Shown: positions 1 through 64,000 of the stretch, piece after piece
Layout of the letters: each line of letters opens with the position of its first letter
Position numbering within the stretch: the stretch's first letter is position 1
DNA from: Candidatus Marinacidobacterium sp.
Lineage (GTDB): Bacteria > Acidobacteriota > Vicinamibacteria > Marinacidobacterales > Marinacidobacteraceae
Reading direction: 5' to 3'
DNA: 64,000 nt
Assembly (NCBI GenBank): GCA_965223075.1
Contig: OZ244986.1
Span: forward strand, 3,421,630-3,485,629
Position numbers and translations under genes: made by a program
The notes under the pieces: model-generated
Told to the model about the DNA's origin: nothing
The model's input: the letters and a program-made list of their open reading frames with translations, nothing else
The model's database searches: none

Positions 1-989
1 ACCCGGCGGGCGGCGACGCCGGTCATCTCGATCACCGAAGCGCTCGCCGAATAGGGCATGTTCGGGACCGTTCCGGCAATCCCGCAGAGCAGGTTGCCGG
101 CGCCGCCGGCGGTGATCGTCCCCTGGACGACGCGGTAGTCGGGCGCCCGCGGCTCTCTCCACGAAACGCTCTGGATGGCGACGGACTCTCCGATGGTCTT
201 GGCGGAGGTCACGAGCATCACGAACCAGAACGCGGGCAGGAGCCCCCAGAATGCCGCGCCGAAACCCACATCGAAGCCGGGCCATCCTGAGACCGGAACC
301 GCCATCCATTCGGCCGCGAGCACAAGTTCGAACTGGTACAAGCCGACAAGGAGACCGGTAAGCGATCCGGCCACCACCCCGACCAGCGGCGCCCAGGGCC
401 GCACGGCTGTGCTTCCCCGCAAGAGGATACCGGCGATCGAGAGCAGCGCGACCGCTAAGCAGACGGGCGCTGCGGCCGGATGGGTCCCCGGAGGCGCTTC
501 GTCGAGCAGCGCGAAGGCGATCGGCATGACATTCACGCTGATCAGCATGACGATGGTTCCGCAGACCGCCGGGGTCAGGACACGCCGGAACCACGAGATG
601 CGCGGGGCCAGCGCGAGCTGGAACAGCGCGCAGGAGACGACCAGGGTGGCGAGCAGCGCGGGTCCCCCCGCCGTGAGAGCGGCGACCGAGACCGCGATGA
701 ACGCTCCCGAACTGCCCATCAGCACGATGTGCCCGGCGCCGAGCCGGCCGACCCGCGCCGCCTGCAGGATCGTGGTCAACCCGCTCACCGCGAGCGCGCA
801 GAACACCGCCCAGGAAACGTAAGGCTCGCCGATGTTCGAGGCGCGGGTTACGAGGACCGGAACGAGAACGATTCCGACGATGGAGATCATCGCGGTCTGG
901 AGCCCGAGTCCGATCGCGAGCGACAGCGGTGGGCGCTCGTCGGGCTGGTAGCGGATCCCGTCCCGCCGCCCGGCGACTTCCCCCGTCAT
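1..989 (-). CDS. Xanthine/uracil (NCS2) family permease, 3' end outside window
   Basis: Manual translation from ATG at 989: MTGEVAGRRDGIRYQPDERPPLSLAIGLGLQ...LTTILQ...GSSGAFI, a multi-TM NCS2 pattern; frame is open to the window edge. Confidence 0.75.
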   Translation of the reverse strand, partial: MTGEVAGRRDGIRYQPDERPPLSLAIGLGLQTAMISIVGIVLVPVLVTRASNIGEPYVSWAVFCALAVSGLTTILQAARVGRLGAGHIVLMGSSGAFIAVSVAALTAGGPALLATLVVSCALFQLALAPRISWFRRVLTPAVCGTIVMLISVNVMPIAFALLDEAPPGTHPAAAPVCLAVALLSIAGILLRGSTAVRPWAPLVGVVAGSLTGLLVGLYQFELVLAAEWMAVPVSGWPGFDVGFGAAFWGLLPAFWFVMLVTSAKTIGESVAIQSVSWREPRAPDYRVVQGTITAGGAGNLLCGIAGTVPNMPYSASASVIEMTGVAARR

Positions 990-1020
990 TCCCGTCAGGT
1001 CTCCCGGGTTCGCAGTGGGC

Positions 1021-1241
1021 TAACAGCCTGTGGATAAAGTGACGTGAGCGCCGAGGCCCCCACCGGGAGAACTGGCGGTGAGGCGCCCGGCTGACAAGGC
1101 GCGTGAGGGAGGAATACCGAGTGTATTTCGACCGAAACGCAACGCAGAGCGACGCGAAGCGCCAGTTCTCCCGGTGGGGGGGCGGTTCAGCCGGGAGGCA
1201 TCGCCGGTCGAACGCCGCGTGACTTTGTCCACAGGTTGCTA
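1021..1241. mobile_element. MITE family A copy containing two 20-nt C units
   Basis: TA-ACAGCCTGTGGATAAAGT...ACTTTGTCCACAGGTTGC-TA termini; core GACAAGGCG...GGAGGAATACCGAGTGTATTTCGACCG shared with more than 10 other copies. Confidence 0.85.
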
Positions 1242-1479
1242 AGGAGTGGCCTCGACGCTTACGGCGGGGCAGGCGGACGCGGCGAAAACGGAGGGTCTGT
1301 CGGCCAAGACTGGGGATTCTGACGGATCACGCAGATGAATGGAGATCCACGCGCACCGGCAGCTCCGGCGGGCTCGTATTTCCAACCCGCCTGACGGTCC
1401 GGGCTGAAAAGGGAGCGCCGCTCTCCAGACTCAGACGGACTGTTGCTTACACTCTCCCGCGCTGTCCGGCCCACCCTCC

Positions 1480-2295
1480 ATGAAATTCCGAATGCGCGAC
1501 CTTGCCGGGATGGCCGACATGCAGGAATGCGAAGCCATCCAGAAGGAGGTCTGGGGCTTTTTCGAACTCGATGTGGTGCCTGCCGGCCTCTTCGCGGTCA
1601 TGGTCCACTACGGCGCCATCTCGGTCGGCGCCTTCGTCGGCGAGCGGATGGCGGGTTTCGTCAGCGGCTTTCCCGGGTTCGGACGCGGCGAGGCGTTTCA
1701 CCATTCCCACATGCTCGCGGTGCGGCCCGAGTTCCAGGGCCGCGGGATCGGGCTCGCCCTCAAGTGGGCGCAGGCCGACCGGGTGCTCGCCCAGGGCCTT
1801 CGTCGGATCAACTGGACCTTCGATCCACTGCAGGCGCGGAACGCGAACCTCAACATCAACCACCTCGGCGCCGTTTCGTCCGTTTACCGCCTGAATGTGT
1901 ACGGCGAGAGCCAGAGCCCGCTGCACGGCGGTATCCCGACGGATCGGCTGGAGCCGGAGTGGCGCGTCGGATCGGGGCGCGTCGAGCGCGCCCGGCGGGG
2001 CGAGTTGATCCCGCCCGCCGGGATTCCCGATCTGCCCCGGATCAACCGGATCTCGTTCCGTCCCGACGGTCTCCCCGAGAGCGACGATCCGGAGCAACCC
2101 CCCGATGACGAGGTCCTGCTCTTCGTTCCCGAGGACCTCAACGCGATCATGGCCAATGACCTCGCGCTCGCCATGGATTGGCGGCTGAAGTGCCGCGCTG
2201 CATTCACCGCGCTCTTCGAGCAGGGCTACGAGGTCTCGGGCTTCCACCGCGGCGGTCGGGAGGCGGCCTACCGCTTGCGCCGGCGTTCTCACTGA
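1480..2295 (+). CDS. GNAT-family acyltransferase
   Basis: HSHMLAVRPEFQGRGIGLALK motif A and WTFDPLQARNA motif. Confidence 0.85.
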   Translation: MKFRMRDLAGMADMQECEAIQKEVWGFFELDVVPAGLFAVMVHYGAISVGAFVGERMAGFVSGFPGFGRGEAFHHSHMLAVRPEFQGRGIGLALKWAQADRVLAQGLRRINWTFDPLQARNANLNINHLGAVSSVYRLNVYGESQSPLHGGIPTDRLEPEWRVGSGRVERARRGELIPPAGIPDLPRINRISFRPDGLPESDDPEQPPDDEVLLFVPEDLNAIMANDLALAMDWRLKCRAAFTALFEQGYEVSGFHRGGREAAYRLRRRSH

Positions 2296-2398
2296 GCGGA
2301 GACCGGAGATTCGGGCTTTCGCACGGGCGTATCATGGCCGAGCGATCGGTGCCCCCGCTCGGATCCACACGGAGGCAACGAGGAGGCCGGCCGCGAAG

Positions 2399-2854
2399 GT
2401 GCGGGTACTGAGCAATCCGAGAGTCCGCGGATACGAAGACGCCGTGAGAGTGGTGCGCAAGGAACTGGCGTCGCGCTACGGCTTTATGGATCTATGGCTG
2501 TTCTTCCCTGACGCTGATCAGGCCAGACCGCACGCCATGCAAGAGCTGGAGGAGGGTCTCAAGGCGCGGGGAGTCTCACTACTGTGTTGCCCTGCCGTTC
2601 CCGAGGTCGAGGTGTATGCCTGTGTGGCGTATCGCCAGGAAATTCGGATTCCGTGGCGCGATTTGCGCGTCCATCCGAGAATGAAGGAGACTTTTTTCGA
2701 CGAGGTGCTCGAGAAGCATGGCGATCCGCGCCAACCGGGTGGCGGAAGGCGGGACATGGCTGAGCGGTCGCTGGCGTCGCGGCGAGCGTTCTTCCAGCTC
2801 TGTCCGGAAATCGCTCAACTGCGGGAGCGGATTGCAGCTCATCTGGACGGCTGA
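2399..2854 (+). CDS. Hypothetical protein, probably N-terminally truncated (TOPRIM/RloB-like remnant?)
   Basis: 151-aa ORF with lower GC than neighbours; acidic FFPDAD and PEVEVY motifs; family assignment is inference. Confidence 0.45.
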   Translation: MRVLSNPRVRGYEDAVRVVRKELASRYGFMDLWLFFPDADQARPHAMQELEEGLKARGVSLLCCPAVPEVEVYACVAYRQEIRIPWRDLRVHPRMKETFFDEVLEKHGDPRQPGGGRRDMAERSLASRRAFFQLCPEIAQLRERIAAHLDG

Positions 2855-3651
2855 TCAGGCGCCTCTTTGGACCGAACGGCCCGCGTCCAGCGGGGCGGGC
2901 GCTTTTGGAGGAAGGCGCGCATCCCTTCCTGGGCATCCGGCTCGACTGCGTTGGCGCAGATCACCTCGGACATCGCCCGGTAGGCGTCCTCCACAGAGAG
3001 TTCCGCCTGCCGGTGGAAGGCGCGTTTTCCGAGAGCGACCACAGCGGGGCTCGCTTCGGCGATCCGCTCGGCGAACGCTTGGCTGGCCTGTTCGAGTTCG
3101 GCTTCGGGGGTGACGCGGTTCACGAGTCCCCATTCGAGGGCGGTTCTCGCGTCCACGAAGTCTCCGGTAAGAAGCATCTCCATCGCGCGTTTGCGGCCGA
3201 CAGAGCGGCTCACCGGAACCATCGGGGTGGAGCAGAAGAGCCCGATGCGGACGCCCGGGGTGGCGAAGCGAGCGGTCTCGGCGGCGACCGCCAGATCGCA
3301 GTTGGCGACGAGCTCGCAGCCGGCGGCGGTGGCGATGCCGCGCACCTCAGCGATCACCGGTTGCGGGAGGGCGCGGATGGTCTCCATCAGTTCGGAGGCG
3401 GCGGCGAAGACCCGGCGCTGCTCCGCAAGATCCTGCCCCACCATCTCGGCGAGGTAGTGGCCGGCGGAGAAGGCGGGTCCGGCGCCGGCCAGCACGATGG
3501 CCCGCGTCTCTTCCGCGGCGCTCGCCTCCCGCAGCCCTTCGGCAACGCGTTTCATCATGGCGACGGAGAGCGCATTGCGCTTCTCCGGCCAGCGCATTTC
3601 GACCCGGGCGGCGGGTCCCCGGCGGACGATTCCGACCTCAGCTTCCGGCAT
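2839..3651 (-). CDS. Enoyl-CoA hydratase/isomerase family protein
   Basis: PEKRNAL, AFSAGH, ATAAGCELVA, FATPGVRIGLFC and DAQEGMRAFLQKR crotonase motifs. Confidence 0.92.
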   Translation of the reverse strand: MPEAEVGIVRRGPAARVEMRWPEKRNALSVAMMKRVAEGLREASAAEETRAIVLAGAGPAFSAGHYLAEMVGQDLAEQRRVFAAASELMETIRALPQPVIAEVRGIATAAGCELVANCDLAVAAETARFATPGVRIGLFCSTPMVPVSRSVGRKRAMEMLLTGDFVDARTALEWGLVNRVTPEAELEQASQAFAERIAEASPAVVALGKRAFHRQAELSVEDAYRAMSEVICANAVEPDAQEGMRAFLQKRPPRWTRAVRSKEAPDQPSR

Positions 3652-5119
3652 CGGAGCTCCCGCTGCCCAAGAAGGGCTCCACCTGTTCAGGTCGCGCCGG
3701 CGCCGTGAGCAGACTGCCGACGACCAGCCCCGAAATGGAGGCCGCCGCGGCGGGATAGATCACGTAGTCATAGTCGGTGGGAAGGAAGAGAACCCTCTCG
3801 ACTCCGGCGGAGTTCAGCACCCCGAAGATGAGGGTGGTCACGATCCCGGCCGAGATGGAAATGACCCCGCCCGCCGGGCTCGCCCGTCGCCACAGGAACG
3901 CCGCCAGCAGAGCGGGGGTCACCGCGGCCCCCACCATGGTGTAGGCGTAAAGCGCCATATCCAGGATGCTCTCGAAGCGGGTGGTGATGACGAGCGCGAC
4001 CGCGGAGAGTCCCACCATGGCGAAGCGCTGGAACCGGATCACCGTTCGCGAGTCCGCGTCCGGACGCACGAAGCGCTGGTAGATGTCACGCGCCATCCCG
4101 GTGGAGGGCACGAGCAGGAAGGTGGTCGCCGTGGAGAAGATGATGGCGACGGCGCCGGCGAGGAGGAGGCAGCCGGCGAACACGGGCAGCCTCTGCCGCG
4201 CGAACTCGAGGAGCACCGTTTCGGTGGCCCGGGCGTCGAACCCTTCCGCCGTCCGGAAGGCGGGATCGTTCCAGTAGCCGGCGGCGGCGAAGACCGCGGT
4301 GGCGTCGATCAGGACTTCGATCAGGATGACTCCCACGATCATCCCGACCACCGCCTTGCGGGCTGCGGCCCCGGACCGGGCCGCGTAGAACTTCTGGTAC
4401 ATGCCGCTCTCTCCCAGCAGGAGGAGCATGGTGGGCAGGAAGAGACCGATGGCCGCCGAGAGACCGAGCCGGCCGGTGAGAGTGAAGTGCGTCTCCGGAA
4501 GGACGCTGGTCAGGCCCTCGACGCCTCCCGCGCCGGCGAAGGCGAGTGGCGCGGCGATCAGGATGCTGACGATGATGATGACGCCGTTCACCACGTCGAG
4601 GCTGATCACGGAGATCATCCCGGCGCTCACCGCGAACAAGGTGACCAGCACCGCGACGATGGCCATCCCCACCTGCGGATCGAGTCCGGGAAAGAGGATG
4701 GCGAGCAGCCGACCGCCACCCACGAACTGGTACCCGGCGATCGTGAGATAGGCGATCGCGATCGCAGCGGTCCCGAGGAGGCGTGCCGCGGGGTGGTAGC
4801 GGCGCTCCAACAAGTCGGGAACGGTGTATTCCGCGATACGCCGAACCCGGGCCGCGAGAAAGAAGACCACCGCGATTCCGACCCAGGCGCCTGCGCTCAT
4901 CCAGAGGGCGGAGAATCCTTCCCTGAAAGCCCTGCCGGCGCCCCCGAAGAGGCTCCCGGACCCGATCCAGGTGCAGATGAGGGTTCCGACCAGGATCTGC
5001 CAGGGGACCGAGCGCCCCGCGACCATGAAGTCGTCCTGGGTAGTGACGCTGCGCGCCCGCCGGAGCGCGATGAACACCAGCAGGCCGAGATAGCCAAGGA
5101 CCGTGACTACGTAGATCAC
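3638..5119 (-). CDS. Sodium:solute symporter (SSS) family protein
   Basis: DDFMVAGRS, TWIGSGSL, TVPDLLERRY motifs; about 13 TM segments. Confidence 0.9.
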   Translation of the reverse strand: MIYVVTVLGYLGLLVFIALRRARSVTTQDDFMVAGRSVPWQILVGTLICTWIGSGSLFGGAGRAFREGFSALWMSAGAWVGIAVVFFLAARVRRIAEYTVPDLLERRYHPAARLLGTAAIAIAYLTIAGYQFVGGGRLLAILFPGLDPQVGMAIVAVLVTLFAVSAGMISVISLDVVNGVIIIVSILIAAPLAFAGAGGVEGLTSVLPETHFTLTGRLGLSAAIGLFLPTMLLLLGESGMYQKFYAARSGAAARKAVVGMIVGVILIEVLIDATAVFAAAGYWNDPAFRTAEGFDARATETVLLEFARQRLPVFAGCLLLAGAVAIIFSTATTFLLVPSTGMARDIYQRFVRPDADSRTVIRFQRFAMVGLSAVALVITTRFESILDMALYAYTMVGAAVTPALLAAFLWRRASPAGGVISISAGIVTTLIFGVLNSAGVERVLFLPTDYDYVIYPAAAASISGLVVGSLLTAPARPEQVEPFLGSGSSDAGS

Positions 5120-5153
5120 GTTTCGATCCTATCCCAGCGCCCGGCGGGCGGTC

Positions 5154-6023
5154 TCAGCGGCTGTGCGCCAACGAAGCCATGAGCACCCGGGGGATTCCGG
5201 CTAGGTCTGCCCGGGTCTCCACCCCTCCGAACCGGGCGTTCGAGAGGATGGTCGTAGCTGCCTCGCGTTGGCCGGCGCCGAGTTCGACCAGCAGCGCACC
5301 CCCGGGGCGCAGGACGGTGGCAGCCATCGGAGCCAACCGGCGGAGTGGATCCAGCCCGTCCGGGCCGCCGGCGAGCGCGCCCTGCGGTTCATGGTCCCGC
5401 ACTTCGGGTTCGAGCCGGTCGATTTCGGCGTCGGGAATGTAGGGAAGGTTCGCCACCACGGCGTCCAGCGTCGCGGGCCCGGTGGAAGCCAACAGATCGC
5501 TGGCGACCAGGCGGACTCTCTCCTGCAGCCCGCACCGGCGGATGTTCTCGGCCGCCAGGCGGAGTGCTGCCGGAGCATTGTCAAGGGCGAGGACGCGCGC
5601 GCCGGGTAGGCGGGAGGCGAGTGCAAGGGCGACGGCTCCCGAGCCGCAACCCACGTCGGCGATGCGGAGCGGTGCGCCACCGCCCCCGCCAAATCGCGCG
5701 AGGGCCGCCTCCACGAGGGTTTCGGTATCCGGGCGGGGGATCAGCGCTCCGGGGCCGACTGAAAGGGTGAGACCAAAGAACTCGACCTCGCCGACGAGAT
5801 GCTGGAGCGGCCGTCGGGTCGTCCGCTCGTCGATCAACTTCTTGAAGGCGTCCCTTACCGGAGGAGGGAGCGCATCTCCCGCCCGCGCGATCAGTTCAGC
5901 AGCCGACCACTCGGCGGCGGTGCGAAGCAGGAGCCCGGCGTCAAAGTCCGCAGACGCCACGCCAGCCGCGGCGAGCCGCTCCGAACCCTTCCGGAGCGCC
6001 GCTTGGACCGTCGCTTCGCTCAG
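5154..6023 (-). CDS. prmC: Release factor glutamine methyltransferase; probable CTG start overlapping prfA stop
   Basis: [28 protein letters not shown] motifs; directly follows prfA; N-terminal helix extends upstream of GTG 5960. Confidence 0.9.
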
Positions 6024-7132
6024 AGGTTCAGCGCCTTCAGACGGTCCGACTGCTCGCGGGCGTGGAGCGGCTCGATCAGGGGATCGAGCTCTCCTCCCAA
6101 CACGTTCGGGAGGGAATGCAGGGTAAGGGCGATCCGGTGGTCCGTGATCCGGTTTTCCTTGAAGTTATAGGTCCGGATCTTCTCGCTACGGTCCCCGCGG
6201 CCCACCTGTCCACGCCGCGCCGCGGCCACCTGGTCCTGCTGCTCCTGGCGCGCCAGTTCGAGAAGCCGGGACTTCAGCACGCGAAGCGCCTTTGCCTTGT
6301 TCTTGATCTGGGACTTCTCGTCCTGGCAACTGACTACGAGGCCGGACGGCAGGTGCGTGATGCGTACCGCAGAGTAGGTGGTGTTCACGCTCTGGCCCCC
6401 CGGGCCGGAGGAACAGAATGTATCCACGCGCAGATCCTTGGGGTCGATCTGAATCTCGACGTCCTCCGCCTCCGGGAGCACCGCCACGGTCACCGCGGAG
6501 GTGTGGATCCGTCCCGACGCTTCGGTGGCCGGCACGCGCTGCACCCGGTGCACCCCGCTCTCGAACTTCAGTCGGCTGAAAGCGCCCTTGCCTTCGATCA
6601 CCGAGACGATTTCCTTGATGCCGCCGACGGGGGATTCCTGGCTGGAGACCACGTCCACCCGGAATCCGTTGGACCGCGCGTATTGCTCGTACATCCGGAA
6701 GACTTCGCGGGCGAAGAGGGCCGCTTCCTCTCCGCCGGTACCGGCGCGCACCTCCAGCAGGACGTTGCGGTCGTCGTTCGGATCCTTGGGAAGCAGCCGG
6801 CGACGAATTTCGCCGGCGACCCGATCCAGTTCGTCGCGGGTCTCGGCCGCTTCTTCGGCCGCCAGTTCGGCCATTTCGGGGTCCGAGTCCTTTTCCATCT
6901 CGATCGCTTCTTCGAGCCGGTCGCTGAGTTCCCGGTGGCGTCCTCCGGCCTCCATCAGGGGTTCCAGTTCGGAATGAACGGAGGAGAGGCGCCTGAGCTC
7001 CGCGTGATCCGCGAGGACCCCTGGACTTGCGAGCCGCTCGGTCACCTTGCGGTACCGCTGTTCGGCGGCAGCGAGGGCGGCTTCGATTCCCGCGCCGGCG
7101 GTTCCGGTACCGGACGCGGTCTTGGTGGTCAT
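6020..7132 (-). CDS. prfA: Peptide chain release factor 1
   Basis: GGQ motif (SGPGGQSVN), PAT tripeptide (RVPATE), [17 protein letters not shown]. Confidence 0.97.
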
Positions 7133-7333
7133 GGCGATTTCTCGGTTGATTGTCGTGTTGTCGGGGGTGGCAAAGCGCCCGGCGCCTCGGTTCGGGCCCC
7201 GAAACGGGACAGGCACCATGGTAGCGGCCCGCGGGGCAGCAGGACTCCCGACCAGCGGGCGCTCCTTTCCATGACGCTCCCGGAGTGGGAACCTGGAAAC
7301 CGGTCCGGCTGCGAATGCAGGCCGGGGAGGCTT

Positions 7334-7573
7334 CTACTGCGCGACGCTCGCCTGCGCTGCCCGCCGCGAACGAACTTCGCCGTACTTCTGGCGGAATCGT
7401 TCCACCCGTCCGGTCGAGTCCACGATCCGATGCTTGCCGGTGAAGAACGGATGGCAGGCGGAACAGATTTCGAGCCGCAGATCACTGTCCCGGGTGGAGC
7501 GGGTCACGAAACTGGTGCCGCAGGCACAGGTAACCGTGATTTCCTTGTACTCGGGGTGGATGCCGGGGCGCAT
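7334..7573 (-). CDS. rpmE: 50S ribosomal protein L31 (Zn-binding type)
   Basis: MRPGIHPEY...CACG...[12 protein letters not shown]...GRVERF. Confidence 0.96.
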
Positions 7574-7590
7574 TTGAAGGGCGCGAATAC

Positions 7591-7955
7591 TAGCAGCCTG
7601 TGAACAAAGTCGTGCGGCCCAGTTGCTGTGAAAATGCAGTCCACTGGACGCCGAGAGCCGGGATGGCGCGTGGGTCAGGGAGCCCCCACCGGGAGAACTG
7701 GGCCGACCTTCTGGTCGGCACAGCGGCCCGTGGGGCCGCGGGCGGTTCATTGCCGTCCGCCTTCACGGGGCGCAGGCACGGAGCCCGCAGGCTGCGAACG
7801 GTGTCTGCCATTCCAATGTACGGATCACGCCGAACGCTGGGATTCCCGCCGAGAAGGGACCACCTCGGAACTGGGGGTCCTTCCCGCCGCCCGCCTTCGG
7901 CGGGCTGTGCCGGGCCCCACCGGGAGCACTGCCCAGAGGTCGGCGTTCCCGTGCC
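7591..7955. repeat. Composite repeat: MITE-A terminus plus family B modules plus two C units
   Basis: TAGCAGCCTGTG end; CCAGTTGCTGTGAAAA module; 7731-7913 is an inverted homolog of 41690-41870; C units at 7682 and 7914. Confidence 0.75.
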
Positions 7956-7978
7956 TGCGCCAAGTCGCGCGGCAGCGG

Positions 7979-9330
<1,352 letters not shown>

Positions 9331-9340
<10 letters not shown>

Positions 9341-9960
9341 GCCTCCACTCGTTCGGCGATCAATTGGCGGATCTTGCCGACTCCTTGCCGGCCGGGATCG
9401 CGCGGTCGTTTGCCGCTGGAAACGGTCGAACAGGGAATCACCGGGAGACGTCCGTCACCGCCGAAGGCCTCGGAAAGCTGCCGGAGCCTCGATGCGGCCT
9501 GGGCGCTCTTGAGTTTGTCCATCTTGGTTGCCACGACCGCCACCGGGCGTTCGCTGGAGCCGAGCAGTTCCAGCACTCTGAGGTCGCTCTCCAGCGGATC
9601 GCGCCGCGCATCGACAAGGAGCAAATTCAGCACGAGACTCTCCCGGCCGGTCAGATAGGAGAGCACCAGATCCTCCCAGCCGGCGCGCAGCGCCTCGGGC
9701 GCTCGCGCGTAGCCGTAGCCCGGAAGATCCACGAGCCGGTGACTCCCACCGACTTCAAAGAAGTTGACCATCCGGGTACGGCCGGGTGTCTTGGAAACGT
9801 GAGCCAGACCCCGCTGGCCAACCAGCCGGTTCAGAAGACTCGACTTCCCGACGTTCGATCTCCCGATAAACGCCACCTCGGGAAGGGCGGGGGGCGGAAA
9901 ACCCGCCCGGGTGACGGCGCTGGTAGTGAACACGGCGCGATCGCGGGGCGCTTTCGGCAT
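9331..9960 (-). CDS. engB: Ribosome biogenesis GTPase YihA/YsxC
   Basis: GRSNVGKSS, SKTPGRT, DLPGYGYA, TKMDK. Confidence 0.95.
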
Positions 9961-10003
9961 GGGTCAGAAAGAGGAAGGCGGGCCCGGCGGCCCGAGACCG
10001 GGC

Positions 10004-11278
10004 TCAGCCGGCCTTTTGGGAAAGGACGGTTACCGGATCGGCTTGTCCGGTTACGAATTCCCTGGTGATCACGACCTCGCGTACCTGTTTTCGAGAGGGG
10101 AGGTCATACATGAGATCCAGCATCAGGTTCTCGATGATCATACGGAGGCCCCGGGCTCCGAGGTCGCGCTGGGAGGCCTGGGCGGCAACTGCGTCCAGAG
10201 CTTCGGCGGTGAACGTCAACTCGACTCCCTCGTCGCGCAGAAGCGTCTGGTATTGCTTCACGATAGCGTTTTTGGGCTCGGTCATGATCCGGATCAGTTC
10301 CGGCTCGCCGAGATTGTGGAGGGTCGCGACAACCGGCAGCCGACCGACGAATTCGGGGATCAATCCGTAGCGGATCAGATCGGACGGTTGCTGCTGATCG
10401 AGCGTGGCCGCTCGCCGGGCCTTGGCGCTTTCCGGTACCTCGGCGGCGAAACCGAGTGCCTTGGTCCCGACCCGGCGCTCGATGATCGATTCAAGACCCA
10501 CGAAAGCGCCGCCACAGATGAACAGGATGTTTGTCGTGTCCACCTGGTGGAACTCCTGGTGCGGATGCTTGCGCCCTCCCTGGGGAGGAACGCTGGCGAG
10601 CGTGCCTTCGACAATCTTCAAAAGGGCCTGTTGGACGCCCTCTCCCGAGACATCGCGGGTGATCGAGGGGTTTTCATCCTTGCGGCAGACCTTGTCGATC
10701 TCGTCCACATAGATGATGCCCTCCTGAGCGCGGGCGATGTCGCCGTCCGCGGCCTGCAGCAGCTTCAGGATGATGTTCTCCACATCTTCCCCGACATATC
10801 CCGCTTCCGTGAGCGTGGTGGCGTCCACGATCGTGAACGGGACCTCCAGAATGCGGGCGAGTGTCTGCGCGAGCAGGGTCTTGCCGGTGCCGGTCTCGCC
10901 GAGCAGCAGCACGTTGCTCTTGCTCAGTTCGACGGATTCCGGCTTTTGTGCGGTGTCCCGGGTTAGCCGAATCCGCTTGTAGTGGTTGTAGACCGCGACC
11001 GCCAGCTTCTTCTTCGCCTCTTCCTGCCCGACCACGTACTCGTCCAGCCGGTTCTTGATTTCGCTCGGCGTGAGGTGGTGCTTGCTGTCCGGTCCCGGGG
11101 TTGCCGCCTTGCCCTTGTCCGCGATGATGTCGTTGCAGATTGCGACGCACTCATCGCAGATGAAGATGCGGTCAGGTCCGGCGATCAGCTTGCCGACCGC
11201 GCCCTGCTGCTTGTTGCAGAACGAGCAACTCAGGCTGTCGGCGGGGCCGCCGTTTCGGCTCTTTCCCTTCCCAGGCAC
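10004..11278 (-). CDS. clpX: ATP-dependent Clp protease ATPase subunit ClpX
   Basis: CSFC...CDEC zinc finger, [33 protein letters not shown]. Confidence 0.97.
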
Positions 11279-11299
11279 GCGCGGCCATTGTAGCGGGGC

Positions 11300-11665
11300 C
11301 TGGGAGTCCCCACCGGGAGAACTGGGCCACGTTCCAAGCCATCCCCGCGCCTCTTCCGCTGCCCGGCGGCGTAGGGGTGCCTGTGCCTGGTGGGGTACGT
11401 GCCGAGAGGTGCGCGATCACGGAACTGGGAAGTACCCCGTCTCGCCCCGCTGCGCGGGGCGGTGCCGGTGTGAACACCGGCGTCCCCTGGCCGGCGCGGC
11501 ATCCAGGGCGGGGGAGGGGGCGGCACTCACGTTGGTATAGCGCGGTGTCATCGGCGCTGGTTTCGCGCTCCCGCGCGATGCCGGCCGGAGGCCGGCGTTC
11601 CAAGCCGTCCCCGCGCTTCTTCCGGTCGGGGCTCCCCAACCGGTGTTCCGGATCCGGTCCTGCCG
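11300..11665. repeat. Family B modular REP-like repeat
   Basis: Modules CCGGTGTGAACACCGG and CACTCACGTTGG...TGCCGGCCGGAGGCCGGCGTTCCAAGCC shared with other loci; C unit at 11306. Confidence 0.75.
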
Positions 11666-11869
11666 TACCAGCCTGTGGTGAAACCCGCGTGAGCGCCGAG
11701 GTGCGGGAAGCGCCCGGCTGACAAGGCGCGTGAGGGGAGGAATACCGAGTGTATTTCGACCGAAACGCAACGCAGAACACCAGTTCTCCCGGTGGGGGGG
11801 CGAAGCGGAGTGGTTCAGCCGGGATGCAGCCCGCGCCGAACGCCGCGTGGGTTTTGCCACAGGCTGGTA
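11666..11869. mobile_element. MITE family A copy inserted at TA within a family B end
   Basis: TA-CCAGCCTGTGG...CCACAGGCTGG-TA; removing it restores GATCCGGTCCTGCCGTACACCCCGCCTGG, similar to 43860-43888. Confidence 0.85.
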
Positions 11870-11911
11870 CACCCCGCCTGGCATCCGAGCCGGGACAGTT
11901 CCCGGGTCGAA

Positions 11912-12694
11912 TCAGTCTTGGCGTTCGGCTTCTGATTCCGCTTCCGGCCGGAAGCTGGTGTCCGGAAGGTACCGGATGAGCCACTGCTCCGTCTGCGACA
12001 GAACGCCCGCGAGTTTCGCGGTGATTTCCATTGCACCCTGCGGGCCGAGAGCGCGGGCGAGCGGCGACCCCTGGTCGAGCGCGGCGAAGTTCCCGACATG
12101 AAAGAAGTGGACATACCCACTGTCACCGCCGAGAGTCAGCGCGCCCGAGGAGTGATGCATGTCCGCTTCCTTGAAATGCGGCAGTACGTCCTCGGCCATG
12201 ACCCGCAGGTAGTCCTGTTCACGGCCGGGGACGACGGAGACCAACTGGACCAGCGTCAGGGCCGGGTCCTCGTCGTCAGGGAGCGGGTTGTCGAGTTCGG
12301 ACGTCGTCCGGAGCGCATAGGTCCGGTGGCTGGTCACGGTCCGCTGGATGCGGTTCTCGATGCTCGCGCGGGCCGGATCAGGGCGCCCGGCCCGATCGAG
12401 CCGCGCGAAGTTGGCGAGCGGCGTCATGATCACAAAGCGGTAGGTATCGCCAAACGCCGCGGTCCGGCTGACGCTGCGCCACGGCACGTCCGCCGCTTTC
12501 TCGAGGGCCGACAGCTCGCGCTGCGCCGCCAGGAACTCGTCCACCTGGCCGGGTTTCACCCCGACGAGGGTCATTTCCATCCAGGGCGCCGCTTCCGGCG
12601 CATCCTGCGCCGGGGCCGCCGCCGGAAGGGCGCCGGCCAGCAGAAGCGCGGCCGGCGCCCAGCGCCCTGCCTTGGCGGCTAGGGCTGCTAACAC
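11912..12694 (-). CDS. Secreted hypothetical protein with two repeated alpha/beta (NIPSNAP/Dabb-like) halves
   Basis: Signal peptide; internal repeat VKPGQVDEF / VVPGREQDY and NFARLD / NFAALD; start overlaps ankyrin gene stop. Confidence 0.6.
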   Translation of the reverse strand: MLAALAAKAGRWAPAALLLAGALPAAAPAQDAPEAAPWMEMTLVGVKPGQVDEFLAAQRELSALEKAADVPWRSVSRTAAFGDTYRFVIMTPLANFARLDRAGRPDPARASIENRIQRTVTSHRTYALRTTSELDNPLPDDEDPALTLVQLVSVVPGREQDYLRVMAEDVLPHFKEADMHHSSGALTLGGDSGYVHFFHVGNFAALDQGSPLARALGPQGAMEITAKLAGVLSQTEQWLIRYLPDTSFRPEAESEAERQD

Positions 12695-14547
12695 GATACG
12701 CAGTTGTGGTTGTTCTTCGAGCCCAGGCTCTCCAGCAACGCCACGGTCGCGGGAATCGGCGACACCCGCTGTACCGGACCATTCGCCATGTCAGCCGTCG
12801 TCTGGCCGCGTCGGCTCACGGCGGTGACATCTCCTCCATTCTCGATCAGGTAGAGGATGAGTTCGTTGTCGCCGCGGGCGGCCGCGTGGTGGAGGGCGTT
12901 GTAGCCGTTGAAGTCCCGCTGGTTGATGTCGGCGCCCAGTTCGGCCAGGTACTGGACCGTCGCCAACCAGGCGTCCTGCACGTGACGATGCGCATTCCCC
13001 GCGAATCCCTCGCCGTAGCCAACCCCCGAGGCGGCGTGGATCGGATACACCCCCGGATCCCCGGCCTTGTACGGCGGGAGGCCCGACGGGTCAGGGCCCA
13101 TCGCGGTCAGATCCGTTGGGACCCACAGACCGGGCGCGGCCGGCAGCACCGAGAGGGCAGTGGGTTTGTTGTTCTCGGCAGTCGTCCCACCCCGGCGGCG
13201 GCGGGGCGCGGGCGCCGTGGTCGGAATGTTCGGATCGGCGCCGTGTTCCGCCAGCAGGCGCATCGCCGGCACGTCGGTCGCGTAGGCGGCCCGCCAGAAC
13301 GCGGTTGCGCCCGCGGTGTTCACGAGCCCGCAGTTGGCGTTGCCGCAGCCGCTATAGACCATGTACCAGGGATGCTTCTTGATCCGAACGTTCGGGTCCG
13401 CGCCGGCATCGAGTAGCGCCCGCATCACGTCCAGATAGTTCGCCTGCTGGAAACCGTGCTCCTGCGGTTGCGGAAACCGCGTCCGGGGCTGCCACTCGGC
13501 GTTGACGGCGGCCCATAGCGGGGTCACGCCATTCCCGCTGTCCGCGATATTGGGATCGGCGCCGCGCTCGAGGAGCAGGAGCGCCAGATCGAACTGTCCA
13601 TTGATCGTGGCCATCAGCAGCGGGCTGGTGCCGTCCCCTTCCGAGACCTGATTGATGTCGGCGTCGCCGTCGAGGAGCGCCGTCGCGGCGTCGTGGTACC
13701 CCTGCCGAACCGCGTGCAGCAGAGCCGTCATGCCGCCCTTGGCCTCCAGCTGCGGCCGGCGGAACCGGGCGAACGGGTCGTCGTCCTCACTGTCATCTTC
13801 GGGGGCCTCCCCGGACAGGTAGAGCTCGCGAGCCGCGAGCACTGCCGCCTGCACCTGGCTGGAAGTCGGTTCGGAGTCCCCTGCTGCGAACGCCTCCAGC
13901 ACCGCTCGTTGCCGCTTCTTGGCCGCCTCGGCCAACTCGTAATCGGCCACCAGGTCCACCTTCTTTGCAGTGGCCGCCGGGTCCGCTCCGCGCGCCAGCA
14001 GCGTCCGGATCGCATCCACGCGGTTGCGCGACGCCGCGAAGATCAGCGGCGTCTGTCCCCACGTCTTCTCCCGGGCGTCCACCGCGGCCCCGTGGTCGAT
14101 CAGCGCGGTGATCGCCGCGACGCTCCCGGAATTGGCGGCAAGGTGCAGCGGCGTCGCTCCGCTGGTGCTCGTGGCGGTCGCCGTGTCGGATCCCGCCGCG
14201 AGTAGCAATTCGACGACTTCCGCCTGGCCGGCGGCGCTCGCCACATGCAGCGGCATGTAGTTCCCGATGCGGGTGACCGCGTCCACGGTGGCGCCGCTCT
14301 GCAGCAGCGTTTCGACGAGTTCCGTGTCACCCCGCTCGGCAGCCCAGTGCAGGGCCGACATGCCGTCTCCGTGGGCGGCGTTGGCGTCCTCGCCCTGGGC
14401 AAGCAGGGCCCGTACCGCAGCGAGGTCACCGAGGCGCGCGGCATCGGCGACCGGGGCCGCCACGGGCGGCGCCGAGATCGCGCCGCCGGCTATCAGCAGC
14501 GTTGCGGCGACGGCGCACAGACGACTTGAAGTTCCTTTCAGGCGCAC
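12688..14547 (-). CDS. Secreted ankyrin-repeat protein
   Basis: Signal peptide; many G-x-TPLH/ALH-AA repeats; C-terminal NCVSC. Confidence 0.9.
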   Translation of the reverse strand: MRLKGTSSRLCAVAATLLIAGGAISAPPVAAPVADAARLGDLAAVRALLAQGEDANAAHGDGMSALHWAAERGDTELVETLLQSGATVDAVTRIGNYMPLHVASAAGQAEVVELLLAAGSDTATATSTSGATPLHLAANSGSVAAITALIDHGAAVDAREKTWGQTPLIFAASRNRVDAIRTLLARGADPAATAKKVDLVADYELAEAAKKRQRAVLEAFAAGDSEPTSSQVQAAVLAARELYLSGEAPEDDSEDDDPFARFRRPQLEAKGGMTALLHAVRQGYHDAATALLDGDADINQVSEGDGTSPLLMATINGQFDLALLLLERGADPNIADSGNGVTPLWAAVNAEWQPRTRFPQPQEHGFQQANYLDVMRALLDAGADPNVRIKKHPWYMVYSGCGNANCGLVNTAGATAFWRAAYATDVPAMRLLAEHGADPNIPTTAPAPRRRRGGTTAENNKPTALSVLPAAPGLWVPTDLTAMGPDPSGLPPYKAGDPGVYPIHAASGVGYGEGFAGNAHRHVQDAWLATVQYLAELGADINQRDFNGYNALHHAAARGDNELILYLIENGGDVTAVSRRGQTTADMANGPVQRVSPIPATVALLESLGSKNNHNCVSC

Positions 14548-14592
14548 TGGCTTTCTCCCTTGTCTTTCCCGCGGTCCGCGAGGTCCGGACGG

Positions 14593-16008
14593 CTAGTCGG
14601 TGTCCATCGGCGACGCCGACACCGGAAGGGTGCCGTTGCTGTCGCCGAAGGAATCCATCTCGAGGCCCAGCGACTGCATCAGCGCGAGCATCGCGTTCGC
14701 CATCGGCGTCTCGTCCGGCGCCTTCACATGAAGGTTGCCGGTGAGATGCCCGTTGGCCCGACCCAGGATGACCAGCGGCGCGCGCCGGTGGTTGTGGATG
14801 TTGGCGTCGGCCATCGGCGAACCCCAGATGATCGCCGTCTTGTCGAGCAGGGAAACGCCGCCTTCCGTGGTGTTGTTGAGCTGCTCGAGGAAGTAGGGGA
14901 GCTGGCCAATGCGGTACTGGCAGATCGTATTGAAGTCCATGATCCGCTCTTCGTTGTTCCCGTGGTGCGAGGCGGGATGGAAGGGCCGGTTGGTACCGCT
15001 CTCCGGGAAAGAGCGGTTCTGGGCATCGCGCCCCGTCTTGAACGAGATCACCCGGGTCATGTCGGTCTCCAGCGCGAGTACCTGGAGATCGAACATGAGT
15101 TGCATGTGCTCCGAGAAAGAGTCGGGCACACCGGGTGGGGCGTCAGGCAACGCCCGCGCCTCCCCGCTCTCGTTGTGGCCCTCGACCATCTGGATGCGCC
15201 GTTCGACCTCGCGGACGTGGTCGAGGTAGCGATCCATCCGGAGGCGGTCCAGATTGCCGAGTTGGTTGCGGACCTCGGCCACGTCGCTGAGGATCCAGTC
15301 GAGGATGCTGCGGCGGGTGGCCCGGCGCTCGGTGCGCTCCTCGGGAGTGCTGCCCGCCCCGAAGAGCATCTCGAATGCGATGCGCGGGTCGCGGATCATC
15401 GGCAGCGGGTCGTTCGGCGACGCCCAACTGATCGAGTCGGTATAGGCGCAGGAGTAGTTGTAGGTGCAGCCGCCGGCCTGATCCAGGTTCTCGATGCAGA
15501 GCTGCAGTGACGGCATCGGCGTGGCCTGGCCAAACTGCTGCGCGTAGGACTGGTCGAGCGAGGTTCCGCACCAGATGTCGGACCCCTGCGTCTGCTTCGG
15601 ATGGGACTGGGTCAGGAAGACCGCGGAGGACCGGAAGTGGTCTCCGCCGATCTCCGGCCCGGTGAACGCCTCGGCCATCCGCACGTCGGTGTTGCTGACG
15701 ATCGTCAGGTAGTCCTGGAACGGCTCCAGAGGCTTCAGTGCGTTTTCGGGCAACAGCTCGAAGTCGCGCCCCTCCGTGGCCGGCGCGAACAGATGACGGC
15801 TGGCGCCCCATTCGTTGCAGCCGGGCAGCCCGTGCACCTCCTCGATGCAGACGAGGCGCGTCACATCCCTGGCTTCCGCCGCCGCCGCGACGTTGCGGCC
15901 CGACCGGCCGGCCGGCGCCATCGCATCCAGGAACGGGAGGGCGACAGAGGCCCCAATGCCACGCAGGACTGTCCTGCGGGGCAGGTGCTTTCCGGTAATC
16001 AAAGACAT
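14593..16008 (-). CDS. DUF1552 domain protein (Tat-like signal)
   Basis: RRTVLRGIGASVALPFLDAM, YSCAYTDSISW, HPASHH, HNH motifs; follows DUF1592 gene. Confidence 0.85.
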   Translation of the reverse strand: MSLITGKHLPRRTVLRGIGASVALPFLDAMAPAGRSGRNVAAAAEARDVTRLVCIEEVHGLPGCNEWGASRHLFAPATEGRDFELLPENALKPLEPFQDYLTIVSNTDVRMAEAFTGPEIGGDHFRSSAVFLTQSHPKQTQGSDIWCGTSLDQSYAQQFGQATPMPSLQLCIENLDQAGGCTYNYSCAYTDSISWASPNDPLPMIRDPRIAFEMLFGAGSTPEERTERRATRRSILDWILSDVAEVRNQLGNLDRLRMDRYLDHVREVERRIQMVEGHNESGEARALPDAPPGVPDSFSEHMQLMFDLQVLALETDMTRVISFKTGRDAQNRSFPESGTNRPFHPASHHGNNEERIMDFNTICQYRIGQLPYFLEQLNNTTEGGVSLLDKTAIIWGSPMADANIHNHRRAPLVILGRANGHLTGNLHVKAPDETPMANAMLALMQSLGLEMDSFGDSNGTLPVSASPMDTD

Positions 16009-16011
16009 GAT

Positions 16012-18441
16012 CTACTCCTCATTTGCTGCAACTGTGTCGAGCGCGCGTTCGGTTGCCCGCTTGCGCTGGAAGGCGTCGCTTCGGACGACGCCCATGATGA
16101 ACGAGGCCATGCGGTAATCGTTTGCCTCGGCTTCTCGGGTGATGGTGCGGATGGTCGGCTGATCAAAGGCCTCGATCGGCCGGCCGACCGCGAAGGCCAA
16201 CAGGTTCTCGGTGAAGGTGCGCGTCAGCGGAATGGGCCGCACCAGCAGGGCGTCCACCAGTTCACTCGGCGAGGAAACCGGCGTGCCGTCGTAGAAGTCG
16301 CCGAGCGTATCCAGCGGGGCGCCGTTTTCGCGCAGGCGCCACTTGCCCGTAACGTCGAAGTTATCGAGGGCGAGGCCGATCGGATCGATCAGCCGGTGGC
16401 AGGAATTGCAGCTCGGGTTCGCCGCATGCATCTCCAGCCGCTCGCGGGTGGTCAGCCGCCGCCCCTCGTTCACTTCTTCGATGTCCTCGAGCGCGGGGAT
16501 GTCGGGCGGCGGTGGGGGCGGCGGAGTGCCGAGCAGCACCTCCATCACCCACTTGCCGCGCAGCACCGGCGAGGTGCGGTTAGCGAGCGAGGTGAGTACC
16601 AGCACGCTCCCGTGGCCGAGGATCCCGCGGCGGGTATCGTCGGGGTAGCGGACGCGCCGGAAGTGCCGTCCGGCCACTCCCGGAAGGCCGTAGTGGCGCG
16701 CGAGCCGCTCGTTGACGAACGTGTAGTCAGCCTGGAAAAGGTCAAACAGGCTGCGGTCGTCCCGAACCAGATTGGCGAAGAACAACTCGGTCTCGCGCCG
16801 CATCGCCTGCGCCAGGTTCTCGTCGAAATTGGGGAAGAAATTCGGGTCGGGCCGGACTTTGTCCATGTCCTGCAGCCGGAACCACTGCGCGGCGAAGCGG
16901 CGGCCGAGCGCCGCGGCGCGCGGATCGGCAAGCATGCGCAGCGCCTGCCGGTCCAGTTCCTCCGGCGTCAGGAGGCCCTCGTTCGCCAGCGCCTGGAGCT
17001 CGTCGTCCGGGGGCGTCCCCCACAGGAAGAACGAGAGCCGCGAGGCGATATCCACGTCACCGAGCCGGTAACCCCGCTCCGGGGCGTCCAGCGGTTCCCG
17101 TTCCAGCCGCAACACGAAGTGCGGGCTCGCGAGCAGCGCCTCGAGCGCTGTTCGGACGCCGACCTCGAAGCCGCCGTCGGCCGCGCCCTCGTCGAAGAAC
17201 CCGAGCAGGTCTTCGACCTCGCCGTCGCTGAGGCTCCGCCGGTAGGCCTCGCGGCCGAGCCGGGCGAGGATCCGGCCGGCGCAGGGCCGCGCCTCGCCGG
17301 GAGCGGTCGGACGGCAGGTGAAAACGCGGCGCCGGCTGGCCGTATCCGACAGGCCGGTCGGGTTGTAGGGGCCGGTGATGACGACGTCGCGGACGTGCGG
17401 GAGCGTCGTGATGCCCGCGCCGCCCGAGCCGCCTCCGGCGTACGACCAGACATGGGGGCGGATCAGGTCCTCGTAGGGCCCGTGCTGGCGCCGGATGAAA
17501 GCCGCGGCGACCCGCCGCGGCCCGGCCCGAACGAAGACGCGTCGGGTTTCGGTAACCGCGCTCCCCCGGCCGTCGGCGCCAACGATCCGGTTGGTGTCAT
17601 AAGGCAGCAACGCGACCCGCTCAGCGTCGATCGAGACGTCGACGTCCTCGACGCGGGTGTTCGACCCGGAAGTGAAGGTCACCCCGAAGGTGTACTCGGC
17701 ATCGACCGGGAACACGTGGTCCACCACCAGCCCGCCCCGGGTGCCGTAGGGAGCGCCCTCGACATGGTCCCAGGGATGCTGCGACAGGTACTGCGAGTTG
17801 GTGTACGTTGAATCCACCGCCTTCCCGCCTCGCTGGCCGACCGCGAGGCGGCTGATGGAGCTGGCCGCGTTCAGGTAGGCCTCCAGCAGCGTGGCCGAGA
17901 GCGTCTGGGCCTCGGCGATGTTGTCGAAGTTGTGGCTCACCGGATCGAGCGGCAGCCAGTTGCCGGCGTCCACCTCGAGCCCCAGCAGGTCGCGAATCGC
18001 CTGTTCGTACTCCGAGCGGTTGAGGCGCTGGAACGGCCGGTTCCCCGGGTCCGGAGCCAGTGCGGCGGCCTCGTCGAGGCGATACTCCAGCGTCTCGACC
18101 AGATTCAACAGCGCCTCGCTGCCCGTCCGCCGGGTGCCGGGTGGCGGCATCATGCCGGCCCGCAGTTTCCGGACCATCTCCTCGGCGACGTCGGCGCGCT
18201 CCGCCGCGTTCGTCACGTCGAACTCCTGAAGCGACAGGTTGCCGGTCCGGAGCCGATCGTTGTGGCACATCACGCAGGTGCTGCGCACCACGCGGTTCGC
18301 CCTGGCGTCGGACGGCGCGGTCTCCGCCACGCGCGGGGTCTCGGCGACGGAGGCGGGACCCGAAGCCGTTGCCTCAAGTGCAGCGCCCGCCACGAAGAGC
18401 AGGGCCGAGAGCCCCGTCCTGACGGCAGTTTGTGATTTCAT
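16012..18441 (-). CDS. DUF1592/DUF1588/DUF1587/DUF1595/DUF1585 (PSD/PSCyt) cytochrome c-like protein
   Basis: CVMCH and CNSCH heme motifs, RLNRSEYEQAIRDLLG, ASRLSFFLW, RTSPVLRGKWV. Confidence 0.88.
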   Translation of the reverse strand: MKSQTAVRTGLSALLFVAGAALEATASGPASVAETPRVAETAPSDARANRVVRSTCVMCHNDRLRTGNLSLQEFDVTNAAERADVAEEMVRKLRAGMMPPPGTRRTGSEALLNLVETLEYRLDEAAALAPDPGNRPFQRLNRSEYEQAIRDLLGLEVDAGNWLPLDPVSHNFDNIAEAQTLSATLLEAYLNAASSISRLAVGQRGGKAVDSTYTNSQYLSQHPWDHVEGAPYGTRGGLVVDHVFPVDAEYTFGVTFTSGSNTRVEDVDVSIDAERVALLPYDTNRIVGADGRGSAVTETRRVFVRAGPRRVAAAFIRRQHGPYEDLIRPHVWSYAGGGSGGAGITTLPHVRDVVITGPYNPTGLSDTASRRRVFTCRPTAPGEARPCAGRILARLGREAYRRSLSDGEVEDLLGFFDEGAADGGFEVGVRTALEALLASPHFVLRLEREPLDAPERGYRLGDVDIASRLSFFLWGTPPDDELQALANEGLLTPEELDRQALRMLADPRAAALGRRFAAQWFRLQDMDKVRPDPNFFPNFDENLAQAMRRETELFFANLVRDDRSLFDLFQADYTFVNERLARHYGLPGVAGRHFRRVRYPDDTRRGILGHGSVLVLTSLANRTSPVLRGKWVMEVLLGTPPPPPPPDIPALEDIEEVNEGRRLTTRERLEMHAANPSCNSCHRLIDPIGLALDNFDVTGKWRLRENGAPLDTLGDFYDGTPVSSPSELVDALLVRPIPLTRTFTENLLAFAVGRPIEAFDQPTIRTITREAEANDYRMASFIMGVVRSDAFQRKRATERALDTVAANEE

Positions 18442-18619
18442 GGGCGATCTGCGGATGGAATCCGGGCGTAGCAACGGCGCCGGTGTGACGAGTCAGTGTG
18501 CCCGTTTCGGGGTCAGGATGCAAGCGGCCGCGGACCCCAACCGGCGGGTTTTCCCGCCAACCTGCCACAGCTCCCGAATTCATCCAGCGAGCGCGCCGGC
18601 AAGGGCGAGTCCGCCGCCG

Positions 18620-19213
18620 CTAGCGGTGCTCGATGACGGAGTCCACGACCCCGTAGGCCTTCGCTTCCTCGGCGGTCATGTAGTGGTCCCGTTCGATGTC
18701 GCGCGCGATCTCTTCCGAGGAGCGACCGGTGTGGTGGGCGAGGATTTCCGTGAGGCGCGCGCGGACCCGCATGATCTCGTTGGCCTGGATCTGGATGTCC
18801 GTCGCCTGTCCCCGGGCGCCGCCGAGGGGCTGGTGGATCATGACGGTGGCGTTCGGCAGCGCGAATCGCTTTCCGTGCGCCCCGGCGGCGAGCAGAATCG
18901 CCCCCATGCTGGATGCCTGACCGAGGCAATAGGTGGTCACGTCCGGCCGGATGAACTGCAGGGTGTCGTAGATCGCGAGTCCGGCACTCACGGAGCCACC
19001 CGGGCAGTTGATGTAGAGGGAGACTTCCTTTTCCGGATCTTCTGACTCCAGGAACAGGAGTTGGGCGACCACGGTGTTCGCGAGCTCATCGCTGATCTGT
19101 TGCCCGATGAAGACGATGTTGTCCTTGAGCAGTCGGGAATAGATGTCGTAGGCACGTTCCCCACGGCCGGTCTGTTCGATTACGTGCGGAATCAGGATCT
19201 GGTCTCGAATCAC
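18620..19213 (-). CDS. clpP: ATP-dependent Clp protease proteolytic subunit
   Basis: [31 protein letters not shown]. Confidence 0.97.
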
Positions 19214-19322
19214 GGCGTTGGTTCCTCTCGGTGTCGGTAGGTTCTCGAGGGTTGGGTCAGCATACGCGGTCGCTTGGTCAGAAATCGTCGCCCCCGAGGA
19301 ACCGGGAAGCCCGGTTTCTCTC

Positions 19323-20720
19323 CTATTCCGGGGAAGCGGTCAACTCCGCGCGTTCTCTCAGGAAATCGATTGCTGCGTCCCGGCGGAGTTGGGTGCGGAT
19401 ACGTTCCAGCCGCCCGTCCTTCTCCATGGCGGCCCGAAACACGGCCGGGGCTTTGCCGGAGGCGGAGGCTTCCTGGTCCAGTCGCTCCTCGAGAGCTTCC
19501 TCGCTCGTTTCGATGCCTTGCTGGTCAGCCAGCGCGTCGACCAGGATCGTGGAAGCCACCGTCTTTTCGCACTCGGAGCGCAACGCGTCCAGATGCTTTT
19601 CGAGTTCGGAGCGCACCTGCTCGGTGGGCATTCCGCCCTGGACCATGCTGTTCGCGAGCATTCTCACCCGGTTATCCAGATCCCGTTCGACGAGTGGCTC
19701 GGGAGGTTCTACCGGATTCTTTTCACGGAGCGCCGCGACGAGTTGCTCCGCGACCTCCCGTCGTTCGTTCTGATCTGCCCGCCTGCGCAGCCGGTCCCGG
19801 ATGTCCCCGCGCAGGGCCAGCAGCGACGCTGCCCCGAGTTCCCGCGCGAAGGCGTCGTCGAGAGGCGGGAGCACCGGCGTTCGCGCCTGTTTGATCGTGA
19901 AGGCGGCCCGGATCGAGCGTCCCGCTCGTTCCGGATCAGGAGACTCGTTTCCGAAATTGGCGGTCGCCACCACCGTGTCTCCTTCGGAGGCGCCCTGCAG
20001 CGCCTCGTGGAGTGCCGGGTGATAGGCGTCGCTTCCGACCCGCAAGGGCAGGTCCTCCGTTACGCGCGGCATCGCCGTCCGATCCGTCTCGACAAGGGTG
20101 GATTCCTTGAGTTCACCCATCACCAGATCGCCGTCCTGGAGGCCCCGACCCTCGATCGGTCCCGGTTGCGCCCGCTCCATCCGCAGATGCTCCAGGGTTT
20201 CGCCGATGTCCGATTCCGTCACCGAGCGTTCCTGGGTAGTGACCTTGATATCTGCAAAATCCACGGTTCCGACTTCCGGCCAGACGCTGAATCGGAGCCG
20301 CGCGGTAAGCGGCTTGCCGCGCGTCGTTTCCTCGGGGGTTGCCTTCGGGACATCCAGCGGATGGACGCCGAGTTCGTGGAGACTCTGCCTCGTGGCCCTG
20401 CCGAGCAGGCGGCTCATGGCCTCTTCGGTGGCCTCGCTCCCGTACAGGAGTGCGATTCGCTCCTTGGGCGCCTTGCCCTTGCGAAAGCCACGCAGGTGAG
20501 CCCGCTGCCGTATGCGCCGCAGTTCCTTCTGGACCGCTTCCTCAAACACCGGAGCCGGAATCGTCACTTCGATCGCGCGCCGGGATTGGCCTTCTTCGGT
20601 GAGTCGGAAGGCGAGGTCCGGAATGCGGTCCTTCTCCGGAAAGGGCGGCCGGCGGGACATGCCGGCAGCGGCCGGGTCCGCGGGTTCGTTCTCGGGTTCC
20701 GAAGGGGTGCTGTTGTCCAC
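19323..20720 (-). CDS. tig: Trigger factor (start uncertain: GTG 20720 or ATG 20660)
   Basis: GFRKGKAP ribosome-binding motif, LPPLDDAFA; lies between tRNA-Leu and clpP. Confidence 0.92.
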
Positions 20721-20759
20721 GAACTCGCTACTCAGACTCGGTGGTGGGGAGGGGCGCGC

Positions 20760-20844
20760 TGGTGCGAAAGGGGGGACTCGAACCCCCACGGGTTACCCCA
20801 CTGGATCCTAAATCCAGCGCGTCTGCCAGTTCCGCCACTTCCGC
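20760..20844 (-). tRNA. tRNA-Leu (anticodon TAG)
   Basis: GCGGAAGTGGCGGAACTGGCAGACGCGCTGGATTTAGGATCCAG...GTTCGAGTCCCCCCTTTCGCACCA cloverleaf with long variable arm. Confidence 0.96.
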
Positions 20845-20876
20845 AGCGGCGCCGTAGCCACCTGGCGGCGGGAGCT

Positions 20877-21061
20877 TAGCAGTCTGTGGCAAAACTCACG
20901 CGGCGTTCGCCCGGCGATGCATCCCGGCTGAAACACTCCGCTTCGCTCCGTTCTGCGTTGCGTTTCGGTCGAAATACACCCGGTATTCCTCCCTCACGCG
21001 CCTTGTCAGCCGGGCGCCTCGCCGGGCTCGGCGCTCACGCGAGTTTCACCACAGGCTGCTA
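20877..21061. mobile_element. MITE family A copy (reverse orientation, no C unit)
   Basis: TA-GCAGTCTGTGG...CCACAGGCTGC-TA with conserved core. Confidence 0.85.
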
Positions 21062-21200
21062 GCAGTCGGCCACCGGGCGGGGACCGCCGGTCTTCAGACC
21101 GGCACCGCTGCGCGACAGCGCAGCGAAATCGCGTGCCACCAACCGAGAAGAAGCGCGGGGACGGCTTGGAACGCCGGCCTCCGGCCGGCATCGCGGTCCG
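21062..21200. repeat. Family B REP-like module
   Basis: AAGAAGCGCGGGGACGGCTTGGAACGCCGGCCTCCGGCCGGCATCGCG. Confidence 0.7.
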
Positions 21201-21289
21201 GCAGGACCGCGAAATGGCGCCGTGCGGTGATCGGGGATGATCTTGGCGCACCGCGCCGACTGTTTGCGGTTTGGCCTTCCCGGTGGCGA

Positions 21290-21700
21290 CTACGCCTCCC
21301 GCGAAGGGGCGATCAGTCTGAGCGAGGGGAAGTAGGTTCGATAACGACGCGCATCCCGCGTAATGAGGGTGAGGCCGTCCATGGACCCATGTGCGCCAAT
21401 GTAGAAATCCGGCAGCGGTGACCGCCGCTGCCCACCCGCCCGCCGGTAGTGCTGGTAGGCACGCGATGCTCCGAAGGCCGCCTCGTAGGGAAGGGGGAGC
21501 TTCTGGATGTCGAGGTTTCTCAGCCATCGATCCAGAGCCCGCTCATCGTCGAAATCAAGCGCCACCTCGGCGTAGATGATCGGATTGATCGCGACGCTGC
21601 CGTCCGCGATGGCGTCTTCCAGCGTGCGTTCCGACCACCCTCGCCAGGTGGCGTCGTCCGTCGAGAGGTCGAGCAGGACATTCGCGTCCACCAGGAACAC
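21290..21700 (-). CDS. vapC: VapC-family PIN-domain toxin
   Basis: LVDANVLLD, IIYAEV, LPDFYIGAH, ITRD...YRTYFP. Confidence 0.9.
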   Translation of the reverse strand: MFLVDANVLLDLSTDDATWRGWSERTLEDAIADGSVAINPIIYAEVALDFDDERALDRWLRNLDIQKLPLPYEAAFGASRAYQHYRRAGGQRRSPLPDFYIGAHGSMDGLTLITRDARRYRTYFPSLRLIAPSREA

Positions 21701-21931
21701 TCAGTCCTCCCCGCGGGTCAACTGCATGATCTCGTCCGTAGTCCGGCTCCCGGTACCCGCTCCGCATGCCCGGCGAAGCCGTTCGCGGACCAGTGCGCGT
21801 CGGCTCAGTCGAGAGCGTAGGACCACGCCATCCTCCCCCGCCTCGAAAACGACTTCCGTGTGAGGCAGCAGGCCGAACGCTTGCCGGAGCCGGTGCGGGA
21901 TGGTGACTTGGCCCTTGGAGGTAATCTTCAT
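21701..21931 (-). CDS. vapB: AbrB/MazE/SpoVT-family antitoxin
   Basis: MKITSKGQVTIP N-terminus; abuts the PIN gene. Confidence 0.9.
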   Translation of the reverse strand: MKITSKGQVTIPHRLRQAFGLLPHTEVVFEAGEDGVVLRSRLSRRALVRERLRRACGAGTGSRTTDEIMQLTRGED

Positions 21932-21932
21932 G

Positions 21933-21962
21933 GTAAGAAATCCTAACCCTGTATTATCTTAC
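21933..21962 (-). promoter_or_regulatory. Putative vapBC autoregulatory operator and -10 box
   Basis: Inverted repeat GTAAGA...TCTTAC spanning TAGGAT located 8 nt before the ATG. Confidence 0.45.
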
Positions 21963-22208
21963 AATGTGGCAGTAGCAACGTCCCCAGCAACGAGTGCGTG
22001 ACGACCGATCCCCTCAGGCGGCGGGTGCTGGATCAGCGGCAAGCGACCCGGGCAGGAGGGAGCGCCACCCGCGGTGGGCGAAACCTCCGAATCATCATCT
22101 CTTGGGAGGGCGAATCCTGTCATCCGGCGCGGGGTTCCTTCGTGAGTGCCAGTAGGATTCCGCGCCATGCGGGGCGGTGGACAGCCCCGCATGAGAGAGG
22201 TTTCTTCG

Positions 22209-23780
22209 ATGCGCAGACTGGCCCTGGTTTTTTCCGCTTTCCTCCTCGCTGCGCCGCTCGCGGCCCAGGATCTCGAAACCCTGCGTCCGGTCGCCGACCA
22301 GGGCGCTGCCGAGCGGGCCAAGCTGGTCCAGGTGATGGTGGACTCCATCTTCAGCTTCGGCGAACTGGGCTTCCAGGAGTTCGAGACCTCCCGCTACATC
22401 ACCGACATCCTGCGGGAGAACGGTTTCGAGATCGAGGAGGGGATCGCCGGCATCCCCTCTGCCTGGATGGCGCGCTGGGGGTCGGGTTCGCCCGTCATCG
22501 CGTTGGGTAGCGACATCGACGGGATTCCGAAGGCGTCCCAGAAGCCCGGGGTGGCGTATCACGACCCGCTGGTGGAAGGCGCCCCGGGCCACGGGGAGGG
22601 CCACAACTCCGGGCAGGCGGTGATCGTGGTGGGAGCGCTCGCCGCCAAGGAGATCATGGAGCGCGAGGGCATCCCCGGGACCCTGGTGATCTGGCCGGGG
22701 GTGGCCGAGGAGCTGCTGGCCACGAAGGCCTGGTTCATCCGGGACGGGTATTTCAACGATGTGGACATCAACATCTTCACCCATGTCTCTTCCCGGTTCG
22801 GGGTGAGCTGGGGACAGGGCGGCGGCAACGGCCTGGTGTCGGTGGAATACACGTTCGTAGGCGAGTCGGCGCACTCGGCGGGGGCGCCCTGGCGAGGCCG
22901 GAGCGCGCTCGACGCCGTCGAGATCATGAATGCCGCCTGGAACATCAAGCGCGAGCACCTGCGCCTGCCTCATCGCTCCCACTACGTGATCACCAACGGT
23001 GGCGACCAGCCGAACGTGGTGCCGCAGCTCGCGTCGGTCTGGTACTTCTTCCGCGAACTCGACCAGCCCCACATGAAGGATCTCTTCGATCTCGGCAACA
23101 CGATGGCCAATGCCGCCGCGGCGATGACCTCCACCGAGGCCTCATGGAGCATCCTGGGCCATGCGTATCCGCGTCACTTCAACAAACCGGTGGCCGAGGC
23201 GGTGTGGGCGAACATCGAGCGGGTGGGGCTTCCCGAGTGGAGCGACGCGGACCAGGCGCTCGCCACGGGCCTCCAACGCGAGTTGGGAGTCGAGGAGCGG
23301 GGCCTCGCCACCGAACTCGGCGAGATACGCGGTCCGGCGCGTGAGCCACGCCTCGGCGGCGGCTCCGACGACATCGGCGACATCTCCTGGACCGTCCCGA
23401 CCGTGACCCTGGGCTTCCCGTCGAACATCCCGGGCGGCCCGGGTCACCACTGGGCGAACGCCGTGGCGATGGCGACCCCGATCGCGCACAAGGGAGCGGT
23501 CGCCGGCGCCCGGGTCATCGCGATGACGCTGATGGACCTGCTCCTCGATCCGTCGCTGGTGACGGCAGCCAAGGAGTACTTTGTCGAGCAGACTGCGGAA
23601 CACCAGTACACCCCGCTGATCGGCCCGGACGATCCTCCGGCGATTCACCTGAACAAGGATCGGATGAACTCTTTCCGGGAGGCGATGCGGCCGTTCTACT
23701 ACGACCCGGATCGTTACGACAGCTACCTGGAACAGCTCGGTATCGAGTATCCGACGGTTCGGGAAAACCGGGAGAACTGA
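22209..23780 (+). CDS. Secreted M20 amidohydrolase (AbgB-like), paralog 1
   Basis: ELGFQE, GHGEGHN, PGVAEE, HSAGAPWRGRSALDAVE, GGSDDIGD; signal peptide. Confidence 0.9.
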   Translation: MRRLALVFSAFLLAAPLAAQDLETLRPVADQGAAERAKLVQVMVDSIFSFGELGFQEFETSRYITDILRENGFEIEEGIAGIPSAWMARWGSGSPVIALGSDIDGIPKASQKPGVAYHDPLVEGAPGHGEGHNSGQAVIVVGALAAKEIMEREGIPGTLVIWPGVAEELLATKAWFIRDGYFNDVDINIFTHVSSRFGVSWGQGGGNGLVSVEYTFVGESAHSAGAPWRGRSALDAVEIMNAAWNIKREHLRLPHRSHYVITNGGDQPNVVPQLASVWYFFRELDQPHMKDLFDLGNTMANAAAAMTSTEASWSILGHAYPRHFNKPVAEAVWANIERVGLPEWSDADQALATGLQRELGVEERGLATELGEIRGPAREPRLGGGSDDIGDISWTVPTVTLGFPSNIPGGPGHHWANAVAMATPIAHKGAVAGARVIAMTLMDLLLDPSLVTAAKEYFVEQTAEHQYTPLIGPDDPPAIHLNKDRMNSFREAMRPFYYDPDRYDSYLEQLGIEYPTVRENREN

Positions 23781-23899
23781 CGGAAGCCGCGCCTGGCGGC
23801 CCGGAAACGGCTGTCAGGAGACCACCCGCGGGCCACTAGAATCGTGCGCCCGGCGCTCCTCGGGATGGGGAGCGCCGGCGAAGAAAGAGGTCACTCCCG

Positions 23900-25501
23900 A
23901 TGCGCGCACTGTCACAGCTCTCGCGGTCCTTGCCGGCCGCCCTTCTCGCTCTCCTGCTCGCCGCCCCGCTCACGGCTCAGGATCTCGACACCCTGCGTCC
24001 GGTCGCCGATCAGGGCGCCGCCGAGCGGGCCAAGCTGGTCCAGGTGATGGTGGACTCGATCTTCAGCTTCGGCGAGCTGGGTTTCCAGGAGTTCGAAACG
24101 TCCCGGTACGTCACCGACATCCTGCGGGAGAACGGGTTTGAGGTGGAGGAGGGCATCTCCGGGATTCCGACGGCGTGGATGGCGCGCTGGGGGTCGGGCT
24201 CGCCGGTGATCGCGCTCGGCAGCGATATCGACGGTATCCCGAAGGCGTCCCAAAAGCCGGGGGTCGCCTACCACGATCCGCTCGTGGAAGGGGCGCCGGG
24301 TCACGGGGAAGGGCACAACTCCGGACAGGCGGTAATCGTCGTCGGCGCCCTTGCCGCCAAGGAAGTCATGGAGCGGGAAGGCATTCCCGGGACGATCGTC
24401 ATTTGGCCCGGAGTGGCTGAGGAACTTGTGGGCACCAAGGCCTGGTTCATCCGGGACGGCTATTTCGAGGATGTGGACATCTGCATCTTCACCCATGTCT
24501 CCAACCAGTTCAGCGTGAGCTGGGGACAGGGCAGGGGCAATGGCCTGGTGTCGGTCGAATACACCTTCCGGGGCGAATCGGCGCACTCCGCGGGAGCGCC
24601 GTGGCGGGGCCGAAGCGCGCTCGACGCGGTGGAGATCATGAACATGGCGTGGAACGTGAAGCGCGAGCATCTACGCCTGCCGCATCGTTCGCACTACGTG
24701 ATCACGAACGGGGGCGACCAGCCGAACGTGGTGCCCCAACTCGCGTCGGTCTGGTACTACTTCCGCGAACTCGAACAGCCCGGGATGAAGGAACTCTTCG
24801 ATCTCGGCAACACGATGGCGCAGTCCGCGGCCGCGATGACCTCGACCGACGTGTCCTGGCGCATTCTGGGGCACGCCTACCCGCGCCACTTCAACAAACC
24901 CGTCGCCGAAGCGGTCTGGGCGAACATCGAGCGGGTGGGGCTTCCGGAGTGGAGCGAGGCGGACCAGGCGCTCGCCAACGGACTCCAGCGCGAACTCGGG
25001 GTCGAGGAACAGGGCCTCGCAACCGAACTCGGCGAGATGGGCGGCCCGGTTCAGGAGCCGCGTCTGGGAGGCGGTTCCGACGACATCGGCGACATTTCCT
25101 GGGCCGTGCCCACCGTGACCATGCGCTTCCCATCGAACATTCCGGGTGGCCCGGGGCACCACTGGGCGAACGCGGTGGCGATGGCGACTCCGATCGCGCA
25201 CAAGGGAGCGTCCGCCGGTGCGCGCGTGATCGCCATGACCCTCATGGACCTCTTGCTTGATCCCGAACTCGTCCCGGCGGCGGAGGAGTACTTCGCCGAG
25301 CAGACCGCCGAGCACCAGTACACCCCGCTGATCGGCCTCGACGATCCTCCCGGGATTCACCTGAACGAGGACCGGATGAACTCGTTCCGGGAAGCGATGC
25401 GGCCCCTTTACTACGACCCGGAGAACTACGACAGCTATCTCGAGCAGCTCGGCATCGAGTACCCCACCGTCCGCCCGGAGGCGGAAGAACCGCAGAACTG
25501 A
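23900..25501 (+). CDS. Secreted M20 amidohydrolase (AbgB-like), paralog 2
   Basis: Same motifs; collinear and highly similar to paralog 1. Confidence 0.9.
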   Translation: MRALSQLSRSLPAALLALLLAAPLTAQDLDTLRPVADQGAAERAKLVQVMVDSIFSFGELGFQEFETSRYVTDILRENGFEVEEGISGIPTAWMARWGSGSPVIALGSDIDGIPKASQKPGVAYHDPLVEGAPGHGEGHNSGQAVIVVGALAAKEVMEREGIPGTIVIWPGVAEELVGTKAWFIRDGYFEDVDICIFTHVSNQFSVSWGQGRGNGLVSVEYTFRGESAHSAGAPWRGRSALDAVEIMNMAWNVKREHLRLPHRSHYVITNGGDQPNVVPQLASVWYYFRELEQPGMKELFDLGNTMAQSAAAMTSTDVSWRILGHAYPRHFNKPVAEAVWANIERVGLPEWSEADQALANGLQRELGVEEQGLATELGEMGGPVQEPRLGGGSDDIGDISWAVPTVTMRFPSNIPGGPGHHWANAVAMATPIAHKGASAGARVIAMTLMDLLLDPELVPAAEEYFAEQTAEHQYTPLIGLDDPPGIHLNEDRMNSFREAMRPLYYDPENYDSYLEQLGIEYPTVRPEAEEPQN

Positions 25502-25568
25502 CGGTCGAGCCCGTGCGCCCGAGGTGTGACTCGGGCGCTCCAGTGCCGGATCCGGGGTGGTGAGAGGG

Positions 25569-26003
25569 TCAGCCGCCAGCGAGAGGCGTGACCAGGCGGG
25601 CAACCGCCGGTACAAGCACGCCTCCAAGCAGAGAGAGGACGGTGACTCCCCCGATCACCCCCATGATCCACATCATGGCCCGCATCTGACCCAGCAGCTG
25701 ATTCTGGAGATCGCGCAGTTCCCTCGTTTCCCGGTGCTGCCGTTTGAATCCCTTCCTTGTCTGTTTCTCCAGCCGGATGATCCGCCGCCGGTTTGCCTGG
25801 ATGCCGCTCTGCAACTCGCGGATGGTGGGCTCGCGACCGGTTCCGCCAGCGGCCTGCCGCATTTCCGTCGCCGGTCCGGTGTCGGGCACGTCCCCTTTTG
25901 TCCGCCGGGAACGAGAGTACTCCGCGTCGTGGGCGGGAGCAACCGGCCCTGGCCGGTCCGCGGTCGATTCCGCAATGGCTTCGCCTGCCAGATGGTCCTG
26001 CAT
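25569..26003 (-). CDS. Hypothetical coiled-coil protein with C-terminal TM helix
   Basis: GAGGAGG SD before ATG; heptad-rich middle; MMWIMGVIGGVTVLSLLGG hydrophobic tail. Confidence 0.6.
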   Translation of the reverse strand: MQDHLAGEAIAESTADRPGPVAPAHDAEYSRSRRTKGDVPDTGPATEMRQAAGGTGREPTIRELQSGIQANRRRIIRLEKQTRKGFKRQHRETRELRDLQNQLLGQMRAMMWIMGVIGGVTVLSLLGGVLVPAVARLVTPLAGG

Positions 26004-26163
26004 GGGGGAACCTCCTCGGGTTCACGAGCGGCCGGGTCGCAATGCGGAGAGCGCCGCAAGACTCCCCGCCACCATCTATTGACGGAATTCCCGGCGATTT
26101 CTTCTCACTGTGAAAGTCCGAGGGGTGTCACGGTTGTCGCTGCGCTGCGTGCTGCGATGCCGG

Positions 26164-26305
26164 TACCCACCGGGAGAAACCTCCATGATCGGGTCCTCCT
26201 GCACACCCCGCGGGTCCTGAAAGGCGTTCATCGAGGCTGGTTTCGCGCTCCCGCGCGATGCCGACCGGAGGTCGGCGTTCCAAGCCGTCCCCGCGCTTCT
26301 TCTCG
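26164..26305. repeat. Family B element (left end plus REP module)
   Basis: CCCACCGGGAGAAACCTCCATGATCGGGTCCTCC...TGCCGACCGGAGGTCGGCGTTCCAAGCC. Confidence 0.7.
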
Positions 26306-26382
26306 CTCGGCCGTACGCGGGTTTCCCGGCCCTGCGGGCCGAAAAAAACAATGGCGGCGAACCCGGAGGGTTCGACGCCGGC

Positions 26383-26570
26383 GTGACCGGGGGGTGGGTG
26401 TGGGCGGGGGCACCCCCCCGCCCACAAGAAAGACAGCGCGAATGGGAACTCGGCTGCGGCTGTAGAGCGCGCTTATGGTTCAGACTCGCACGACATGCAA
26501 GCGGCGAGTTTCCATTCGAGGCACGAAGTGCCGTTCGGCGTGGGGGTGGGGCGCGCTACACAAATCCGTC
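26383..26570. repeat. Family D GC-hairpin repeat (related to 60400-60629)
   Basis: GGGTGTGGGCGGGGGCACCCCCCCGCCCACAAGAAAGAC...CGTGGGGG...CACAAATC. Confidence 0.5.
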
Positions 26571-26625
26571 CTATGACGAATCGCAAACGCGAACCGGCGC
26601 CCCGCCCCCAGGCCGACCAGCGCGG

Positions 26626-26705
26626 TGCCGAAGCAGGGATTTGAACCCTGACACTAGGAGTACTGCGCCCTGAACGCAGCGCGTCTGCCGTTCCGCCACT
26701 TCGGC
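26626..26705 (-). tRNA. tRNA-Leu (anticodon CAG), CCA not encoded (CCG)
   Basis: GCCGAAGTGGCGGAACGGCAGACGCGCTGCGTTCAGGGCGCAG...CAGGGTTCAAATCCCTGCTTCGGCA cloverleaf. Confidence 0.9.
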
Positions 26706-26730
26706 CCGCGGAGCGCGCGAGTCTAGCAGC

Positions 26731-28776
26731 GTGGTGGCCAGATCGAGTCACGGCGCGAGGCGGCGCCGGAGGGACGAGCGCGATGCGTCCCGCATGGTTC
26801 GGGGGCGCTTTCAAGGGCGATCTCAGGGCGACGGCTGGGTTGTCCCCGAGGGCCATGAATCCCTGGAAGACATCCACGTCACTCCCAGCCGGGTCGGTGG
26901 GGCGCTGCCGGGGGACCTGGTCGAGGCCGAGGTTTCGTTCCGCACCCGGCGCGGCCGGCTGGAGGGCGCGGTCGTGCGCGTGCTCACCCGCACGACCGCC
27001 CGGGTTGTCGGGCTGTTCACCGGGGAGCGGACCGTCGCGGTCTGGGATCGGCAGTGGGCGCGCGAGATTCTCGTACCTTCCGGCGGCGCTCGCCCCGGGG
27101 ATCTCGTGGAAGTCCGGATTCGCCGCTTCCCCGCGCCCGGGCAGCCGGTGATCGGGGAAGTGACCGCGGTATTCGGCGCCGGTGACGACCCGGGGGCGGA
27201 ACTCCTCGCGGTGCTTGCGCGGCACGGGATCCGGGACGAGTTTCCCCCGGCGGCACTCGCCCAGGCGGAGGCTGCCCCTGCCGCTGTCGGACCGGGCGAT
27301 CTGGGGGGCCGTGAGGACCTGCGCGGCCGCCTCATCCTGACCATGGATCCGGAAGACGCCCGAGATCACGACGACGCGATCGAGGCGACCGAACTTCCCG
27401 GCGGCGGTTTCGAGATCGGTGTCCACATCGCCGACGTCAGCCACTACGTCCCCTCCGGCAGTCCGGTGGACGAGGAGGCGGCGCGGCGAGGGACCTCGGT
27501 GTATTTCCCCGAGCGCGCCATCCCGATGCTGCCCGAGGCGCTTTCTTCGGGCATCTGCTCGCTGTTTCCCGAGGTGGACCGGCTCGTGCAGTCGGCGAAC
27601 CTGCGCATCGGTTCGGACGGAAACCTCCGGGAGGCCCGCTTCTTCCGCAGCGTCATCCGGAGCGCCGCCCGGCTGTCCTACGAGGACGGGGCGCGCCTGC
27701 TCCTGGGGGACGATCCCGGTTCGATCGGTACGGCCGTCCGGACCATGGGCCGCGCCGCCGCTCTCCTGGGAAAGGCGCGCCTCCGGCGCGGTGCGATGGA
27801 TCTCGACCTGCCCGAACCGGTGGTCACCACCGACGCGGAGGGCAACCTGCTTGACGCCCGGTACGCCGAGCGAAACGACGCGCACCGCCTGGTGGAGGAT
27901 TTCATGCTGCTGGCCAACCAGGCGGTAGCCGAGCACCTCCGAAGCACCAATACGCCAGCGCTGCACCGGGTCCACACAACTCCCGACGAGACCCGCATCG
28001 ACGCCTTCGAGGATCTCCTGACCGGCTTTGGAGAACGATTGCGTGTTCCGTCAGAGCCGCTCCGGCCCGTCCATTGCGCCCGGCTTCTGACCCGCATCGA
28101 AGGCCGCCCGGAAGCGCCCTTCCTCCGCCGGAAGCTTCTCCGAGCCATGAAGAAGGCGGAGTACTCGCCCCGTGGGGCAGGGCACTTCGCGCTGGCGCTG
28201 CCGGACTACACCCATTTCACTTCGCCCATCCGGCGGTACCCGGACCTCATCGCCCATCGGGCGCTGGCCGCCGCGACGGATCTTGCCGGATATCCGCACG
28301 CCCAGGCGCTGCCGGCGCTGGCGGCCACCTGTTCCGGGGCCGAGCGAAGCGCCGAGGCGGCCGAAAGGGACCTGGTGGAACGCCGGATCGCCCGCCTCCT
28401 CGGGGGGCGGCTCGGGGACACCTTCGCCGCCCGCGTTTCCGAGACCGGCCGTTTCGGTCTCGCGATCGAACTCGAGGACATTCCCGCCCGCGGCACCGTC
28501 CCGATGGAACTGCTACCGGGCGGGCGCTTCCGTTTCCACCGGCAGGACTACTCGCTCCGGTGTCCGGCAACCGGCCGGAGTTTCCGGATCGGCGATTCGC
28601 TTGATGCGCAGTTGGTCCGGGTGGATGCGCTTCTGGGCGATCTGGAATTCGGGTTGGGCGCGGAGCCCGAGCGCAGCACGAGGGCTGCTAGGCCAGAAGG
28701 CGGCCGGGGTCGTCGTCGTCGGCGCTCGCCTCGCGAAGCGGAGCGTTCGGGCCGCCGACCGGCACGGCGACGGTGA
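26731..28776 (+). CDS. rnr: Ribonuclease R (RNase II family)
   Basis: TMDPEDARDHDDA, VHIADVSHYV, YTHFTSPIRRYPDL, S1 domain and basic tail. Confidence 0.9.
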   Translation: MVARSSHGARRRRRDERDASRMVRGRFQGRSQGDGWVVPEGHESLEDIHVTPSRVGGALPGDLVEAEVSFRTRRGRLEGAVVRVLTRTTARVVGLFTGERTVAVWDRQWAREILVPSGGARPGDLVEVRIRRFPAPGQPVIGEVTAVFGAGDDPGAELLAVLARHGIRDEFPPAALAQAEAAPAAVGPGDLGGREDLRGRLILTMDPEDARDHDDAIEATELPGGGFEIGVHIADVSHYVPSGSPVDEEAARRGTSVYFPERAIPMLPEALSSGICSLFPEVDRLVQSANLRIGSDGNLREARFFRSVIRSAARLSYEDGARLLLGDDPGSIGTAVRTMGRAAALLGKARLRRGAMDLDLPEPVVTTDAEGNLLDARYAERNDAHRLVEDFMLLANQAVAEHLRSTNTPALHRVHTTPDETRIDAFEDLLTGFGERLRVPSEPLRPVHCARLLTRIEGRPEAPFLRRKLLRAMKKAEYSPRGAGHFALALPDYTHFTSPIRRYPDLIAHRALAAATDLAGYPHAQALPALAATCSGAERSAEAAERDLVERRIARLLGGRLGDTFAARVSETGRFGLAIELEDIPARGTVPMELLPGGRFRFHRQDYSLRCPATGRSFRIGDSLDAQLVRVDALLGDLEFGLGAEPERSTRAARPEGGRGRRRRRSPREAERSGRRPARRR

Positions 28777-30628
28777 ACCGCGAGCCGCTGCCCGGCGCAC
28801 TTTCGACCTCGATGCGCCCACCCAGGAGTTCCGCGGTGTGCTTGGCAATCGCGAGGCCGAGTCCCGTGCCGCCCACTTCACGCGAGCGAGCCGGATCCAC
28901 CCGGTAGAAGCGTTCGAAGATCCGGCTTTGGTGAGCCTTGGGGATTCCCACGCCGTTGTCAGTGACCGAGATCAGGGCTTCGCCGTTCGAACACTCGGTC
29001 GCGACCTCTACCCGCCCGTCCTCCCCGGAGTACTGGATGGCGTTGTCCACCAGGTTCTGCAAGATCTCCGTGAGCAGGGTTGGGTCGGTCTCGACCTCCA
29101 TCGGCTCTCGGGGTCCCGCGGTCGTCAGCTTCCGCTCCCCCGCCTTCATTCGCGCCGATTCCACGACCGATTCGACCAACGCCTCCACCCGCACGGGAAC
29201 GGTTTCCGTCTCCAGTTTGCCTGCCTCGATCCGGGCGAGCCGCAGCAGGTCGTCGGTGAGGCGCGACAGGCGAATGGAATGCTGCCGGATGATCCCGAGG
29301 AATCGTTTCTGCTCCGGCGGAGCGTCCATGTCGGCGTCCAGCAAGGTCTCCGAGAAACCACGGATCGCCGTCAGGGGCGTCTTCATCTCGTGCGACAGAT
29401 TGGCGACGAAATCGCGCCGTACCCGCTCCAGTGCGTGGAGTTGGGTCACGTCCATCAGCACGAGGACGGCTCCCGCCGGCTGGGACTCCGGAGATCCGTT
29501 CCCCTCAAGGCGGGAAGCCATGGGTAATTCGGGCTCGTAGGAACGGATGGGGGCCGCGCGGACCAGAACCTCCCTCTCTTTCAGGGAGATCTCGCGTTCG
29601 CGGGATTTCCCTCTCATCGCGGCTCGGACCATCTTCAGGAGGCGCTTTTGTTCGAGGACGTTCCGCGCATCCCGCCCCCGATAGTCCCGCCAGGACTCAC
29701 CGGGAAGGGAAAGCACCTCGCGAAAGGCTCCGTTCACGTACTGGATCCGGAGTTCCTCGTCGAAAACCGCGACGCCTTCGGCCACGCTTGACAGGATTGT
29801 GGCGCCTTGGTTTTTCTCGGCGGTCAGAGACTGGAAGCTACGTTGCAGCTCCTGCGCCGTCCGGTTCAGGGAGGTCAGCAACTGGTCGAGCTCGTCCATC
29901 TTGAGAGGCGCGTCCTCCGGGGTGAAATCACCCCGGGCCACCCGTTCCGAGAACCGGCAAAGCTGCGCCACGCGCTCTCCGAAGCGGGCCGAATACCAGA
30001 AGGAAAGACCGGCAGCCACAATGAAGGCCAGGAGCGTCACCACGACCACGGGAGTCAGGATGGCGCGCACGGTTTCTTCGAGCTGGATGACCGGTTCCGA
30101 GAGGCGCAACACGGTGTCTTCGCTCCACGGGAGCCGGACTGCCACGTAGTTGAGTTCCTCGCCACGGGTGTCGCTGAACCGCTGCGAGCGGCCATAGCCG
30201 GAGGCGAAGGCCGCCACGATTTCCGGTCGGTCCCGGTGGTTGTCCATCGTCCGGACGTCTTCGTGGGAGTCCGCGAGCACGGTTCCGTCGCGCGCAATCA
30301 ACGTCATCCGGCGTTCTCGCCGCGTAGGAGTCAGCTTTTCCGCATCGGCGCCGCCTCCGAACGAGGCAAAGCCCATGGACCACTCCCGAAGAGCCTCAGT
30401 GGAGGTGTCGTCAGGCGGATTCGCGAGTCCGGCCTGGGCCACCCCGTCCAGGATGGCGAAGGTGGAAGTCGCGGCGCTTTCCCTCACGACCTGCGCCGTC
30501 GTCGCGAGGACGGCGATGAGCGCCGCCAGCGCGACCAGCAGGCTGGCCGCCGTCAGCCGGATGGCCAGTCGGGACGGGCGGGGGAGACGCCAGCGCCTTT
30601 TGCCGGAGTCCGCCGCCGGGAGCCTCAA
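28688..30628 (-). CDS. phoR: PhoR-like sensor histidine kinase (HAMP-PAS-HisKA-HATPase)
   Basis: MDNHRDRPE, RRDFVANLSHEMKTPLT, IFERFYRVDPARSREVGGTGLGLAI. Confidence 0.85.
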   Translation of the reverse strand: MRLPAADSGKRRWRLPRPSRLAIRLTAASLLVALAALIAVLATTAQVVRESAATSTFAILDGVAQAGLANPPDDTSTEALREWSMGFASFGGGADAEKLTPTRRERRMTLIARDGTVLADSHEDVRTMDNHRDRPEIVAAFASGYGRSQRFSDTRGEELNYVAVRLPWSEDTVLRLSEPVIQLEETVRAILTPVVVVTLLAFIVAAGLSFWYSARFGERVAQLCRFSERVARGDFTPEDAPLKMDELDQLLTSLNRTAQELQRSFQSLTAEKNQGATILSSVAEGVAVFDEELRIQYVNGAFREVLSLPGESWRDYRGRDARNVLEQKRLLKMVRAAMRGKSREREISLKEREVLVRAAPIRSYEPELPMASRLEGNGSPESQPAGAVLVLMDVTQLHALERVRRDFVANLSHEMKTPLTAIRGFSETLLDADMDAPPEQKRFLGIIRQHSIRLSRLTDDLLRLARIEAGKLETETVPVRVEALVESVVESARMKAGERKLTTAGPREPMEVETDPTLLTEILQNLVDNAIQYSGEDGRVEVATECSNGEALISVTDNGVGIPKAHQSRIFERFYRVDPARSREVGGTGLGLAIAKHTAELLGGRIEVESAPGSGSRFTVAVPVGGPNAPLREASADDDDPGRLLA

Positions 30629-31329
30629 GACGGGGGTTCGAAGCGATAGCCGGCGCCCCGAACCGTCTTCAGGAGCGAAGGCTGGCCCGCGACGTCCACC
30701 TTCTGCCGGAGGCGCCGCACGTAGACGTCAACGCTTCGGAGCGTGATGTACTTCTCGCGTCCCCACACCCGGTCAAGGAGTTGCTCCCGGGAGAAGACCC
30801 GTCGCGGGTGGGACGCCAGACAGTGGAGCAGCTTGAACTCCAGGTGGGTCGCGGGAAGGTCCTCTCCGGCTCGCTGCACCCGGTGTGAAGTCGGGTCGAT
30901 CACGAGGTCGCCGAATTGGAGGTTTCCATCACCAGCCGATGGAGCCGGCGCCGCGGCCCGTCCCGTCCGGCGGAGCACCGCTCCCACCCGGGCCACCAGT
31001 TCCCGCGGGCTGAATGGTTTGGTGATGTAGTCGTCGGCTCCGAGTTCGATGCCGGCGATTACATCGGCCTCTTCGCTCCGCGCGGTCAACATGATGACCG
31101 GGAGGTTCTGGTATTCGGAATCCCGGCGCAGACGCCGGCACAACTCGAACCCGCTGATCTCGGGCAGCATCAGATCCAGGATCAGCAGATCGGGCCGCTC
31201 CCGCTGCAACTGGGCGAGCCCTTCCGAACCGGCGCTGGCGGAACTCACCTGGTAGGACTCGCGCTCCAGGTTGTAACGGAGCAGTTCGACGATGTCGGGA
31301 TCGTCTTCGATGACCAGGATGTGTTTCAC
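30625..31329 (-). CDS. phoB: PhoB/OmpR-family response regulator
   Basis: LDLMLP, GADDYITKPFSPREL, winged helix SVDVYVRRLR, TVRGAGY; coupled to the phoR-like gene. Confidence 0.8.
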   Translation of the reverse strand: MKHILVIEDDPDIVELLRYNLERESYQVSSASAGSEGLAQLQRERPDLLILDLMLPEISGFELCRRLRRDSEYQNLPVIMLTARSEEADVIAGIELGADDYITKPFSPRELVARVGAVLRRTGRAAAPAPSAGDGNLQFGDLVIDPTSHRVQRAGEDLPATHLEFKLLHCLASHPRRVFSREQLLDRVWGREKYITLRSVDVYVRRLRQKVDVAGQPSLLKTVRGAGYRFEPPS

Positions 31330-31372
31330 GGCCGGAGAGATCGTACACACAGTCGGGGCGTATGCTCCCGCC

Positions 31373-31555
31373 AGCAGCGTGCGGATAAAGTCCCGTGAGC
31401 GCCGAGAGTGGCGAGGCGCCCGGCTGACAAGACGCGCGAGGGAGGAATACCGAGTGTATTTCGACCGAAGCGCAACGATGAGCGACGCGCAGCGACGCGG
31501 TTCAGCCGGGATGCATTGCCGCTCAAACGCCGCGGGACTTTATTTGTAGGCTGCT
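31373..31555. mobile_element. MITE family A copy (degenerate termini)
   Basis: Conserved GACAAG...GGAGGAATACCGAGTGTATTTCGACCG core; ATAAAGTCCC / GGGACTTTAT inverted repeat. Confidence 0.75.
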
Positions 31556-31559
31556 CCCC

Positions 31560-32399
31560 ATGCCCGAACCGAAGATTGCGTTTCAGGGATACCCCGGCTC
31601 GTACTCCGACCTGACCTGCCGGGACCGGTATCCGGATCATGAGCCGCTGGCCTGCGAGGGTTTTGAGGACACGTTCGCGGCAGTGGCGGAGGGGAGCGCG
31701 GAACTCGCGATGATCCCCATCGAGAATTCGGTGGCCGGACGAGTCGCTGACATCCATCACCTCCTGCCCGAATCCCGTCTGCAAATCGTCGGCGAAGCCT
31801 TTCACCGGGTGCGGCACCAGCTCCTTGGGCTGCCCGGAGCCACGCTCGGCGGACTCCGGACCGTCCACAGCCACCCGCACGCGCTCGCCCAGTGCCGGCA
31901 ATTCATCAGCAACCGACGCCTCCGCCCAGTGGCGGAGGCGGATACTGCCGGGGCCGCGATCCTGATCGCGAAAAGCGGAGACCCCACGAAGGCGGCGATC
32001 GCCTCGGCGCTTGCCGCCGGGATTCACGGGCTCTCGGTACTGGCGCCGGACATCGCGGACATCTCGCTGAACGTCACCCGCTTCCTCGTCATGGCCCGGG
32101 AGCCGGTTACGGTTCCGCGCGACGCCGACGCGATCACCACGTTCGTGTTCCAGGTGCGGAATCTCCCGGGCGCCCTCTACAAGGCGCTCGGCGGCTTCGC
32201 GACTAATGGAGTGAACATGCAGAAGCTCGAAAGCTACATGCTGGACGGCTCGTTCACCTCGACTCAGTTCTATTGTGACGTGGCTGGCCATCCCGAGCAC
32301 TCCGGGGTGGCGAAGGCGCTCGAAGAACTCCGCTTCTTCTCCCGGTCGGTCAGGATCCTGGGGGTCTATCCGGCCGACCCGATGCGCAGCTCCCGCTGA
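31560..32399 (+). CDS. pheA: Prephenate dehydratase
   Basis: IAFQGYPGSYS, PIENS, SHPHALAQC, NVTRF, ACT domain with KLES. Confidence 0.93.
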   Translation: MPEPKIAFQGYPGSYSDLTCRDRYPDHEPLACEGFEDTFAAVAEGSAELAMIPIENSVAGRVADIHHLLPESRLQIVGEAFHRVRHQLLGLPGATLGGLRTVHSHPHALAQCRQFISNRRLRPVAEADTAGAAILIAKSGDPTKAAIASALAAGIHGLSVLAPDIADISLNVTRFLVMAREPVTVPRDADAITTFVFQVRNLPGALYKALGGFATNGVNMQKLESYMLDGSFTSTQFYCDVAGHPEHSGVAKALEELRFFSRSVRILGVYPADPMRSSR

Positions 32400-32616
32400 C
32401 AGCCTGTGGAAGAGTGGCGTGAGCGCCGAGAGCGGCGAGGCCCAGTTCTCCCGGTGGGGGTCCGGCTGACAAGGCGCGCGAGGGAGGAGCCCCCACCGGG
32501 AGAACTGGCCCGGGTGTATTTCGACCGAAGCACAACGATGAGCGACGCGAAGCGGCGCGGTTCAGCCGGGATGGATCGCCGGTCGAACGCCGCGTGGGTT
32601 TTGCCACAGGCTGTTA
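32398..32616. mobile_element. MITE family A copy with two C units
   Basis: CAGCCTGTGG...CCACAGGCTGTTA; C units at 32442 and 32489. Confidence 0.85.
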
Positions 32617-32670
32617 ACGCTCGGGGCCGTGGGGGACACGGGTTTTGGAAGATGCAACGCCAGGGGTGAA

Positions 32671-32768
32671 TTCACATTGAGTTCATTTTGAGTCGATGAA
32701 TATTCATTCGATCTTGAACCTGATTTCACGAATGGTTCAAGGATCCGTCATTCAGATCCGTCATTCAG
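32671..32768 (+). promoter_or_regulatory. Putative PHO-box array (11-bp periodic TTCA/GTCA)
   Basis: TTCA-like units at 32671, 32682, 32703, 32714, 32725, 32736, 32747 in an AT-rich tract. Confidence 0.6.
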
Positions 32769-32788
32769 GAGAAACAAGATGGCGGCTC

Positions 32789-34042
32789 ATGTCCGGGCCG
32801 CCTCCCCAGTCCGAGCGTGGCCGCTCTGCCGGCTCTTCTTCGTCCGTCTTTCCAGCCTGCCGACGTTGGTCGTTGTTGTGTTCGTTCTCTTGGTCGCTGA
32901 CGTTTTGGGCGGCCGGGAGCGTGTTTGCGGGTGCGGGCGTAGTTCTGCCTGAGACCGAAACCCAGGAAGCGGCCAGGCAACCGGCGACCGAAAGAGGTTC
33001 GGCCGAGGATGCGGCGGTCACCGGCGAGTCCGCAGCGATCGAACCGCGCCCGCCCGAGGCTCAACTCGCCGAAGACGAGCGGGCCGTCGCCGCGGAAGGG
33101 CCCGGGTCCCAGGCAGGGAACGGGGAAACGGATTCGGACGCGGCCGCCCAAGGCAGCGCCGGAGCGATGTCGCTCGTGGATTTCAACGTGCGGTTTCGCG
33201 GACGGGTTCTGGATGAGTTCGACGAACTCGGTGACCCGGAGATCAGCAGTTTTTCGATCTGGAGCAAGACCAGGATCGGAGACCGCATTGTGACGAACAT
33301 CACCTACGACCTCGGGAAGACCCGGATGCATGACTTCTGGGTGCAGTTCGACGTCGGTGGAGGGATCCAGGTCCGCGCCGGCCGCAGTTCGCTGGCGTGG
33401 CTCGGCGAGTTCACCGAGTCCTCACATTCCCGCCAGATGGTGCACGCGGCGGTCGGCTCCAAGCTGACCCGGTCGCGGGAAGTGGGAGTCTTCCTCTTCG
33501 CCGACCGGGGGCCGTACAACGCGCGCCTCCATTTCGTGCAGGGCAGCGGATACGAAGCCGAAGACAACTCGTGGAAGGACGTGCTCGGGAGCGTCGGCCG
33601 CACGTTCGAGATCGCGGGGAGTTCCTGGCTGGTGGACGCCGGTCACTACGAAGGCCGCGACGGCCCGGACGACGCCCTCGTGCCGCGGCGGCAGACGGGG
33701 GTCCACGTGGACGGCGCGTTGGGTCCCGGCCGCATCTTCCGCGGCGCGGCTTTCCGCCGGGAACAGCACGGGCGGGAGCACCTCGGCGGGTTCGTCCGAT
33801 TCCGCCGCCGTTTCCACCAGGGTCTTTGGGCCGCCGGGGAGTTCGGGACGGAATCGAACCACGGCCCGCTGGAGAACCCGGGCCACGCCAACTACCTCAT
33901 CGCCGGCGCCCGCTACGAACTTCCCTGGAACATGACCCAACTTTCCGCCGACTACCGCTGGCGTTTCGGCGCCGTGGGCGATCACGAGCTGCTGCTCCTG
34001 TTCCAGTGGCTCTTCGACTTCCAGAACTCACGGCGCAACTGA
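32789..34042 (+). CDS. Putative outer-membrane beta-barrel porin (OprO/OprP-like?); start uncertain
   Basis: HDFWVQF...QVRAGR, REVGV, DNSWKD patterns, alternating beta strands, aromatic C-terminus. Confidence 0.55.
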   Translation: MSGPPPQSERGRSAGSSSSVFPACRRWSLLCSFSWSLTFWAAGSVFAGAGVVLPETETQEAARQPATERGSAEDAAVTGESAAIEPRPPEAQLAEDERAVAAEGPGSQAGNGETDSDAAAQGSAGAMSLVDFNVRFRGRVLDEFDELGDPEISSFSIWSKTRIGDRIVTNITYDLGKTRMHDFWVQFDVGGGIQVRAGRSSLAWLGEFTESSHSRQMVHAAVGSKLTRSREVGVFLFADRGPYNARLHFVQGSGYEAEDNSWKDVLGSVGRTFEIAGSSWLVDAGHYEGRDGPDDALVPRRQTGVHVDGALGPGRIFRGAAFRREQHGREHLGGFVRFRRRFHQGLWAAGEFGTESNHGPLENPGHANYLIAGARYELPWNMTQLSADYRWRFGAVGDHELLLLFQWLFDFQNSRRN

Positions 34043-34279
34043 CGTCCCGCGCTCCCGGCCGCGCCGGGGTGCTTTAGGCCGCGAGCCTGGACGCCGCGAA
34101 GTTGTTCACGGGCCGGGGGGCGTTCATGGGTCCTGCCGACATTTCGTTGAGGATTCCGGACTCGCCGTAACGGCGCCCGGCGGGCGACCGTCTGGAGTCT
34201 TCCCAGGGCGCGGCGCATCCTCCCCGGGCCGGATGAGGCCGCCGTGAACTGACCGTCGTTCGCCCGGATGGCGCCGCTG

Positions 34280-34645
34280 TCCAGGGAACGCCGACCTCCG
34301 GCCAGTTGCTGCGAAAATGCAGTCGCGTCGGGACGCCCACAACCCGGATGGCGCGCTAGCCAGGGAACGCCGGCCAGTTCTCCCGGTGGGGGCTTCACAC
34401 CGGCACCGCTGCGCGCAGCGCAGCGAGATCGCGCATCGCCGACCGCGAAGAAGCGCGGGGACGGCTTGGAGCCCCCACCGGGAGAACTGGGCCGGCCTCC
34501 GGCCGGCATCGCGCGGGAAACCAGCGCCGAGGACACTGCGCCATGCCAACGTGAGTGCCGCACCCCTTCCAAGCACCGGATGCCGCGATCGCTCACCGCT
34601 CCCCCTACCCGCGGCCGCGCCTTTTTCATGACCGGCGGGGTGTTT
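34280..34645 (-). repeat. Near full-length family B element with two C units
   Basis: Same module order as 43836-44214 on the opposite strand, ending GCAACTGG; C units at 34374 and 34471. Confidence 0.75.
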
Positions 34646-34747
34646 GGGCGGGGCGGAACCAAACGAGAACGCGCCGCCGCCGAGCACGCCGGAGGAGGGG
34701 AATCCTGCAGGTCTGGAGAGCGAGGGTTCCCTTTCCCCCGCCGGTCC

Positions 34748-36259
34748 CTACCGATCCCGGACGCGGAGTTCGATCCCGATGGCGGCGAGTTCCCCTGCCT
34801 CCTCCGCGATGTTGGCGCGGGTCAGCGGGTGGTGATCGAGCCAGCCCGGAGGGAAGGCAAGTTCAAGCTGACCGTCGGACGCGCTGGCCTCAATCAGGGG
34901 CAGGGGCTCGCGACTGCGGCGCCGGCAGAGCAGGACCGCGATCCGCAGGATGGCGGCCAACCGGCCGGTGCTGACGGGATCGGCGGCGGTCATCTCTTCG
35001 AAACGCCCGTGCCGCAGCTTCTGCCGGTGGGTCTCGATCAACGCCGCGAGCAACTCCTGGTCATCCCGCGAAAAGCCCGGCATTTCCGAGTTGCGGACGA
35101 TGTAGGCGCCGTGCCGGTGGTGACCGCTGAAGGAAACCGACAGGCCCACCTCGTGCAGCTCGGCCGCCCAGCGGAGGAAGCGTTCGTGCGACTCGTGCTC
35201 GAGTTCCCATGGCTGGCGTAGCTGTTTCAGGCCGACCAGCGCGGTGGCTCTGACCCGCTCCGCCTGTTCACGGTCCACCCGGTACTGGGTCATGAGGTTG
35301 CGGATCGTGCTCTCCCGGACATCCTGTCTCCGGCGCCGGCCGATGAGGTCGAAAAGCACACCTTCACGGAGGGCTCCTTCGGCCGGCTCGATCCTCTCGA
35401 TGTCGAGGGTCTTCATGGCCGCGCGCAGGACGGCGATGCCGCCGGGGAAGTCCCACGCCCGGTCGGCGGGAAATCCCGGAATCGCGTCGGGTCCATCGGA
35501 GAGGGCTTCCACGTGGGCGCCGCGGATCATCCGGTTTCTGAGCCCCTTCAGCGCCGGCCGCGTCAGGCCGCCGTTTGCACGCAGAAGCTCGGCGGTGGCC
35601 AGCACCGTTCCGGAAGACCCGAACACCCGGGACCACCCGAGCCCCAGGAATGCTTCCTCCACGGTCTCGAGTTCGCGGCGGGCCTCGGTCTCGGCGGCGA
35701 CGAAGGCGGGCTTGCTGATGACGCCGCCCGGGAAGAAGCGGCGCGTGAAGGAAACACACCCCATGTAGAGGCTTGCGGCCCGGAGCGGCTCCTCCCCCTG
35801 TCCGATGACCAGTTCGGTGCTGCCGCCCCCGATATCCAGCACGAGCCGGCGGCCGTTCTCCTCCGGAAGCAGGGTGCTGACTCCCAGATAGATGAGCCGC
35901 GCTTCCTCAGCGCCGGAGATGACCTCCACCCGACGTCCGAGAGCTTTCGCCGCAGCGCCGAGCAGTGCCTTCCGGTCCTTCACCTGCCGGAAGACGTTCG
36001 TGCCCACCGCGCGCGCCTGGCCGGGCGGGATATCCCGGATGCGTTCCCCGATCCGGGCGAGTGCGGCCGCTGCCCGGCGCCACGCCGCGGGTTCCACGGC
36101 CTTGTTCCGGATGCCCGCGGCCAGCCGCACGGGCTCCTTGACGCGATCCACCACCTCGATGTTCTCGCCGTGAACCCGGGCCACGGTGACATGGAAGCTG
36201 CGGGAGCCGAGGTCCACCGCCGCGAAGAGCCCCATCGGAAGACGTCGTTTGGTGGTCAT
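34748..36259 (-). CDS. ppx: Exopolyphosphatase Ppx/GppA
   Basis: AAVDLGSRSFH, ISGAEEARL, DIGGGSTE, ALREG, WAAELHEVG. Confidence 0.93.
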   Translation of the reverse strand: MTTKRRLPMGLFAAVDLGSRSFHVTVARVHGENIEVVDRVKEPVRLAAGIRNKAVEPAAWRRAAAALARIGERIRDIPPGQARAVGTNVFRQVKDRKALLGAAAKALGRRVEVISGAEEARLIYLGVSTLLPEENGRRLVLDIGGGSTELVIGQGEEPLRAASLYMGCVSFTRRFFPGGVISKPAFVAAETEARRELETVEEAFLGLGWSRVFGSSGTVLATAELLRANGGLTRPALKGLRNRMIRGAHVEALSDGPDAIPGFPADRAWDFPGGIAVLRAAMKTLDIERIEPAEGALREGVLFDLIGRRRRQDVRESTIRNLMTQYRVDREQAERVRATALVGLKQLRQPWELEHESHERFLRWAAELHEVGLSVSFSGHHRHGAYIVRNSEMPGFSRDDQELLAALIETHRQKLRHGRFEEMTAADPVSTGRLAAILRIAVLLCRRRSREPLPLIEASASDGQLELAFPPGWLDHHPLTRANIAEEAGELAAIGIELRVRDR

Positions 36260-36304
36260 GGCTAGTGGTTGTCCCGGGGCCGGGCCATCCGGGGGCTCGG
36301 AGAG

Positions 36305-36495
36305 GGTGCGGCACTCACGTTGGCATGGCGCCCTGTCATCGTCGCTGGCTTCGCGCTCCCGTGCGATGCCGGCCGGAGGCCGGCGTTCCAAGCCGTCTCC
36401 GCGCATCTTGGCGGTCGGCGGTACGCAGTTTCGCCCGCCTCCGGAGGGTGCCAGTCTGAAGGCCCCCATCGAGAGAACGGACCGGCGTTCCCGTG
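36305..36495. repeat. Family B module with degenerate C unit
   Basis: CACTCACGTTGG...GCCGGAGGCCGGCGTTCCAAGCC; GCCCCCATCGAGAGAACGG at 36462. Confidence 0.7.
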
Positions 36496-36624
36496 CCTCG
36501 GCGCCGTCAAGAAAGCGAGGGTTCCAGCCTCACGAATAGCCCACGTGCCGTCAAGACGTTACGGGCTCCTTCGTCGTGTATTGGGGTCTGTCGGCGTGGG
36601 CAATCGGGGATAGCATCACCGCCA

Positions 36625-37467
36625 ATGGCAACCTGGGTCGTCGGCGATGTGCAGGGGTGTTTTAGCACGTTCCAGCGTCTCCTAGACCGCCTTCGGTTCC
36701 GGCCCGGCCGCGACCGAATGTGGTTCGTCGGGGACTTGGTCAACCGGGGGCCTGATTCCCTCGGCATGCTGCGCTGGGCGCGCCGGCACCGGGATTCGAT
36801 CGTCTGCGTGCTGGGGAATCACGACCTGCACCTGCTGGCGCAGCGGGAGGGGGTGATCCCCGCCCGCCGCCGCGACACCCTCGCGCCGGTGCTGGCCGCA
36901 CCCGATGCAGATGAGCTCTGCGCCTGGGTCGCGGGACTCCCCTTCGTCCACCGGGAGGACGGCTTCCTCCTCGTGCACGCCGGGGTCCCGTCGGGCTGGA
37001 GCCTCCCCGAGATCGAAGCCGCGGGAAGGGTCGCGCAAGGGGCCCTGACGAAGGACTGCTCCGGCTTCCTGCGGGCGCTCTACTCGTTGCGGGGAGATCG
37101 AACTGGCGAGGAGCCGGGAAAGTGCGACCTATCGGCTACCGGCGATGACGTGGGCGCGGCGGTCGCGGCGGCATCGGTGTTCACGCGGATACGCATCGTG
37201 GACGCCGAGGGAACCCCGTCGTTCGCGTTCGACGGGGTTCCGGAAACCATCCCGCCGGGTCATCGGCCGTGGTTCGAAAGCGTTTCGCTACCCGAGGGGC
37301 TTACCGTGCTCTTCGGCCACTGGGCGGCGCTCGGCCTGATGGTCTCGGAGCGGGCGGTGTGCCTCGATTCAGGCTGCGTCTGGGACGGCTCGCTGACGGC
37401 GCTCCGCCTCGAAGACGGCGCGCTCAGGGTTCAGCCGGCGGCCGGGGGCGACGGCCGTCCGCTCTAG
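36625..37467 (+). CDS. apaH: Symmetrical bis(5'-nucleosyl)-tetraphosphatase
   Basis: GDVQGC, GDLVNRGPDS, LGNHDLHLL, VHAG, FGHWAALG, LDSGCVW. Confidence 0.93.
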   Translation: MATWVVGDVQGCFSTFQRLLDRLRFRPGRDRMWFVGDLVNRGPDSLGMLRWARRHRDSIVCVLGNHDLHLLAQREGVIPARRRDTLAPVLAAPDADELCAWVAGLPFVHREDGFLLVHAGVPSGWSLPEIEAAGRVAQGALTKDCSGFLRALYSLRGDRTGEEPGKCDLSATGDDVGAAVAAASVFTRIRIVDAEGTPSFAFDGVPETIPPGHRPWFESVSLPEGLTVLFGHWAALGLMVSERAVCLDSGCVWDGSLTALRLEDGALRVQPAAGGDGRPL

Positions 37468-37649
37468 CAGCCTGTGGTGAAACCCGCGTGAGCGCCGAGA
37501 CGGGTGAGGCGCCCGGCTGACAAGGCGCGTGAGGGAGGAATACCGGGTGTATTTCGACCGAAACGCAACGCAGAGCGCCGCAAAGCGGCGCGGTTCAGCG
37601 GGGATGCATCACCCGTCGAACGCCGCGTGGGTTTTGCCACAGGCTGCTA
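37465..37649. mobile_element. MITE family A copy inserted at the apaH stop codon
   Basis: TA-GCAGCCTGTGG...CCACAGGCTGC-TA. Confidence 0.88.
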
Positions 37650-37689
37650 GCAGCCCGCGAAGCGAGTCGCGCGCGGTCGGCGACTGGTG

Positions 37690-37930
37690 AGCGCTGAGCG
37701 GTCGCGCCATCCGAGGTCGGGAGAGGATGCAGAGCTCACGTTGGCATGGCGCAGCGTCATCGGCGCTGGTTTCGCGCTCCCGCGCGATGCCGACCGGAGG
37801 TCGGCGTTCCAAGCCGTCCCCGCGCTTCTTCTCGGTCGGCAGTACGCGGTTCCACCCCGCTGCGCGGGGCGATGCCGGTGTGAAGCCCCCACCGGGAGAA
37901 CTGGCCGGCGTTCCCGGGCCAGCGCCATCC
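37690..37930. repeat. Family B element with C unit
   Basis: REP module TGCCGACCGGAGGTCGGCGTTCC; C unit at 37885. Confidence 0.7.
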
Positions 37931-37968
37931 GCGCTGCCGGGGTCCCGGCGCGCGGTCGCACGCCGGGA

Positions 37969-38841
37969 TCAGCGCTTCTTCTTGACGGTCGTCTGGAACG
38001 CGCCGTCCCCGAGCTGGAGGCGCATCGGGTCCCGGGTCTCGAGGCTGTAACGGTCGCCGGGCATCAGGAAGTAGAACCCGCCGCCGTTCGGCAGGACCCG
38101 CGTGTTGTCGTAGATGGCCACGTAGCCCTGTCCGATGACCTCGAATCCGTTTCCGCGCACCACGATGGCGGTGTCTTCGTCGATACCGATCCCGAGAAGT
38201 TCGGGTTTCGCGGCGGTGATTTCGAGCAGGTCGAAGTGCCGGTTCCGCACCAGCAGGTGCTGGTCGATGGCCACCCCCCGAACGAAGGCGAATCCCTCCT
38301 CGTGGTCTCCCATCATGATGGTGTTGCCGCTCGTGTCGCCGCGGGCGAGATATTCGCCCTGGATCGTCGCTCCGGCTGAGGAGCCGCCGATCACCCCGCC
38401 GCGCGCCAGCAGGGCGTGGAGTTCGCGCTCGGTGCGGGTGTCGGCGTAGGCGTCCACCAGCCGCCACTGCCGCCCGCCGGGGAACCACACCCCGCGGGCC
38501 TTCGTGATCGGCGCGGCGAACTCCTCGCTCTCGGCCTCTTCCCGGTCCCAGGTGTGGATCACGGTGATGTCGGTGGCGCCCAGTTCCCGGAACCGGCGCG
38601 CCCCCGTGTACCAGTCGTCGTAGTCGTCTTCGCCGCCGGCCGTGGGGATGATCACGATGGGGGCTTCGGGACCGCCGGCGAGGCTGATGAAGCGCTCAAG
38701 GATCGCTTCGTCGCGGAGCGCTCCGCCGACGATGACCAGTGAGCCCTTTGCGGGTCCCTCCTGGGCGGATGCGGCGACCGGGAGCGCCAGCGCCAGCCCG
38801 ATGAGAAGCAGCACGAGGTTGCGGGAGCGAGTTTGGGACAT
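37969..38841 (-). CDS. cphB: Cyanophycinase (peptidase S51) with signal peptide
   Basis: LVIVGG, IPTA, GGRQWRL, GGSSAGA, IDQH, GIDEDTA. Confidence 0.85.
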   Translation of the reverse strand: MSQTRSRNLVLLLIGLALALPVAASAQEGPAKGSLVIVGGALRDEAILERFISLAGGPEAPIVIIPTAGGEDDYDDWYTGARRFRELGATDITVIHTWDREEAESEEFAAPITKARGVWFPGGRQWRLVDAYADTRTERELHALLARGGVIGGSSAGATIQGEYLARGDTSGNTIMMGDHEEGFAFVRGVAIDQHLLVRNRHFDLLEITAAKPELLGIGIDEDTAIVVRGNGFEVIGQGYVAIYDNTRVLPNGGGFYFLMPGDRYSLETRDPMRLQLGDGAFQTTVKKKR

Positions 38842-39056
38842 GGCCGGGATCCTCCGTTCGGAATGAGAGCCTGAGCAGGGCCGATTATCCGCCTATCGGT
38901 GCTGCGGCGCGACGGACCGTGACCTTGCGCCTTTCTCCCACCCCTCGGCGGGCGACGTCGACCTGAGGTCGGCGGTCCCATTCCGGCGTCTCACCGGACC
39001 AAGCCAGCTGATCATTCGTCCTCCGGCGCTGATCCGCTTCCCTACACTCTCGCGCC

Positions 39057-41006
39057 ATGCGCCACGTGGTGGTCGGCACCGCCGGCCACATCGATCACGG
39101 AAAGAGTTCGCTGGTCCTCGCGCTCACAGGGACCGATCCCGACCGCCTGAAGGAAGAAAAGGCTCGCGGCATCACCGTGGACCTCGGGTTCGCCCATCTC
39201 GAACACGAGGGAGTGACCTACGGCTTCGTGGATGTGCCGGGCCACGAGCGCTTCGTGCGCAACATGCTCGCCGGCGCGTCCGGTTTCGACGTGGTGCTGC
39301 TGGTGGTGGCCGCCGACGAATCCGTCATGCCCCAGACCCGCGAGCACATCGAGATCTGCCGGCTGCTTGGGGTGCGGTCCGCCGTGGTGGCGCTCACCCG
39401 GATTGATCTCGTGGAGGATCGGGAGTTCATCGAGATTGCGGCGCTCGAAGTCCGCGAGCTGCTCGAGGGGTCGGCGATGGCCGGGGCGCCGCTCGTGCCC
39501 GTCTCGTCGAAGACCGGCGAGGGACTCGGTGAACTCAGGGAGGCGCTCGCGGCAGCGGCAGGCGCCGCCGGGCCCCGGGACGTCTCGGGTCTCTTCCGGC
39601 TGCCGGTGGACCGCGCCTTCACCATGCGCGGCTTCGGCGCGGTGGTCACCGGCACGCTCGCCGCCGGCCGGGTCAAGGTCGGGAGCGACGTGGAAATCCT
39701 CCCCGGAGGCGAGCGCGCCCGGGTCCGGGGCCTCCAGGTACACGGAGCCCCCGTCGAGGCGGCTCAGGCCGGCCAGCGGGTCGCTGTCAACCTCTCCGGA
39801 GCCGGCCGCTTCCGGGTTGAGCGGGGGTCGGTGATCGCGGCGCCCGGCGAACTGAGTGCCACCCGGATGGTGGACGCCCGGTTGGAGGTGCTGGCCTGGG
39901 CGGCCGGGCCGGTCAAGGACGAGGACCGGGTGCACCTGCATGTCGGGACCGCTACCTCGCTTGCCCGGGTCCGGCTTCTCGGCGGGTTGGCGCAGCTCGC
40001 TCCCGGAGATTCCGGCCTCGTGCAGTTGCGCCTGGAGACCCCGTTGACGGCGGTGCGCGGCGATCGATTCATCATCCGGCGTTATTCGCCGGTCATCACC
40101 ATCGGCGGTGGGACGATCCTGGATGCGCTGCCCCCCAAACGCTCTCCGAAAAACCCGGCGGCTCGTGACCGGGTCCTTGCCCTCGATCGCGCGACCGATG
40201 CGCGCGCCGCAGCCGCGTTCGTGGACGAGGCGGGAGTTCGGGGTCTGAGCGAGGCGGTGCTGCGCCGCAGACTCGGGATCCCGGCGCAGGATGCGGCACG
40301 GGTGTTTGGGGAACTCATCGAACGGGGCGAGATCGAAGCGCTGGGGGACGGCGCTCCGGCCAGCGCGGGTGGACGGGTCCTCTTGGCGCCGTCCAGTCTG
40401 CGAGCCGTGCAGGACCGGATCACCTCGCTGCTCTCCGCCTGGGAAACCGAAAACCGGCTGCGCGCCGGCATGCCGGTGGAACAACTCCGGGAACAGACCG
40501 GCGTTCCCGCGGTGGTGGCGGACGGCGCTCTGGCGCGTCTCGCAAGCGCCGGCGCCCTCGAACTCACCCGCCACACGGTCGGCACCGTAGGCCGGCAGGT
40601 CCAGCTCCGGGATGCCGAGCGGCGCGCCCTCGACCGTCTGGCAGGGTTACTCGACGAGGGCGGATTCACTCCGCCGACTCTCGGGGAAGCGGCGGAGGAA
40701 CTCGGGGTTCCGCCGGAACTCGTGGATGCCCTGCGACGGCTGCTGCTTCGGGAAGGGCGCGCCGTGGACGTAAGTCCTGACCTCTACTTCGATGCTGGCC
40801 GGCTCGCCGCGCTCCGCCGGGCGGTGGCGGAACGGGCCGCCGTGAATCCCGAGATCGATGTTGCCTGGTTCAAGCAGAACTTCGGCCTGAGCCGCAAACA
40901 CGCGATTCCGCTGCTCGAGTGGCTCGACCGCGAGCGGGTGACGGTGCGGGTGGGGAACCTGCGGAAGATCCGAACCGGCGCGGCGCCGGGAGTTGCCCCC
41001 GCATGA
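39057..41006 (+). CDS. selB: Selenocysteine-specific elongation factor
   Basis: [29 protein letters not shown]-terminal winged helix [15 protein letters not shown]. Confidence 0.95.
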
Positions 41007-41653
41007 ACCAGTGGGTCGCCGATCTGCGCTTCGCGATCCGCTCGCTGCGCAGCCGTCCGCTCCTGACCGGGCTCGCGGCGGCTTCGCTCGCGCTCGCCAT
41101 CGCCGGGAACGGCGCGCAGTTTTCCTTCATGAACGCCTTGCTGCTGCGGCCGATGCCCTATCCGGATCCGGAGCGCGTGGTCATGCTCTGGCAGACCGAT
41201 CCGGCGAACCCGGCGATCGATCTGATCCCCGTGGCGTCGGCCAACTACGACGACTGGCGGCGGACCGCCGAGTCCTTCGAGGTGCTCGCCGCGCAGCGCA
41301 TCCGCCCGATGAGCATCACGGGGGGCGACCTGCCGGAGCCGGTCAGCGGCGCCGAAGTGACCGCGGAGTTCTTCCCGCTGCTCGGCGCCCGCCTGCACCT
41401 CGGGCGGGTGTTCCGGCCGGAAGAGGCGGAGGCCGGTCTGCGGCTCGCCGTCCTGTCCCATTTTCACTGGCAGAACCGGTGGGGAGGCGATCCGGCTCTG
41501 GTGGGCGGGCAGATCGAACTGGAGGGCGAGCCGCACGAGGTCGTCGGCGTGCTCGAGGAAGGATTCGAGTTCCTGCAGGCCGGGGTTGCGGTGTGGACGC
41601 CGATGGACAGCCCGCCGAAGGCGGGCGGAACTGCGTATCGCCGACTGAGTTGA
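41003..41653 (+). pseudogene. Truncated ADOP/MacB-like ABC permease
   Basis: DLRFAIRSL...LALAIAGN...LLRPMPYPDPERVV N-terminus; ends after about 205 aa in a repeat. Confidence 0.75.
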
Positions 41654-42202
41654 AGCGCGAGGACGGCTTGGAACGCCGGCCTCCGGCCGGCACAGCCCGC
41701 CGAAGGCGGGCGGCGGGAAGGACTCCCCGTTCCGAGGTGGCGCCGTCCCGGCGGGAATCTCAGCGTTCGGCGGGATCCGTACCTGGGAGTGGCAGACACC
41801 GTTGGTCACAGTGCGGGCCACGTGCTTGCGTTCCGTGAAGGCGGACGGCAAGGAACCGCCCGCGGCCCTGGGGGTCGTTGTGTCGAGTCCCACCGGCAAG
41901 AACCCGCATGATCGGGTCCTCCGCACACCCCGCCAGGAAGAAAATGGGCGGCACTCACGCTGGCCTGGCGCCGCGTCATCCTCCCTGGTTTCGCGCTCCC
42001 GCGCGTGCCGGCCGGAGGCCGGCCCCATTCTCCCGGTGGGGGCTCCAAGCCGTCCCTGCCATGGCACCGTCGGCTTCTGCGCCCTCTCACCTGTTGGGGG
42101 TACGTGCCGAGACGGGAGCCATCCCGGCGATTTGGGGTCTTCGCCGCCGCGGCCCTGCGGGCCGCTGTGCCGGCCGGAGGCCGGCGTTCCAAGCCGTCCC
42201 CG
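41612..42202. repeat. Family B mosaic repeat cluster
   Basis: REP hairpins at 41670, 42006, 42168; long left end at 41887; C unit at 42024. Confidence 0.75.
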
Positions 42203-42282
42203 CCATTGCGCCATCGGCTATACGCGCTCTCACGCCCATCCGTCACCACGTTGCGGCAAATATGAGAAATACGGGCTAGCAG

Positions 42283-43737
42283 CAATACTGTTCACTTAGA
42301 CGATTCTGACGGTTGGCGGGCCGTCCCTGCGGCAGGTCGGAGCGTGTCTGGGCCGCAGGGGATAGCCGCTCATCTTGCGCTTGACCCCGCGGGGCGTGCA
42401 TCGGTTGCGACTGGACACCACCCGTTCGTCGAGGAGTTCGTCAAGGACGTGCTGGCGGAGGCTGTTCTGACGCTGAGGGGGGAATGGCTCCGTGGGTGAT
42501 GATGTTGCGACGGACCGCCCGAACCGCGTGGAGGTAGGAGAGTCGGTCTGGATCGTCTCCGCGCTGCCGGGCGGCGTCGTGCATGAGGGAGCGGATGGCG
42601 AAGTGGGCCAACATCAGGCCCCAGAACTCCTGGCGGACGAGTTCGGGGGTCTTGCTGCGGAGGACGATCCGGGGGCCGCGGAGGTGGGTCTTGAGTTCGT
42701 CCAGCGCGGTTTCGATCTCCCAGCGCTCGCGGTAGAGGGCGGCCAGCTCCGGGGCCGGGGCGCGGTCCGCATCCAGCACCGTGGTCAATAGCCGATACAG
42801 CGGTTCGGCGTCGGCCACGCCGGCCAGTTGATAGTCGATCACCCGCACCCGGACCGCGCGCCGCCCGTGGCGGCGGTCTTTGTCGGAGGGGTAGATCCGG
42901 CTCAGATAGGAGCCGTCGGCCAACGGGGTCTCCCGCGGCAGGCGCCGGTTCTTCTTGATGCGCCACAACAGATCCGCCCCCGTGGTGCGGGCCTGATTCC
43001 ACAGGGCGTAGCTGTAGAAGTTGCGGTCGGCGAGACACAACATGCCCGCCTGCAAGGAGGGCATCACGTCCTCGACCAGGCGGTGTTCGCTCACTTGGTA
43101 GCCGGCCATGCGGCTGGCAAACAGGACGTGGGTTCCGTTCTCGACCAAGGATACGAACCGGATCTGGGGGAAGGCACTGGCCCCGCGACTGGCGCCGGGG
43201 CGCCCGAAGGCCGCCGCGTTCGGGACCTCGTCCGCGACATCCAGGGTGCTGCCGTCCACGCTGACCACCTGCCACTGCCGATAGCCGCATCCCGGTTCCG
43301 ACGGCTGCCCCACCGGCCGCACCACGGCGTCATGCAGGGCTTGCAGCGGTTCGGCGCCCAGCCGCTGGCGCGCCTGCGAAATCCCCGACTTCCCCGCCAC
43401 CCGGGGGCGCGCCGACGGATCGCCCAACCACCGCAGCCCTTCCAGCAGGCAGCGCAGAACCTCTCGATACGACGACTGCATGTACAGCGCCAAGGCGATC
43501 ACGTAATACACCACCACGTGCGCCGGCAGATCCCGCTGACGGGCACTCTGCCGCCCCGTAGCCTGCAGCGCCTCGTCCACGGCCGCCCGCGGGATCCTCT
43601 GGTTCAGCACCCCGAGGCTGATGTAGTCCGTGAGCCGGCTCCCTTTCGGAAGCTCCGCGACTGTTCTCGCCATAGCCAACCTCCCGGCCAAGCCACGGGA
43701 AGAATAGCGAAGAAAATACCCTAAGTGAACAGTATTG
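42283..43737 (-). mobile_element. IS4-family insertion sequence (1455 bp)
   Basis: 17-bp perfect TIR CAATACTGTTCACTTAG; 10-bp TSD GGGCTAGCAG at 42273-42282 and 43738-43747. Confidence 0.95.
42441..43673 (-). CDS. IS4-family DDE transposase
   Basis: SVDGSTLDV, LADRNF, YRERWEIETALDELK (YREK signature). Confidence 0.93.
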   Translation of the reverse strand: MARTVAELPKGSRLTDYISLGVLNQRIPRAAVDEALQATGRQSARQRDLPAHVVVYYVIALALYMQSSYREVLRCLLEGLRWLGDPSARPRVAGKSGISQARQRLGAEPLQALHDAVVRPVGQPSEPGCGYRQWQVVSVDGSTLDVADEVPNAAAFGRPGASRGASAFPQIRFVSLVENGTHVLFASRMAGYQVSEHRLVEDVMPSLQAGMLCLADRNFYSYALWNQARTTGADLLWRIKKNRRLPRETPLADGSYLSRIYPSDKDRRHGRRAVRVRVIDYQLAGVADAEPLYRLLTTVLDADRAPAPELAALYRERWEIETALDELKTHLRGPRIVLRSKTPELVRQEFWGLMLAHFAIRSLMHDAARQRGDDPDRLSYLHAVRAVRRNIITHGAIPPSASEQPPPARP

Positions 43738-43741
43738 GGGC

Positions 43742-43835
43742 TAGCAGCCTGTGGACAAAGTGGCGTGCGCGCCGAGAGCGGCCAGTCCTCCCGGTGGGGG
43801 CGAGGCACGCGGCTGACAAGGCGCGCGAGGGAGGA
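43742..43835. mobile_element. Partial MITE family A with C unit
   Basis: TAGCAGCCTGTGGACAAAGT left half, C at 43782, cut at GGGAGGA by the family B left end. Confidence 0.75.
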
Positions 43836-44214
43836 GCCCCCACCCGGAGAAACCATCATGATCGGGTCCTCCAATACACCCCGCCTGGCATGAAAAAAGG
43901 CGCGGCCGCGGGTAGGGTGAGCGGTCGCGGCATCCGGGACTGGAAGAGGGTGCGGAACTCAAGTTGGCAGAGCGCCGTGTCATCGGCGCTGGTTTCGCGC
44001 TCCCGCGCGATGCCGACCGGAGGTCGGCGTTCCCTGGCCAGCGTGCCCCTCTGCCGGGTGGGGTAGGTACCGAGACGTGCGCCATCGCGGAACTGGGAAG
44101 TACGCCCTTTCGCCCCGCTGCGCGGGGCGGTGCCGGTGTGAACACCGGCGGTCCCTGACCGGCGGCGCCATCCGGATCGTTGGCGTACCTTTGGGACGTG
44201 CACTTACACGGCAA
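43836..44214 (+). repeat. Full-length family B element
   Basis: Begins GCCCCCACCCGGAGAAACC, ends GGGACGTGCACTTACACGGCAA (degenerate form of GGGACTGCCTTTTCATAGCAACTGG). Confidence 0.7.
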
Positions 44215-44250
44215 ACGCGCAGCGCTGGCCAGCCAGACGCCCCAGGCCCC

Positions 44251-45590
44251 CATAAGCGCTAACATAGAAGTTCGGACGCGAAGAAAGCCCGAACTTGGGG
44301 GCTCCGGGTGCGCGGTGGCTCGGCCAAGGATCTGGCAATGCCCTTCCAATCGTGGACAACGCGGGCGAGTGGCATCCGAGGCTTGATGGCTCCCACCACG
44401 TCGTCCAGGACATAGGCGAACTCACGCCACGCGCTGGGTGTCCGTTTCCGCCGCCAGTTCGTATCCCCAGGGGGAAACGGACTCGGCGTGGCGGATGAGC
44501 TTCTCCACCAGCAGCGCCACCAGAAGCTTGCCGTACAACCAGGCCCGGGCGCTGTCGTCATCGTATTTGGGCAGATGCCCCAACTCCGCCAGAGACTTCA
44601 GCCGCTTGAAGACCAACTCGACCTGCCAGCGGGTCCGATACCACTCCAACACCTGCCGGGCAGAGAAGTCCGCCTCGGGAAAGTTCGTGAACACGATCAC
44701 GAACTTGGCGAACTCAACCGTCTTGGGCTGGATCTCGGTGCCCTTCCGGCTGGCGTCGCTCCGGATCTTCTTCTGCGCCTGCCGGATGGCTTCCCGGCTC
44801 TTGCGCACCGCGCAGATCCGACCCGCCACCGTCCCGCCGTCCGCCGCTACCACCCGCGCCGGCCAGAACCCGATCTGGTCGGCGCGCCGCAGCGAACGCA
44901 CGGTCTCCAATAGGTCCAACGGCTCCCCCACCGCGCTTTGCAACGCCAGCGCCCGGGTGTTGACCCGGACCGTCGCATAGCCCCCAGAATGCGCCACGTG
45001 AACGAGCCCCGGCGCCCGCGCGTAGCCCCGGTCCGCCACTACGTGGTCCCCAGACTGGATCGGAAAGTGCGTCAGCGACTCTCCGCTTCCCTTCCCCTCC
45101 GTCGCCGTAACTCGGAAAAAATCGCACGAAAGCGACGGCAAGCGCACGCTGTAGTGGATCCGCCACAACGAACCCGTCTTCCCCGGTTCCCTCACCGTCG
45201 TCGCGTCCATCGCCCGAATCTGGAACCCGCCCTCCGCGGCACGCGACAACCCCTGCTCTCGGAACAGCTCCACGCACAGCGCCTGCAGCCATCCCCCCGC
45301 GTTGCGCAGCCGCTTCATCAGCGCCACGTCCGACAGCTCCGCCAAACCCACCTGCCGCGCTCGGACCGCCGTCTCGCGCAGCGAATACCCACACCCCAAA
45401 TGCATCAACAGCACCCGCAGCAGGTTCTCCACCGACTTGATCCCCCGAAGTCTCTTCAGCGCCCCGGTGTCCGCCGCCAACTCCCGCCAGTTCCCCGGCA
45501 AGAACGACTTCACGAGGTCCCAGTCCTCTTGCATCCCGTCGCTCCCCTCCACACTTCCCAGCGCGAATGGAGCCTATGTTAGCGCTTATG
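44251..45590 (-). mobile_element. IS4-family insertion sequence (1340 bp)
   Basis: 17-bp perfect TIR CATAAGCGCTAACATAG; 11-bp TSD CCCCAGGCCCC at 44240-44250 and 45591-45601. Confidence 0.95.
44422..45534 (-). CDS. IS4-family DDE transposase
   Basis: AMDATT, VADRGY, YRTRWQVELVFKRLKS. Confidence 0.93.
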   Translation of the reverse strand: MQEDWDLVKSFLPGNWRELAADTGALKRLRGIKSVENLLRVLLMHLGCGYSLRETAVRARQVGLAELSDVALMKRLRNAGGWLQALCVELFREQGLSRAAEGGFQIRAMDATTVREPGKTGSLWRIHYSVRLPSLSCDFFRVTATEGKGSGESLTHFPIQSGDHVVADRGYARAPGLVHVAHSGGYATVRVNTRALALQSAVGEPLDLLETVRSLRRADQIGFWPARVVAADGGTVAGRICAVRKSREAIRQAQKKIRSDASRKGTEIQPKTVEFAKFVIVFTNFPEADFSARQVLEWYRTRWQVELVFKRLKSLAELGHLPKYDDDSARAWLYGKLLVALLVEKLIRHAESVSPWGYELAAETDTQRVA

Positions 45591-45616
45591 CCCCAGGCCC
45601 CTCTATGATCGGGACC

Positions 45617-47014
45617 ATGTCGCAGAAACCCTTTCGCTCGATACCGGCCTTGCTGTTGGCCGCCGTGCTGCTTCCCGCGTGTACGCCGGAGCCCCAGGAT
45701 TCCCCGGCGCACTACGGAAAAGCGGACGCCGAACTTGCCGCTCGGATCTACCCCCTCGCCCAGGACGCCCTCCGGAACCATCCCGCCCCCGGCATTTCCG
45801 TGGCTGTCCAGCAGCACGGGGAGGTCGTCTTTGCCGGCGGATTCGGCTATGCGGACCTTGAGAACGAGGTGCCGGCGACGGCGGACACGGTGTATCGCAT
45901 CGGTTCGGTCACCAAGCAGTTCACCGCCGCCGCCGCGATGCTCCTGGTCGAGGAGGGAAAGCTGGACCTGTCCGCCGATCTCCGCGAATACCTGCCCGAC
46001 TACGACACGCGTGGCTTCGAGGTGTCGGTCGAGCGCCTCCTCACCCATACCTCGGGGATCAAGGGGTACACGGAGATGCCGGAGTTTTGGGAGCGGTCCC
46101 GCCTGGACCTCGGTCACGAGGCCATGCTGGAACTGTTCTCCGCGCCGCCCTTCGAGTTCGAACCCGGGGACCGCTACCAGTACAACAACTCGGGCTACTA
46201 CCTGCTCGGAGTCCTCGTCGAACGCCTCTCGGGAATGAGCTACCCCGCGTTTCTCGAGGCGCGGCTGTTCGAGCCGCTGGGTCTGGAGCGGACGCACTTC
46301 CTCAGCAACCGCCCCCTCATCCACGGCCGCGCCGAAGGCTATGAAGTCGGAGAAGGGAACGGCTTCGTGAACGATGAGCCGCTGAGCATGGAACTGCCCT
46401 ACGCGGCCGGCTCCCTGGGGGCGAGCGTCCTGGATCTCCTCGCCTGGCAGCGCGCGCTGGCCTCGGGCAACGTGGTAAGCCCCGCCAAGTACGAGGCGAT
46501 GACCGCCCGGGGCAGCCTCGTGAACGGCGATTCGGTCCACTACGGCTACGGGCTCCGCCTGGGGGAGGAACACGGGCTCGCCAAGGTGTCCCACGGTGGT
46601 GGTATCAACGGCTTCCGCGCCGAGCTCGCGTTCTATCCCGAGCCCGAGCTCGGCATCGCGGTGCTCATCAATTCCGGCTCCGGGAGGCCCGGCCTCCTCG
46701 AAAACCGGATCGCCCGGACGATGCTGGGAATGGAACAGCCGGTCGTGAACGAAATCGAAGTGCCCGAATCCGAACTCAGGCGCTGCGCCGGAACCTACGA
46801 TCCCGGCCGCGCGCCGGTCACCATCCGCTTCGAGGACGGGGCGCTCTTCGGCTTCGGCGAGCGGCTGGTTCCGGTGGGCGACGGGGTGTTCCATCCGGAA
46901 GACGATCCCTTCACTCGGGTGGTTTGCGACCCGAGCCCGGAGGATTCCGCAGCCCCCGCCCTCACGGTTGCCGGCGGAGGGGTGAGCACCCGCTATCCCC
47001 GGGTTTCCGGTTGA
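45617..47014 (+). CDS. Serine hydrolase (beta-lactamase class C-like) lipoprotein
   Basis: Lipobox LPAC; SVTK (SxxK), LLTHTSG, YNN (YxN), HGG. Confidence 0.88.
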   Translation: MSQKPFRSIPALLLAAVLLPACTPEPQDSPAHYGKADAELAARIYPLAQDALRNHPAPGISVAVQQHGEVVFAGGFGYADLENEVPATADTVYRIGSVTKQFTAAAAMLLVEEGKLDLSADLREYLPDYDTRGFEVSVERLLTHTSGIKGYTEMPEFWERSRLDLGHEAMLELFSAPPFEFEPGDRYQYNNSGYYLLGVLVERLSGMSYPAFLEARLFEPLGLERTHFLSNRPLIHGRAEGYEVGEGNGFVNDEPLSMELPYAAGSLGASVLDLLAWQRALASGNVVSPAKYEAMTARGSLVNGDSVHYGYGLRLGEEHGLAKVSHGGGINGFRAELAFYPEPELGIAVLINSGSGRPGLLENRIARTMLGMEQPVVNEIEVPESELRRCAGTYDPGRAPVTIRFEDGALFGFGERLVPVGDGVFHPEDDPFTRVVCDPSPEDSAAPALTVAGGGVSTRYPRVSG

Positions 47015-47061
47015 CCGGCGTTCCCCGTTTGTCGCCCAGTGACGGCTAGACTGCCCGGCCC

Positions 47062-47511
47062 ATGCCGAGCGTAGAGGTCCAAACGACCGTCACGGCGCCG
47101 CCGGAGCGGGTCTTCCGGATCGCTACCGACCTCGAGAACATCGCCGAGACGATGTCCGGGATTGACAGCGCCGAGGTCCTGACCGATGGACCCTTCCGGG
47201 AGGGGACCCGCTGGCGGGAAACCCGGACGCTCTACGGGCGGCAGGCGACCGAGGAGATGTGGGTTACCGGTTTCGATCCACCCGGGTCGTACGTGGTCGA
47301 GGCCGAATCGCACGGGGCCCACTATCGGACCGAGATGACCTTCGCGCCCGCGGATGACGGGACGCGGGTCACCATGGTCTTTTCGGCCCGCCCGGTGAGC
47401 TTCTTCGCCCGGCTGTTCTCCTTCCTCAGCGCCGCGATGCTGAAGAGCGTGAAAAAGGCGATCGAACAGGACATGGAAGACCTGAAGCGGGCGGCGGAGT
47501 CCTCCGCCTGA
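47062..47511 (+). CDS. SRPBCC/polyketide cyclase family protein
   Basis: APPERVF, GTRWRETR, C-terminal DLKRAAE helix. Confidence 0.85.
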   Translation: MPSVEVQTTVTAPPERVFRIATDLENIAETMSGIDSAEVLTDGPFREGTRWRETRTLYGRQATEEMWVTGFDPPGSYVVEAESHGAHYRTEMTFAPADDGTRVTMVFSARPVSFFARLFSFLSAAMLKSVKKAIEQDMEDLKRAAESSA

Positions 47512-47571
47512 GGGGCACGTGAAGGTCCCCGCCCCTCGGAGGCTCAGCTTGCCGCGATCCGGCTCGCTCTC

Positions 47572-48162
47572 GTGAAAGCTGCCGGCCCGGAACGCTCGTT
47601 ACCCCGGGACCCCGCCGGATGGCCCGCTGGCCTTCCCCTCCGCAGCCCGCGCCTCATTGTTCGGCCCTTCCGGGAGTCGGATTTCTCCGATGTCCAGGAG
47701 TACGCGGGCGACCCCGAGGTGACCCGTCATCTCCGGTGGGGGCCGAACACCCCGTCCGAGACCCTTTGTTTCCTCCGGCGGGCGATTGAAGCCACCCGCA
47801 CGCCCGGTGCCTCGCAGCTCGACCTGGCGGTGGTCGAGCGGCGCAGCATGCGGGTGCGGGGTGGACTCGGCCTCCATGAGCGCGAGCCGGGCCGGGTGGA
47901 GATCGGATACTGCCTGGCCCGTACCGTCTGGGGGTTCGGGTACGCGAGCGAAGCGGTGCGAAGCGCCGTCCGCTTCGCTGACGTCCGTTTCGAGGGTGCG
48001 GAACTGTTCGGCCTCGTGGTGCCCGAAAATGATGCTTCCGGGCGGGTGCTCCTTCGGAACGGGTTCGAACCGGCCGGGGACTTGTCCCCGTACGCGCCGT
48101 GGATGGATGGCCTCTGCTCCACCGCGTTGGCCTTCCGCCGGTGCTCGTCCTCCCGGTCTTGA
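47572..48162 (+). CDS. GNAT acetyltransferase (RimJ/RimL-like)
   Basis: RLIVRPF, EIGYCL...WGFGYASE, NDASGRVL...GF. Confidence 0.8.
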   Translation: MKAAGPERSLPRDPAGWPAGLPLRSPRLIVRPFRESDFSDVQEYAGDPEVTRHLRWGPNTPSETLCFLRRAIEATRTPGASQLDLAVVERRSMRVRGGLGLHEREPGRVEIGYCLARTVWGFGYASEAVRSAVRFADVRFEGAELFGLVVPENDASGRVLLRNGFEPAGDLSPYAPWMDGLCSTALAFRRCSSSRS

Positions 48163-48902
48163 CGCCTCCCCGGGTTCCCCGTCCGAGACTTCGCCGGCAA
48201 GTTGCCCGGAGGCCGATAGCGCCGGGTTACTCCGTTCGGGTTCCCGCCAGGCGCCGCCGGTTGCCGGGGGACGGTCCCGCCGACCGGCTCCTGGAGAACG
48301 GGGCGCGATCCCTGACCAGCGCGGAATTGCTCGGTCTCGTGCTCGGTCCGCGTGGAGATGACCTGGCCCGCCGCCTCCTCGACGACCTGGGTGGACTGGC
48401 TCGACTCAGCCAGGCTCCGCTTGGCCAGTTGGCGCACCGGTCCGGGCTTTCGCGAACGCGGCTCATCCGGCTGGCGGCTGCTCTTGAGCTGGGACGCCGC
48501 GCGGGCTATCCGACGGACGGCCAGGTCCCGTGTTTCCGAAGTCCGGCCGAGGTGGCGCGCTACCTCATCTCCCGCTTCGGGAACCGGGAAGTCGAGGAGT
48601 TCGGTGTCCTGATGCTCGATAGCCGCGGCTGCCTGCGCCGTGCCGAAATCATCTCGCGCGGCTCGCTTACCGGAGCCCCGGTCCATCCCCGGGATCTATT
48701 CCGGCTCGCGGCGGCCTACCAGGCGGTTTCACTGATCCTCTTCCACAATCACCCATCCGGAGACCCGGAGCCGTCGGAGGCGGACCGTCAACTCACCCGG
48801 CGGCTTCAGGAAGCCGGAGCGATCATGGGGATCCCCGTACTCGATCACCTGGTGATCGGCGCCGGGAAATGGTTCAGTTTCAGCGACGAGGGCGCGCTCT
48901 GA
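48159..48902 (+). CDS. radC: RadC / JAB domain protein
   Basis: ALELGRR, EEFGVL, VHPRDLF, HNHPSGDPEPSEAD, LDHLVIG; TTG start overlaps upstream TGA. Confidence 0.9.
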   Translation: MTPPRVPRPRLRRQVARRPIAPGYSVRVPARRRRLPGDGPADRLLENGARSLTSAELLGLVLGPRGDDLARRLLDDLGGLARLSQAPLGQLAHRSGLSRTRLIRLAAALELGRRAGYPTDGQVPCFRSPAEVARYLISRFGNREVEEFGVLMLDSRGCLRRAEIISRGSLTGAPVHPRDLFRLAAAYQAVSLILFHNHPSGDPEPSEADRQLTRRLQEAGAIMGIPVLDHLVIGAGKWFSFSDEGAL

Positions 48903-48924
48903 AGCGGCGCGGAGCGCCGCACGA

Positions 48925-49401
48925 TCAGGCTGTGCCTTCGCAGTCCGAGCAGATCCCGTAGAGCTGATGCCGGTGCCAGACCAGACGGTAACCGTGTTCG
49001 GTGGCAATCTCCTCTTGCCGCCGCTCCACTTCCGATGACAGGAACTCGTCAATCCGGCCGCAGCGGACACAGATGAGGTGATCGTGATGACCGCGGGAGA
49101 GTGCCGGCTCGAACCGGGTGAGACCGTCCTTGAGGTCGATGGAGGTCGCAATATGGGCTTCGCAGAAGAGGCGGAGAGCCCGGTACACCGTCGTCCGGCC
49201 GATGGAGGCGTCCGCCTCCCGCACGTCGCTATGAAGGTCGTCGGCGGAGACGTGTCCGCCCATGCCGAGGAAGCGGTCCAAAATGAGTTCCCGCTGCCGG
49301 GATTTCTTCAGGCCCCGTTCCCGGGTGAACTCTCCGAGCCGCCGGAAGGCCTCTTCGCGCATCGAGGCCGGACTCGGCGGCGTGGGGACGAAAGTACTCA
49401 T
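48925..49401 (-). CDS. fur: Fur-family transcriptional regulator
   Basis: QRELIL, HVSADDL, TTVYRAL, HHDHLICVRCG, CSDC. Confidence 0.9.
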   Translation of the reverse strand: MSTFVPTPPSPASMREEAFRRLGEFTRERGLKKSRQRELILDRFLGMGGHVSADDLHSDVREADASIGRTTVYRALRLFCEAHIATSIDLKDGLTRFEPALSRGHHDHLICVRCGRIDEFLSSEVERRQEEIATEHGYRLVWHRHQLYGICSDCEGTA

Positions 49402-49568
49402 GGGCGGAATCCGTCGTGGCCGCGCCATCATGCCGATCCGGCCTGGGGCGCCCTGCACTGCACAGGGTACCCCGTCCGACCGCAGGACGGTCCGATGCCT
49501 CGCCAGCCCGCCCCGGGCGCCCCGGGACGAGGTCGAGAACCGGCCGGCTTCTAGAATCCGCCGTTCCC

Positions 49569-50798
49569 ATGCGCATCCTCTATCTTGACCTGTCCGCCGG
49601 CGTCTCCGGGGACATGCTGCTCGGTGCGCTGGTGGATGTCGGGGTTCCCCGCGAAGTGCTGTCCAGCACTGTCGAGGCGCTTCGGTCCCCGGTCTCGCTG
49701 TCCTACGAGGAGAGTTCCCGGGGAGGACTTCGCGGGATCAAGGCGCATGTCGAGGCCGCGGACGACCGCGGACATCGCCATCTGAGGGACTTCCTGCGAG
49801 TCCTGGAGCGGAGCGGACTACCCACCGAAGTCTCTCAGCGGGCGGCCGGACTCCTCCGGCGGATCTTCGAAGCCGAGGGGCAGATCCACGGTATGTCGGC
49901 GGAATCGGTGCACCTGCACGAACTGGGATCGCTCGACACTCTGGTCGACATCGTGGGAGCGGTGGCGGGAGTGGCGTATCTCGCTCCCGATACCGTGGTG
50001 GGCTCGCCCGTGAATGTGGGAAGCGGTTCGGTCGAGGCGGAGCACGGAACGCTGGAGATTCCGGCCCCGGCGACGGCCCTGTTGCTCCGGGGGGTGCCCA
50101 CATTCTCGGACGGCTCCGGCTTTGAACGCACGACCCCCACCGGGGCCGTGCTGACCGGTCTCGCCGACTCCTTCGGCGGTTGGCCCGGGATGACCCCGGA
50201 AAGGATCGGATACGGCCTCGGCTCGGCCGATCCCAAGGAGGGGCGCCCCAATGCGCTCCGCGTTGTCTCCGGATCGGCGCCCGACAGTTCCGGGAGTGCG
50301 GTGGTCGTCGTTGAAGCGACGCTCGACGACCTGCCGCCCGAAATCGCCCCGCACCTCCTGGAACGGCTGCTCGCCGCGGGCGCCCGGGACGCCTTCTTCA
50401 CCCCGGTACAGATGAAGAAAGGGCGCCCGGGCCTGACGGTAACCGCTCTCGCCGATTTCGGGCGCCGCGATGCAGTGACAGCCACCCTGTTCCGGGAGAG
50501 CACGACGCTCGGCGTCCGGATCACGGTGGCGGAGCGGGAAACCCTCGAACGACGGGTGGTTCGGGTGGAAACTCCGTGGGGCCGGGTGGGGGTCAAGATC
50601 GGTCTGCGCGACGGGACGGTGATCAACCGGGCTCCGGAGTTCGAGGACTGCCGCCGGTTGGCCGAAAGTACCGGGGTCGCTCTGAAAGAGATCCACCGGG
50701 AGGCCCTCGCGGCATCCCTCCCCGATTCGGGGAACCCCACCGAAGACGGTGATTCTCCGGATTCACCTGAGTCGGCCGCGCCGGATGGATCGCGATGA
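49569..50798 (+). CDS. larC: Nickel pincer cofactor biosynthesis protein LarC
   Basis: GVSGDMLLGAL, VHLHELG, PAPAT, MKKGRPG, TTLGVR, APEFEDC. Confidence 0.9.
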   Translation: MRILYLDLSAGVSGDMLLGALVDVGVPREVLSSTVEALRSPVSLSYEESSRGGLRGIKAHVEAADDRGHRHLRDFLRVLERSGLPTEVSQRAAGLLRRIFEAEGQIHGMSAESVHLHELGSLDTLVDIVGAVAGVAYLAPDTVVGSPVNVGSGSVEAEHGTLEIPAPATALLLRGVPTFSDGSGFERTTPTGAVLTGLADSFGGWPGMTPERIGYGLGSADPKEGRPNALRVVSGSAPDSSGSAVVVVEATLDDLPPEIAPHLLERLLAAGARDAFFTPVQMKKGRPGLTVTALADFGRRDAVTATLFRESTTLGVRITVAERETLERRVVRVETPWGRVGVKIGLRDGTVINRAPEFEDCRRLAESTGVALKEIHREALAASLPDSGNPTEDGDSPDSPESAAPDGSR

Positions 50799-51646
50799 TC
50801 GATTCTCACGCGCATCTCGACCAGCCCGCCTTCAATCCCGATCGGCAGGCGGTGCTGGGGCGGGCAGCGCGTGCGGGGATTTCCACCATCGTTTCCATCG
50901 GAATGCTGGATGGCGAAGCCTCGTGGAGGCGGACCTTTGCCCTCGTGGACGACATGCATCCGGAAGGGGCGGATCACACCGGCGCGGGCGTGCCGCAGCT
51001 CTTCACGACGCTTGGTTGCCATCCTCACGATGCCAGGCTGTTTGACGAGCTTGGCGGCGAGGAGCGTCTGGCTGAACTGGCGCGCCGGCCGCGGCTGCTG
51101 GCCATCGGCGAGGTGGGGCTCGACTACCACTACGACTTGAGCCCGCGTCCCGAACAGCGGGACGTGTTCCGGCGCCAGATCCGGGTGGCGAGGGAGTTGG
51201 GACTACCGGTCGTCGTCCACCACCGCGACGCGGAAGATGACTTCCTTCGGATTGCCGAAGAGGAAGAACTCGCCGAATGCGGGGCCATTCTCCACTGTTT
51301 CACGGCGAGTGAACGCCTTGCCCGGGCGGCGTGGGAACGGGGCTTCCTGATCTCGTTTTCCGGAATCCTCACCTTCAAGAACGCGGAGGATCTCCGGCGG
51401 ACGGCCGCCCTCGTTCCACTCGATCATCTGCTGGTTGAGACCGACTGTCCCTATCTGGCGCCGGTGCCGCACCGGGGACGGCGCGCGGAACCCGCGATGG
51501 TGATGGAGACCGCCCGATGTCTCGCCGCCGTGCGCTCCGCGGACCCGGCGGCGATCGAGGCGGCCACCGACGCCAACTTCCGGCGCTTTTTCTTTGGGCC
51601 GGCGGCGATCACCGGCCGCGAATCCGGCACCCCCTGCGTGAGATAA
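50795..51646 (+). CDS. tatD: TatD-family hydrolase
   Basis: IDSHAH, GCHPH, IGEVGLDY, LHCF, LVETDCPYL. Confidence 0.92.
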   Translation: MIDSHAHLDQPAFNPDRQAVLGRAARAGISTIVSIGMLDGEASWRRTFALVDDMHPEGADHTGAGVPQLFTTLGCHPHDARLFDELGGEERLAELARRPRLLAIGEVGLDYHYDLSPRPEQRDVFRRQIRVARELGLPVVVHHRDAEDDFLRIAEEEELAECGAILHCFTASERLARAAWERGFLISFSGILTFKNAEDLRRTAALVPLDHLLVETDCPYLAPVPHRGRRAEPAMVMETARCLAAVRSADPAAIEAATDANFRRFFFGPAAITGRESGTPCVR

Positions 51647-51665
51647 TCGCAAGGAAATCCGGTAA

Positions 51666-52670
51666 ATGCTGTCCGTTTCGAGCCCCGGGAGCCTGCTCTC
51701 CGAGTTGGAGGCCGAATTGGCTCCGGACCTGGCCGAGGTCGAGCGCATCCTGGCTGCGCGGGTGGAAAGCGACCTGGAGCTCGTGAAGCTGACGAGCCAG
51801 TACCTCTACCGGAGTGGCGGCAAACGTCTCCGTCCGATGCTGCTGCTGATTGCGGCGCGCGCCGCAGGCGGTGAAAAGAGCCGGACCGCGCGAGCCCCCT
51901 GCTACGGCGCGATGGTCGAAATCATGCACACCGCCACGCTCGTCCACGATGACATCGTCGACGAGGCGGATACGCGCCGGGGGCAGGACTCGCTGAACAG
52001 CCTGCTGGGCAACGACCTCACCGTCCTGATCGGAGATTTCCTCTATATCCAGTCGATGGCGCTGGCCGTGGAGCAGGGAAACCCTCAGGTCGTCGCGACG
52101 ATGTGCGACCTCACGATGCGCATGATCGAGGGAATGCTCCTCGAAAAAGCACGCGGCGGGACCATCGGCCTGACCCGCGAGGAGCACTTGCGGATTCTGC
52201 GACTGAAGACGGCTTACCTCTTCCATGGCTGCGGCAAGATGGGGGCGATGATGGTCGAAGCGCCGCCCGAGGTCGAAAGGGCTCTCGGCGAGTACTGCAT
52301 GAACCTCGGGATGGCGTTCCAGGTAGCTGACGACCTCTTCGACTTCACGGCGAGCGCCGCCATGGTGGGCAAGCCGGTGCTCAGCGACTTGAAGGAAGGG
52401 CACCTGACCCTGCCGATCCTTCACGCCCTCGAGCGGGAACCGCAGGCGGTACCTCTCGTTGAGGAAGTGCTCGACAGCGGTGACCTCACTCCCGACCTGC
52501 AGAAGGAAATCCTCGCGCTCGTCGAGCGCCAGGGCGGGCTCGATGAGGCGCGGCGGGTCGCGGAAGGCTTCGCGGCCTCCGCCCGGGAAGCCCTGGCAAC
52601 GGTCCCGCCTTCGTCCTACCGGGACGGTTTGGAAGCGCTCGCCGAGTTCGTCATCTGGCGCGACCGTTGA
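51666..52670 (+). CDS. Polyprenyl diphosphate synthase
   Basis: GGKRLRP, HDDIVD, RRG, KTA, FQVADDLFD. Confidence 0.93.
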   Translation: MLSVSSPGSLLSELEAELAPDLAEVERILAARVESDLELVKLTSQYLYRSGGKRLRPMLLLIAARAAGGEKSRTARAPCYGAMVEIMHTATLVHDDIVDEADTRRGQDSLNSLLGNDLTVLIGDFLYIQSMALAVEQGNPQVVATMCDLTMRMIEGMLLEKARGGTIGLTREEHLRILRLKTAYLFHGCGKMGAMMVEAPPEVERALGEYCMNLGMAFQVADDLFDFTASAAMVGKPVLSDLKEGHLTLPILHALEREPQAVPLVEEVLDSGDLTPDLQKEILALVERQGGLDEARRVAEGFAASAREALATVPPSSYRDGLEALAEFVIWRDR

Positions 52671-53140
52671 GCGGTTCCCTACCGTCGGGTCTTCCATTTC
52701 CTCCCTATCGGCACCGGCCTGGTCGCACTCCGCACCCGGAGCGGGACCCCGACGGACACCGCTTCCTCGAGTATCTTCCGCCGGGCCTGCTTCCGGCTGC
52801 GGCGATCCCGCTGGCCGCGCTTCCGGACGCTCCGCTGTTCCGTTACGGAGAGGAGTTGTTCCGCGCCGCCTACTGGTGGGAGGCCCATGCGGTGTGGGAA
52901 GAGCTATGGCAGGCTGCGCTCCGGGGAGAGGACGGGGAGACGCCCGAGCGAGAGGTGCTCCGGGCGTTCATCCAGTTGGCGGCGGCGGCCCTCCGGAAGG
53001 AACTCGGGGGACTTCGCGGAAGCCGGAAGCTGTTGAACGCCGCGCTTCGCGGCATGGAACGAGCTGACTGCCGGGGGGAGGCGGCAATCCTTCCGCTGCG
53101 CTTCGAGAGGCTACGCGCCGATGCCGGGTTGGGTTGCTAG
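52667..53140 (+). CDS. DUF309 domain protein
   Basis: PPYRHRPGRTPHP, YWWEAHAVWEELW, IQLAAA. Confidence 0.75.
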   Translation: MSGSLPSGLPFPPYRHRPGRTPHPERDPDGHRFLEYLPPGLLPAAAIPLAALPDAPLFRYGEELFRAAYWWEAHAVWEELWQAALRGEDGETPEREVLRAFIQLAAAALRKELGGLRGSRKLLNAALRGMERADCRGEAAILPLRFERLRADAGLGC

Positions 53141-53322
53141 CAGCCGGTGGCAAAACCCACGCGGCGTTCGACGGGCGATGCATCCCGTCTGAACCGCCCC
53201 GCTCCGCGGGGCTCTCAGTTGCGCTTCGGTCGAAATACACCCGGTATTCCTCCCTCGCGCGCCTTGTCAGCCGGGCGCCTCGCCCGTCTCGGCGCTCACG
53301 TGGGTTTCACCACCGACTGCTA
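53138..53322. mobile_element. MITE family A copy (reverse)
   Basis: TA-GCAGCCGGTGG...CCACCGACTGC-TA; conserved core. Confidence 0.85.
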
Positions 53323-53338
53323 GCATCCTTGAACTCCT

Positions 53339-54724
53339 ATGCCACTCCCCGCCTCCGGTGATGAGGACATCGCCGTACTCGTCGTAGACGACGAGGCGGT
53401 GATCCGGCGGTCGCTCCGCCGCCGGCTCCGGTACGAGGGCTGGAGGGTGTTTGAAGCCGCCTCGGGTCCGGACGCGCTGGCGGTGCTGGAGCGGGAGCCG
53501 TGTGATCTCGTGGTTCTGGATATCAAGATGCCCGGCATGGACGGAATGGAAGTCCTCCGGCGTATCCGAGCCGAAAAACCGTCGGTGGCAGTCGTGATGC
53601 ACACCGGCCACGGAGACATCGAGACCGCGGTGCGCGCCATTCAGGAGGGGGCGGCGCACTTTCTCGAAAAAGGCGGGGGAGGGGACATCGGCGCCTGTCT
53701 CCGGATTGCGATCGACAAGACGAGAACGCTCGAGCGAAAACGGCTCGAGAACGAAAACCGCCGCCTGGCTGCCGAGGTCGAGCTGCACCGCAGCCGGGAG
53801 GGAGGGGGCCGGCAACTGGTCGGCGAGTCGCCGGCCCTTGCCGCTGTCCGGGAGCGCATCGAACGCGTCGCGCCGAGCGATGTGCGGGTGCTCATCACGG
53901 GCGAGTCGGGGACGGGGAAGGAGGTGGCGGCCCGGCTGATCCACCATGCCAGCCGTCGGGCGGCCGGACCGTTCATCGAAGTGAACTGCGCGGCGATTCC
54001 CGAGGAACTCATCGAGAGCGAGCTGTTCGGCGCCGAACGGGGCTCCTATACGGGGGCGCACCGGCAGATGGTGGGGAAGTTCGAGCAGGCCGACGGGGGC
54101 ACGCTCTTCCTCGACGAGATCGGGGACATGAGTGCCCGCACCCAGGCCAAGGTGCTGCGGGCCCTTGAGGAAAACCGGATCACCCGGGTGGGAGGTTCAA
54201 AGTCCGTCGACGTGGACGTCCGTGTGTTGTCCGCGACCAATCAGGATCTCGAGAAGGAGGGCTTCCGCAGCGACCTTCTCCACCGGTTGAACGTGATTCC
54301 CATCCGAATGCCGCCCCTCCGGGACCGTCCGGAGGACATCACGCTGCTCGTCGCCCACTTTCTGAAACAGCTCGAAGTGGGCGGCCAGCGCCCCCGCCCG
54401 CTCACCGGCGATGCTCTCGGACTCCTCGCCCGGCAACCGTTCCCCGGCAACGTGCGGGAACTCCGGAACCTCGTCGAGCGCCTCCTGATCCTGAGTCCGG
54501 GAGACGAGATTGGGGAAGCGGACGTGAGGGAACACCTCTCGGGATCCTCGCCGTCCGAGGAATCGGGAGGACTCGCCCAGCACCTGGCCACGAAGGAACG
54601 TCAGTTCGTGGAGGAGAGACTGGCTGCCTGCGACGGGAACCGCGAGCGAGCTGCCAGGAGCCTCGGCATCGAACCCGAGGAGTTGGTCCGAAGTCTGGAG
54701 CAGTTGGTGGACAGAGTGACGTGA
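53339..54724 (+). CDS. NtrC/NtrX-family sigma54-type response regulator
   Basis: Receiver LDIKMPGMDG, GESGTGKE, GSYTGA, LFLDEIGDMS, FPGNVRELRN. Confidence 0.9.
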   Translation: MPLPASGDEDIAVLVVDDEAVIRRSLRRRLRYEGWRVFEAASGPDALAVLEREPCDLVVLDIKMPGMDGMEVLRRIRAEKPSVAVVMHTGHGDIETAVRAIQEGAAHFLEKGGGGDIGACLRIAIDKTRTLERKRLENENRRLAAEVELHRSREGGGRQLVGESPALAAVRERIERVAPSDVRVLITGESGTGKEVAARLIHHASRRAAGPFIEVNCAAIPEELIESELFGAERGSYTGAHRQMVGKFEQADGGTLFLDEIGDMSARTQAKVLRALEENRITRVGGSKSVDVDVRVLSATNQDLEKEGFRSDLLHRLNVIPIRMPPLRDRPEDITLLVAHFLKQLEVGGQRPRPLTGDALGLLARQPFPGNVRELRNLVERLLILSPGDEIGEADVREHLSGSSPSEESGGLAQHLATKERQFVEERLAACDGNRERAARSLGIEPEELVRSLEQLVDRVT

Positions 54725-55320
54725 GCGCCGAGAGCGGCGAGGCCCAGTTCTCCCGGTGGGGCCAGTTCTCCCGGTGGGGGCCCGGCTGACAAGGCGCGCG
54801 AGGGAGGAATACCTGGTGTATTTCGACCGAAGCGCAACGAAGAGCGTCGCGAAGCGACGCGGTTGACAGTCGGTGGTGGAACCCACGTGAGCGCCGAGGC
54901 CGGCCAGTCCTCCCGGTGGGGGCGAGGCGCCCGGCTGACAAGGCGCGTGAGGGAGGAATACCTGGTGTATTTCGACCGAAGCGCAACGATGAGCGGCGCG
55001 AAGCGACGCGGTTCAGCCGGGATGGATCGCCGGCCGAACGCCGCGTGGGTTTCGCCACAGGCTGTTAACAGCCTGTGGAGAAAGTGACGTGAGCACCGAG
55101 AACGGTGAGGCGCCCGGCTGACAAGGCGCGTAAGGGAGGAATACCGGGTGTATTCCGACCGAAACGCAACGATGAGGGCCGCGCAGCGGCCCGTTTCAGC
55201 CGGGATGCATCGCCGTTCGAATGCCGCGTGACTTTTTCCACAGGCTGTTAAGCCGGGATACATCGCCGGTCGAGCCCCCACCGGGAGAACTGGGCCGCGT
55301 GACTCTGTCTACCGGCTGCT
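54698..55320. mobile_element. Nested stack of three family A MITEs with four C units
   Basis: Outer copy (54698-54865 plus 55251-55320, matching GACAGAGT inverted repeats) split by copies at 54866-55067 and 55066-55250. Confidence 0.8.
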
Positions 55321-55358
55321 GAGAAAGCCGGGCGCTCCGGGCCGGTAGAATCCCGGAC

Positions 55359-55736
55359 GGTTCGAGTCGTTCAGACGGTCGCCGGCTCCTTCGGGAGCGG
55401 GAGGAAAGTCCGAACTCCGCAAGGCAGTGCGCTGGGTAACCCCCAGTCCGGGTGACCGGAAGGAAAGTGCCACAGAAAACAAACCGCCTCTCCCTCCGGG
55501 GAGCGGCAAGGGTGAAAAGGTGCGGTAAGAGCGCACCGCCTGGGCAGTGATGTCCAGGGCACGGTAAACCCCGCATGGAGCAAGACCAAATAGAGAAGCA
55601 CCCGAGGGCCGCCTGTCCGAGCTTCCGGGTAGGTCGCTTGACCCGTCGGGTAACCGCCGGGCTAGATGCATGACCGTCACCTCGCCGCGGGCAACCGCGC
55701 CGGGGAACAGAATTCGGCTTACGAGCGGCTCGGACC
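55359..55736 (+). ncRNA. rnpB: RNase P RNA (type A)
   Basis: GAGGAAAGTCCGAACTC, GGAAAGTGCCACAGAAA, GGTAAACCCC...GAGCAAG, ACAGAATTCGGCTTA; P1 pairing; TAGAAT -10 at 55346. Confidence 0.97.
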
Positions 55737-55745
55737 CTCGGAGCG

Positions 55746-56313
55746 CCGGCCAGTTGCTATGAAAAGGCAGTCCCGCCGGGACGCCGATAGCCGGGATGGC
55801 GCGCCGACCAGGGAACGCCGGTGTTCACACCGGCACCGCCCCGCGCAGCGGGGCGAGAGGGCGTATTTCCCGGTTCCGGGATGGTGCACGTCTCGGCGCA
55901 TACCCCACCCGGCAGAGGGGCGCGCCGGCCAGGGAACGCCGACCTCCGGTCCGCACCGCGCGCCGAGAGGCGCGCGATACATCGCTGAGGGAGAAGAGGC
56001 GCGGGGACGGCTTGGAACGCCGACCTCCGGCCAGTTGCTATGAAAAGGCAGTCCCGCCGGGACGCCGATAGCCGGGATGGCGCGCCGACCAGGGAACGCC
56101 GGTGTTCACACCGGCACCGCCCCGCGCAGCGGGGCGAGAGGGCGTACTTCCCGGTTCCGGGATGGTGCACGTCTCGGCGCATACCCCACCCGGCAGAGGG
56201 GCGCGCCGGCCAGGGAACGCCGACCTCCGGTCCGCACCGCGCGCCGAGAGGCGCGCGATACATCGCTGAGGGAGAAGAGGCGCGGGGACGGCTTGGAACG
56301 CCGACCTCCGGCC
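55746..56313. repeat. 281-bp near-perfect tandem duplication of a family B segment, followed by a C unit
   Basis: 55746-56026 repeated at 56027-56307; one mismatch seen by eye. Confidence 0.9.
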
Positions 56314-56455
56314 GGTTCTCCCGGTGGGGGCCTCCGACCGGAAACGCTCCCGGCAGGGGAGCGAAACTCATGGGCGGCCGTTCCCGGGTAATGGCGCTGC
56401 ATTCGTTCCGGCCGGGGTCTCCGGTCTCGCCCCGCTGCGCGACCGGCCGGCCAGC

Positions 56456-57415
56456 GTGATTCTGGTCACCGGCGGTGCCGGGTTCATCGGCTCCGCGCTG
56501 GCAACCCGGCTCGCCGGCGCCGGCGAGCGGGTCCGGGTTCTCGATGATTTCTCGACGGGCCGGCGCGAACGCGTCTCCGGGAACCCATTGGTCGAGGTGT
56601 GCGAAGGAGACATTCGGGACTCTGCCGCGGTCCGGGAGGCTCTCGCCGGTGTGAACCGGGTCGCTCACCTGGCGGCGCTGGCCTCGGTGCCCCGCGCCGA
56701 GTTGGACCCGGAAACCGCGGCGCGGGTGAACGTCGAAGGGACCCTCGTGGTGCTCGACGAGTCCAGGCGGGCCGGCGTCTCCGCCCTGGTGTACGCCTCG
56801 TCCTGTTCGGTCTACGGTGACGTCGGCGAACGCCCGATCGTGGAATCCGTCCCTCTGAGGCCCTGTTCGGTGTACGCAGTAACGAAACTGGCCGGAGAGC
56901 GGCACGTCCTCCTGTATCACCGCACCGGAGGGCCGTCAGCCATCGCGTTGCGCTTCTTCAACGTCTACGGGCCGGGCCAGCCGGCCGACTCTCCCTATTC
57001 CGGCGTCCTCGCCCGGTTCACCGTGCAGGCGACCGGCGGCGAGCGGCCCGAGATTCATGGCGACGGCGGGCAGACCCGGGATTTCGTGTTTGTGGGCGAC
57101 GTGGTGGACGCCCTGGTCTTCGCCCTTGAAAAGGCTCCGCAGGAGCCTGGGGGACAGGCTTTCAACGTCGGAACCGGGCGGGCCGCCTCGGTAGGCGAGA
57201 TCTGGGCGCTGGTCGCCAAAGCCGCCAGGGTGGAAGTGACCCCGACATTCGGTCCGGTCCGGGCCGGTGACATGCGCCACGCCTCGGCGGACACCCGAAG
57301 GGCTGCGGAGCTCCTGGGTTTTCGTGCCCGGGTCCCGCTGGAGGCGGGGATTCGGGAGCTGTTGGAGGCCTCCGCGGGGAACCTCGCGGCTACTCCGCGC
57401 GTTCCGCGGGCATAG
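56456..57415 (+). CDS. NAD-dependent epimerase/dehydratase
   Basis: VTGGAGFIGS, YAVTK (YxxxK), LRFFNVYGP, TRDFVFV. Confidence 0.92.
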   Translation: MILVTGGAGFIGSALATRLAGAGERVRVLDDFSTGRRERVSGNPLVEVCEGDIRDSAAVREALAGVNRVAHLAALASVPRAELDPETAARVNVEGTLVVLDESRRAGVSALVYASSCSVYGDVGERPIVESVPLRPCSVYAVTKLAGERHVLLYHRTGGPSAIALRFFNVYGPGQPADSPYSGVLARFTVQATGGERPEIHGDGGQTRDFVFVGDVVDALVFALEKAPQEPGGQAFNVGTGRAASVGEIWALVAKAARVEVTPTFGPVRAGDMRHASADTRRAAELLGFRARVPLEAGIRELLEASAGNLAATPRVPRA

Positions 57416-57423
57416 GCCTTGGT

Positions 57424-58764
57424 GTGTCATACTCAAGAATTCTCGGCGTGACCCCTCGGCCAGCCCCCCATCTCGCCTCGGCGACCGCGGTACTTGGCGG
57501 TCTTCTTGGGGGCGTCGTGTTGTTCGGAGCCGGGGTTCTCCGGTCCTGGGACGGCCCGCTGCCGGAGCCGCCCGGGATGCCCGCCCCAGACGAGTCCGTG
57601 GTTTCCGAGCAGCCGGAGGTGGGCCTGTTTCTGGTTCCGGACCGGTTCGTCCGCGGGGACTCACTGTCAGACGTGCTCGTGCGAAACGGCTTTTCGCGGA
57701 GGGAAGTCGGCGCCGTTGCCGAGGCGTTGACCCCGGTCGCCGATGTCCGGCGGCTCAAGGTCGGGCAGACGTTGTGGTTGCACCGGAACGAGGGCGGCGA
57801 GCCCGTCAGGATCGAACTTCCGCTCGACGATTTCCGCGAGGTGGCGGTGTTCCGCGCCGGGACCGGCTGGGATGCCCGCGAGTTCACTGCCGAGCCGCTT
57901 GACCGGCGCGAGGTGGTTCAGGGGGTGGTGAATAGCAGTCTGTACCAAAGTCTGGTGCGTTCCGGCGAACGGGGTGACCTGGCGGTTCTGATCGCGAGAG
58001 CCCTCGAGTACGACATCGACTTCCACCGCGACACGCGGGTTGGAGACAGTTACTCGGTAGTCGTGGACAAGCTCTATGACGATCAGGGCGAGTGGAAGGA
58101 CTACGGCGAATTGCATGCCGTCCGCTACCTCAATGCCGGCCGCCCCATCCACGCGTTCCGCTTCGAATTGCCGACCGGCGAATCGGGCTACTACGACTAT
58201 GACGGCAATTCCATTCAGCGCGTCTTCCTGATGAGTCCCGTGGCCTACACCCGCATTTCGGGAGTCTTCACCAGTCGGCGGCTTCACCCGATACACCGGG
58301 TGTACCGACCGCACTACGGCGTGGACTACGTGGCCGCGCGAGGCACTCCGGTGATGGCGACGGCGGACGGGGTGGTTGCGGACGCGGGGAGCCGCGGCCC
58401 GAATGGGAAGATGGTCACGCTTCGCCATGCGGGTGGCTACGTCACCAAGTACCTCCATCTCTCCCGCATTCCGTCCGAAATCGGCCCCGGGCGTCGCGTG
58501 AACCAGCGGGATGTCATCGGGTTTGTTGGTTCCACGGGCGTCTCGACCGGCGCCCATCTTGACTATCGCCTTTCGCGCCACGGGAGACCCTTGAACTCCC
58601 GCACCCACATCCTGCCGCCGGGGCCCCCCATTCCGGCAGAGCATCTGGTTCTGTTCGAGGCGTGGCGAGACGAGCTGGTGGGTTCCTTCGAGCGGCCCGA
58701 AGGCCGTCCTCTCATGCGGACTCCGGTGTCCAGAACCGTGGCCGGCGCGAGCGACGGCTCCTGA
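57424..58764 (+). CDS. M23 family peptidoglycan DD-endopeptidase (MepM-like)
   Basis: HYGVD (HxxxD), YLHL, STGAHLDY; N-terminal TM. Confidence 0.9.
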   Translation: MSYSRILGVTPRPAPHLASATAVLGGLLGGVVLFGAGVLRSWDGPLPEPPGMPAPDESVVSEQPEVGLFLVPDRFVRGDSLSDVLVRNGFSRREVGAVAEALTPVADVRRLKVGQTLWLHRNEGGEPVRIELPLDDFREVAVFRAGTGWDAREFTAEPLDRREVVQGVVNSSLYQSLVRSGERGDLAVLIARALEYDIDFHRDTRVGDSYSVVVDKLYDDQGEWKDYGELHAVRYLNAGRPIHAFRFELPTGESGYYDYDGNSIQRVFLMSPVAYTRISGVFTSRRLHPIHRVYRPHYGVDYVAARGTPVMATADGVVADAGSRGPNGKMVTLRHAGGYVTKYLHLSRIPSEIGPGRRVNQRDVIGFVGSTGVSTGAHLDYRLSRHGRPLNSRTHILPPGPPIPAEHLVLFEAWRDELVGSFERPEGRPLMRTPVSRTVAGASDGS

Positions 58765-58769
58765 AGCGT

Positions 58770-58930
58770 TAACAGCCTGTGGCAAAACCCACGCGGCGTT
58801 CGACCGGCGATGCATCCCGGCTGAAACGCACCGATGAGCGGCGCGCAGCGACGCGGTTCAGCCGGGATGGATCGCCGGCCGAGCCCCCACTGGGAGAACT
58901 GGGCCGCCCCGGTTTCATCACAGGCTGTTA
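58770..58930. mobile_element. Rearranged family A MITE (two right halves, inverted) with C unit
   Basis: TAACAGCCTGTGG...CACAGGCTGTTA; lacks the left core; C at 58883. Confidence 0.75.
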
Positions 58931-59253
58931 GGCCCAACCGGACGCTGGCCTCGGTCTTCCCTGGCTCCAGGGGGGTAACGAGCCTTGACGCGCGACAACC
59001 GTTGCTGACGCTCTTCGTCAACTTCGGTTGACCTCCGAGCCCCCTTGCGGAGGCCTCAAGGAAGGCGCCAGGTGGGAGAGTTGGGGTTTCGGCTCTGCCG
59101 AAGACACCTAACTCATTGATTCAAGGAAAGGATCCGGGCGGCGCGAACATCCATCGTGCTCCGGCAGGGGCCCGCATGGCCGGGCGCACAGCCTGGCCCG
59201 CGAGTTGCGGAATGATGTGCTCCCGACGATCCTCGGCAACGTGGATTCTTCGG

Positions 59254-59408
59254 TATGTTGATCGATAATCCATATATTGTGTCATGTGTATATATGGTGA
59301 CATTGGAATGGTCGTATGGATATGACTACGGACGACATATATGTGTATTCATGGATCAGCATATAAATGTATCTATGATCAACATATCCAAAATACAAGG
59401 AGATATAT
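59254..59408 (+). promoter_or_regulatory. AT-rich operator-like repeat array upstream of comEA
   Basis: GA-n-CATAT units at 59331, 59354, 59377 (23-bp period), 59264, plus inverted copies. Confidence 0.55.
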
Positions 59409-59732
59409 ATGATCCAGTTCCGCGTTCCTTTTCTTGCCTTGCTGGCCATCGTTTCGTCGGCGATGCTCGGGGTCTCCGCCATTCAGCCGGAGGAGCCCAT
59501 CAACATCAACACCGCCACCGTGGAGGAGCTGACCGAGCTACCCCGCATCGGCGAGGTGACCGCCACGCGCATCGTGAAGTGGCGTGAAGAAAATGGACCG
59601 TTCGCGAGTACAGAGGAACTCATGAACGTTCAAGGCATCGGCGAGCGCGTCTACGAACGGATCCGACCGCATGTGACCGTTGAGGATGCGGGCGGGAGCC
59701 GAAGCTCCGGTGCAATTCCAAAAGCCGCGTGA
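59409..59732 (+). CDS. comEA: ComEA-family DNA-binding protein (HhH)
   Basis: ININTATVEEL..LPRIG..A..IV..RE.NGPF...EELMNVQGIG; signal peptide; AAGGAG SD. Confidence 0.93.
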   Translation: MIQFRVPFLALLAIVSSAMLGVSAIQPEEPININTATVEELTELPRIGEVTATRIVKWREENGPFASTEELMNVQGIGERVYERIRPHVTVEDAGGSRSSGAIPKAA

Positions 59733-59775
59733 CCGGAACCTCCATGTTCCGGTCTGCGGGGGGCGGCCGGAGCCG

Positions 59776-60357
59776 ATGCGGGGCTTCACCCTCGTCGAGC
59801 TGCTGGTCGCCGTGGCACTGCTCCTGGTGCTCGCCGGCACAGCGATTCCACCGCTCGCGGGGCATCTGAGAGCCGAGCGCGTTCGCGGGGCGGCGCTCGC
59901 CATTCGTTCGCTCCTTCAAAAAGCGCGGGCGGAGGCGGCCGTTCGCGCGGCGAACGTCGCGGTCGTCTTCGATCCACCGCTTGCCGGGCATGGCATCGAC
60001 ATTCCCGGGTCTGATGTTTCTCCGGTAGTTGCGCTGGTCCTGGATACCAATCACAACGGTGTCCGGCGAGCCGAAATCGCCTCCGGCGGAGAGCGTCTCC
60101 TCGATAACCCCTGGCGGTTTGGGGCGCGCTTTCCGGGAGTTGGGTGGGGAGCTCCCGCCGGCGCCGCGGGTCCTGCTCCGGTTCCCGGGCTGAACGTCGG
60201 GGTCGCGGGAATGGTGTCCTTTTCACCCCTCGGCGGTTCCGGATCCGGGCGGATTACGGTGAGCGGAGAGGGCGCCGTCTACGCGATCGTGATTCACGGG
60301 AGCAGTTCCAGAATCCGCATCGAACGTCACGCCGGCGGCCGCTGGGTTCCGATGTGA
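59776..60357 (+). CDS. Type IV prepilin-like protein (GspH/FimT family)
   Basis: GFTLVELL methylation site, ARAEA helix, FSPLG motif. Confidence 0.85.
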   Translation: MRGFTLVELLVAVALLLVLAGTAIPPLAGHLRAERVRGAALAIRSLLQKARAEAAVRAANVAVVFDPPLAGHGIDIPGSDVSPVVALVLDTNHNGVRRAEIASGGERLLDNPWRFGARFPGVGWGAPAGAAGPAPVPGLNVGVAGMVSFSPLGGSGSGRITVSGEGAVYAIVIHGSSSRIRIERHAGGRWVPM

Positions 60358-60399
60358 CCGTGTCAATGCTCCCGAGTGGCTGGCGCCAAGTTTGGCTAT

Positions 60400-60629
60400 C
60401 ACCAAGCGGTCGCGAAACTCTGGCGGCATCCATTCGCGGCGCGCAGCGCCGCGGGGGAGGGGTGTGGGGAGGGGTTTCCCCTCCCCACGAAAGACGATGG
60501 CGCGGATCGCGGAGCGATGCGCGCCATCACCCCGTGGGGGAAGCGCCCCGCACGCGCACAAATCGCCAGATTGGGCGCGCATGCCGCCGTGGGGATAGTG
60601 CGGGGTGCTTCTTCCACGGGCTGTTAGCA
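60400..60629. repeat. Family D hairpin element with MITE-A-like right terminus
   Basis: GTGGGGAGGGG-TTT-CCCCTCCCCAC and GATGGCGCG...CGCGCCATC hairpins; ends CCACGGGCTGTTA. Confidence 0.55.
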
Positions 60630-60644
60630 TGAGTTGAAGGCGCT

Positions 60645-60857
60645 TTGTCCGTGGCCATCATCCTCTCTCAAATGTTCGCCGCCTTCCGCGAGGCTGGCGT
60701 CCCGGAGGAACTGGCAGAGGCTGCGGCGGAAGAGCCGGTCGGCTTCGTCCTTGAACTCCGGGATCGGGTCGCCCGTCTGGAGGTCAAGGTGAACGTGCTG
60801 CTGACGACCAGTCTGGCGATTCTGTTGCTGCTCCTGCGCGATCTCTTTTTCGGCTAG
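60645..60857 (+). CDS. Small coiled-coil protein with C-terminal TM helix
   Basis: AFREAGVPEELAEAAA...RVARLEVKVNVL followed by hydrophobic tail. Confidence 0.6.
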   Translation: MSVAIILSQMFAAFREAGVPEELAEAAAEEPVGFVLELRDRVARLEVKVNVLLTTSLAILLLLLRDLFFG

Positions 60858-60941
60858 CGCGGGAAGCCCACCCGGGTTTCCCGGCGAGGTTCGAGGGGAG
60901 GGGAGACCGATCCGCCTGGACCGGTGGCCCTTTCCGGCGAA

Positions 60942-61388
60942 TCAGCGATCCACGCGGGTCAGGACCCCGTCTTTCAGTTCCACAAAGGGCCAGTCGGCCA
61001 GCCTCCGGAACTCGTCGTCACCGACCGAGACCAGTGCTGGGGAGCGGCCGTACATCTCCTGCCCCACCACGCAGGCGAGGGCGAGGAAGACGTCCACTCC
61101 GCGGGTAATCATTGCGGCCGGGGCCGTTTTGCGCCGGATCGCCTCCAGGAGAACCGCGGTGGTCGTTGACGATCCGCGCGTGGCGGGAAGGACGAGCGCC
61201 TTGCCCGCTGCCGTCTCTCCGGCCAGGGGGTGGTGCGTATCGGTGATTCGACCCGAAGCGGCGTCGTACCCGCCCCAAAAACTCAGCGGCTGGGTCGCGT
61301 GGAGGACGCTTCCCGAAGCGCTTCCGGCAACGATCACCTGCCCGTCGAGTTGGGCGCTGCCAGAATCCGAGCTTTTCGAAACCGACAT
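60942..61388 (-). CDS. Aconitase X swivel subunit (DUF126)
   Basis: PLSFWGG.D...G.I.D..HPL.G, RGSS, APAA. Confidence 0.85.
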   Translation of the reverse strand: MSVSKSSDSGSAQLDGQVIVAGSASGSVLHATQPLSFWGGYDAASGRITDTHHPLAGETAAGKALVLPATRGSSTTTAVLLEAIRRKTAPAAMITRGVDVFLALACVVGQEMYGRSPALVSVGDDEFRRLADWPFVELKDGVLTRVDR

Positions 61389-61393
61389 CCCGA

Positions 61394-62689
61394 TCAGTCC
61401 CAAGGCCCCGGCTCGCGGATAACCCGCCCCTCGCGGGCCGACTCCACGCATTCCGCGAGACTGCCGAAGGCGACCGCCGACCCCAGGAGGCCTGGGGAGT
61501 ACCACGCGTACTTGGCGGAGTTCGTCATGAGGCGGCGCGTGGTTCCGGGGGCCATCGGCGTAGCCAGGACGCAGGTGTCCACCATCAGGCGGGCTCCAAA
61601 AGCGTGAAGCGGTTCCAGGTGCCCGGCGCGTTCGGCCAGGTCGCGGACGGCGCGGCTCGTGGTCACGACCAGTTCGCATCCGCCTTCTTTCCGGGAAGCA
61701 CCCCCGGGGCCGCGCTCGCGGAGCAGGGCTGCGAGCTTCCCGAATTCGGCGAAGGAGAAGTGCGGGCTTCCGAGCACCACCATGTCCAGGGCGCCCTCGC
61801 CGTGGGTGGTCAGCTCCCGGCGCGCCGCGCGCAGTTCCTCCAGCCCGACGTCCCGGGTGGCGACCGGCTTCCGGCTGCCGAGCGCGTCCCGCAGGGTGGG
61901 GGCTTCCGGAGTTACTCCGGGAATGTGAAAGAGGGCGACGGCGCCGGAAGAGGCGGCAGCCGCCCCCAGAGCCTTTAGCTGGTCCTCCTCGGGAATGACC
62001 GGCAATCCGGCGATCGCCACTGGATCGTCCTCGGCGAAGGGGCCCAGAAGATGGCCGAGGACCGGATAGAAGTCGTCGGCGGCTGCGAGTTCCTCGGGGA
62101 TGCCCCGGAGGCGGAGAACGCGGGTGGCCAGGCGGTTCTCGTCGAGATGCAAGCCCACCGCGGGCGCCCGCCCGGTAATGGCGCAGCAGATGTCGAGGAG
62201 GTCGGGATAGCGCTCGGTGCGCGCTCCGATCACCGAATTCGCGAAGCAGACCGCATTCGACTCGCCCCAGGCGATCTGCTGTCCGAACCGGGGGGTCTGT
62301 CGGCCCTGGTAGGGAGCGCAGGTCCAGGTCGGGATGGTCCCCATCGAGGCGTAGGCCCGCATCTGGCGGCCCGACTTCTCCGCCCATTCCGCGGGAACCG
62401 ACCAGTCACGCCAGTTGAATTCGTCCAGCCCGCTCACGTTCAGCGTGGAGGGCACCCGCACCCGGGCCCCCAGCCCGGCGAGGCGTTCCGCAAACTCGAG
62501 GCCCGCGTCGCCTACGTAGATCGTGCTGTCGATGTGGGCTGCTTCGATGTCCAGCATCGAGGGGGCGCCCCGAACCTCGGCGATGCGGGTGAGGATGCGC
62601 ATGGCGAGTTGCGGCGCTTCCCCCTCCTCGCCCGCGAGCAGCGCGCGGTCGAACGCGCTGAGACCGACGGCGCCCGACTCCCCGCTCAT
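61394..62689 (-). CDS. Aconitase X catalytic subunit (DUF521)
   Basis: AHIDS, TWTCAPY, AWGESNA, GSPH, DTC, TNSAKYA. Confidence 0.88.
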   Translation of the reverse strand: MSGESGAVGLSAFDRALLAGEEGEAPQLAMRILTRIAEVRGAPSMLDIEAAHIDSTIYVGDAGLEFAERLAGLGARVRVPSTLNVSGLDEFNWRDWSVPAEWAEKSGRQMRAYASMGTIPTWTCAPYQGRQTPRFGQQIAWGESNAVCFANSVIGARTERYPDLLDICCAITGRAPAVGLHLDENRLATRVLRLRGIPEELAAADDFYPVLGHLLGPFAEDDPVAIAGLPVIPEEDQLKALGAAAASSGAVALFHIPGVTPEAPTLRDALGSRKPVATRDVGLEELRAARRELTTHGEGALDMVVLGSPHFSFAEFGKLAALLRERGPGGASRKEGGCELVVTTSRAVRDLAERAGHLEPLHAFGARLMVDTCVLATPMAPGTTRRLMTNSAKYAWYSPGLLGSAVAFGSLAECVESAREGRVIREPGPWD

Positions 62690-62714
62690 GGGACAGGGTT
62701 CGCCGGCGTCCCGG

Positions 62715-64000
62715 TCAATCGCGGTTGGATGCGGCGCTCGCGCGCTTCCAGACGAAACGGTTGATCGCCAGACACAGCAAGATGAGCAGGCCGACCTGGA
62801 AGATCACCGTCCCGGCGGTGAACTCGCCGAAGGGATCCCAACCGCCTTCGACGGATGCCGCCTGCCACATCCACCACGCGACGAGCGCCACGAACTCGAT
62901 CGGAATGAGCCAGGTGATGATCCGTTCGAACCAGGCGCCGACGCGCCATTCCTCCTCGGACCCCATCAGGTGTTCCTCCCGGAACCGGCGCGCTCCCCGG
63001 CGGATCACGGTGATGGCGACGAAGAGTCCCGAGACCATCAGCGCGACGCCCCACGCCCAGTCCTGGTTGCGGAAGAAGCCGAGTGCGAACGCGGAGGGCA
63101 GTCCCATCACGAACGCGACCGCGGCCACCATGGGGACGGAGCGGCGGCGCTCGACGCCCAGGTCCATGATCATCCGGTTCACGAGTTCGAGCTGGGTGAT
63201 GAGCGAGGAGATGGCGGCGCAGCAGAGGGTGAGGAAGAAAAGCGGCAGGAGGATGCTGCCGCCCGGCATGTCGCCGAAGAGTTGCGGAAGCCAGATGAAG
63301 GTCAATCCCTCGTTGCTCGATCCGAGCGCCGCTTCGGTGGCCGCGGTGGAGGTGCTGAGGGCGAAGACGGTGCAGATCACCGCGATCCCGGCGAGCAGCG
63401 ACGCGAAGTTGTTGGCGAACACCGCGATAATCCCGGTCTTGACGAATCCCTGACCCTCGGGCACGTAGGCCCCGAGCACGGTGATGAGACCCCAGCCGGC
63501 GCCGGTGCTCCAGGCCGTCTGGGTCAGCGCCGAGAGCCAGATCCGGTAATCGGCCAGGTTGCCCACGTCGGGGACGAACAGGAAGCGCAGCCCGTCGGCG
63601 GCTCCCGGGAGCATCACCGCGCGGACCGCGGCGACCGCCAACAGGACGAAGAGCGTGGGGATCAGGTAGCGGTTGACCTGCTCGATCCCGGCGGCGACCC
63701 CCCGGTAGATGATGAAGGAGGCGATCACCAGCGCCAGCCCGTGGAAGAGCACCGGCTGGCTCGAAAGGCCCGTGAAGTTGTCCCAAAACGCCTGCGGGTC
63801 GGCGCCGTCCAGTTCACCGAGCGAGGAGCTGACGAGGTACTTGAGGCACCACCCCGTCACCACCGTGTAGTAGAAGGTGATGAAGGTGGTGACCAGCCCG
63901 ATGAAGATCCCCATCCAGTTGTGACGGCCGCCGGTGGCGACGCCGATGGCGGCGGCCGGGCCGCGGCGCGAACTCTTTCCCAGGGCGAACTCGGCGAGGA
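62715..64000 (-). CDS. Sodium-dependent transporter (NSS/SNF family), 5' end outside window
   Basis: FYYTVVTGW, GIEQVNR, ALTQTAWS, GLTFIWLP, AISSLI. Confidence 0.88.
   Translation of the reverse strand, partial: LAEFALGKSSRRGPAAAIGVATGGRHNWMGIFIGLVTTFITFYYTVVTGWCLKYLVSSSLGELDGADPQAFWDNFTGLSSQPVLFHGLALVIASFIIYRGVAAGIEQVNRYLIPTLFVLLAVAAVRAVMLPGAADGLRFLFVPDVGNLADYRIWLSALTQTAWSTGAGWGLITVLGAYVPEGQGFVKTGIIAVFANNFASLLAGIAVICTVFALSTSTAATEAALGSSNEGLTFIWLPQLFGDMPGGSILLPLFFLTLCCAAISSLITQLELVNRMIMDLGVERRRSVPMVAAVAFVMGLPSAFALGFFRNQDWAWGVALMVSGLFVAITVIRRGARRFREEHLMGSEEEWRVGAWFERIITWLIPIEFVALVAWWMWQAASVEGGWDPFGEFTAGTVIFQVGLLILLCLAINRFVWKRASAASNRD

Follow-up and report, generated by a model that had tools for sequence, protein, structure and literature searches.

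Among described repeats, the Neisseria dRS3 unit is 20 bp long, occurs in hundreds of copies among other repeats and provides the integration site for an IS110/Piv-type recombinase. To our knowledge, its description mentions neither in-frame gene inserts nor a 2-nt replacement rule. The SDR units of Nostoc and its relatives, reportedly described by Elhai and colleagues in 2008, are said to be ~20–27 nt long (SDRs being defined as 21–27 nt), dispersed, and nested mutually and in other repeats. They are also said to appear as insertions in orthologous comparison, several of them being able to form hairpins. We know of no enzyme that mobilises SDRs and of no described link between SDRs and IS110 targeting.

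REPs, according to PMC3116915, are short, very abundant and mostly extragenic sequences that serve as IS targets. Here we analyse a 64,000-nt stretch of the 4.2-Mb genome G000 (the window) and a 20-nt unit, designated U, that is dispersed in it.

Results

U has the sequence GCCCCCACCGGGAGAACTGG, and the window contains 19 matches with up to three mismatches (Table 1), where shuffled sequence leads to an expectation of 0.05 and 0 of 100 shuffles attain 19. The preliminary description had claimed about 20 copies; all 19 matches lie at the coordinates given there, except that one begins at 7913 instead of 7914, and the twentieth is a decayed copy. Genome-wide, G000 carries 377 copies identical to U, 636 with no more than one mismatch, 713 with no more than two and 759 with no more than three, evenly split between both strands, and U was found in 21 of 41 related genomes and in 20 of the 24 searched genomes of the family (e.g. 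1497 copies in G013, 721 in G004, 244 in G018 and 56 in the one-contig genome G019). U is a family-wide dispersed 20-nt repeat module.

Alignment of the genome-wide copies revealed sharp edges, with 1.5–1.97 bits at positions 1–19, 1.1 bits at position 0 and at most 0.9 bits in the flanks, and a weak target consensus around U. The ends of U are identical at every site; as regards its terminal dinucleotides, the last 2 nt are constant and the first 2 differ from site to site. Neither a truncated series nor 5'-truncated copies were seen among the copies in G000. U forms no hairpin (DNA fold of -1.4 and -1.9 kcal/mol, z-scores of 0.45 and -0.10) and possesses no inverted ends, its two ends being unlike each other. 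Assignment to the MITEs failed for want of terminal inverted repeats and target-site duplication, and assignment to REP/REPIN elements for want of a palindromic hairpin and of RAYT co-occurrence or proximity. An adapter or assembly artefact is excluded by related genomes, independent depositors and short-read contigs: U is present in MAG records of several depositors and appears as loose contig ends in the short-read contigs of two of four runs, each from a separate study. U is hence confirmed as a real, discrete, sharply bounded and insert-like 20-nt sequence, of which we found no published description.

Comparison with unoccupied sites shows how U is accommodated. Two host sites, GGCTTGGA[ac]GCCGGCC and GAGGGAGGA[at]ACC..., each occur nine times in the window without U, and at least one empty relative exists for 418 of the 713 genome-wide copies, which bears out, in the window and genome-wide, the earlier claim that sister repeats display empty sites. 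No target duplication was seen at U, the empty sites showing replacement instead, and they support the proposal of a discrete, sequence-defined insert that typically lengthens its site by 18 nt. Among the 128 flank classes for which a close empty relative exists, the rule that U replaces 2 nt stands for 91 and fails for the remainder, in which 1 nt (28 classes), 3 nt (four), 0 nt (two) or an odd arrangement (three) was found; net gains of 17, 19 and 20 nt occur beside the typical 18 nt. The target dinucleotides ac, at, ca, aa and cg all give way to GC...GG and are kept at neither junction. Genome-wide flank comparison, read by eye, distinguishes at least 17 clearly different host positions, so that the previous figure of about 10 was too low. 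The overlapping pair noticed in the window proved to be one of 30 head-to-tail pairs in the genome that are spaced by exactly 18 nt and have GG in common.

Both flanks are repeated for 462 of the 713 copies and one flank for 208, while 43 copies have two unique flanks. At syntenic loci, entire host repeats were gained or lost between species, and the same host positions are filled across genera (GAGGA/U in G020, CCGAG/U in G003). Most U copies probably ride along passively in host MITEs and REPs. In a tree calculated from 63 MITE-A copies, with no control for resolution, the 10 U-filled GGAGGA copies require 10 changes as compared to a mean of 9.5 for shuffled labels; the tree gives no proof of hitch-hiking, since the changes are no fewer than with shuffled labels. 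In the U copy at 37885–37904, an internal CACCGG is able to pair with the REP 5' arm. U is mostly extragenic. The preliminary description placed no copy in a coding sequence, which does not hold genome-wide: in the Lhr helicase gene it forms an in-frame insert of exactly 18 nt, which is filled in G000, G004 and G001 and empty in G013, G008 and G003 (filled in three of six species compared), the two most distant species being empty.

Outside the window, G000 encodes two copies of an autonomous IS110-family element, designated ISx, among 10 IS110 genes. The 419-aa ISx protein combines the N-terminal DEDD/RuvC-like and C-terminal Tnp domains of IS110 recombinases (DEDD_Tnp_IS110, PF01548, 2.4e-22; Transposase_20, PF02371, 4.1e-21), and the PDB entries matching it best are the IS621 and ISCro4 transposases. 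Both ISx and the non-coding elements derived from it, M1 (about 250–500 nt) and M2 (305 nt), are placed in U at GGGAG-AA/CTGG, between GCCCCCACCGGGAG-AA and CTGG, and are flanked by the AA core on either side. As in IS110 elements, the ends (GAG-AA-[ACCC...AGC]-AA-CTGG) are unlike each other and lack terminal inverted repeats. In every U-plus-M composite, the first 16 and last 4 nt equal U, and composites occupy the same host positions as solo U. U-left-like sequence precedes ~90 of 101 M-type left ends, and an M right end joined via a single AA precedes three of them; three tandem junctions, CACAGC-AA-ACCC, are chromosomal. On the other side, ~55 of 71 M right ends continue with ACTGG, beyond which the host flanks vary. 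M2 is present as four near-identical copies in U at three host contexts, and M elements in degenerate sites retain only GGAG-AA. The search for the ISx lineage yielded G000, G004 and G001 only. A second IS110 lineage, with two copies in the sister species G004, is arranged as GCCC-CC/IS/CC-ACCGGGAGAACTGG, its core being the CC at U positions 4–5.

In the seven elements compared, co-variation with the flanks is seen for two putative guide segments of the 5' RNA region. Guide 1 reads GGAG-AA in five elements sitting in U and CAGC-AA in the two ISx copies placed behind an M1 right end (CACAGC-AA), whereas guide 2 follows the element's own right end, reading ATAGC-AA where this is CATAGC-AA and CACAGG-AA where it is CACAGG-AA. 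The pairing rule was adopted from PMC11208158, where the LTG and LDG guide segments of IS621 show the same ~75-nt spacing as the two guides of the ISx/M elements. M2 has no match in Rfam. The 5' non-coding end of ISx accordingly carries putative guides for target and donor, and U offers the guide-matching succession of left target, core and right target, occupied at a fixed position. By occupancy and guide co-variation, U represents the empty target (attachment) site of the bridge-RNA-guided IS110 element ISx, and its link to IS110 targeting is a new finding. The preliminary description had named an IS110-type recombinase, among other candidate enzymes encoded outside the window, as possible writer of U; such an enzyme is indeed tied to U, but with U as its programmed target and not as its demonstrated product.

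Table 1. U copies, empty sites and ISx-related ends in the window (slashes delimit U within host sequence)
Feature	Position	Strand	Context
U, exact	1056..1075	+	CCGAG/U/CGGTG; TIR MITE (MITE-A)
Empty site	1105..1125	+	GAGGGAGGA[at]ACCGAGTGTA
U, 1 mismatch, starts CC	1162..1181	-	AACCGC/U/CGCTT
M1-type right end	7619..7637	-	...GCATTTTCACAGC-AA-CTGG; attR-like junction with U right part
U, exact	7682..7701	+	CAGGGA/U/GCCGACC; REP hairpin begins 2 nt after
U, 3 mismatches	7913..7932	+	GTGCCG/U/CCAGAGG; within REP 5' arm
U, 1 mismatch	11306..11325	+	20-mer match
U, 1 mismatch, starts CC	11780..11799	-	CTTCGC/U/TGTTC
Empty site	21163..21179	+	GGCTTGGA[ac]GCCGGCC
U-left, then M1-type left end	26163..26192	+	GTACCCACCGGGAG-AA, then ACCTCCATGATCGG...; right end not located
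U, 1 mismatch, starts AC	32442..32461	-	MITE-A, CAGCCGG/U/GCCTCGCC; same locus empty (gc) in G004, G013
U, exact	32489..32508	+	MITE-A, GGAGGA/U/CCCGGGTG; also filled in G004, G013
M1-type right end	34302..34320	-	AA-CTGG
U, exact	34374..34393	-	GTGTGAA/U/CCGGCG; in place of ca of REP 3' arm
U, exact	34471..34490	+	CTTGGA/U/GCCGGCC
Decayed U, 4 mismatches	36462..36481	+	Read by eye; beyond the 3-mismatch match
U, exact	37885..37904	+	GTGTGAA/U/CCGGCG
Degenerate U-left and M-type left end	41886..41915	+	Within ~590-nt repeat family
U, 2 mismatches	42024..42043	-	CTTGGA/U/GCCGGCC
U, 1 mismatch	43782..43801	-	GTGCCTC/U/CCGCTCTC
U-left, then M1-type left end	43836..43865	+	GCCCCCACCCGGAG-AA; host site GGAGGA/
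Two head-to-tail U, 18 nt apart	54744..54781	-	GG in common; second starts GG
U, 1 mismatch	54904..54923	-	20-mer match
U, exact	55274..55293	+	GGTCGA/U/GCCGCGTG
M1-type right end, variant	55750..55768	-	CATAGC-AA-CTGG
M1-type right end, variant	56031..56049	-	CATAGC-AA-CTGG
U, 1 mismatch	56312..56331	-	20-mer match
U, 1 mismatch	58883..58902	+	Entire host MITE absent at locus in G004, G013

Discussion

Our comparisons show that ISx and the non-coding M1 and M2 insert into U at the AA core, one segment of the 5' RNA spelling the left flank plus core and another the right end of the element itself together with the core, and that a second IS110 lineage in the sister species exploits the CC core within the same unit. 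The majority of the ~760 U copies are probably passive, generated through copying of U-bearing MITEs and REP units. In addition, U was inserted as a discrete unit at no fewer than 17 host positions and at some unique sites, replacing 1–3 nt and usually adding 18 nt. As to how this primary insertion occurred, we regard as the likeliest single mechanism, though with a rather low probability, that an IS110-type recombinase acted by conservative recombination at a 2-nt core; U would then be a minimal donor made up of 16 nt and a GG core. The head-to-tail U pairs sharing GG have the same architecture as ISx behind M1 sharing AA, and they fit insertion beside a sequence matching one donor arm only; LD-only half-match sites are described in Xie et al. 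2026. However, a core exchange predicts that the target dinucleotide survives at one junction, and both the replaced dinucleotides and the gains other than 18 nt count against it. Moreover, the elements described here do not account for U: 11 U-bearing genomes of the family, G019 among them, are without an IS110 domain match at E<=1e-10; G013, with 1497 copies, has a single IS110 match. A search of G000 and a non-exhaustive one of other genomes revealed no element that ends as U does, the ends of the ISx, ISz, REP-loop-type and G018 elements being different, and by coordinate comparison 0 of 18 stray right 11-mers of U in G000 lie near an IS110 gene. For U as an ends-only IS110 donor, no IS110 element with matching donor guides or ends was found in G000. 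The element mobilising U may since have been lost. For the explanation as a whole, comprising U as target module, passive copies and IS110-type core recombination, we consider the chances to be about even.

Alternatively, U may have entered by break repair or through an unrecognised host enzyme, that is by a staggered cut, loss of 1–3 nt and ligation or copying in of a ready-made 18–20-nt piece, with no recombinase-defined junctions. The variable number of replaced nucleotides (0, 1, 2 or 3), the target dinucleotide preserved at neither junction, the weak target consensus and the occurrence of U in genomes without IS110, RAYT or RT matches would all be in line with this process. It is nevertheless unlikely in view of the identical 2-nt replacement in most flank classes, the constancy of the ends everywhere with no truncated series seen, and the need for free U pieces, which have no known source. 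Quite unlikely is a U that is immobile now and goes back to a few ancient insertions, or to an ancestral module spread with its host repeats, copies differing by loss and inter-repeat recombination. The at least 17 different host positions, the 43 copies with both flanks unique, the acquisition of U by Lhr within the genus and the unclustered distribution of filled copies on the MITE-A tree, which lacks a control for resolution, all argue against it, even though host positions shared across genera, the repeated context of most copies and the turnover of whole host repeats between species would suit such a history.

The preliminary description also offered a footprint, a RAYT and a reverse transcriptase, none of which fared well. 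If U were an excision scar, or the joined ends of longer elements, one would understand why U equals the outer 16 and 4 nt of every composite and why composites and solo U share host positions. But what lies inside the composites is an IS110 element that has ends of its own and inserts into U at the AA core, so U did not arise by joining the ends of the longer elements; tandems join right to left end via AA with the outer U parts absent, the guides read U as target, and U is present where no IS110 was found at the above threshold. Since IS110 excision either reconstitutes the site or keeps the donor intact, as stated in Xie 2026 and Sun 2025, a footprint is very improbable. It is extremely improbable that a RAYT (HUH Y1 transposase) mobilises U as a REP-like unit: G000 does contain a RAYT-like gene with REP hairpins on its flanks, and several U sites lie within or adjoin REP hairpins, but U does not fold, no copies surround that gene, and the absence of any Y1_Tnp match from the U-rich G013, G004, G018 and G019 shows that RAYT presence does not track U. 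Writing by a reverse transcriptase that uses a short RNA as template, which the 18-nt tandem period might recall as repeated short-template copying, has next to no probability, as an RVT_1 candidate was found in just two of 15 further genomes from the genus and not in G000, and 5'-truncated copies were not seen.

Comparison with known systems

With the bridge-RNA-guided, repeat-targeting IS110 elements IS621, ISPpu9 and ISPpu10, ISx shares the two IS110 domains, the lack of inverted ends, the 2-nt core on both sides, a non-coding 5' region in which two guide-like segments match target and donor, and the formation of tandems where an insertion takes place next to a matching donor arm. Its core is AA (CC in the second lineage) instead of CT, and two IS110 lineages using two different cores within one 20-nt unit are unlike anything in IS621, ISPpu9 or ISPpu10. 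Solo M2 resembles the solo ssr9 modules described for ISPpu9. Like ISPpu9 and ISPpu10, which reside in REP sequences, ISx targets a highly repeated short sequence, but a non-folding, insert-like one and not a palindromic REP.

U itself is short, abundant and an IS target in the manner of the RAYT-associated REP/REPIN elements, yet it has no hairpin or doublet, does not track RAYT and sits inside REPs and MITEs. MITEs are likewise non-autonomous, short and of high copy number; U differs by lacking terminal inverted repeats and target duplication, and 20 nt is far below known MITE sizes. The cyanobacterial SDRs are a close precedent from another phylum and with other sequences; U itself is dispersed, nested and insert-like at an orthologous site. 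The Neisseria dRS3 and intergenic mosaic elements are comparable to U in size, copy number, embedding and use by an IS110-type enzyme, dRS3 having inverted termini that U lacks.

Copies, ends and insertion sites of the 20-nt unit U

The 20-mer GCCCCCACCGGGAGAACTGG, the dispersed unit under study (U), has 19 matches in the window at ≤3 mismatches, where 0.05 are expected. The preliminary description had listed 20 places; 19 of these are matched, and the remaining one (36462) turned out to be a decayed copy with 4 mismatches. The genome holding the window, G000 (one contig, 4,195,189 bases, G+C 67.3%), contains 377 exact copies and 713 copies at ≤2 mismatches, which are distributed in equal numbers over both strands; neither replichore nor strand polarity was seen in G000. 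Alignment of the 713 copies with their flanks revealed sharp ends. Positions 1–19 are nearly invariant and position 0 is mostly G (G 583, C 85, A 42); the last two bases are constant and the first two vary with the site (GC, CC, AC, GG). The flanks carry little information, except for a C/G-rich preference in the four bases 3' of the unit. U itself has no fold.

To identify empty relatives, we searched for places where the two flanks of a copy stand close together, and found them for 418 of the 713 copies. Empty sister sites are present in the window itself, as had been described. Pairing of each filled copy with its closest empty relative in 128 flank classes indicates that U replaces 2 nt in 91 classes, 1 nt in 28, 3 nt in 4 and 0 nt in 2. 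The 2-nt replacement rule proposed earlier thus captures the most frequent outcome, but it is not universal. U occupies at least 17 clearly different host positions, of which at least seven lie in MITE-A, a ~210-nt TIR MITE (TTAACAGCCTGTGGA...TCCACAGGCTGTTAA), and several further ones within or beside REP hairpins. Head-to-tail pairs of U that are exactly 18 nt apart and have GG in common occur 30 times, the second copy beginning with GG, not GC. At two REP hairpins of the window (Table), U replaces 'ca' of the 3' arm, and its CACCGG is able to pair with the 5' arm, so that a hairpin is kept.

The cleanest insertion of U lies outside repeats, in a gene identified by its Pfam domains as encoding the helicase Lhr, between two winged-helix domains. 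The empty form of this gene reads ...CTGGCGG[cg]CCCGCTG..., and in the filled form 20 nt replace cg, which adds 18 nt, that is six codons, in frame. U is present at this site in G000 and the compared genomes G004 and G001, and absent from G013, G008 and G003. Since the two most distant species carry the empty form, U was gained here within the genus. Two further genes of G000 (Table) contain U in the same reading frame, encoding PPPGEL in linker-like stretches; in the first of them U is shared by G000 and G004, and the linker is too variable in other genomes for an empty site to be defined.

Table. Coordinates of features in G000 and in the window
Feature	Location	Strand	Remark
ISx copy 1	G000 C1:3779383-3781137		outside window
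ISx copy 2	G000 near 2480170-2481925		outside window
IS110 type with 437-aa ORF	G000 near 1733000-1736000	reverse	example of 7-8 copies
First gene with in-frame U	G000 C1:1573994		
Second gene with in-frame U	G000 C1:2153242		
REP hairpins with U	window 37875-37914, 34364-34403		
M1 left end	window 26163-26230		example
~590-nt repeat	window ~41610-42200		~20 other places in G000
TIR MITE locus	window 32390-32620		
RNase P RNA gene	window 55363-55736		309 bits
Ankyrin-repeat protein	window 12688-14547	-	
SelB selenocysteine elongation factor	window 39057-41006	+	328 bits, above cut-off

U as predicted target site of an IS110 element

The link to IS110 emerged from partial copies of U, in which the first 16 nt are often followed by ACCCCCATGATCGGGTCC... 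in place of CTGG. The longer elements that begin in this way occupy the same host positions as U and have the right end ...TTTCACAGCAA-CTGG, followed again by host sequence. A U-left-like sequence precedes about 90 of 101 left ends of this type (M-type). Elements of the M1 group are variable (~250–500 nt) and have other repeats nested within them, and M2 measures 305 nt and is present as four near-identical copies in three host contexts. M2 is an internal deletion of ISx, an autonomous IS110-family element, in which the non-coding region and both ends are kept. The two copies of ISx are identical; they share the left end of the M elements, which is followed by ~320 nt of non-coding sequence, encode a protein of 419 aa with both IS110 domains, and end in ...CACCGC-AA, followed by CTGG. 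Both lie directly behind an M1, and the junction CACAGC-AA-ACCCTC lacks the outer parts of U. This argues that the element is the interior and not the whole composite, that AA is its core, and that U is the site entered. The target site predicted from these junctions is U, as GCCCCCACCGGGAG-AA-CTGG. All features of ISx that could be tested here are those of an ordinary IS110-family member. Within ISx, U and its complement are matched by 7-mers only, which is no meaningful copy. Rfam searches returned one sub-threshold chance match for three composites, and only RNase P and two tRNAs for the window.

M1 left ends (example in the Table) carry the GGGAG of U, an 8-nt spacer and an ATG that opens an 11-codon frame, MIGSSCTPRRA, an arrangement reminiscent of a mini-ORF behind a ribosome-binding site. 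The 11-codon frame is found in 47 of 93 M-type left ends and the remaining frames continue by chance; a search for a long ORF starting from this ATG yielded no coding version. In one M1 on the reverse strand of G000, the ends are 1,059 nt apart and enclose about eight tandemly arrayed ~130-nt units, every one of which is organised around a REP hairpin. A repeat family of ~590 nt contains a degenerate left part of U and an M left end in mid-repeat.

Putative guides and further IS110 lineages

The account of guide positions in the IS621 report (PMC11208158) equates the left target guide with the top-strand sequence left of the core and places the left donor guide ~73 nt downstream of it. An alignment of the non-coding regions of three M2 copies and of ISx from G000 (two copies), G004 and G001 showed two segments of the form NNNNN-AA-AN about 75 nt apart. 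Segment 1 is GGAG-AA in the five elements that directly follow the GGGAG-AA of U, and CAGC-AA in the two ISx copies of G000, which have the M1 right end CACAGC-AA on their left. Segment 2 reads ATAGC-AA in M2, which has the right end CATAGC-AA, and CACAGG-AA in the elements of G004 and G001, whose own right end is CACAGG-AA; in ISx of G000 it reads CACAGC-AA, as does the M1 right end, the element's own right end being CACCGC-AA. Judged by this alignment, segments and flanks correspond as they should for a bridge RNA, and we regard both segments as putative guides. A CAGC-AA guide that matches the M1 right end would explain why ISx is located behind M1; ISx of G000 thus represents a putative natural retargeting of a predicted bridge RNA onto the element's own non-coding relative. 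CCGGTT may be a right target guide; it is less consistent than the left-hand segments and carries no weight here. M elements at degenerate sites retain only GGAG-AA, which argues that ISx reads the right half of U.

A second IS110 lineage is found within U in two copies in G004, as GCCC-CC|TATAGGATC...CATGGAGAGT|CC-ACCGGGAGAACTGG. U would therefore be the target of at least two IS110 lineages with two different cores. Another IS110 type in G000, with a 437-aa ORF, is inserted into the loop of a REP hairpin, GCCGACCGGAGGTC|GGC. At least three IS110 lineages of G000 thus have a repeat target of their own. The IS110 copies of the compared genome G018 were considered as well; they are not inside U, and two of the three lie ~45 nt from one.

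Distribution of U and multiplication of its copies

U was found at ≤1 mismatch in 21 of the 41 genomes searched. All 15 other species of the genus carry it, with 9 to 1,497 copies, as do five of nine genomes from other genera of the family; in the two other families of the order it was present in 0 of 16 genomes, a figure that includes the unpublished genome G033. The genome that has a single copy, too, carries U at a familiar host position. Among the matches listed, U-bearing records are titled Vicinamibacteria, 'Candidatus Marinacidobacterium' or Acidobacteria MAGs, and one short contig is labelled Gammaproteobacteria. Contigs from four public runs of four studies match unique parts at 99–100% identity, among them a 1,464-nt piece without any difference; the contigs break at repeats and are therefore uninformative on the presence or absence of single U copies. 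The four runs exclude those labelled sponge metagenome, whose shares were small. A literature search returned nothing on Marinacidobacterium, nor on transposases of sponge-symbiont Vicinamibacteria.

Both flanks are themselves repeated for 462 of the 713 copies in G000, one flank for 208 and neither for 43, many of the latter being solitary REP hairpins. Species also differ by entire MITEs and REPs along the syntenic block of the window, which has 19, 25 and 45 copies of U in the comparison of G000 with G004 and G013; host repeats differ at most loci, so that few sites are comparable for gain or loss of U. At the TIR MITE locus of the window, the corresponding loci of G004 and G013 (L121, L122) have the same MITE in opposite orientation, flanked by the same two genes, and the positions of U within the MITE in G000 differ from those in the other two genomes. 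An element beside this MITE in G004 encodes a protein that reads like a putative IS630-type transposase. We infer that most copies of U travel with their host repeats as passengers. A tree of MITE-A, comprising 63 of 75 near-full-length copies from 350 chains and built without a resolution control, left the 10 copies filled at one site unclustered (10 changes; shuffled mean 9.5).

The densest cluster of repeats in the window is centred on the RNase P RNA gene and has five U copies within 1.8 kb; at this locus G004 has none and G013 five. The ankyrin-repeat protein of the window gave only sub-threshold matches to ankyrin effector models, and the window also contains a gene for SelB (Table).

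Possible origins of U insertions

The presence of U is not explained by IS110. Members of the ISx lineage (≥60% identity) were found only in G000, G004 and G001. Of the family's 24 other genomes, 9 gave an IS110 domain match at E≤1e-10, as compared to 20 that carry U. Eleven genomes have U and no IS110 match, including the one-contig genome G019, with the reservation that draft MAGs may have lost repeats; G013, which has the most copies of U, has a single IS110 match. No U-like right 11-mer was found near the IS110 genes of G000. The preliminary description had named HUH/RAYT enzymes and reverse transcriptases as further candidates. A search for Y1_Tnp (RAYT) gave no match in G013, G004, G018 and G019, ordinary REP hairpins, and not U, stand on either side of the RAYT-like gene in G000, and no RVT_1 candidate was found in G000. 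Explanations of U as a product of RAYT or of reverse transcription, or as a scar, are each highly improbable in our estimation.

Insertions of U have fixed ends, with no truncated series, no inverted ends and no duplication; they remove 1–3 target nucleotides, usually for a net gain of 18 nt, and show weak target preference and both orientations. Pairs of U sharing GG mirror ISx behind M1 sharing AA. For IS110 elements, Xie et al. 2026 and Sun et al. 2025 report that the donor arms alone suffice for excision, which releases a single-strand circle, and that insertion often takes place next to a match to one of the donor arms. On this basis, two arms and a core could conceivably serve as a donor, and U may have been inserted as an IS110-type donor of this kind. 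We consider this tentative, because no element with the ends of U (GCCCCCACC... and ...GAGAACTGG) was found among the IS110 elements compared, because the target dinucleotide is lost at both junctions whereas simple core exchange predicts its retention, and because U occurs in genomes without IS110. Insertion of U during break repair or by an unknown enzyme appears unlikely, somewhat more so than the two-arm donor. The proposal that reaches furthest is doubtful still: U might be the smallest mobile DNA yet, an 18–20-nt unit cut and pasted, plausibly as a single-strand micro-circle, by a bridge recombinase acting via the donor arms alone, and its spread would seed IS110 landing pads, such that parasite and target site propagate each other. 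That U lacks current mobility altogether seems slightly less probable again.

Significance and relation to known systems

The interest of the system lies in the coupling of a 20-nt insert-like unit to readable bridge-RNA targeting. If these assignments are correct, bridge-RNA guides, targets and non-coding derivatives could be read directly from genomes in a natural system, one change of guide (GGAG to CAGC) would correspond to a changed insertion site, and two IS110 lineages would use two cores within one 20-nt unit. The system would also provide a clean case of a 20-nt unit entering other repeats and, in frame, a helicase gene. The enzyme behind U would reveal the minimum length of mobile DNA and the origin of IS110 target repeats. 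The literature already describes IS110 elements with repeated targets, and also solo RNA modules. The IS110 element and target catalogues of Durrant et al. 2024 could already include ISx or its target. How very small dispersed repeats are mobilised has, to our knowledge, never been explained and is an old open question. U is neither a REP, nor a MITE, nor an IS end; among described sequences, the dRS3 units of Neisseria and the very small dispersed repeats found in cyanobacteria come closest to it.

Follow-up and report, generated by a model that had tools for sequence, protein, structure and literature searches.

The closest described relative of the elements reported here is the MITEPpu9/ssr9 module that belongs to the Pseudomonas putida KT2440 element ISPpu9 (IS110 family) and is given in the relevant parts of the published account as 8 copies with the core AG and a REP target (PMC12288879). 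As far as that account goes, MITEPpu9 resembles the subject of this study, a repeat family termed B: both are recombinase-less segments between copies of the left and right end boxes of an insertion sequence (IS), both recombine at an invariant dinucleotide, both occur alone or in tandem with the IS, both are directed to an intergenic repeat, and for both the IS enzyme is proposed to act in trans (PMC12288879). Set against the same parts of that account, B has 93 left and 118 right ends rather than 8 copies, an interior that is a mosaic of host repeats rather than one sRNA gene, the core AA rather than AG, and a 20-mer rather than REP as its target; here a second type of derivative retains the bridge RNA, and, unlike in ISPpu9, a guide of the autonomous relative (IS1) matches the right junction of its own derivative (PMC12288879). 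ISPpu10 and ISPpu9, two REP-targeting elements of the IS110/IS1111 group, likewise enter intergenic repeats of many copies in a single orientation, whereas the landing repeat in this genome, a module of 20 letters, lies inside other repeats (PMC12288879, in the portions that treat these elements).

The second point of reference is IS621 and the IS110 group, as presented in portions of PMC11208160 and PMC11208158. Like them, IS1 has a DEDD + Tnp recombinase, a long left end with a structured RNA, a two-letter core, no terminal inverted repeats (TIRs) and a repeat sequence as target, and its guides copy the left flank plus core, the right end plus core, and the complement of the core plus right flank (PMC11208160, PMC11208158). 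In contrast to IS621, IS1 uses AA instead of CT as its core, and its recombinase belongs to a clade known from uncultured genomes only (same portions of PMC11208160 and PMC11208158); the order of its target guides is opposite and no right-donor guide was recognised (PMC11208158, in the part on guide order). Neisserial intergenic mosaic elements are alike in forming mosaic intergenic arrays of recurring, sharply bounded modules, a likeness that fits the host landscape and not the ends of B, which are of IS110 type. In the literature searched for non-autonomous or miniature IS110 elements with a bridge RNA, ISPpu9/MITEPpu9 alone was directly relevant.

A first-pass annotation of the window (the whole stretch of 64,000 nt that was analyzed) had noticed that a recurring 20-mer, GCCCCCACCGGGAG-AA-CTGG, equals the joined ends of a modular element. 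It had read the 20-mer either as the excision footprint or minimal derivative of that element or as an att-like target into which the element integrates at an AA core. The focal copy of this element, B, lies on the plus strand behind the left arm of a host element (43746..43835, plus strand), which the annotation called a MITE and which is TA-flanked, has inverted repeats and ends ..GCGCGCGAGGGAGGA. A terminal-repeat motif of the host element, a loose motif, was found 91 nt upstream of the focal copy, and a reversed variant of the 20-mer sits within the arm at 43782-43801. The split 20-mer is represented by its left half GCCCCCACCCGGAGAA (43836..43851, plus strand; one mismatch in 16 nt), whose last two letters, at 43850-43851, are the crossover core AA. 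The left end of B follows (43852..43900, plus strand, ACC.TCATGATCGG..CACCCCGCC..CATG); it is homologous to the terminal ~50 nt of IS1-type left ends and identical to IS1 at 36 of 47 positions (blastn). The interior (43901..44174, plus strand) is a mosaic of modules delimited by coverage steps and recurrent break points of the profile, with a hairpin module GCCGACCGGAGGTCGGCGTTCC at about 44004-44033 (plus strand). It contains neither a bridge RNA, as judged by a profile search of the genome, nor a conserved reading frame. The right end (44175..44214, plus strand) reads ..CTTACACGGCAA, its final AA being the core, and resembles IS right ends ..GTTACACAGCAA.

To the right of the focal copy, the flank at 44215..44247 (plus strand) reads ACGCGCAGCGCTGG.., so that the right end continues into ACGC.. 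and not into the expected CTGG half, which is absent; an insertion sequence follows directly. This insertion sequence (44248..45590, minus strand, Pfam DDE_Tnp_1) recurs once with 100% identity and three times with 79%. An IS4-family insertion sequence (42261..43745, minus strand) abuts the left arm of the host element on the other side; its transposase, at about 42441-43676, carries Pfam Nterm_IS4 and DDE_Tnp_1, and the genome holds four more copies at 95.9-99.8% identity and one partial copy. Both neighbors lie outside B.

Further traces of B were distributed over the window. A second copy on the minus strand (34303..34651) covers positions 33-386 of the 387-position B profile, ends ..TTTTCGCAGCAA directly before CTGG and has two nested 20-mers inside. 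The claim that the segments at 43836 and 34302 carry the same modules in the same order between the same ends stood for the order and fell for the left end, which is missing from the second segment. The long form that had been described (16 nt followed by A-C-N3-CATGATCGGGTCCTCC..ACACCCCGC) was recovered at 43836, 26164 and 41887, while the occurrence at 11631 was unconvincing and had no profile match. At 26166..26287 (plus strand) a solo left end follows the diverged left half TACCCACCGGGAGAA and is succeeded by a short piece of interior. At 41889..42215 (plus strand) a degenerate left junction, GTCCCACCGGCAAGAA joined to CCCGCATGATCGG, precedes B-like modules, and this remnant is fossilized inside a copy of a 586-bp repeat family (41657-42242). 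The module ending ..TTTTCAnAGCAACTGG was present on the minus strand at 7619, 34302, 55750 and 56031, as annotated. The first of these is a solo right end (7619..7723, minus strand) that reads ..TTTTCACAGCAA before CTGG and is followed by a terminal repeat of the host element; the last two are right-hand parts of B (55751-55984 and 56032-56265, minus strand; profile positions 158-386), each ending ..TTTTCATAGCAA before CTGG. Both parts sit immediately downstream of the gene for RNase P RNA. The two positional coincidences that had been pointed out were also real: GCGCGCGAGGGAGGA precedes both 43836 and the plain, unoccupied 20-mer at 32489..32508 (plus strand), a paralogous "empty site" of the focal copy, and CCGGAGGTCGGCGTTCCAAGCC comes next after both 56031 and 56312.

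Genome-wide, family B was defined by running the 387-position profile over the 4.195-Mb genome. There were 524 matches, including 93 from the left end, 118 to the right end and 22 single full-length ones, and the size of B was about 365 nt. No Pfam family was found in three ORFs across B, and indels between copies were not multiples of three. B has neither TIRs nor a target duplication, the two features of a classical MITE; the description of the element as TIR-less was correct, and this is a trait of the family. Collecting the copies and defining their termini had been suggested as a check, and the ends indeed co-occurred in one orientation: a right end lay on the same strand within 500 nt of 43 of the 93 left ends, at 300-460 nt in 34 of these cases, against 2/93 and 0/93, respectively, for right ends on the opposite strand. 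This pairing bears on the reading that there is no element at all and that B is a chance-recurrent arrangement of independent modules shuffled by recombination. Its interior modules are also free-standing, in 45-430 genome copies with sharp break points, a 114-nt piece of the profile occurs as a tandem array, and about half of the ends are solo (within 10 kb, a partner is missing for 38 of 93 left and 60 of 118 right ends), all of which would suit such shuffling. We nevertheless regard it as highly improbable in view of the paired, singly oriented ends at 300-460 nt, their homology to an autonomous IS, and the recurrence of the same 20-mer junction in 13 of the 15 genomes of the genus.

Copies of B start directly behind GCCCCCACCGGGAGAA and usually end ...CACAGCAA followed by CTGG; therefore, the 20-mer is split at its AA. 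Among the 118 right ends, the last 8 nt were CACAGCAA in 55 and CACGGCAA in 22, and the letters thereafter were CTGG in 59, CCGG in 16 and CTGC in 7. With a right-end pattern blind to the downstream letters, CTGG followed in 48 of 78 cases, where base composition predicts fewer than 1 in 100. The 20-mer itself was matched 18 times in the window (at most 2 mismatches; 0 in 100 shuffles) and 713 times in the genome. Four types of junction were present, namely the plain 20-mer (713), the left junction (70, by pattern), the right junction (59 of 118) and a tandem of right end to left end (3). A loose left-end pattern gave 138 matches, 68 behind the left half of the 20-mer, 3 behind a right end and 67 elsewhere; about 14 of the last had the degenerate form that belongs to the 586-bp repeat family, and many of the remainder look like chance matches. 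The core before left ends was AA in 35 of 37 cases and never GA, whereas GA occurred in 68 of 626 plain 20-mers. The 8-nt flanks of B also flanked plain 20-mers (left 52/93, right 50/82), compared with 25 and 32 of 2000 random 8-mers, respectively, and one flank, AGGGAGGA, was common to 91 plain 20-mers genome-wide.

The annotation had also proposed a search for an autonomous copy between such ends, and we found one: IS1, an intact IS110-family element of 1758 bp, in two copies 99.94% identical and marked by PF01548 matches at C1:3779747-3780190 (plus strand) and 2481122-2481565 (minus strand). Its 419-aa ORF matches PF01548 (E 2.4e-22, residues 15-162) and PF02371 (E 4.1e-21, residues 259-345). 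IS1 begins (A)CCCTCATGATCGG and ends ..TTACACCGCAA, then CTGGGCCGCGTGGG; its non-coding ends of 321 nt (left) and 177 nt (right) follow the IS110-group layout given in parts of PMC11208160. Neither of the ends ACCCTCATGATCGG.. and ..TTACACCGCAA is an inverted version of the other, and AA is common to both junctions. Of the traits of the IS110 family, IS1 showed the N-terminal DEDD (RuvC-like) and C-terminal Tnp domains, the bridge RNA, and a lack of TIRs and of any target duplication other than the two-letter core. A related element, IS1b (71% amino acid identity to IS1), sits between GCCCCCACCGGGAGAA and CTGGGCCGCC in genomes G001 and G004, and a remnant of it, a dead sister element, occupies the same locus in the present genome. 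For IS1c, whose ends were set by homology alone, no empty site was found in G000, G001 or G004. Moreover, four mini-elements of 285 nt have kept the bridge RNA, are devoid of the recombinase and sit in the 20-mer at AA; three of them are 99.3-100% identical. Target and core are the same for B as for these relatives: IS1b, the mini-elements and B are all at the AA of the 20-mer.

The donor ends are all that B keeps of the IS, the left end as ~50 nt and the right end as its tip ..CACAGCAA. Against the left ends of the IS, profile positions 15-66 gave E values between 1.6e-9 and 1e-5, and beyond position 66 the likeness was weak; the right tips are CACAGCAA or CACGGCAA in B and ..CACAGCAA or ..CACCGCAA in the IS. 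Because B has neither bridge RNA nor gene, it is a non-autonomous, MITEPpu9-like derivative. Elements of the IS200/IS605 type are likewise TIR-less and insert beside a short target without duplication. B shares the lack of TIRs and has a fixed orientation with respect to its target, and the genome has two Y1_Tnp matches, so that a non-autonomous element of this single-strand, Y1-transposase type (a PATE) can be considered. Such an origin is extremely unlikely, however: a search to about 1.5 kb around each Y1 gene found no 20-mer (at most 3 mismatches), the sole gene found between such ends encodes a DEDD recombinase of IS110 type, and RNA guides match the flanks.

These guides were located in an alignment that comprised 11 left ends. 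Seven further lineages were drawn from other phyla, and comparison between copies fixed where their elements end. In the alignment the bridge-RNA scaffold has a 12-bp outer stem whose pairing is kept through two-sided changes, and its profile matched 6 genomic loci and no others, of which 2 belong to IS1, 4 to the mini-elements and none to B. Folded as a single sequence, the left end of IS1 did not outscore shuffled versions (z -1.06), and the alignment was required. Rfam returned RNase P RNA and two tRNAs only for the window at gathering scores, no match for B at E<=1, and for the IS1 locus two sub-threshold chance matches only and no bridge-RNA family.

The left-target guide equals the left flank plus AA of each lineage in 11 lineages, as judged by a match matrix, with 4-6 matching letters in cognate pairs and mostly 2-3 in non-cognate ones; non-cognate matches of 4-6 arose only where the left flanks of two lineages end alike. 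The second comparison was read by eye. Here, again across the 11 lineages, the left-donor guide repeats the right end of the element that encodes it, namely CACAGGAA for IS1b, CACAACAA for Longimicrobiales, GAGAAAA for a Paracoccaceae lineage and CACAGCAA for others. The right-target guide is complementary to AA together with the right flank; IS1 has GCCAGTT, and Longimicrobiales have CGCTTT opposite AAAGCG. Four informative lineages support this guide, which lies 5' of the left-flank guide in the RNA, the reverse of the IS621 order. No covarying segment that could serve as a right-donor guide was seen by eye on either side of the left-donor guide. In IS1b and the four mini-elements the left-flank guide is GGAGAA, the left half of the 20-mer. 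In IS1 the left-target guide is CAGCAA (the segment reads AGCAGCAA), which differs by two changes from the 20-mer guide and equals the right tip of B. Both IS1 copies directly follow ..TTTCACAGCAA of two different B copies, and these B copies are about 85% identical to each other, the IS1 copies 99.9%.

The own-right-end guide ends at ..GCAA; thus CTGG and the left 16 nt are flank and not element. The att-like target at an AA core is borne out by an autonomous IS110 element with homologous ends at the same AA, and by guides that match the left half of the 20-mer plus AA and the complement of AACTGG. We therefore hold it likely that B is a non-autonomous relative of the IS110 family integrated into the 20-mer at the AA core, and that the 20-mer is its target.

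That the 20-mer is instead an excision scar made of the two tips of B could be argued from the sequence identity noted in the annotation and from the excess of plain 20-mers over B (713 against about 100 ends). This is very unlikely, since IS110-type recombination, in the parts of PMC11208160 and PMC12288879 that treat it, is conservative and restores the target without letters of the element. The taxonomic distribution also speaks against it. Within the family, 20 of 24 genomes contain the 20-mer, and within the genus 13 of 15 have the left junction. Five genomes from four other genera have the 20-mer; in four of them the left junction was not found, and the fifth has one two-mismatch match that is no better than the reversed-pattern control. 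Genome G013 has 1497 20-mers against 29 left junctions, and no IS1 relative was found there at E<=1e-30. Because the 20-mer is found in genera without the junctions, it is a target and not a footprint. In addition, the three tandem junctions, ..GCAA joined directly to ACCC.., are without the halves of the 20-mer, and both observations weigh against "excision footprint" and "minimal derivative of B" alike. With the idea removed that B made the 20-mer, the spread of the 20-mer needs a separate explanation.

Close to the "minimal derivative" of the annotation is the proposal that the mobile unit includes the halves of the 20-mer (ends GCCCCC.. and ..CTGG), B and the mini-elements being long forms or passengers, and that it spread by an unspecified mechanism or by gene conversion between repeats. 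It accommodates the only informative orthologous site among those of the mini-elements, that of the copy at C1:1526528, where G001 and G004 read GGCTTGGA-AC-GCCGGCC and the 20-mer with mini-element replaces AC in the present genome, the sister species being without both; at this site 20-mer and insert may have arrived in one step. It also accommodates one B copy whose hairpin contains a 20-mer where six other copies have none, and the flanks shared by B and the 20-mer. We consider it quite improbable all the same. The guides set the crossover at AA, by which GGGAG-AA and AA-CTGG belong to the target and ..CACAGC-AA is the end of the element, and the halves are absent from the tandem junctions. 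The interiors of near-identical mini-elements differ at 1 of 285 positions and the adjoining 20-mer halves at 2 of 20, which makes the halves older than the inserts. In other phyla, quite different flanks surround the same ends of this IS clade. As for the remaining mini-elements, relatives are entirely different downstream of the L038 site, gave no match to the L040 site at E<=1e-90, and have the distant flank alone in common at the L041 site. The one orthologous site at which the sister species are without both 20-mer and mini-element leaves a low probability to the reading that the 20-mer is a mobile landing pad, spreading by itself and carrying whatever IS110-type passenger occupies it.

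The best-preserved copies of B lie within, or beside repeats of, the TA-flanked host element, which has both features of a classical MITE, namely inverted ends (CAGCCGGTGG../..CCACCGGCTG) and TA flanks; counts of its loose terminal-repeat motif are rough, the background being about 9% per 50 nt. At the three orthologous sites of B compared, relatives were without the entire host element, B included, and so those copies were not integrated into a resident 20-mer. Copy-to-copy identity within B had a median of 79%. Since the best pair reached only 94.3%, recent movement of B is not evident, and the family looks old and now inactive. The IS1 stretch was present in public contigs from several studies. 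Neither a circular joint of right end to left end nor an empty-versus-filled site was found in the contigs of four public runs, contigs being a poor test of a circular joint. Loose contig ends at the right tip of B went on CTGG.. or CTGC.., and different copies of B may be their source; the IS1 left end and ORF were touched by a few contigs of RNA libraries, which has no bearing on transcription.

Under integration of B into the 20-mer as an IS110 relative, the DEDD recombinase and the bridge RNA would swap strands at the two-letter core AA, which would be common to a circular donor junction ..CACAGC-AA-ACCC.. and to the target. The 20-mer would be that target, and after integration its 16 letters would stand left of the element and CTGG right of it. 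B, without RNA and enzyme, would have to be mobilized in trans. The guide of IS1 would have changed from GGAGAA to CAGCAA, and IS1 would now land between the right tip of B and CTGG; the position of the B-IS1 tandems is observed, and the guide change is their presumed cause. Many B copies would later have been carried along as passive cargo while the TA-flanked inverted-repeat element multiplied.

On this explanation a known mechanism, RNA-guided IS110 recombination at a two-letter core, accounts for one of the layers of densely nested repeats in these sponge-associated Acidobacteriota. Among natural examples that are scarce in the bridge-recombinase literature, the findings add a clade whose core is AA and whose target loop appears permuted, recombinase-less elements that retain their own bridge RNA, three of them at 99.3-100% identity, and a large family of ends-only derivatives that, judging from their sequences, would depend on RNA and enzyme in trans. 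The target guide of IS1, once fitted to the 20-mer, appears to have drifted until it matched the right junction of the derivative of IS1 itself, which may represent natural reprogramming of a guide. If the 20-mer were indeed a self-spreading landing pad, there would be four nested selfish layers, with the 20-mer inside the TA-flanked element, B or a mini-element inside the 20-mer, and IS1 targeting them, and bridge RNAs would co-evolve with a target that multiplies itself.

The window (C1:3421630-3485629) belongs to a genome assembled as a single contig of 4.195 Mb (67% G+C), in which an abundant 20-letter repeat, GCCCCCACCGGGAGAACTGG, has an AA near its right end followed by CTGG. We found 18 matches to this 20-mer in the window (≤2 mismatches), compared with none in 100 shuffles, and 377 exact and 713 near-exact matches genome-wide, housed in many differing repeat contexts. 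The gene-less element B splits the 20-mer at this AA. Its focal copy (43836-44214) belongs to a stretch, 43750-44214, that is repetitive throughout, every position being common to 45-430 other places; similarity stopped at 44214-44225, with sharp steps at 43835/43836 and at the module borders, and nearly all of 43836-44214 recurred at eight further genome places with 82-90% identity. All seven full copies aligned opened with the first 16 letters of the 20-mer, then ACC.TCATGATCGGGTCCTCC, and six of them ended in ..TTTCAC(A/G)GCAA, followed by CTGG and then by right flanks that plain 20-mers commonly have. The focal copy had one mismatch in the 16 letters, and its right flank read ACGC.. instead of CTGG, leading into an insertion sequence. 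All positions given in the first-pass annotation checked out except 11631.

A B profile of 387 positions, run genome-wide, matched 524 pieces, among which 93 started at the left end, 118 reached the right end and 22 were full-length in one piece. The letters after the 118 right ends were CTGG (59), CCGG (16) and CTGC (7). A same-strand right end lay within 500 nt of 43 of the 93 left ends, compared with 2 of 93 in an opposite-strand control; 38 left and 60 right ends were solo. Of the 8-nt flanks of B, 52 of 93 on the left and 50 of 82 on the right recurred beside plain 20-mers (random 8-mers, about 1.5%). Of 37 cores before the left end, 35 were AA and none was GA, whereas GA was the core of 68 of 626 plain 20-mers. 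The first-pass observation on the 20-mer and the two ends of B is real. The interior of B is a patchwork of modules also found elsewhere; no bridge-RNA scaffold was identified in B by a genome-wide profile, and B contains no recombinase or other gene. B is thus a derivative reduced to its ends, and in this it resembles MITEPpu9 of ISPpu9 as described in PMC12288879.

The stretch around the focal copy is an insertion hotspot. This copy lies between two different DDE-transposase insertion sequences, one of the IS4 family (42261-43745; four others at 96-99.8%, plus a partial copy) and one with a 100% twin (44248-45590). Nearby, a 586-bp repeat (41657-42242; at least 12 further near-full-length copies, 85-94% identity) contains a fossil left junction, GTCCCACCGGCAAGAA|CCCGCATGATCGG, behind a conserved 230-nt part, and adjoins the truncated 3' end of a permease-like ORF. 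Within 15 nt 3' of the RNase P RNA gene (55363-55736; Rfam, 309 bits) are two tandem 281-nt units (55751-56265), each containing the right-hand 230 nt of B. Elsewhere on the contig, about six head-to-tail units of a 114-nt B piece (profile positions 217-330) adjoin a B copy at 3943226-3943955. A relative (G009, C1:649265-650051) has three left junctions at exact 383-nt spacing, a tandem array of whole units of 20-mer half plus B. One full B copy (3299280-3299674) bears a 20-mer variant, GCCCCCACCGGGAGGACTGG, in an internal hairpin loop that is empty in six other copies; therefore, the 20-mer also enters B.

An autonomous copy between B-type ends, for which the first-pass annotation had proposed a search, does exist. 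A search for the IS110 recombinase domain hit ten places in the genome, two of them directly right of B copies, where the right tip of B abuts a B-like left end (..TTTTCACAGCAA|ACCCTCATGATCGG). This element, IS1, is 1758 bp long, is present in two copies (99.94% identical), encodes a product of 419 aa with DEDD_Tnp_IS110 and Transposase_20 domains, and terminates in ..TTACACCGCAA, followed by CTGGGCCGCGTGGG. Over its first 47 letters it shares 77% identity with the left end of B, and positions 15-66 of the B profile match the left end in IS1 as well as in its relatives. A sister element, IS1b (71% identical), lies in both sister-species genomes, G001 and G004, between GCCCCCACCGGGAGAA and CTGGGCCGCC, i.e., inside a 20-mer; the same locus of the source genome retains a 3' remnant. 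Comparison of the plain 20-mer with the left, right and tandem junctions places the crossover within the AA.

As far as PMC11208160 and PMC11208158 describe the IS110 group, its long left end encodes an RNA whose guides copy the left flank plus core and the right end plus core, and complement the core plus right flank. Genomes of other phyla yielded 64 loci of IS1 relatives (46-70% aa identity), and for seven multi-copy families we set the ends by copy-to-copy comparison. Their left ends all began A(C/T)..CATGAT and their right ends resembled ..TTACACAGCAA, with AA at the junction; tandem right-end|left-end junctions occurred in two of the seven. Aligned with IS1, IS1b, the related IS1c and 285-nt recombinase-less mini-elements, these left ends share a common predicted RNA scaffold, with a 12-bp outer stem whose pairing is kept through two-sided changes. 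The predicted left-target guide precedes AAACTGTCC and is identical to the left flank of its lineage together with the AA: GGAGAA in IS1b and the mini-elements, matching the 20-mer; CCCTAA in IS1c; and ACCAA, GCAGAA, GTCAA, TCCAA, CCTAA and CCTAAA in other lineages. Guides agreed with cognate flanks over 4-6 letters and with non-cognate flanks mostly over 2-3; the exceptions, at 4-6, were confined to pairs of lineages whose left flanks have similar endings. The predicted left-donor guide, after the second GGACG, equals the lineage's own right end, its variants CACAGGAA, CACAACAA, ATAGCAA and GAGAAAA tracking that end. The predicted right-target guide, after the first GGACG, complements AA plus right flank where informative (GCCAGTT for AACTGGC, CGCTTT for AAAGCG, CCTTT for AAAGG) and is T-rich where flanks are A-rich. 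Here, unlike in IS621 as PMC11208158 presents it, the guide for the right flank is placed 5' of the one for the left flank; a right-donor guide was not found in the aligned left ends, a further misfit to IS621.

The close relatives of the IS1 recombinase (L048-L111) are multi-copy in MAGs of Alphaproteobacteria, Longimicrobiales, Paracoccaceae, Bryobacterales and a gammaproteobacterium, which points to horizontal spread. Their conserved left flank is just 1-4 letters plus AA and their right flank is nearly free, so these lineages look far less site-specific.

The RNA-scaffold profile matched exactly six places in the genome, namely the two IS1 copies and four mini-elements, in which the RNA-bearing left end is joined to a right end ..TTACATAGCAA and the recombinase gene is missing. 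All four lie inside a 20-mer, at its AA, and three are 99.3-100% identical. Between copies, 2 of 20 positions vary in the adjoining 20-mer halves, against 1 of 285 in the interiors, which argues that the halves are older flank. At the sole informative orthologous site, G001 and G004 have neither mini-element nor 20-mer, with two letters, AC, in their place. Two histories fit this site: arrival of the 20-mer and later of the mini-element, each more recent than the divergence of the species, or a joint arrival; the differing halves favour the former.

The first-pass annotation had read the 20-mer as an excision footprint, a minimal derivative of B or an att-like target with an AA core. The position of IS1b and the mini-elements at the AA, with guides matching the flanks, supports the third reading. 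The distribution of the 20-mer argues against an excision footprint. The 20-mer (≤1 mismatch) was present in 20 of 24 family genomes (15 of 15 in the genus, 5 of 9 in other genera) and in none of 16 genomes of two neighbouring families. Within the genus, 13 of 15 genomes had the left junction; it was not found in four of the five 20-mer-holding genomes from other genera, among them G018 with 244 20-mers, and the single match in the fifth had two mismatches and did not exceed a reversed-pattern control. Another family genome, G013, held 1497 20-mers versus 29 left junctions, with no IS1 relative at E≤1e-30. The 20-mer is the target, not the footprint. Its own means of spread lies outside what the account of B and IS110 elements explains.

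IS1 itself departs from this target. Its left-target guide is AGCAGCAA rather than GGAGAA; it differs from the left half of the 20-mer and corresponds to the right tip of B, which reads CACAGCAA in 55 of 118 right ends. Both IS1 copies sit behind such a tip; the two B copies concerned share only about 85% identity, so the two insertions were independent. Genome-wide, 64 sites read CAGCAACTGG and 609 read GGAGAACTGG. Judged by its guide, IS1 now appears to aim at B; a donor-type match to the tip, termed a 'half-match' in bioRxiv 10.64898/2026.08.31.748434, could also contribute.

B, for its part, owes much of its copy number to being a passenger of another mobile element rather than to fresh IS110-type integration, since at the three orthologous sites compared the relatives have neither B nor the whole surrounding TA-flanked inverted-repeat element, and the nine best-scoring B copies have a terminal repeat of that element (by a loose motif) on at least one side. 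The B copies are probably old, the best pair being just 94.3% identical and the median 78.9%. Public contigs showed neither a circular junction nor a polymorphic site.

The genome contains a second IS110-family element (437-aa frame, about 2150 bp) at contig positions 1222551, 1273771, 1283323, 1733939, 1836742, 2491328 and 503698 (L003-L009); six copies are about 99.7-99.9% identical, one of them 5'-truncated, and one is at 96%. It sits within an abundant hairpin module (..GCCGACCGGAGGTC | element | CGGCGTTCC..), which is thus a second abundant repeat module with its own IS110-type lodger. Two Y1_Tnp genes of the IS200-like or REP-associated type (1230690-1230923, L001; 1142590-1142823, L002) have no 20-mer near them.

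The mechanism described here belongs to a known family and has one close precedent in print. Its variants are of interest: recombinase-less elements that keep a bridge RNA, a guide retargeted to the derivative's own junction, and an apparently permuted target loop.
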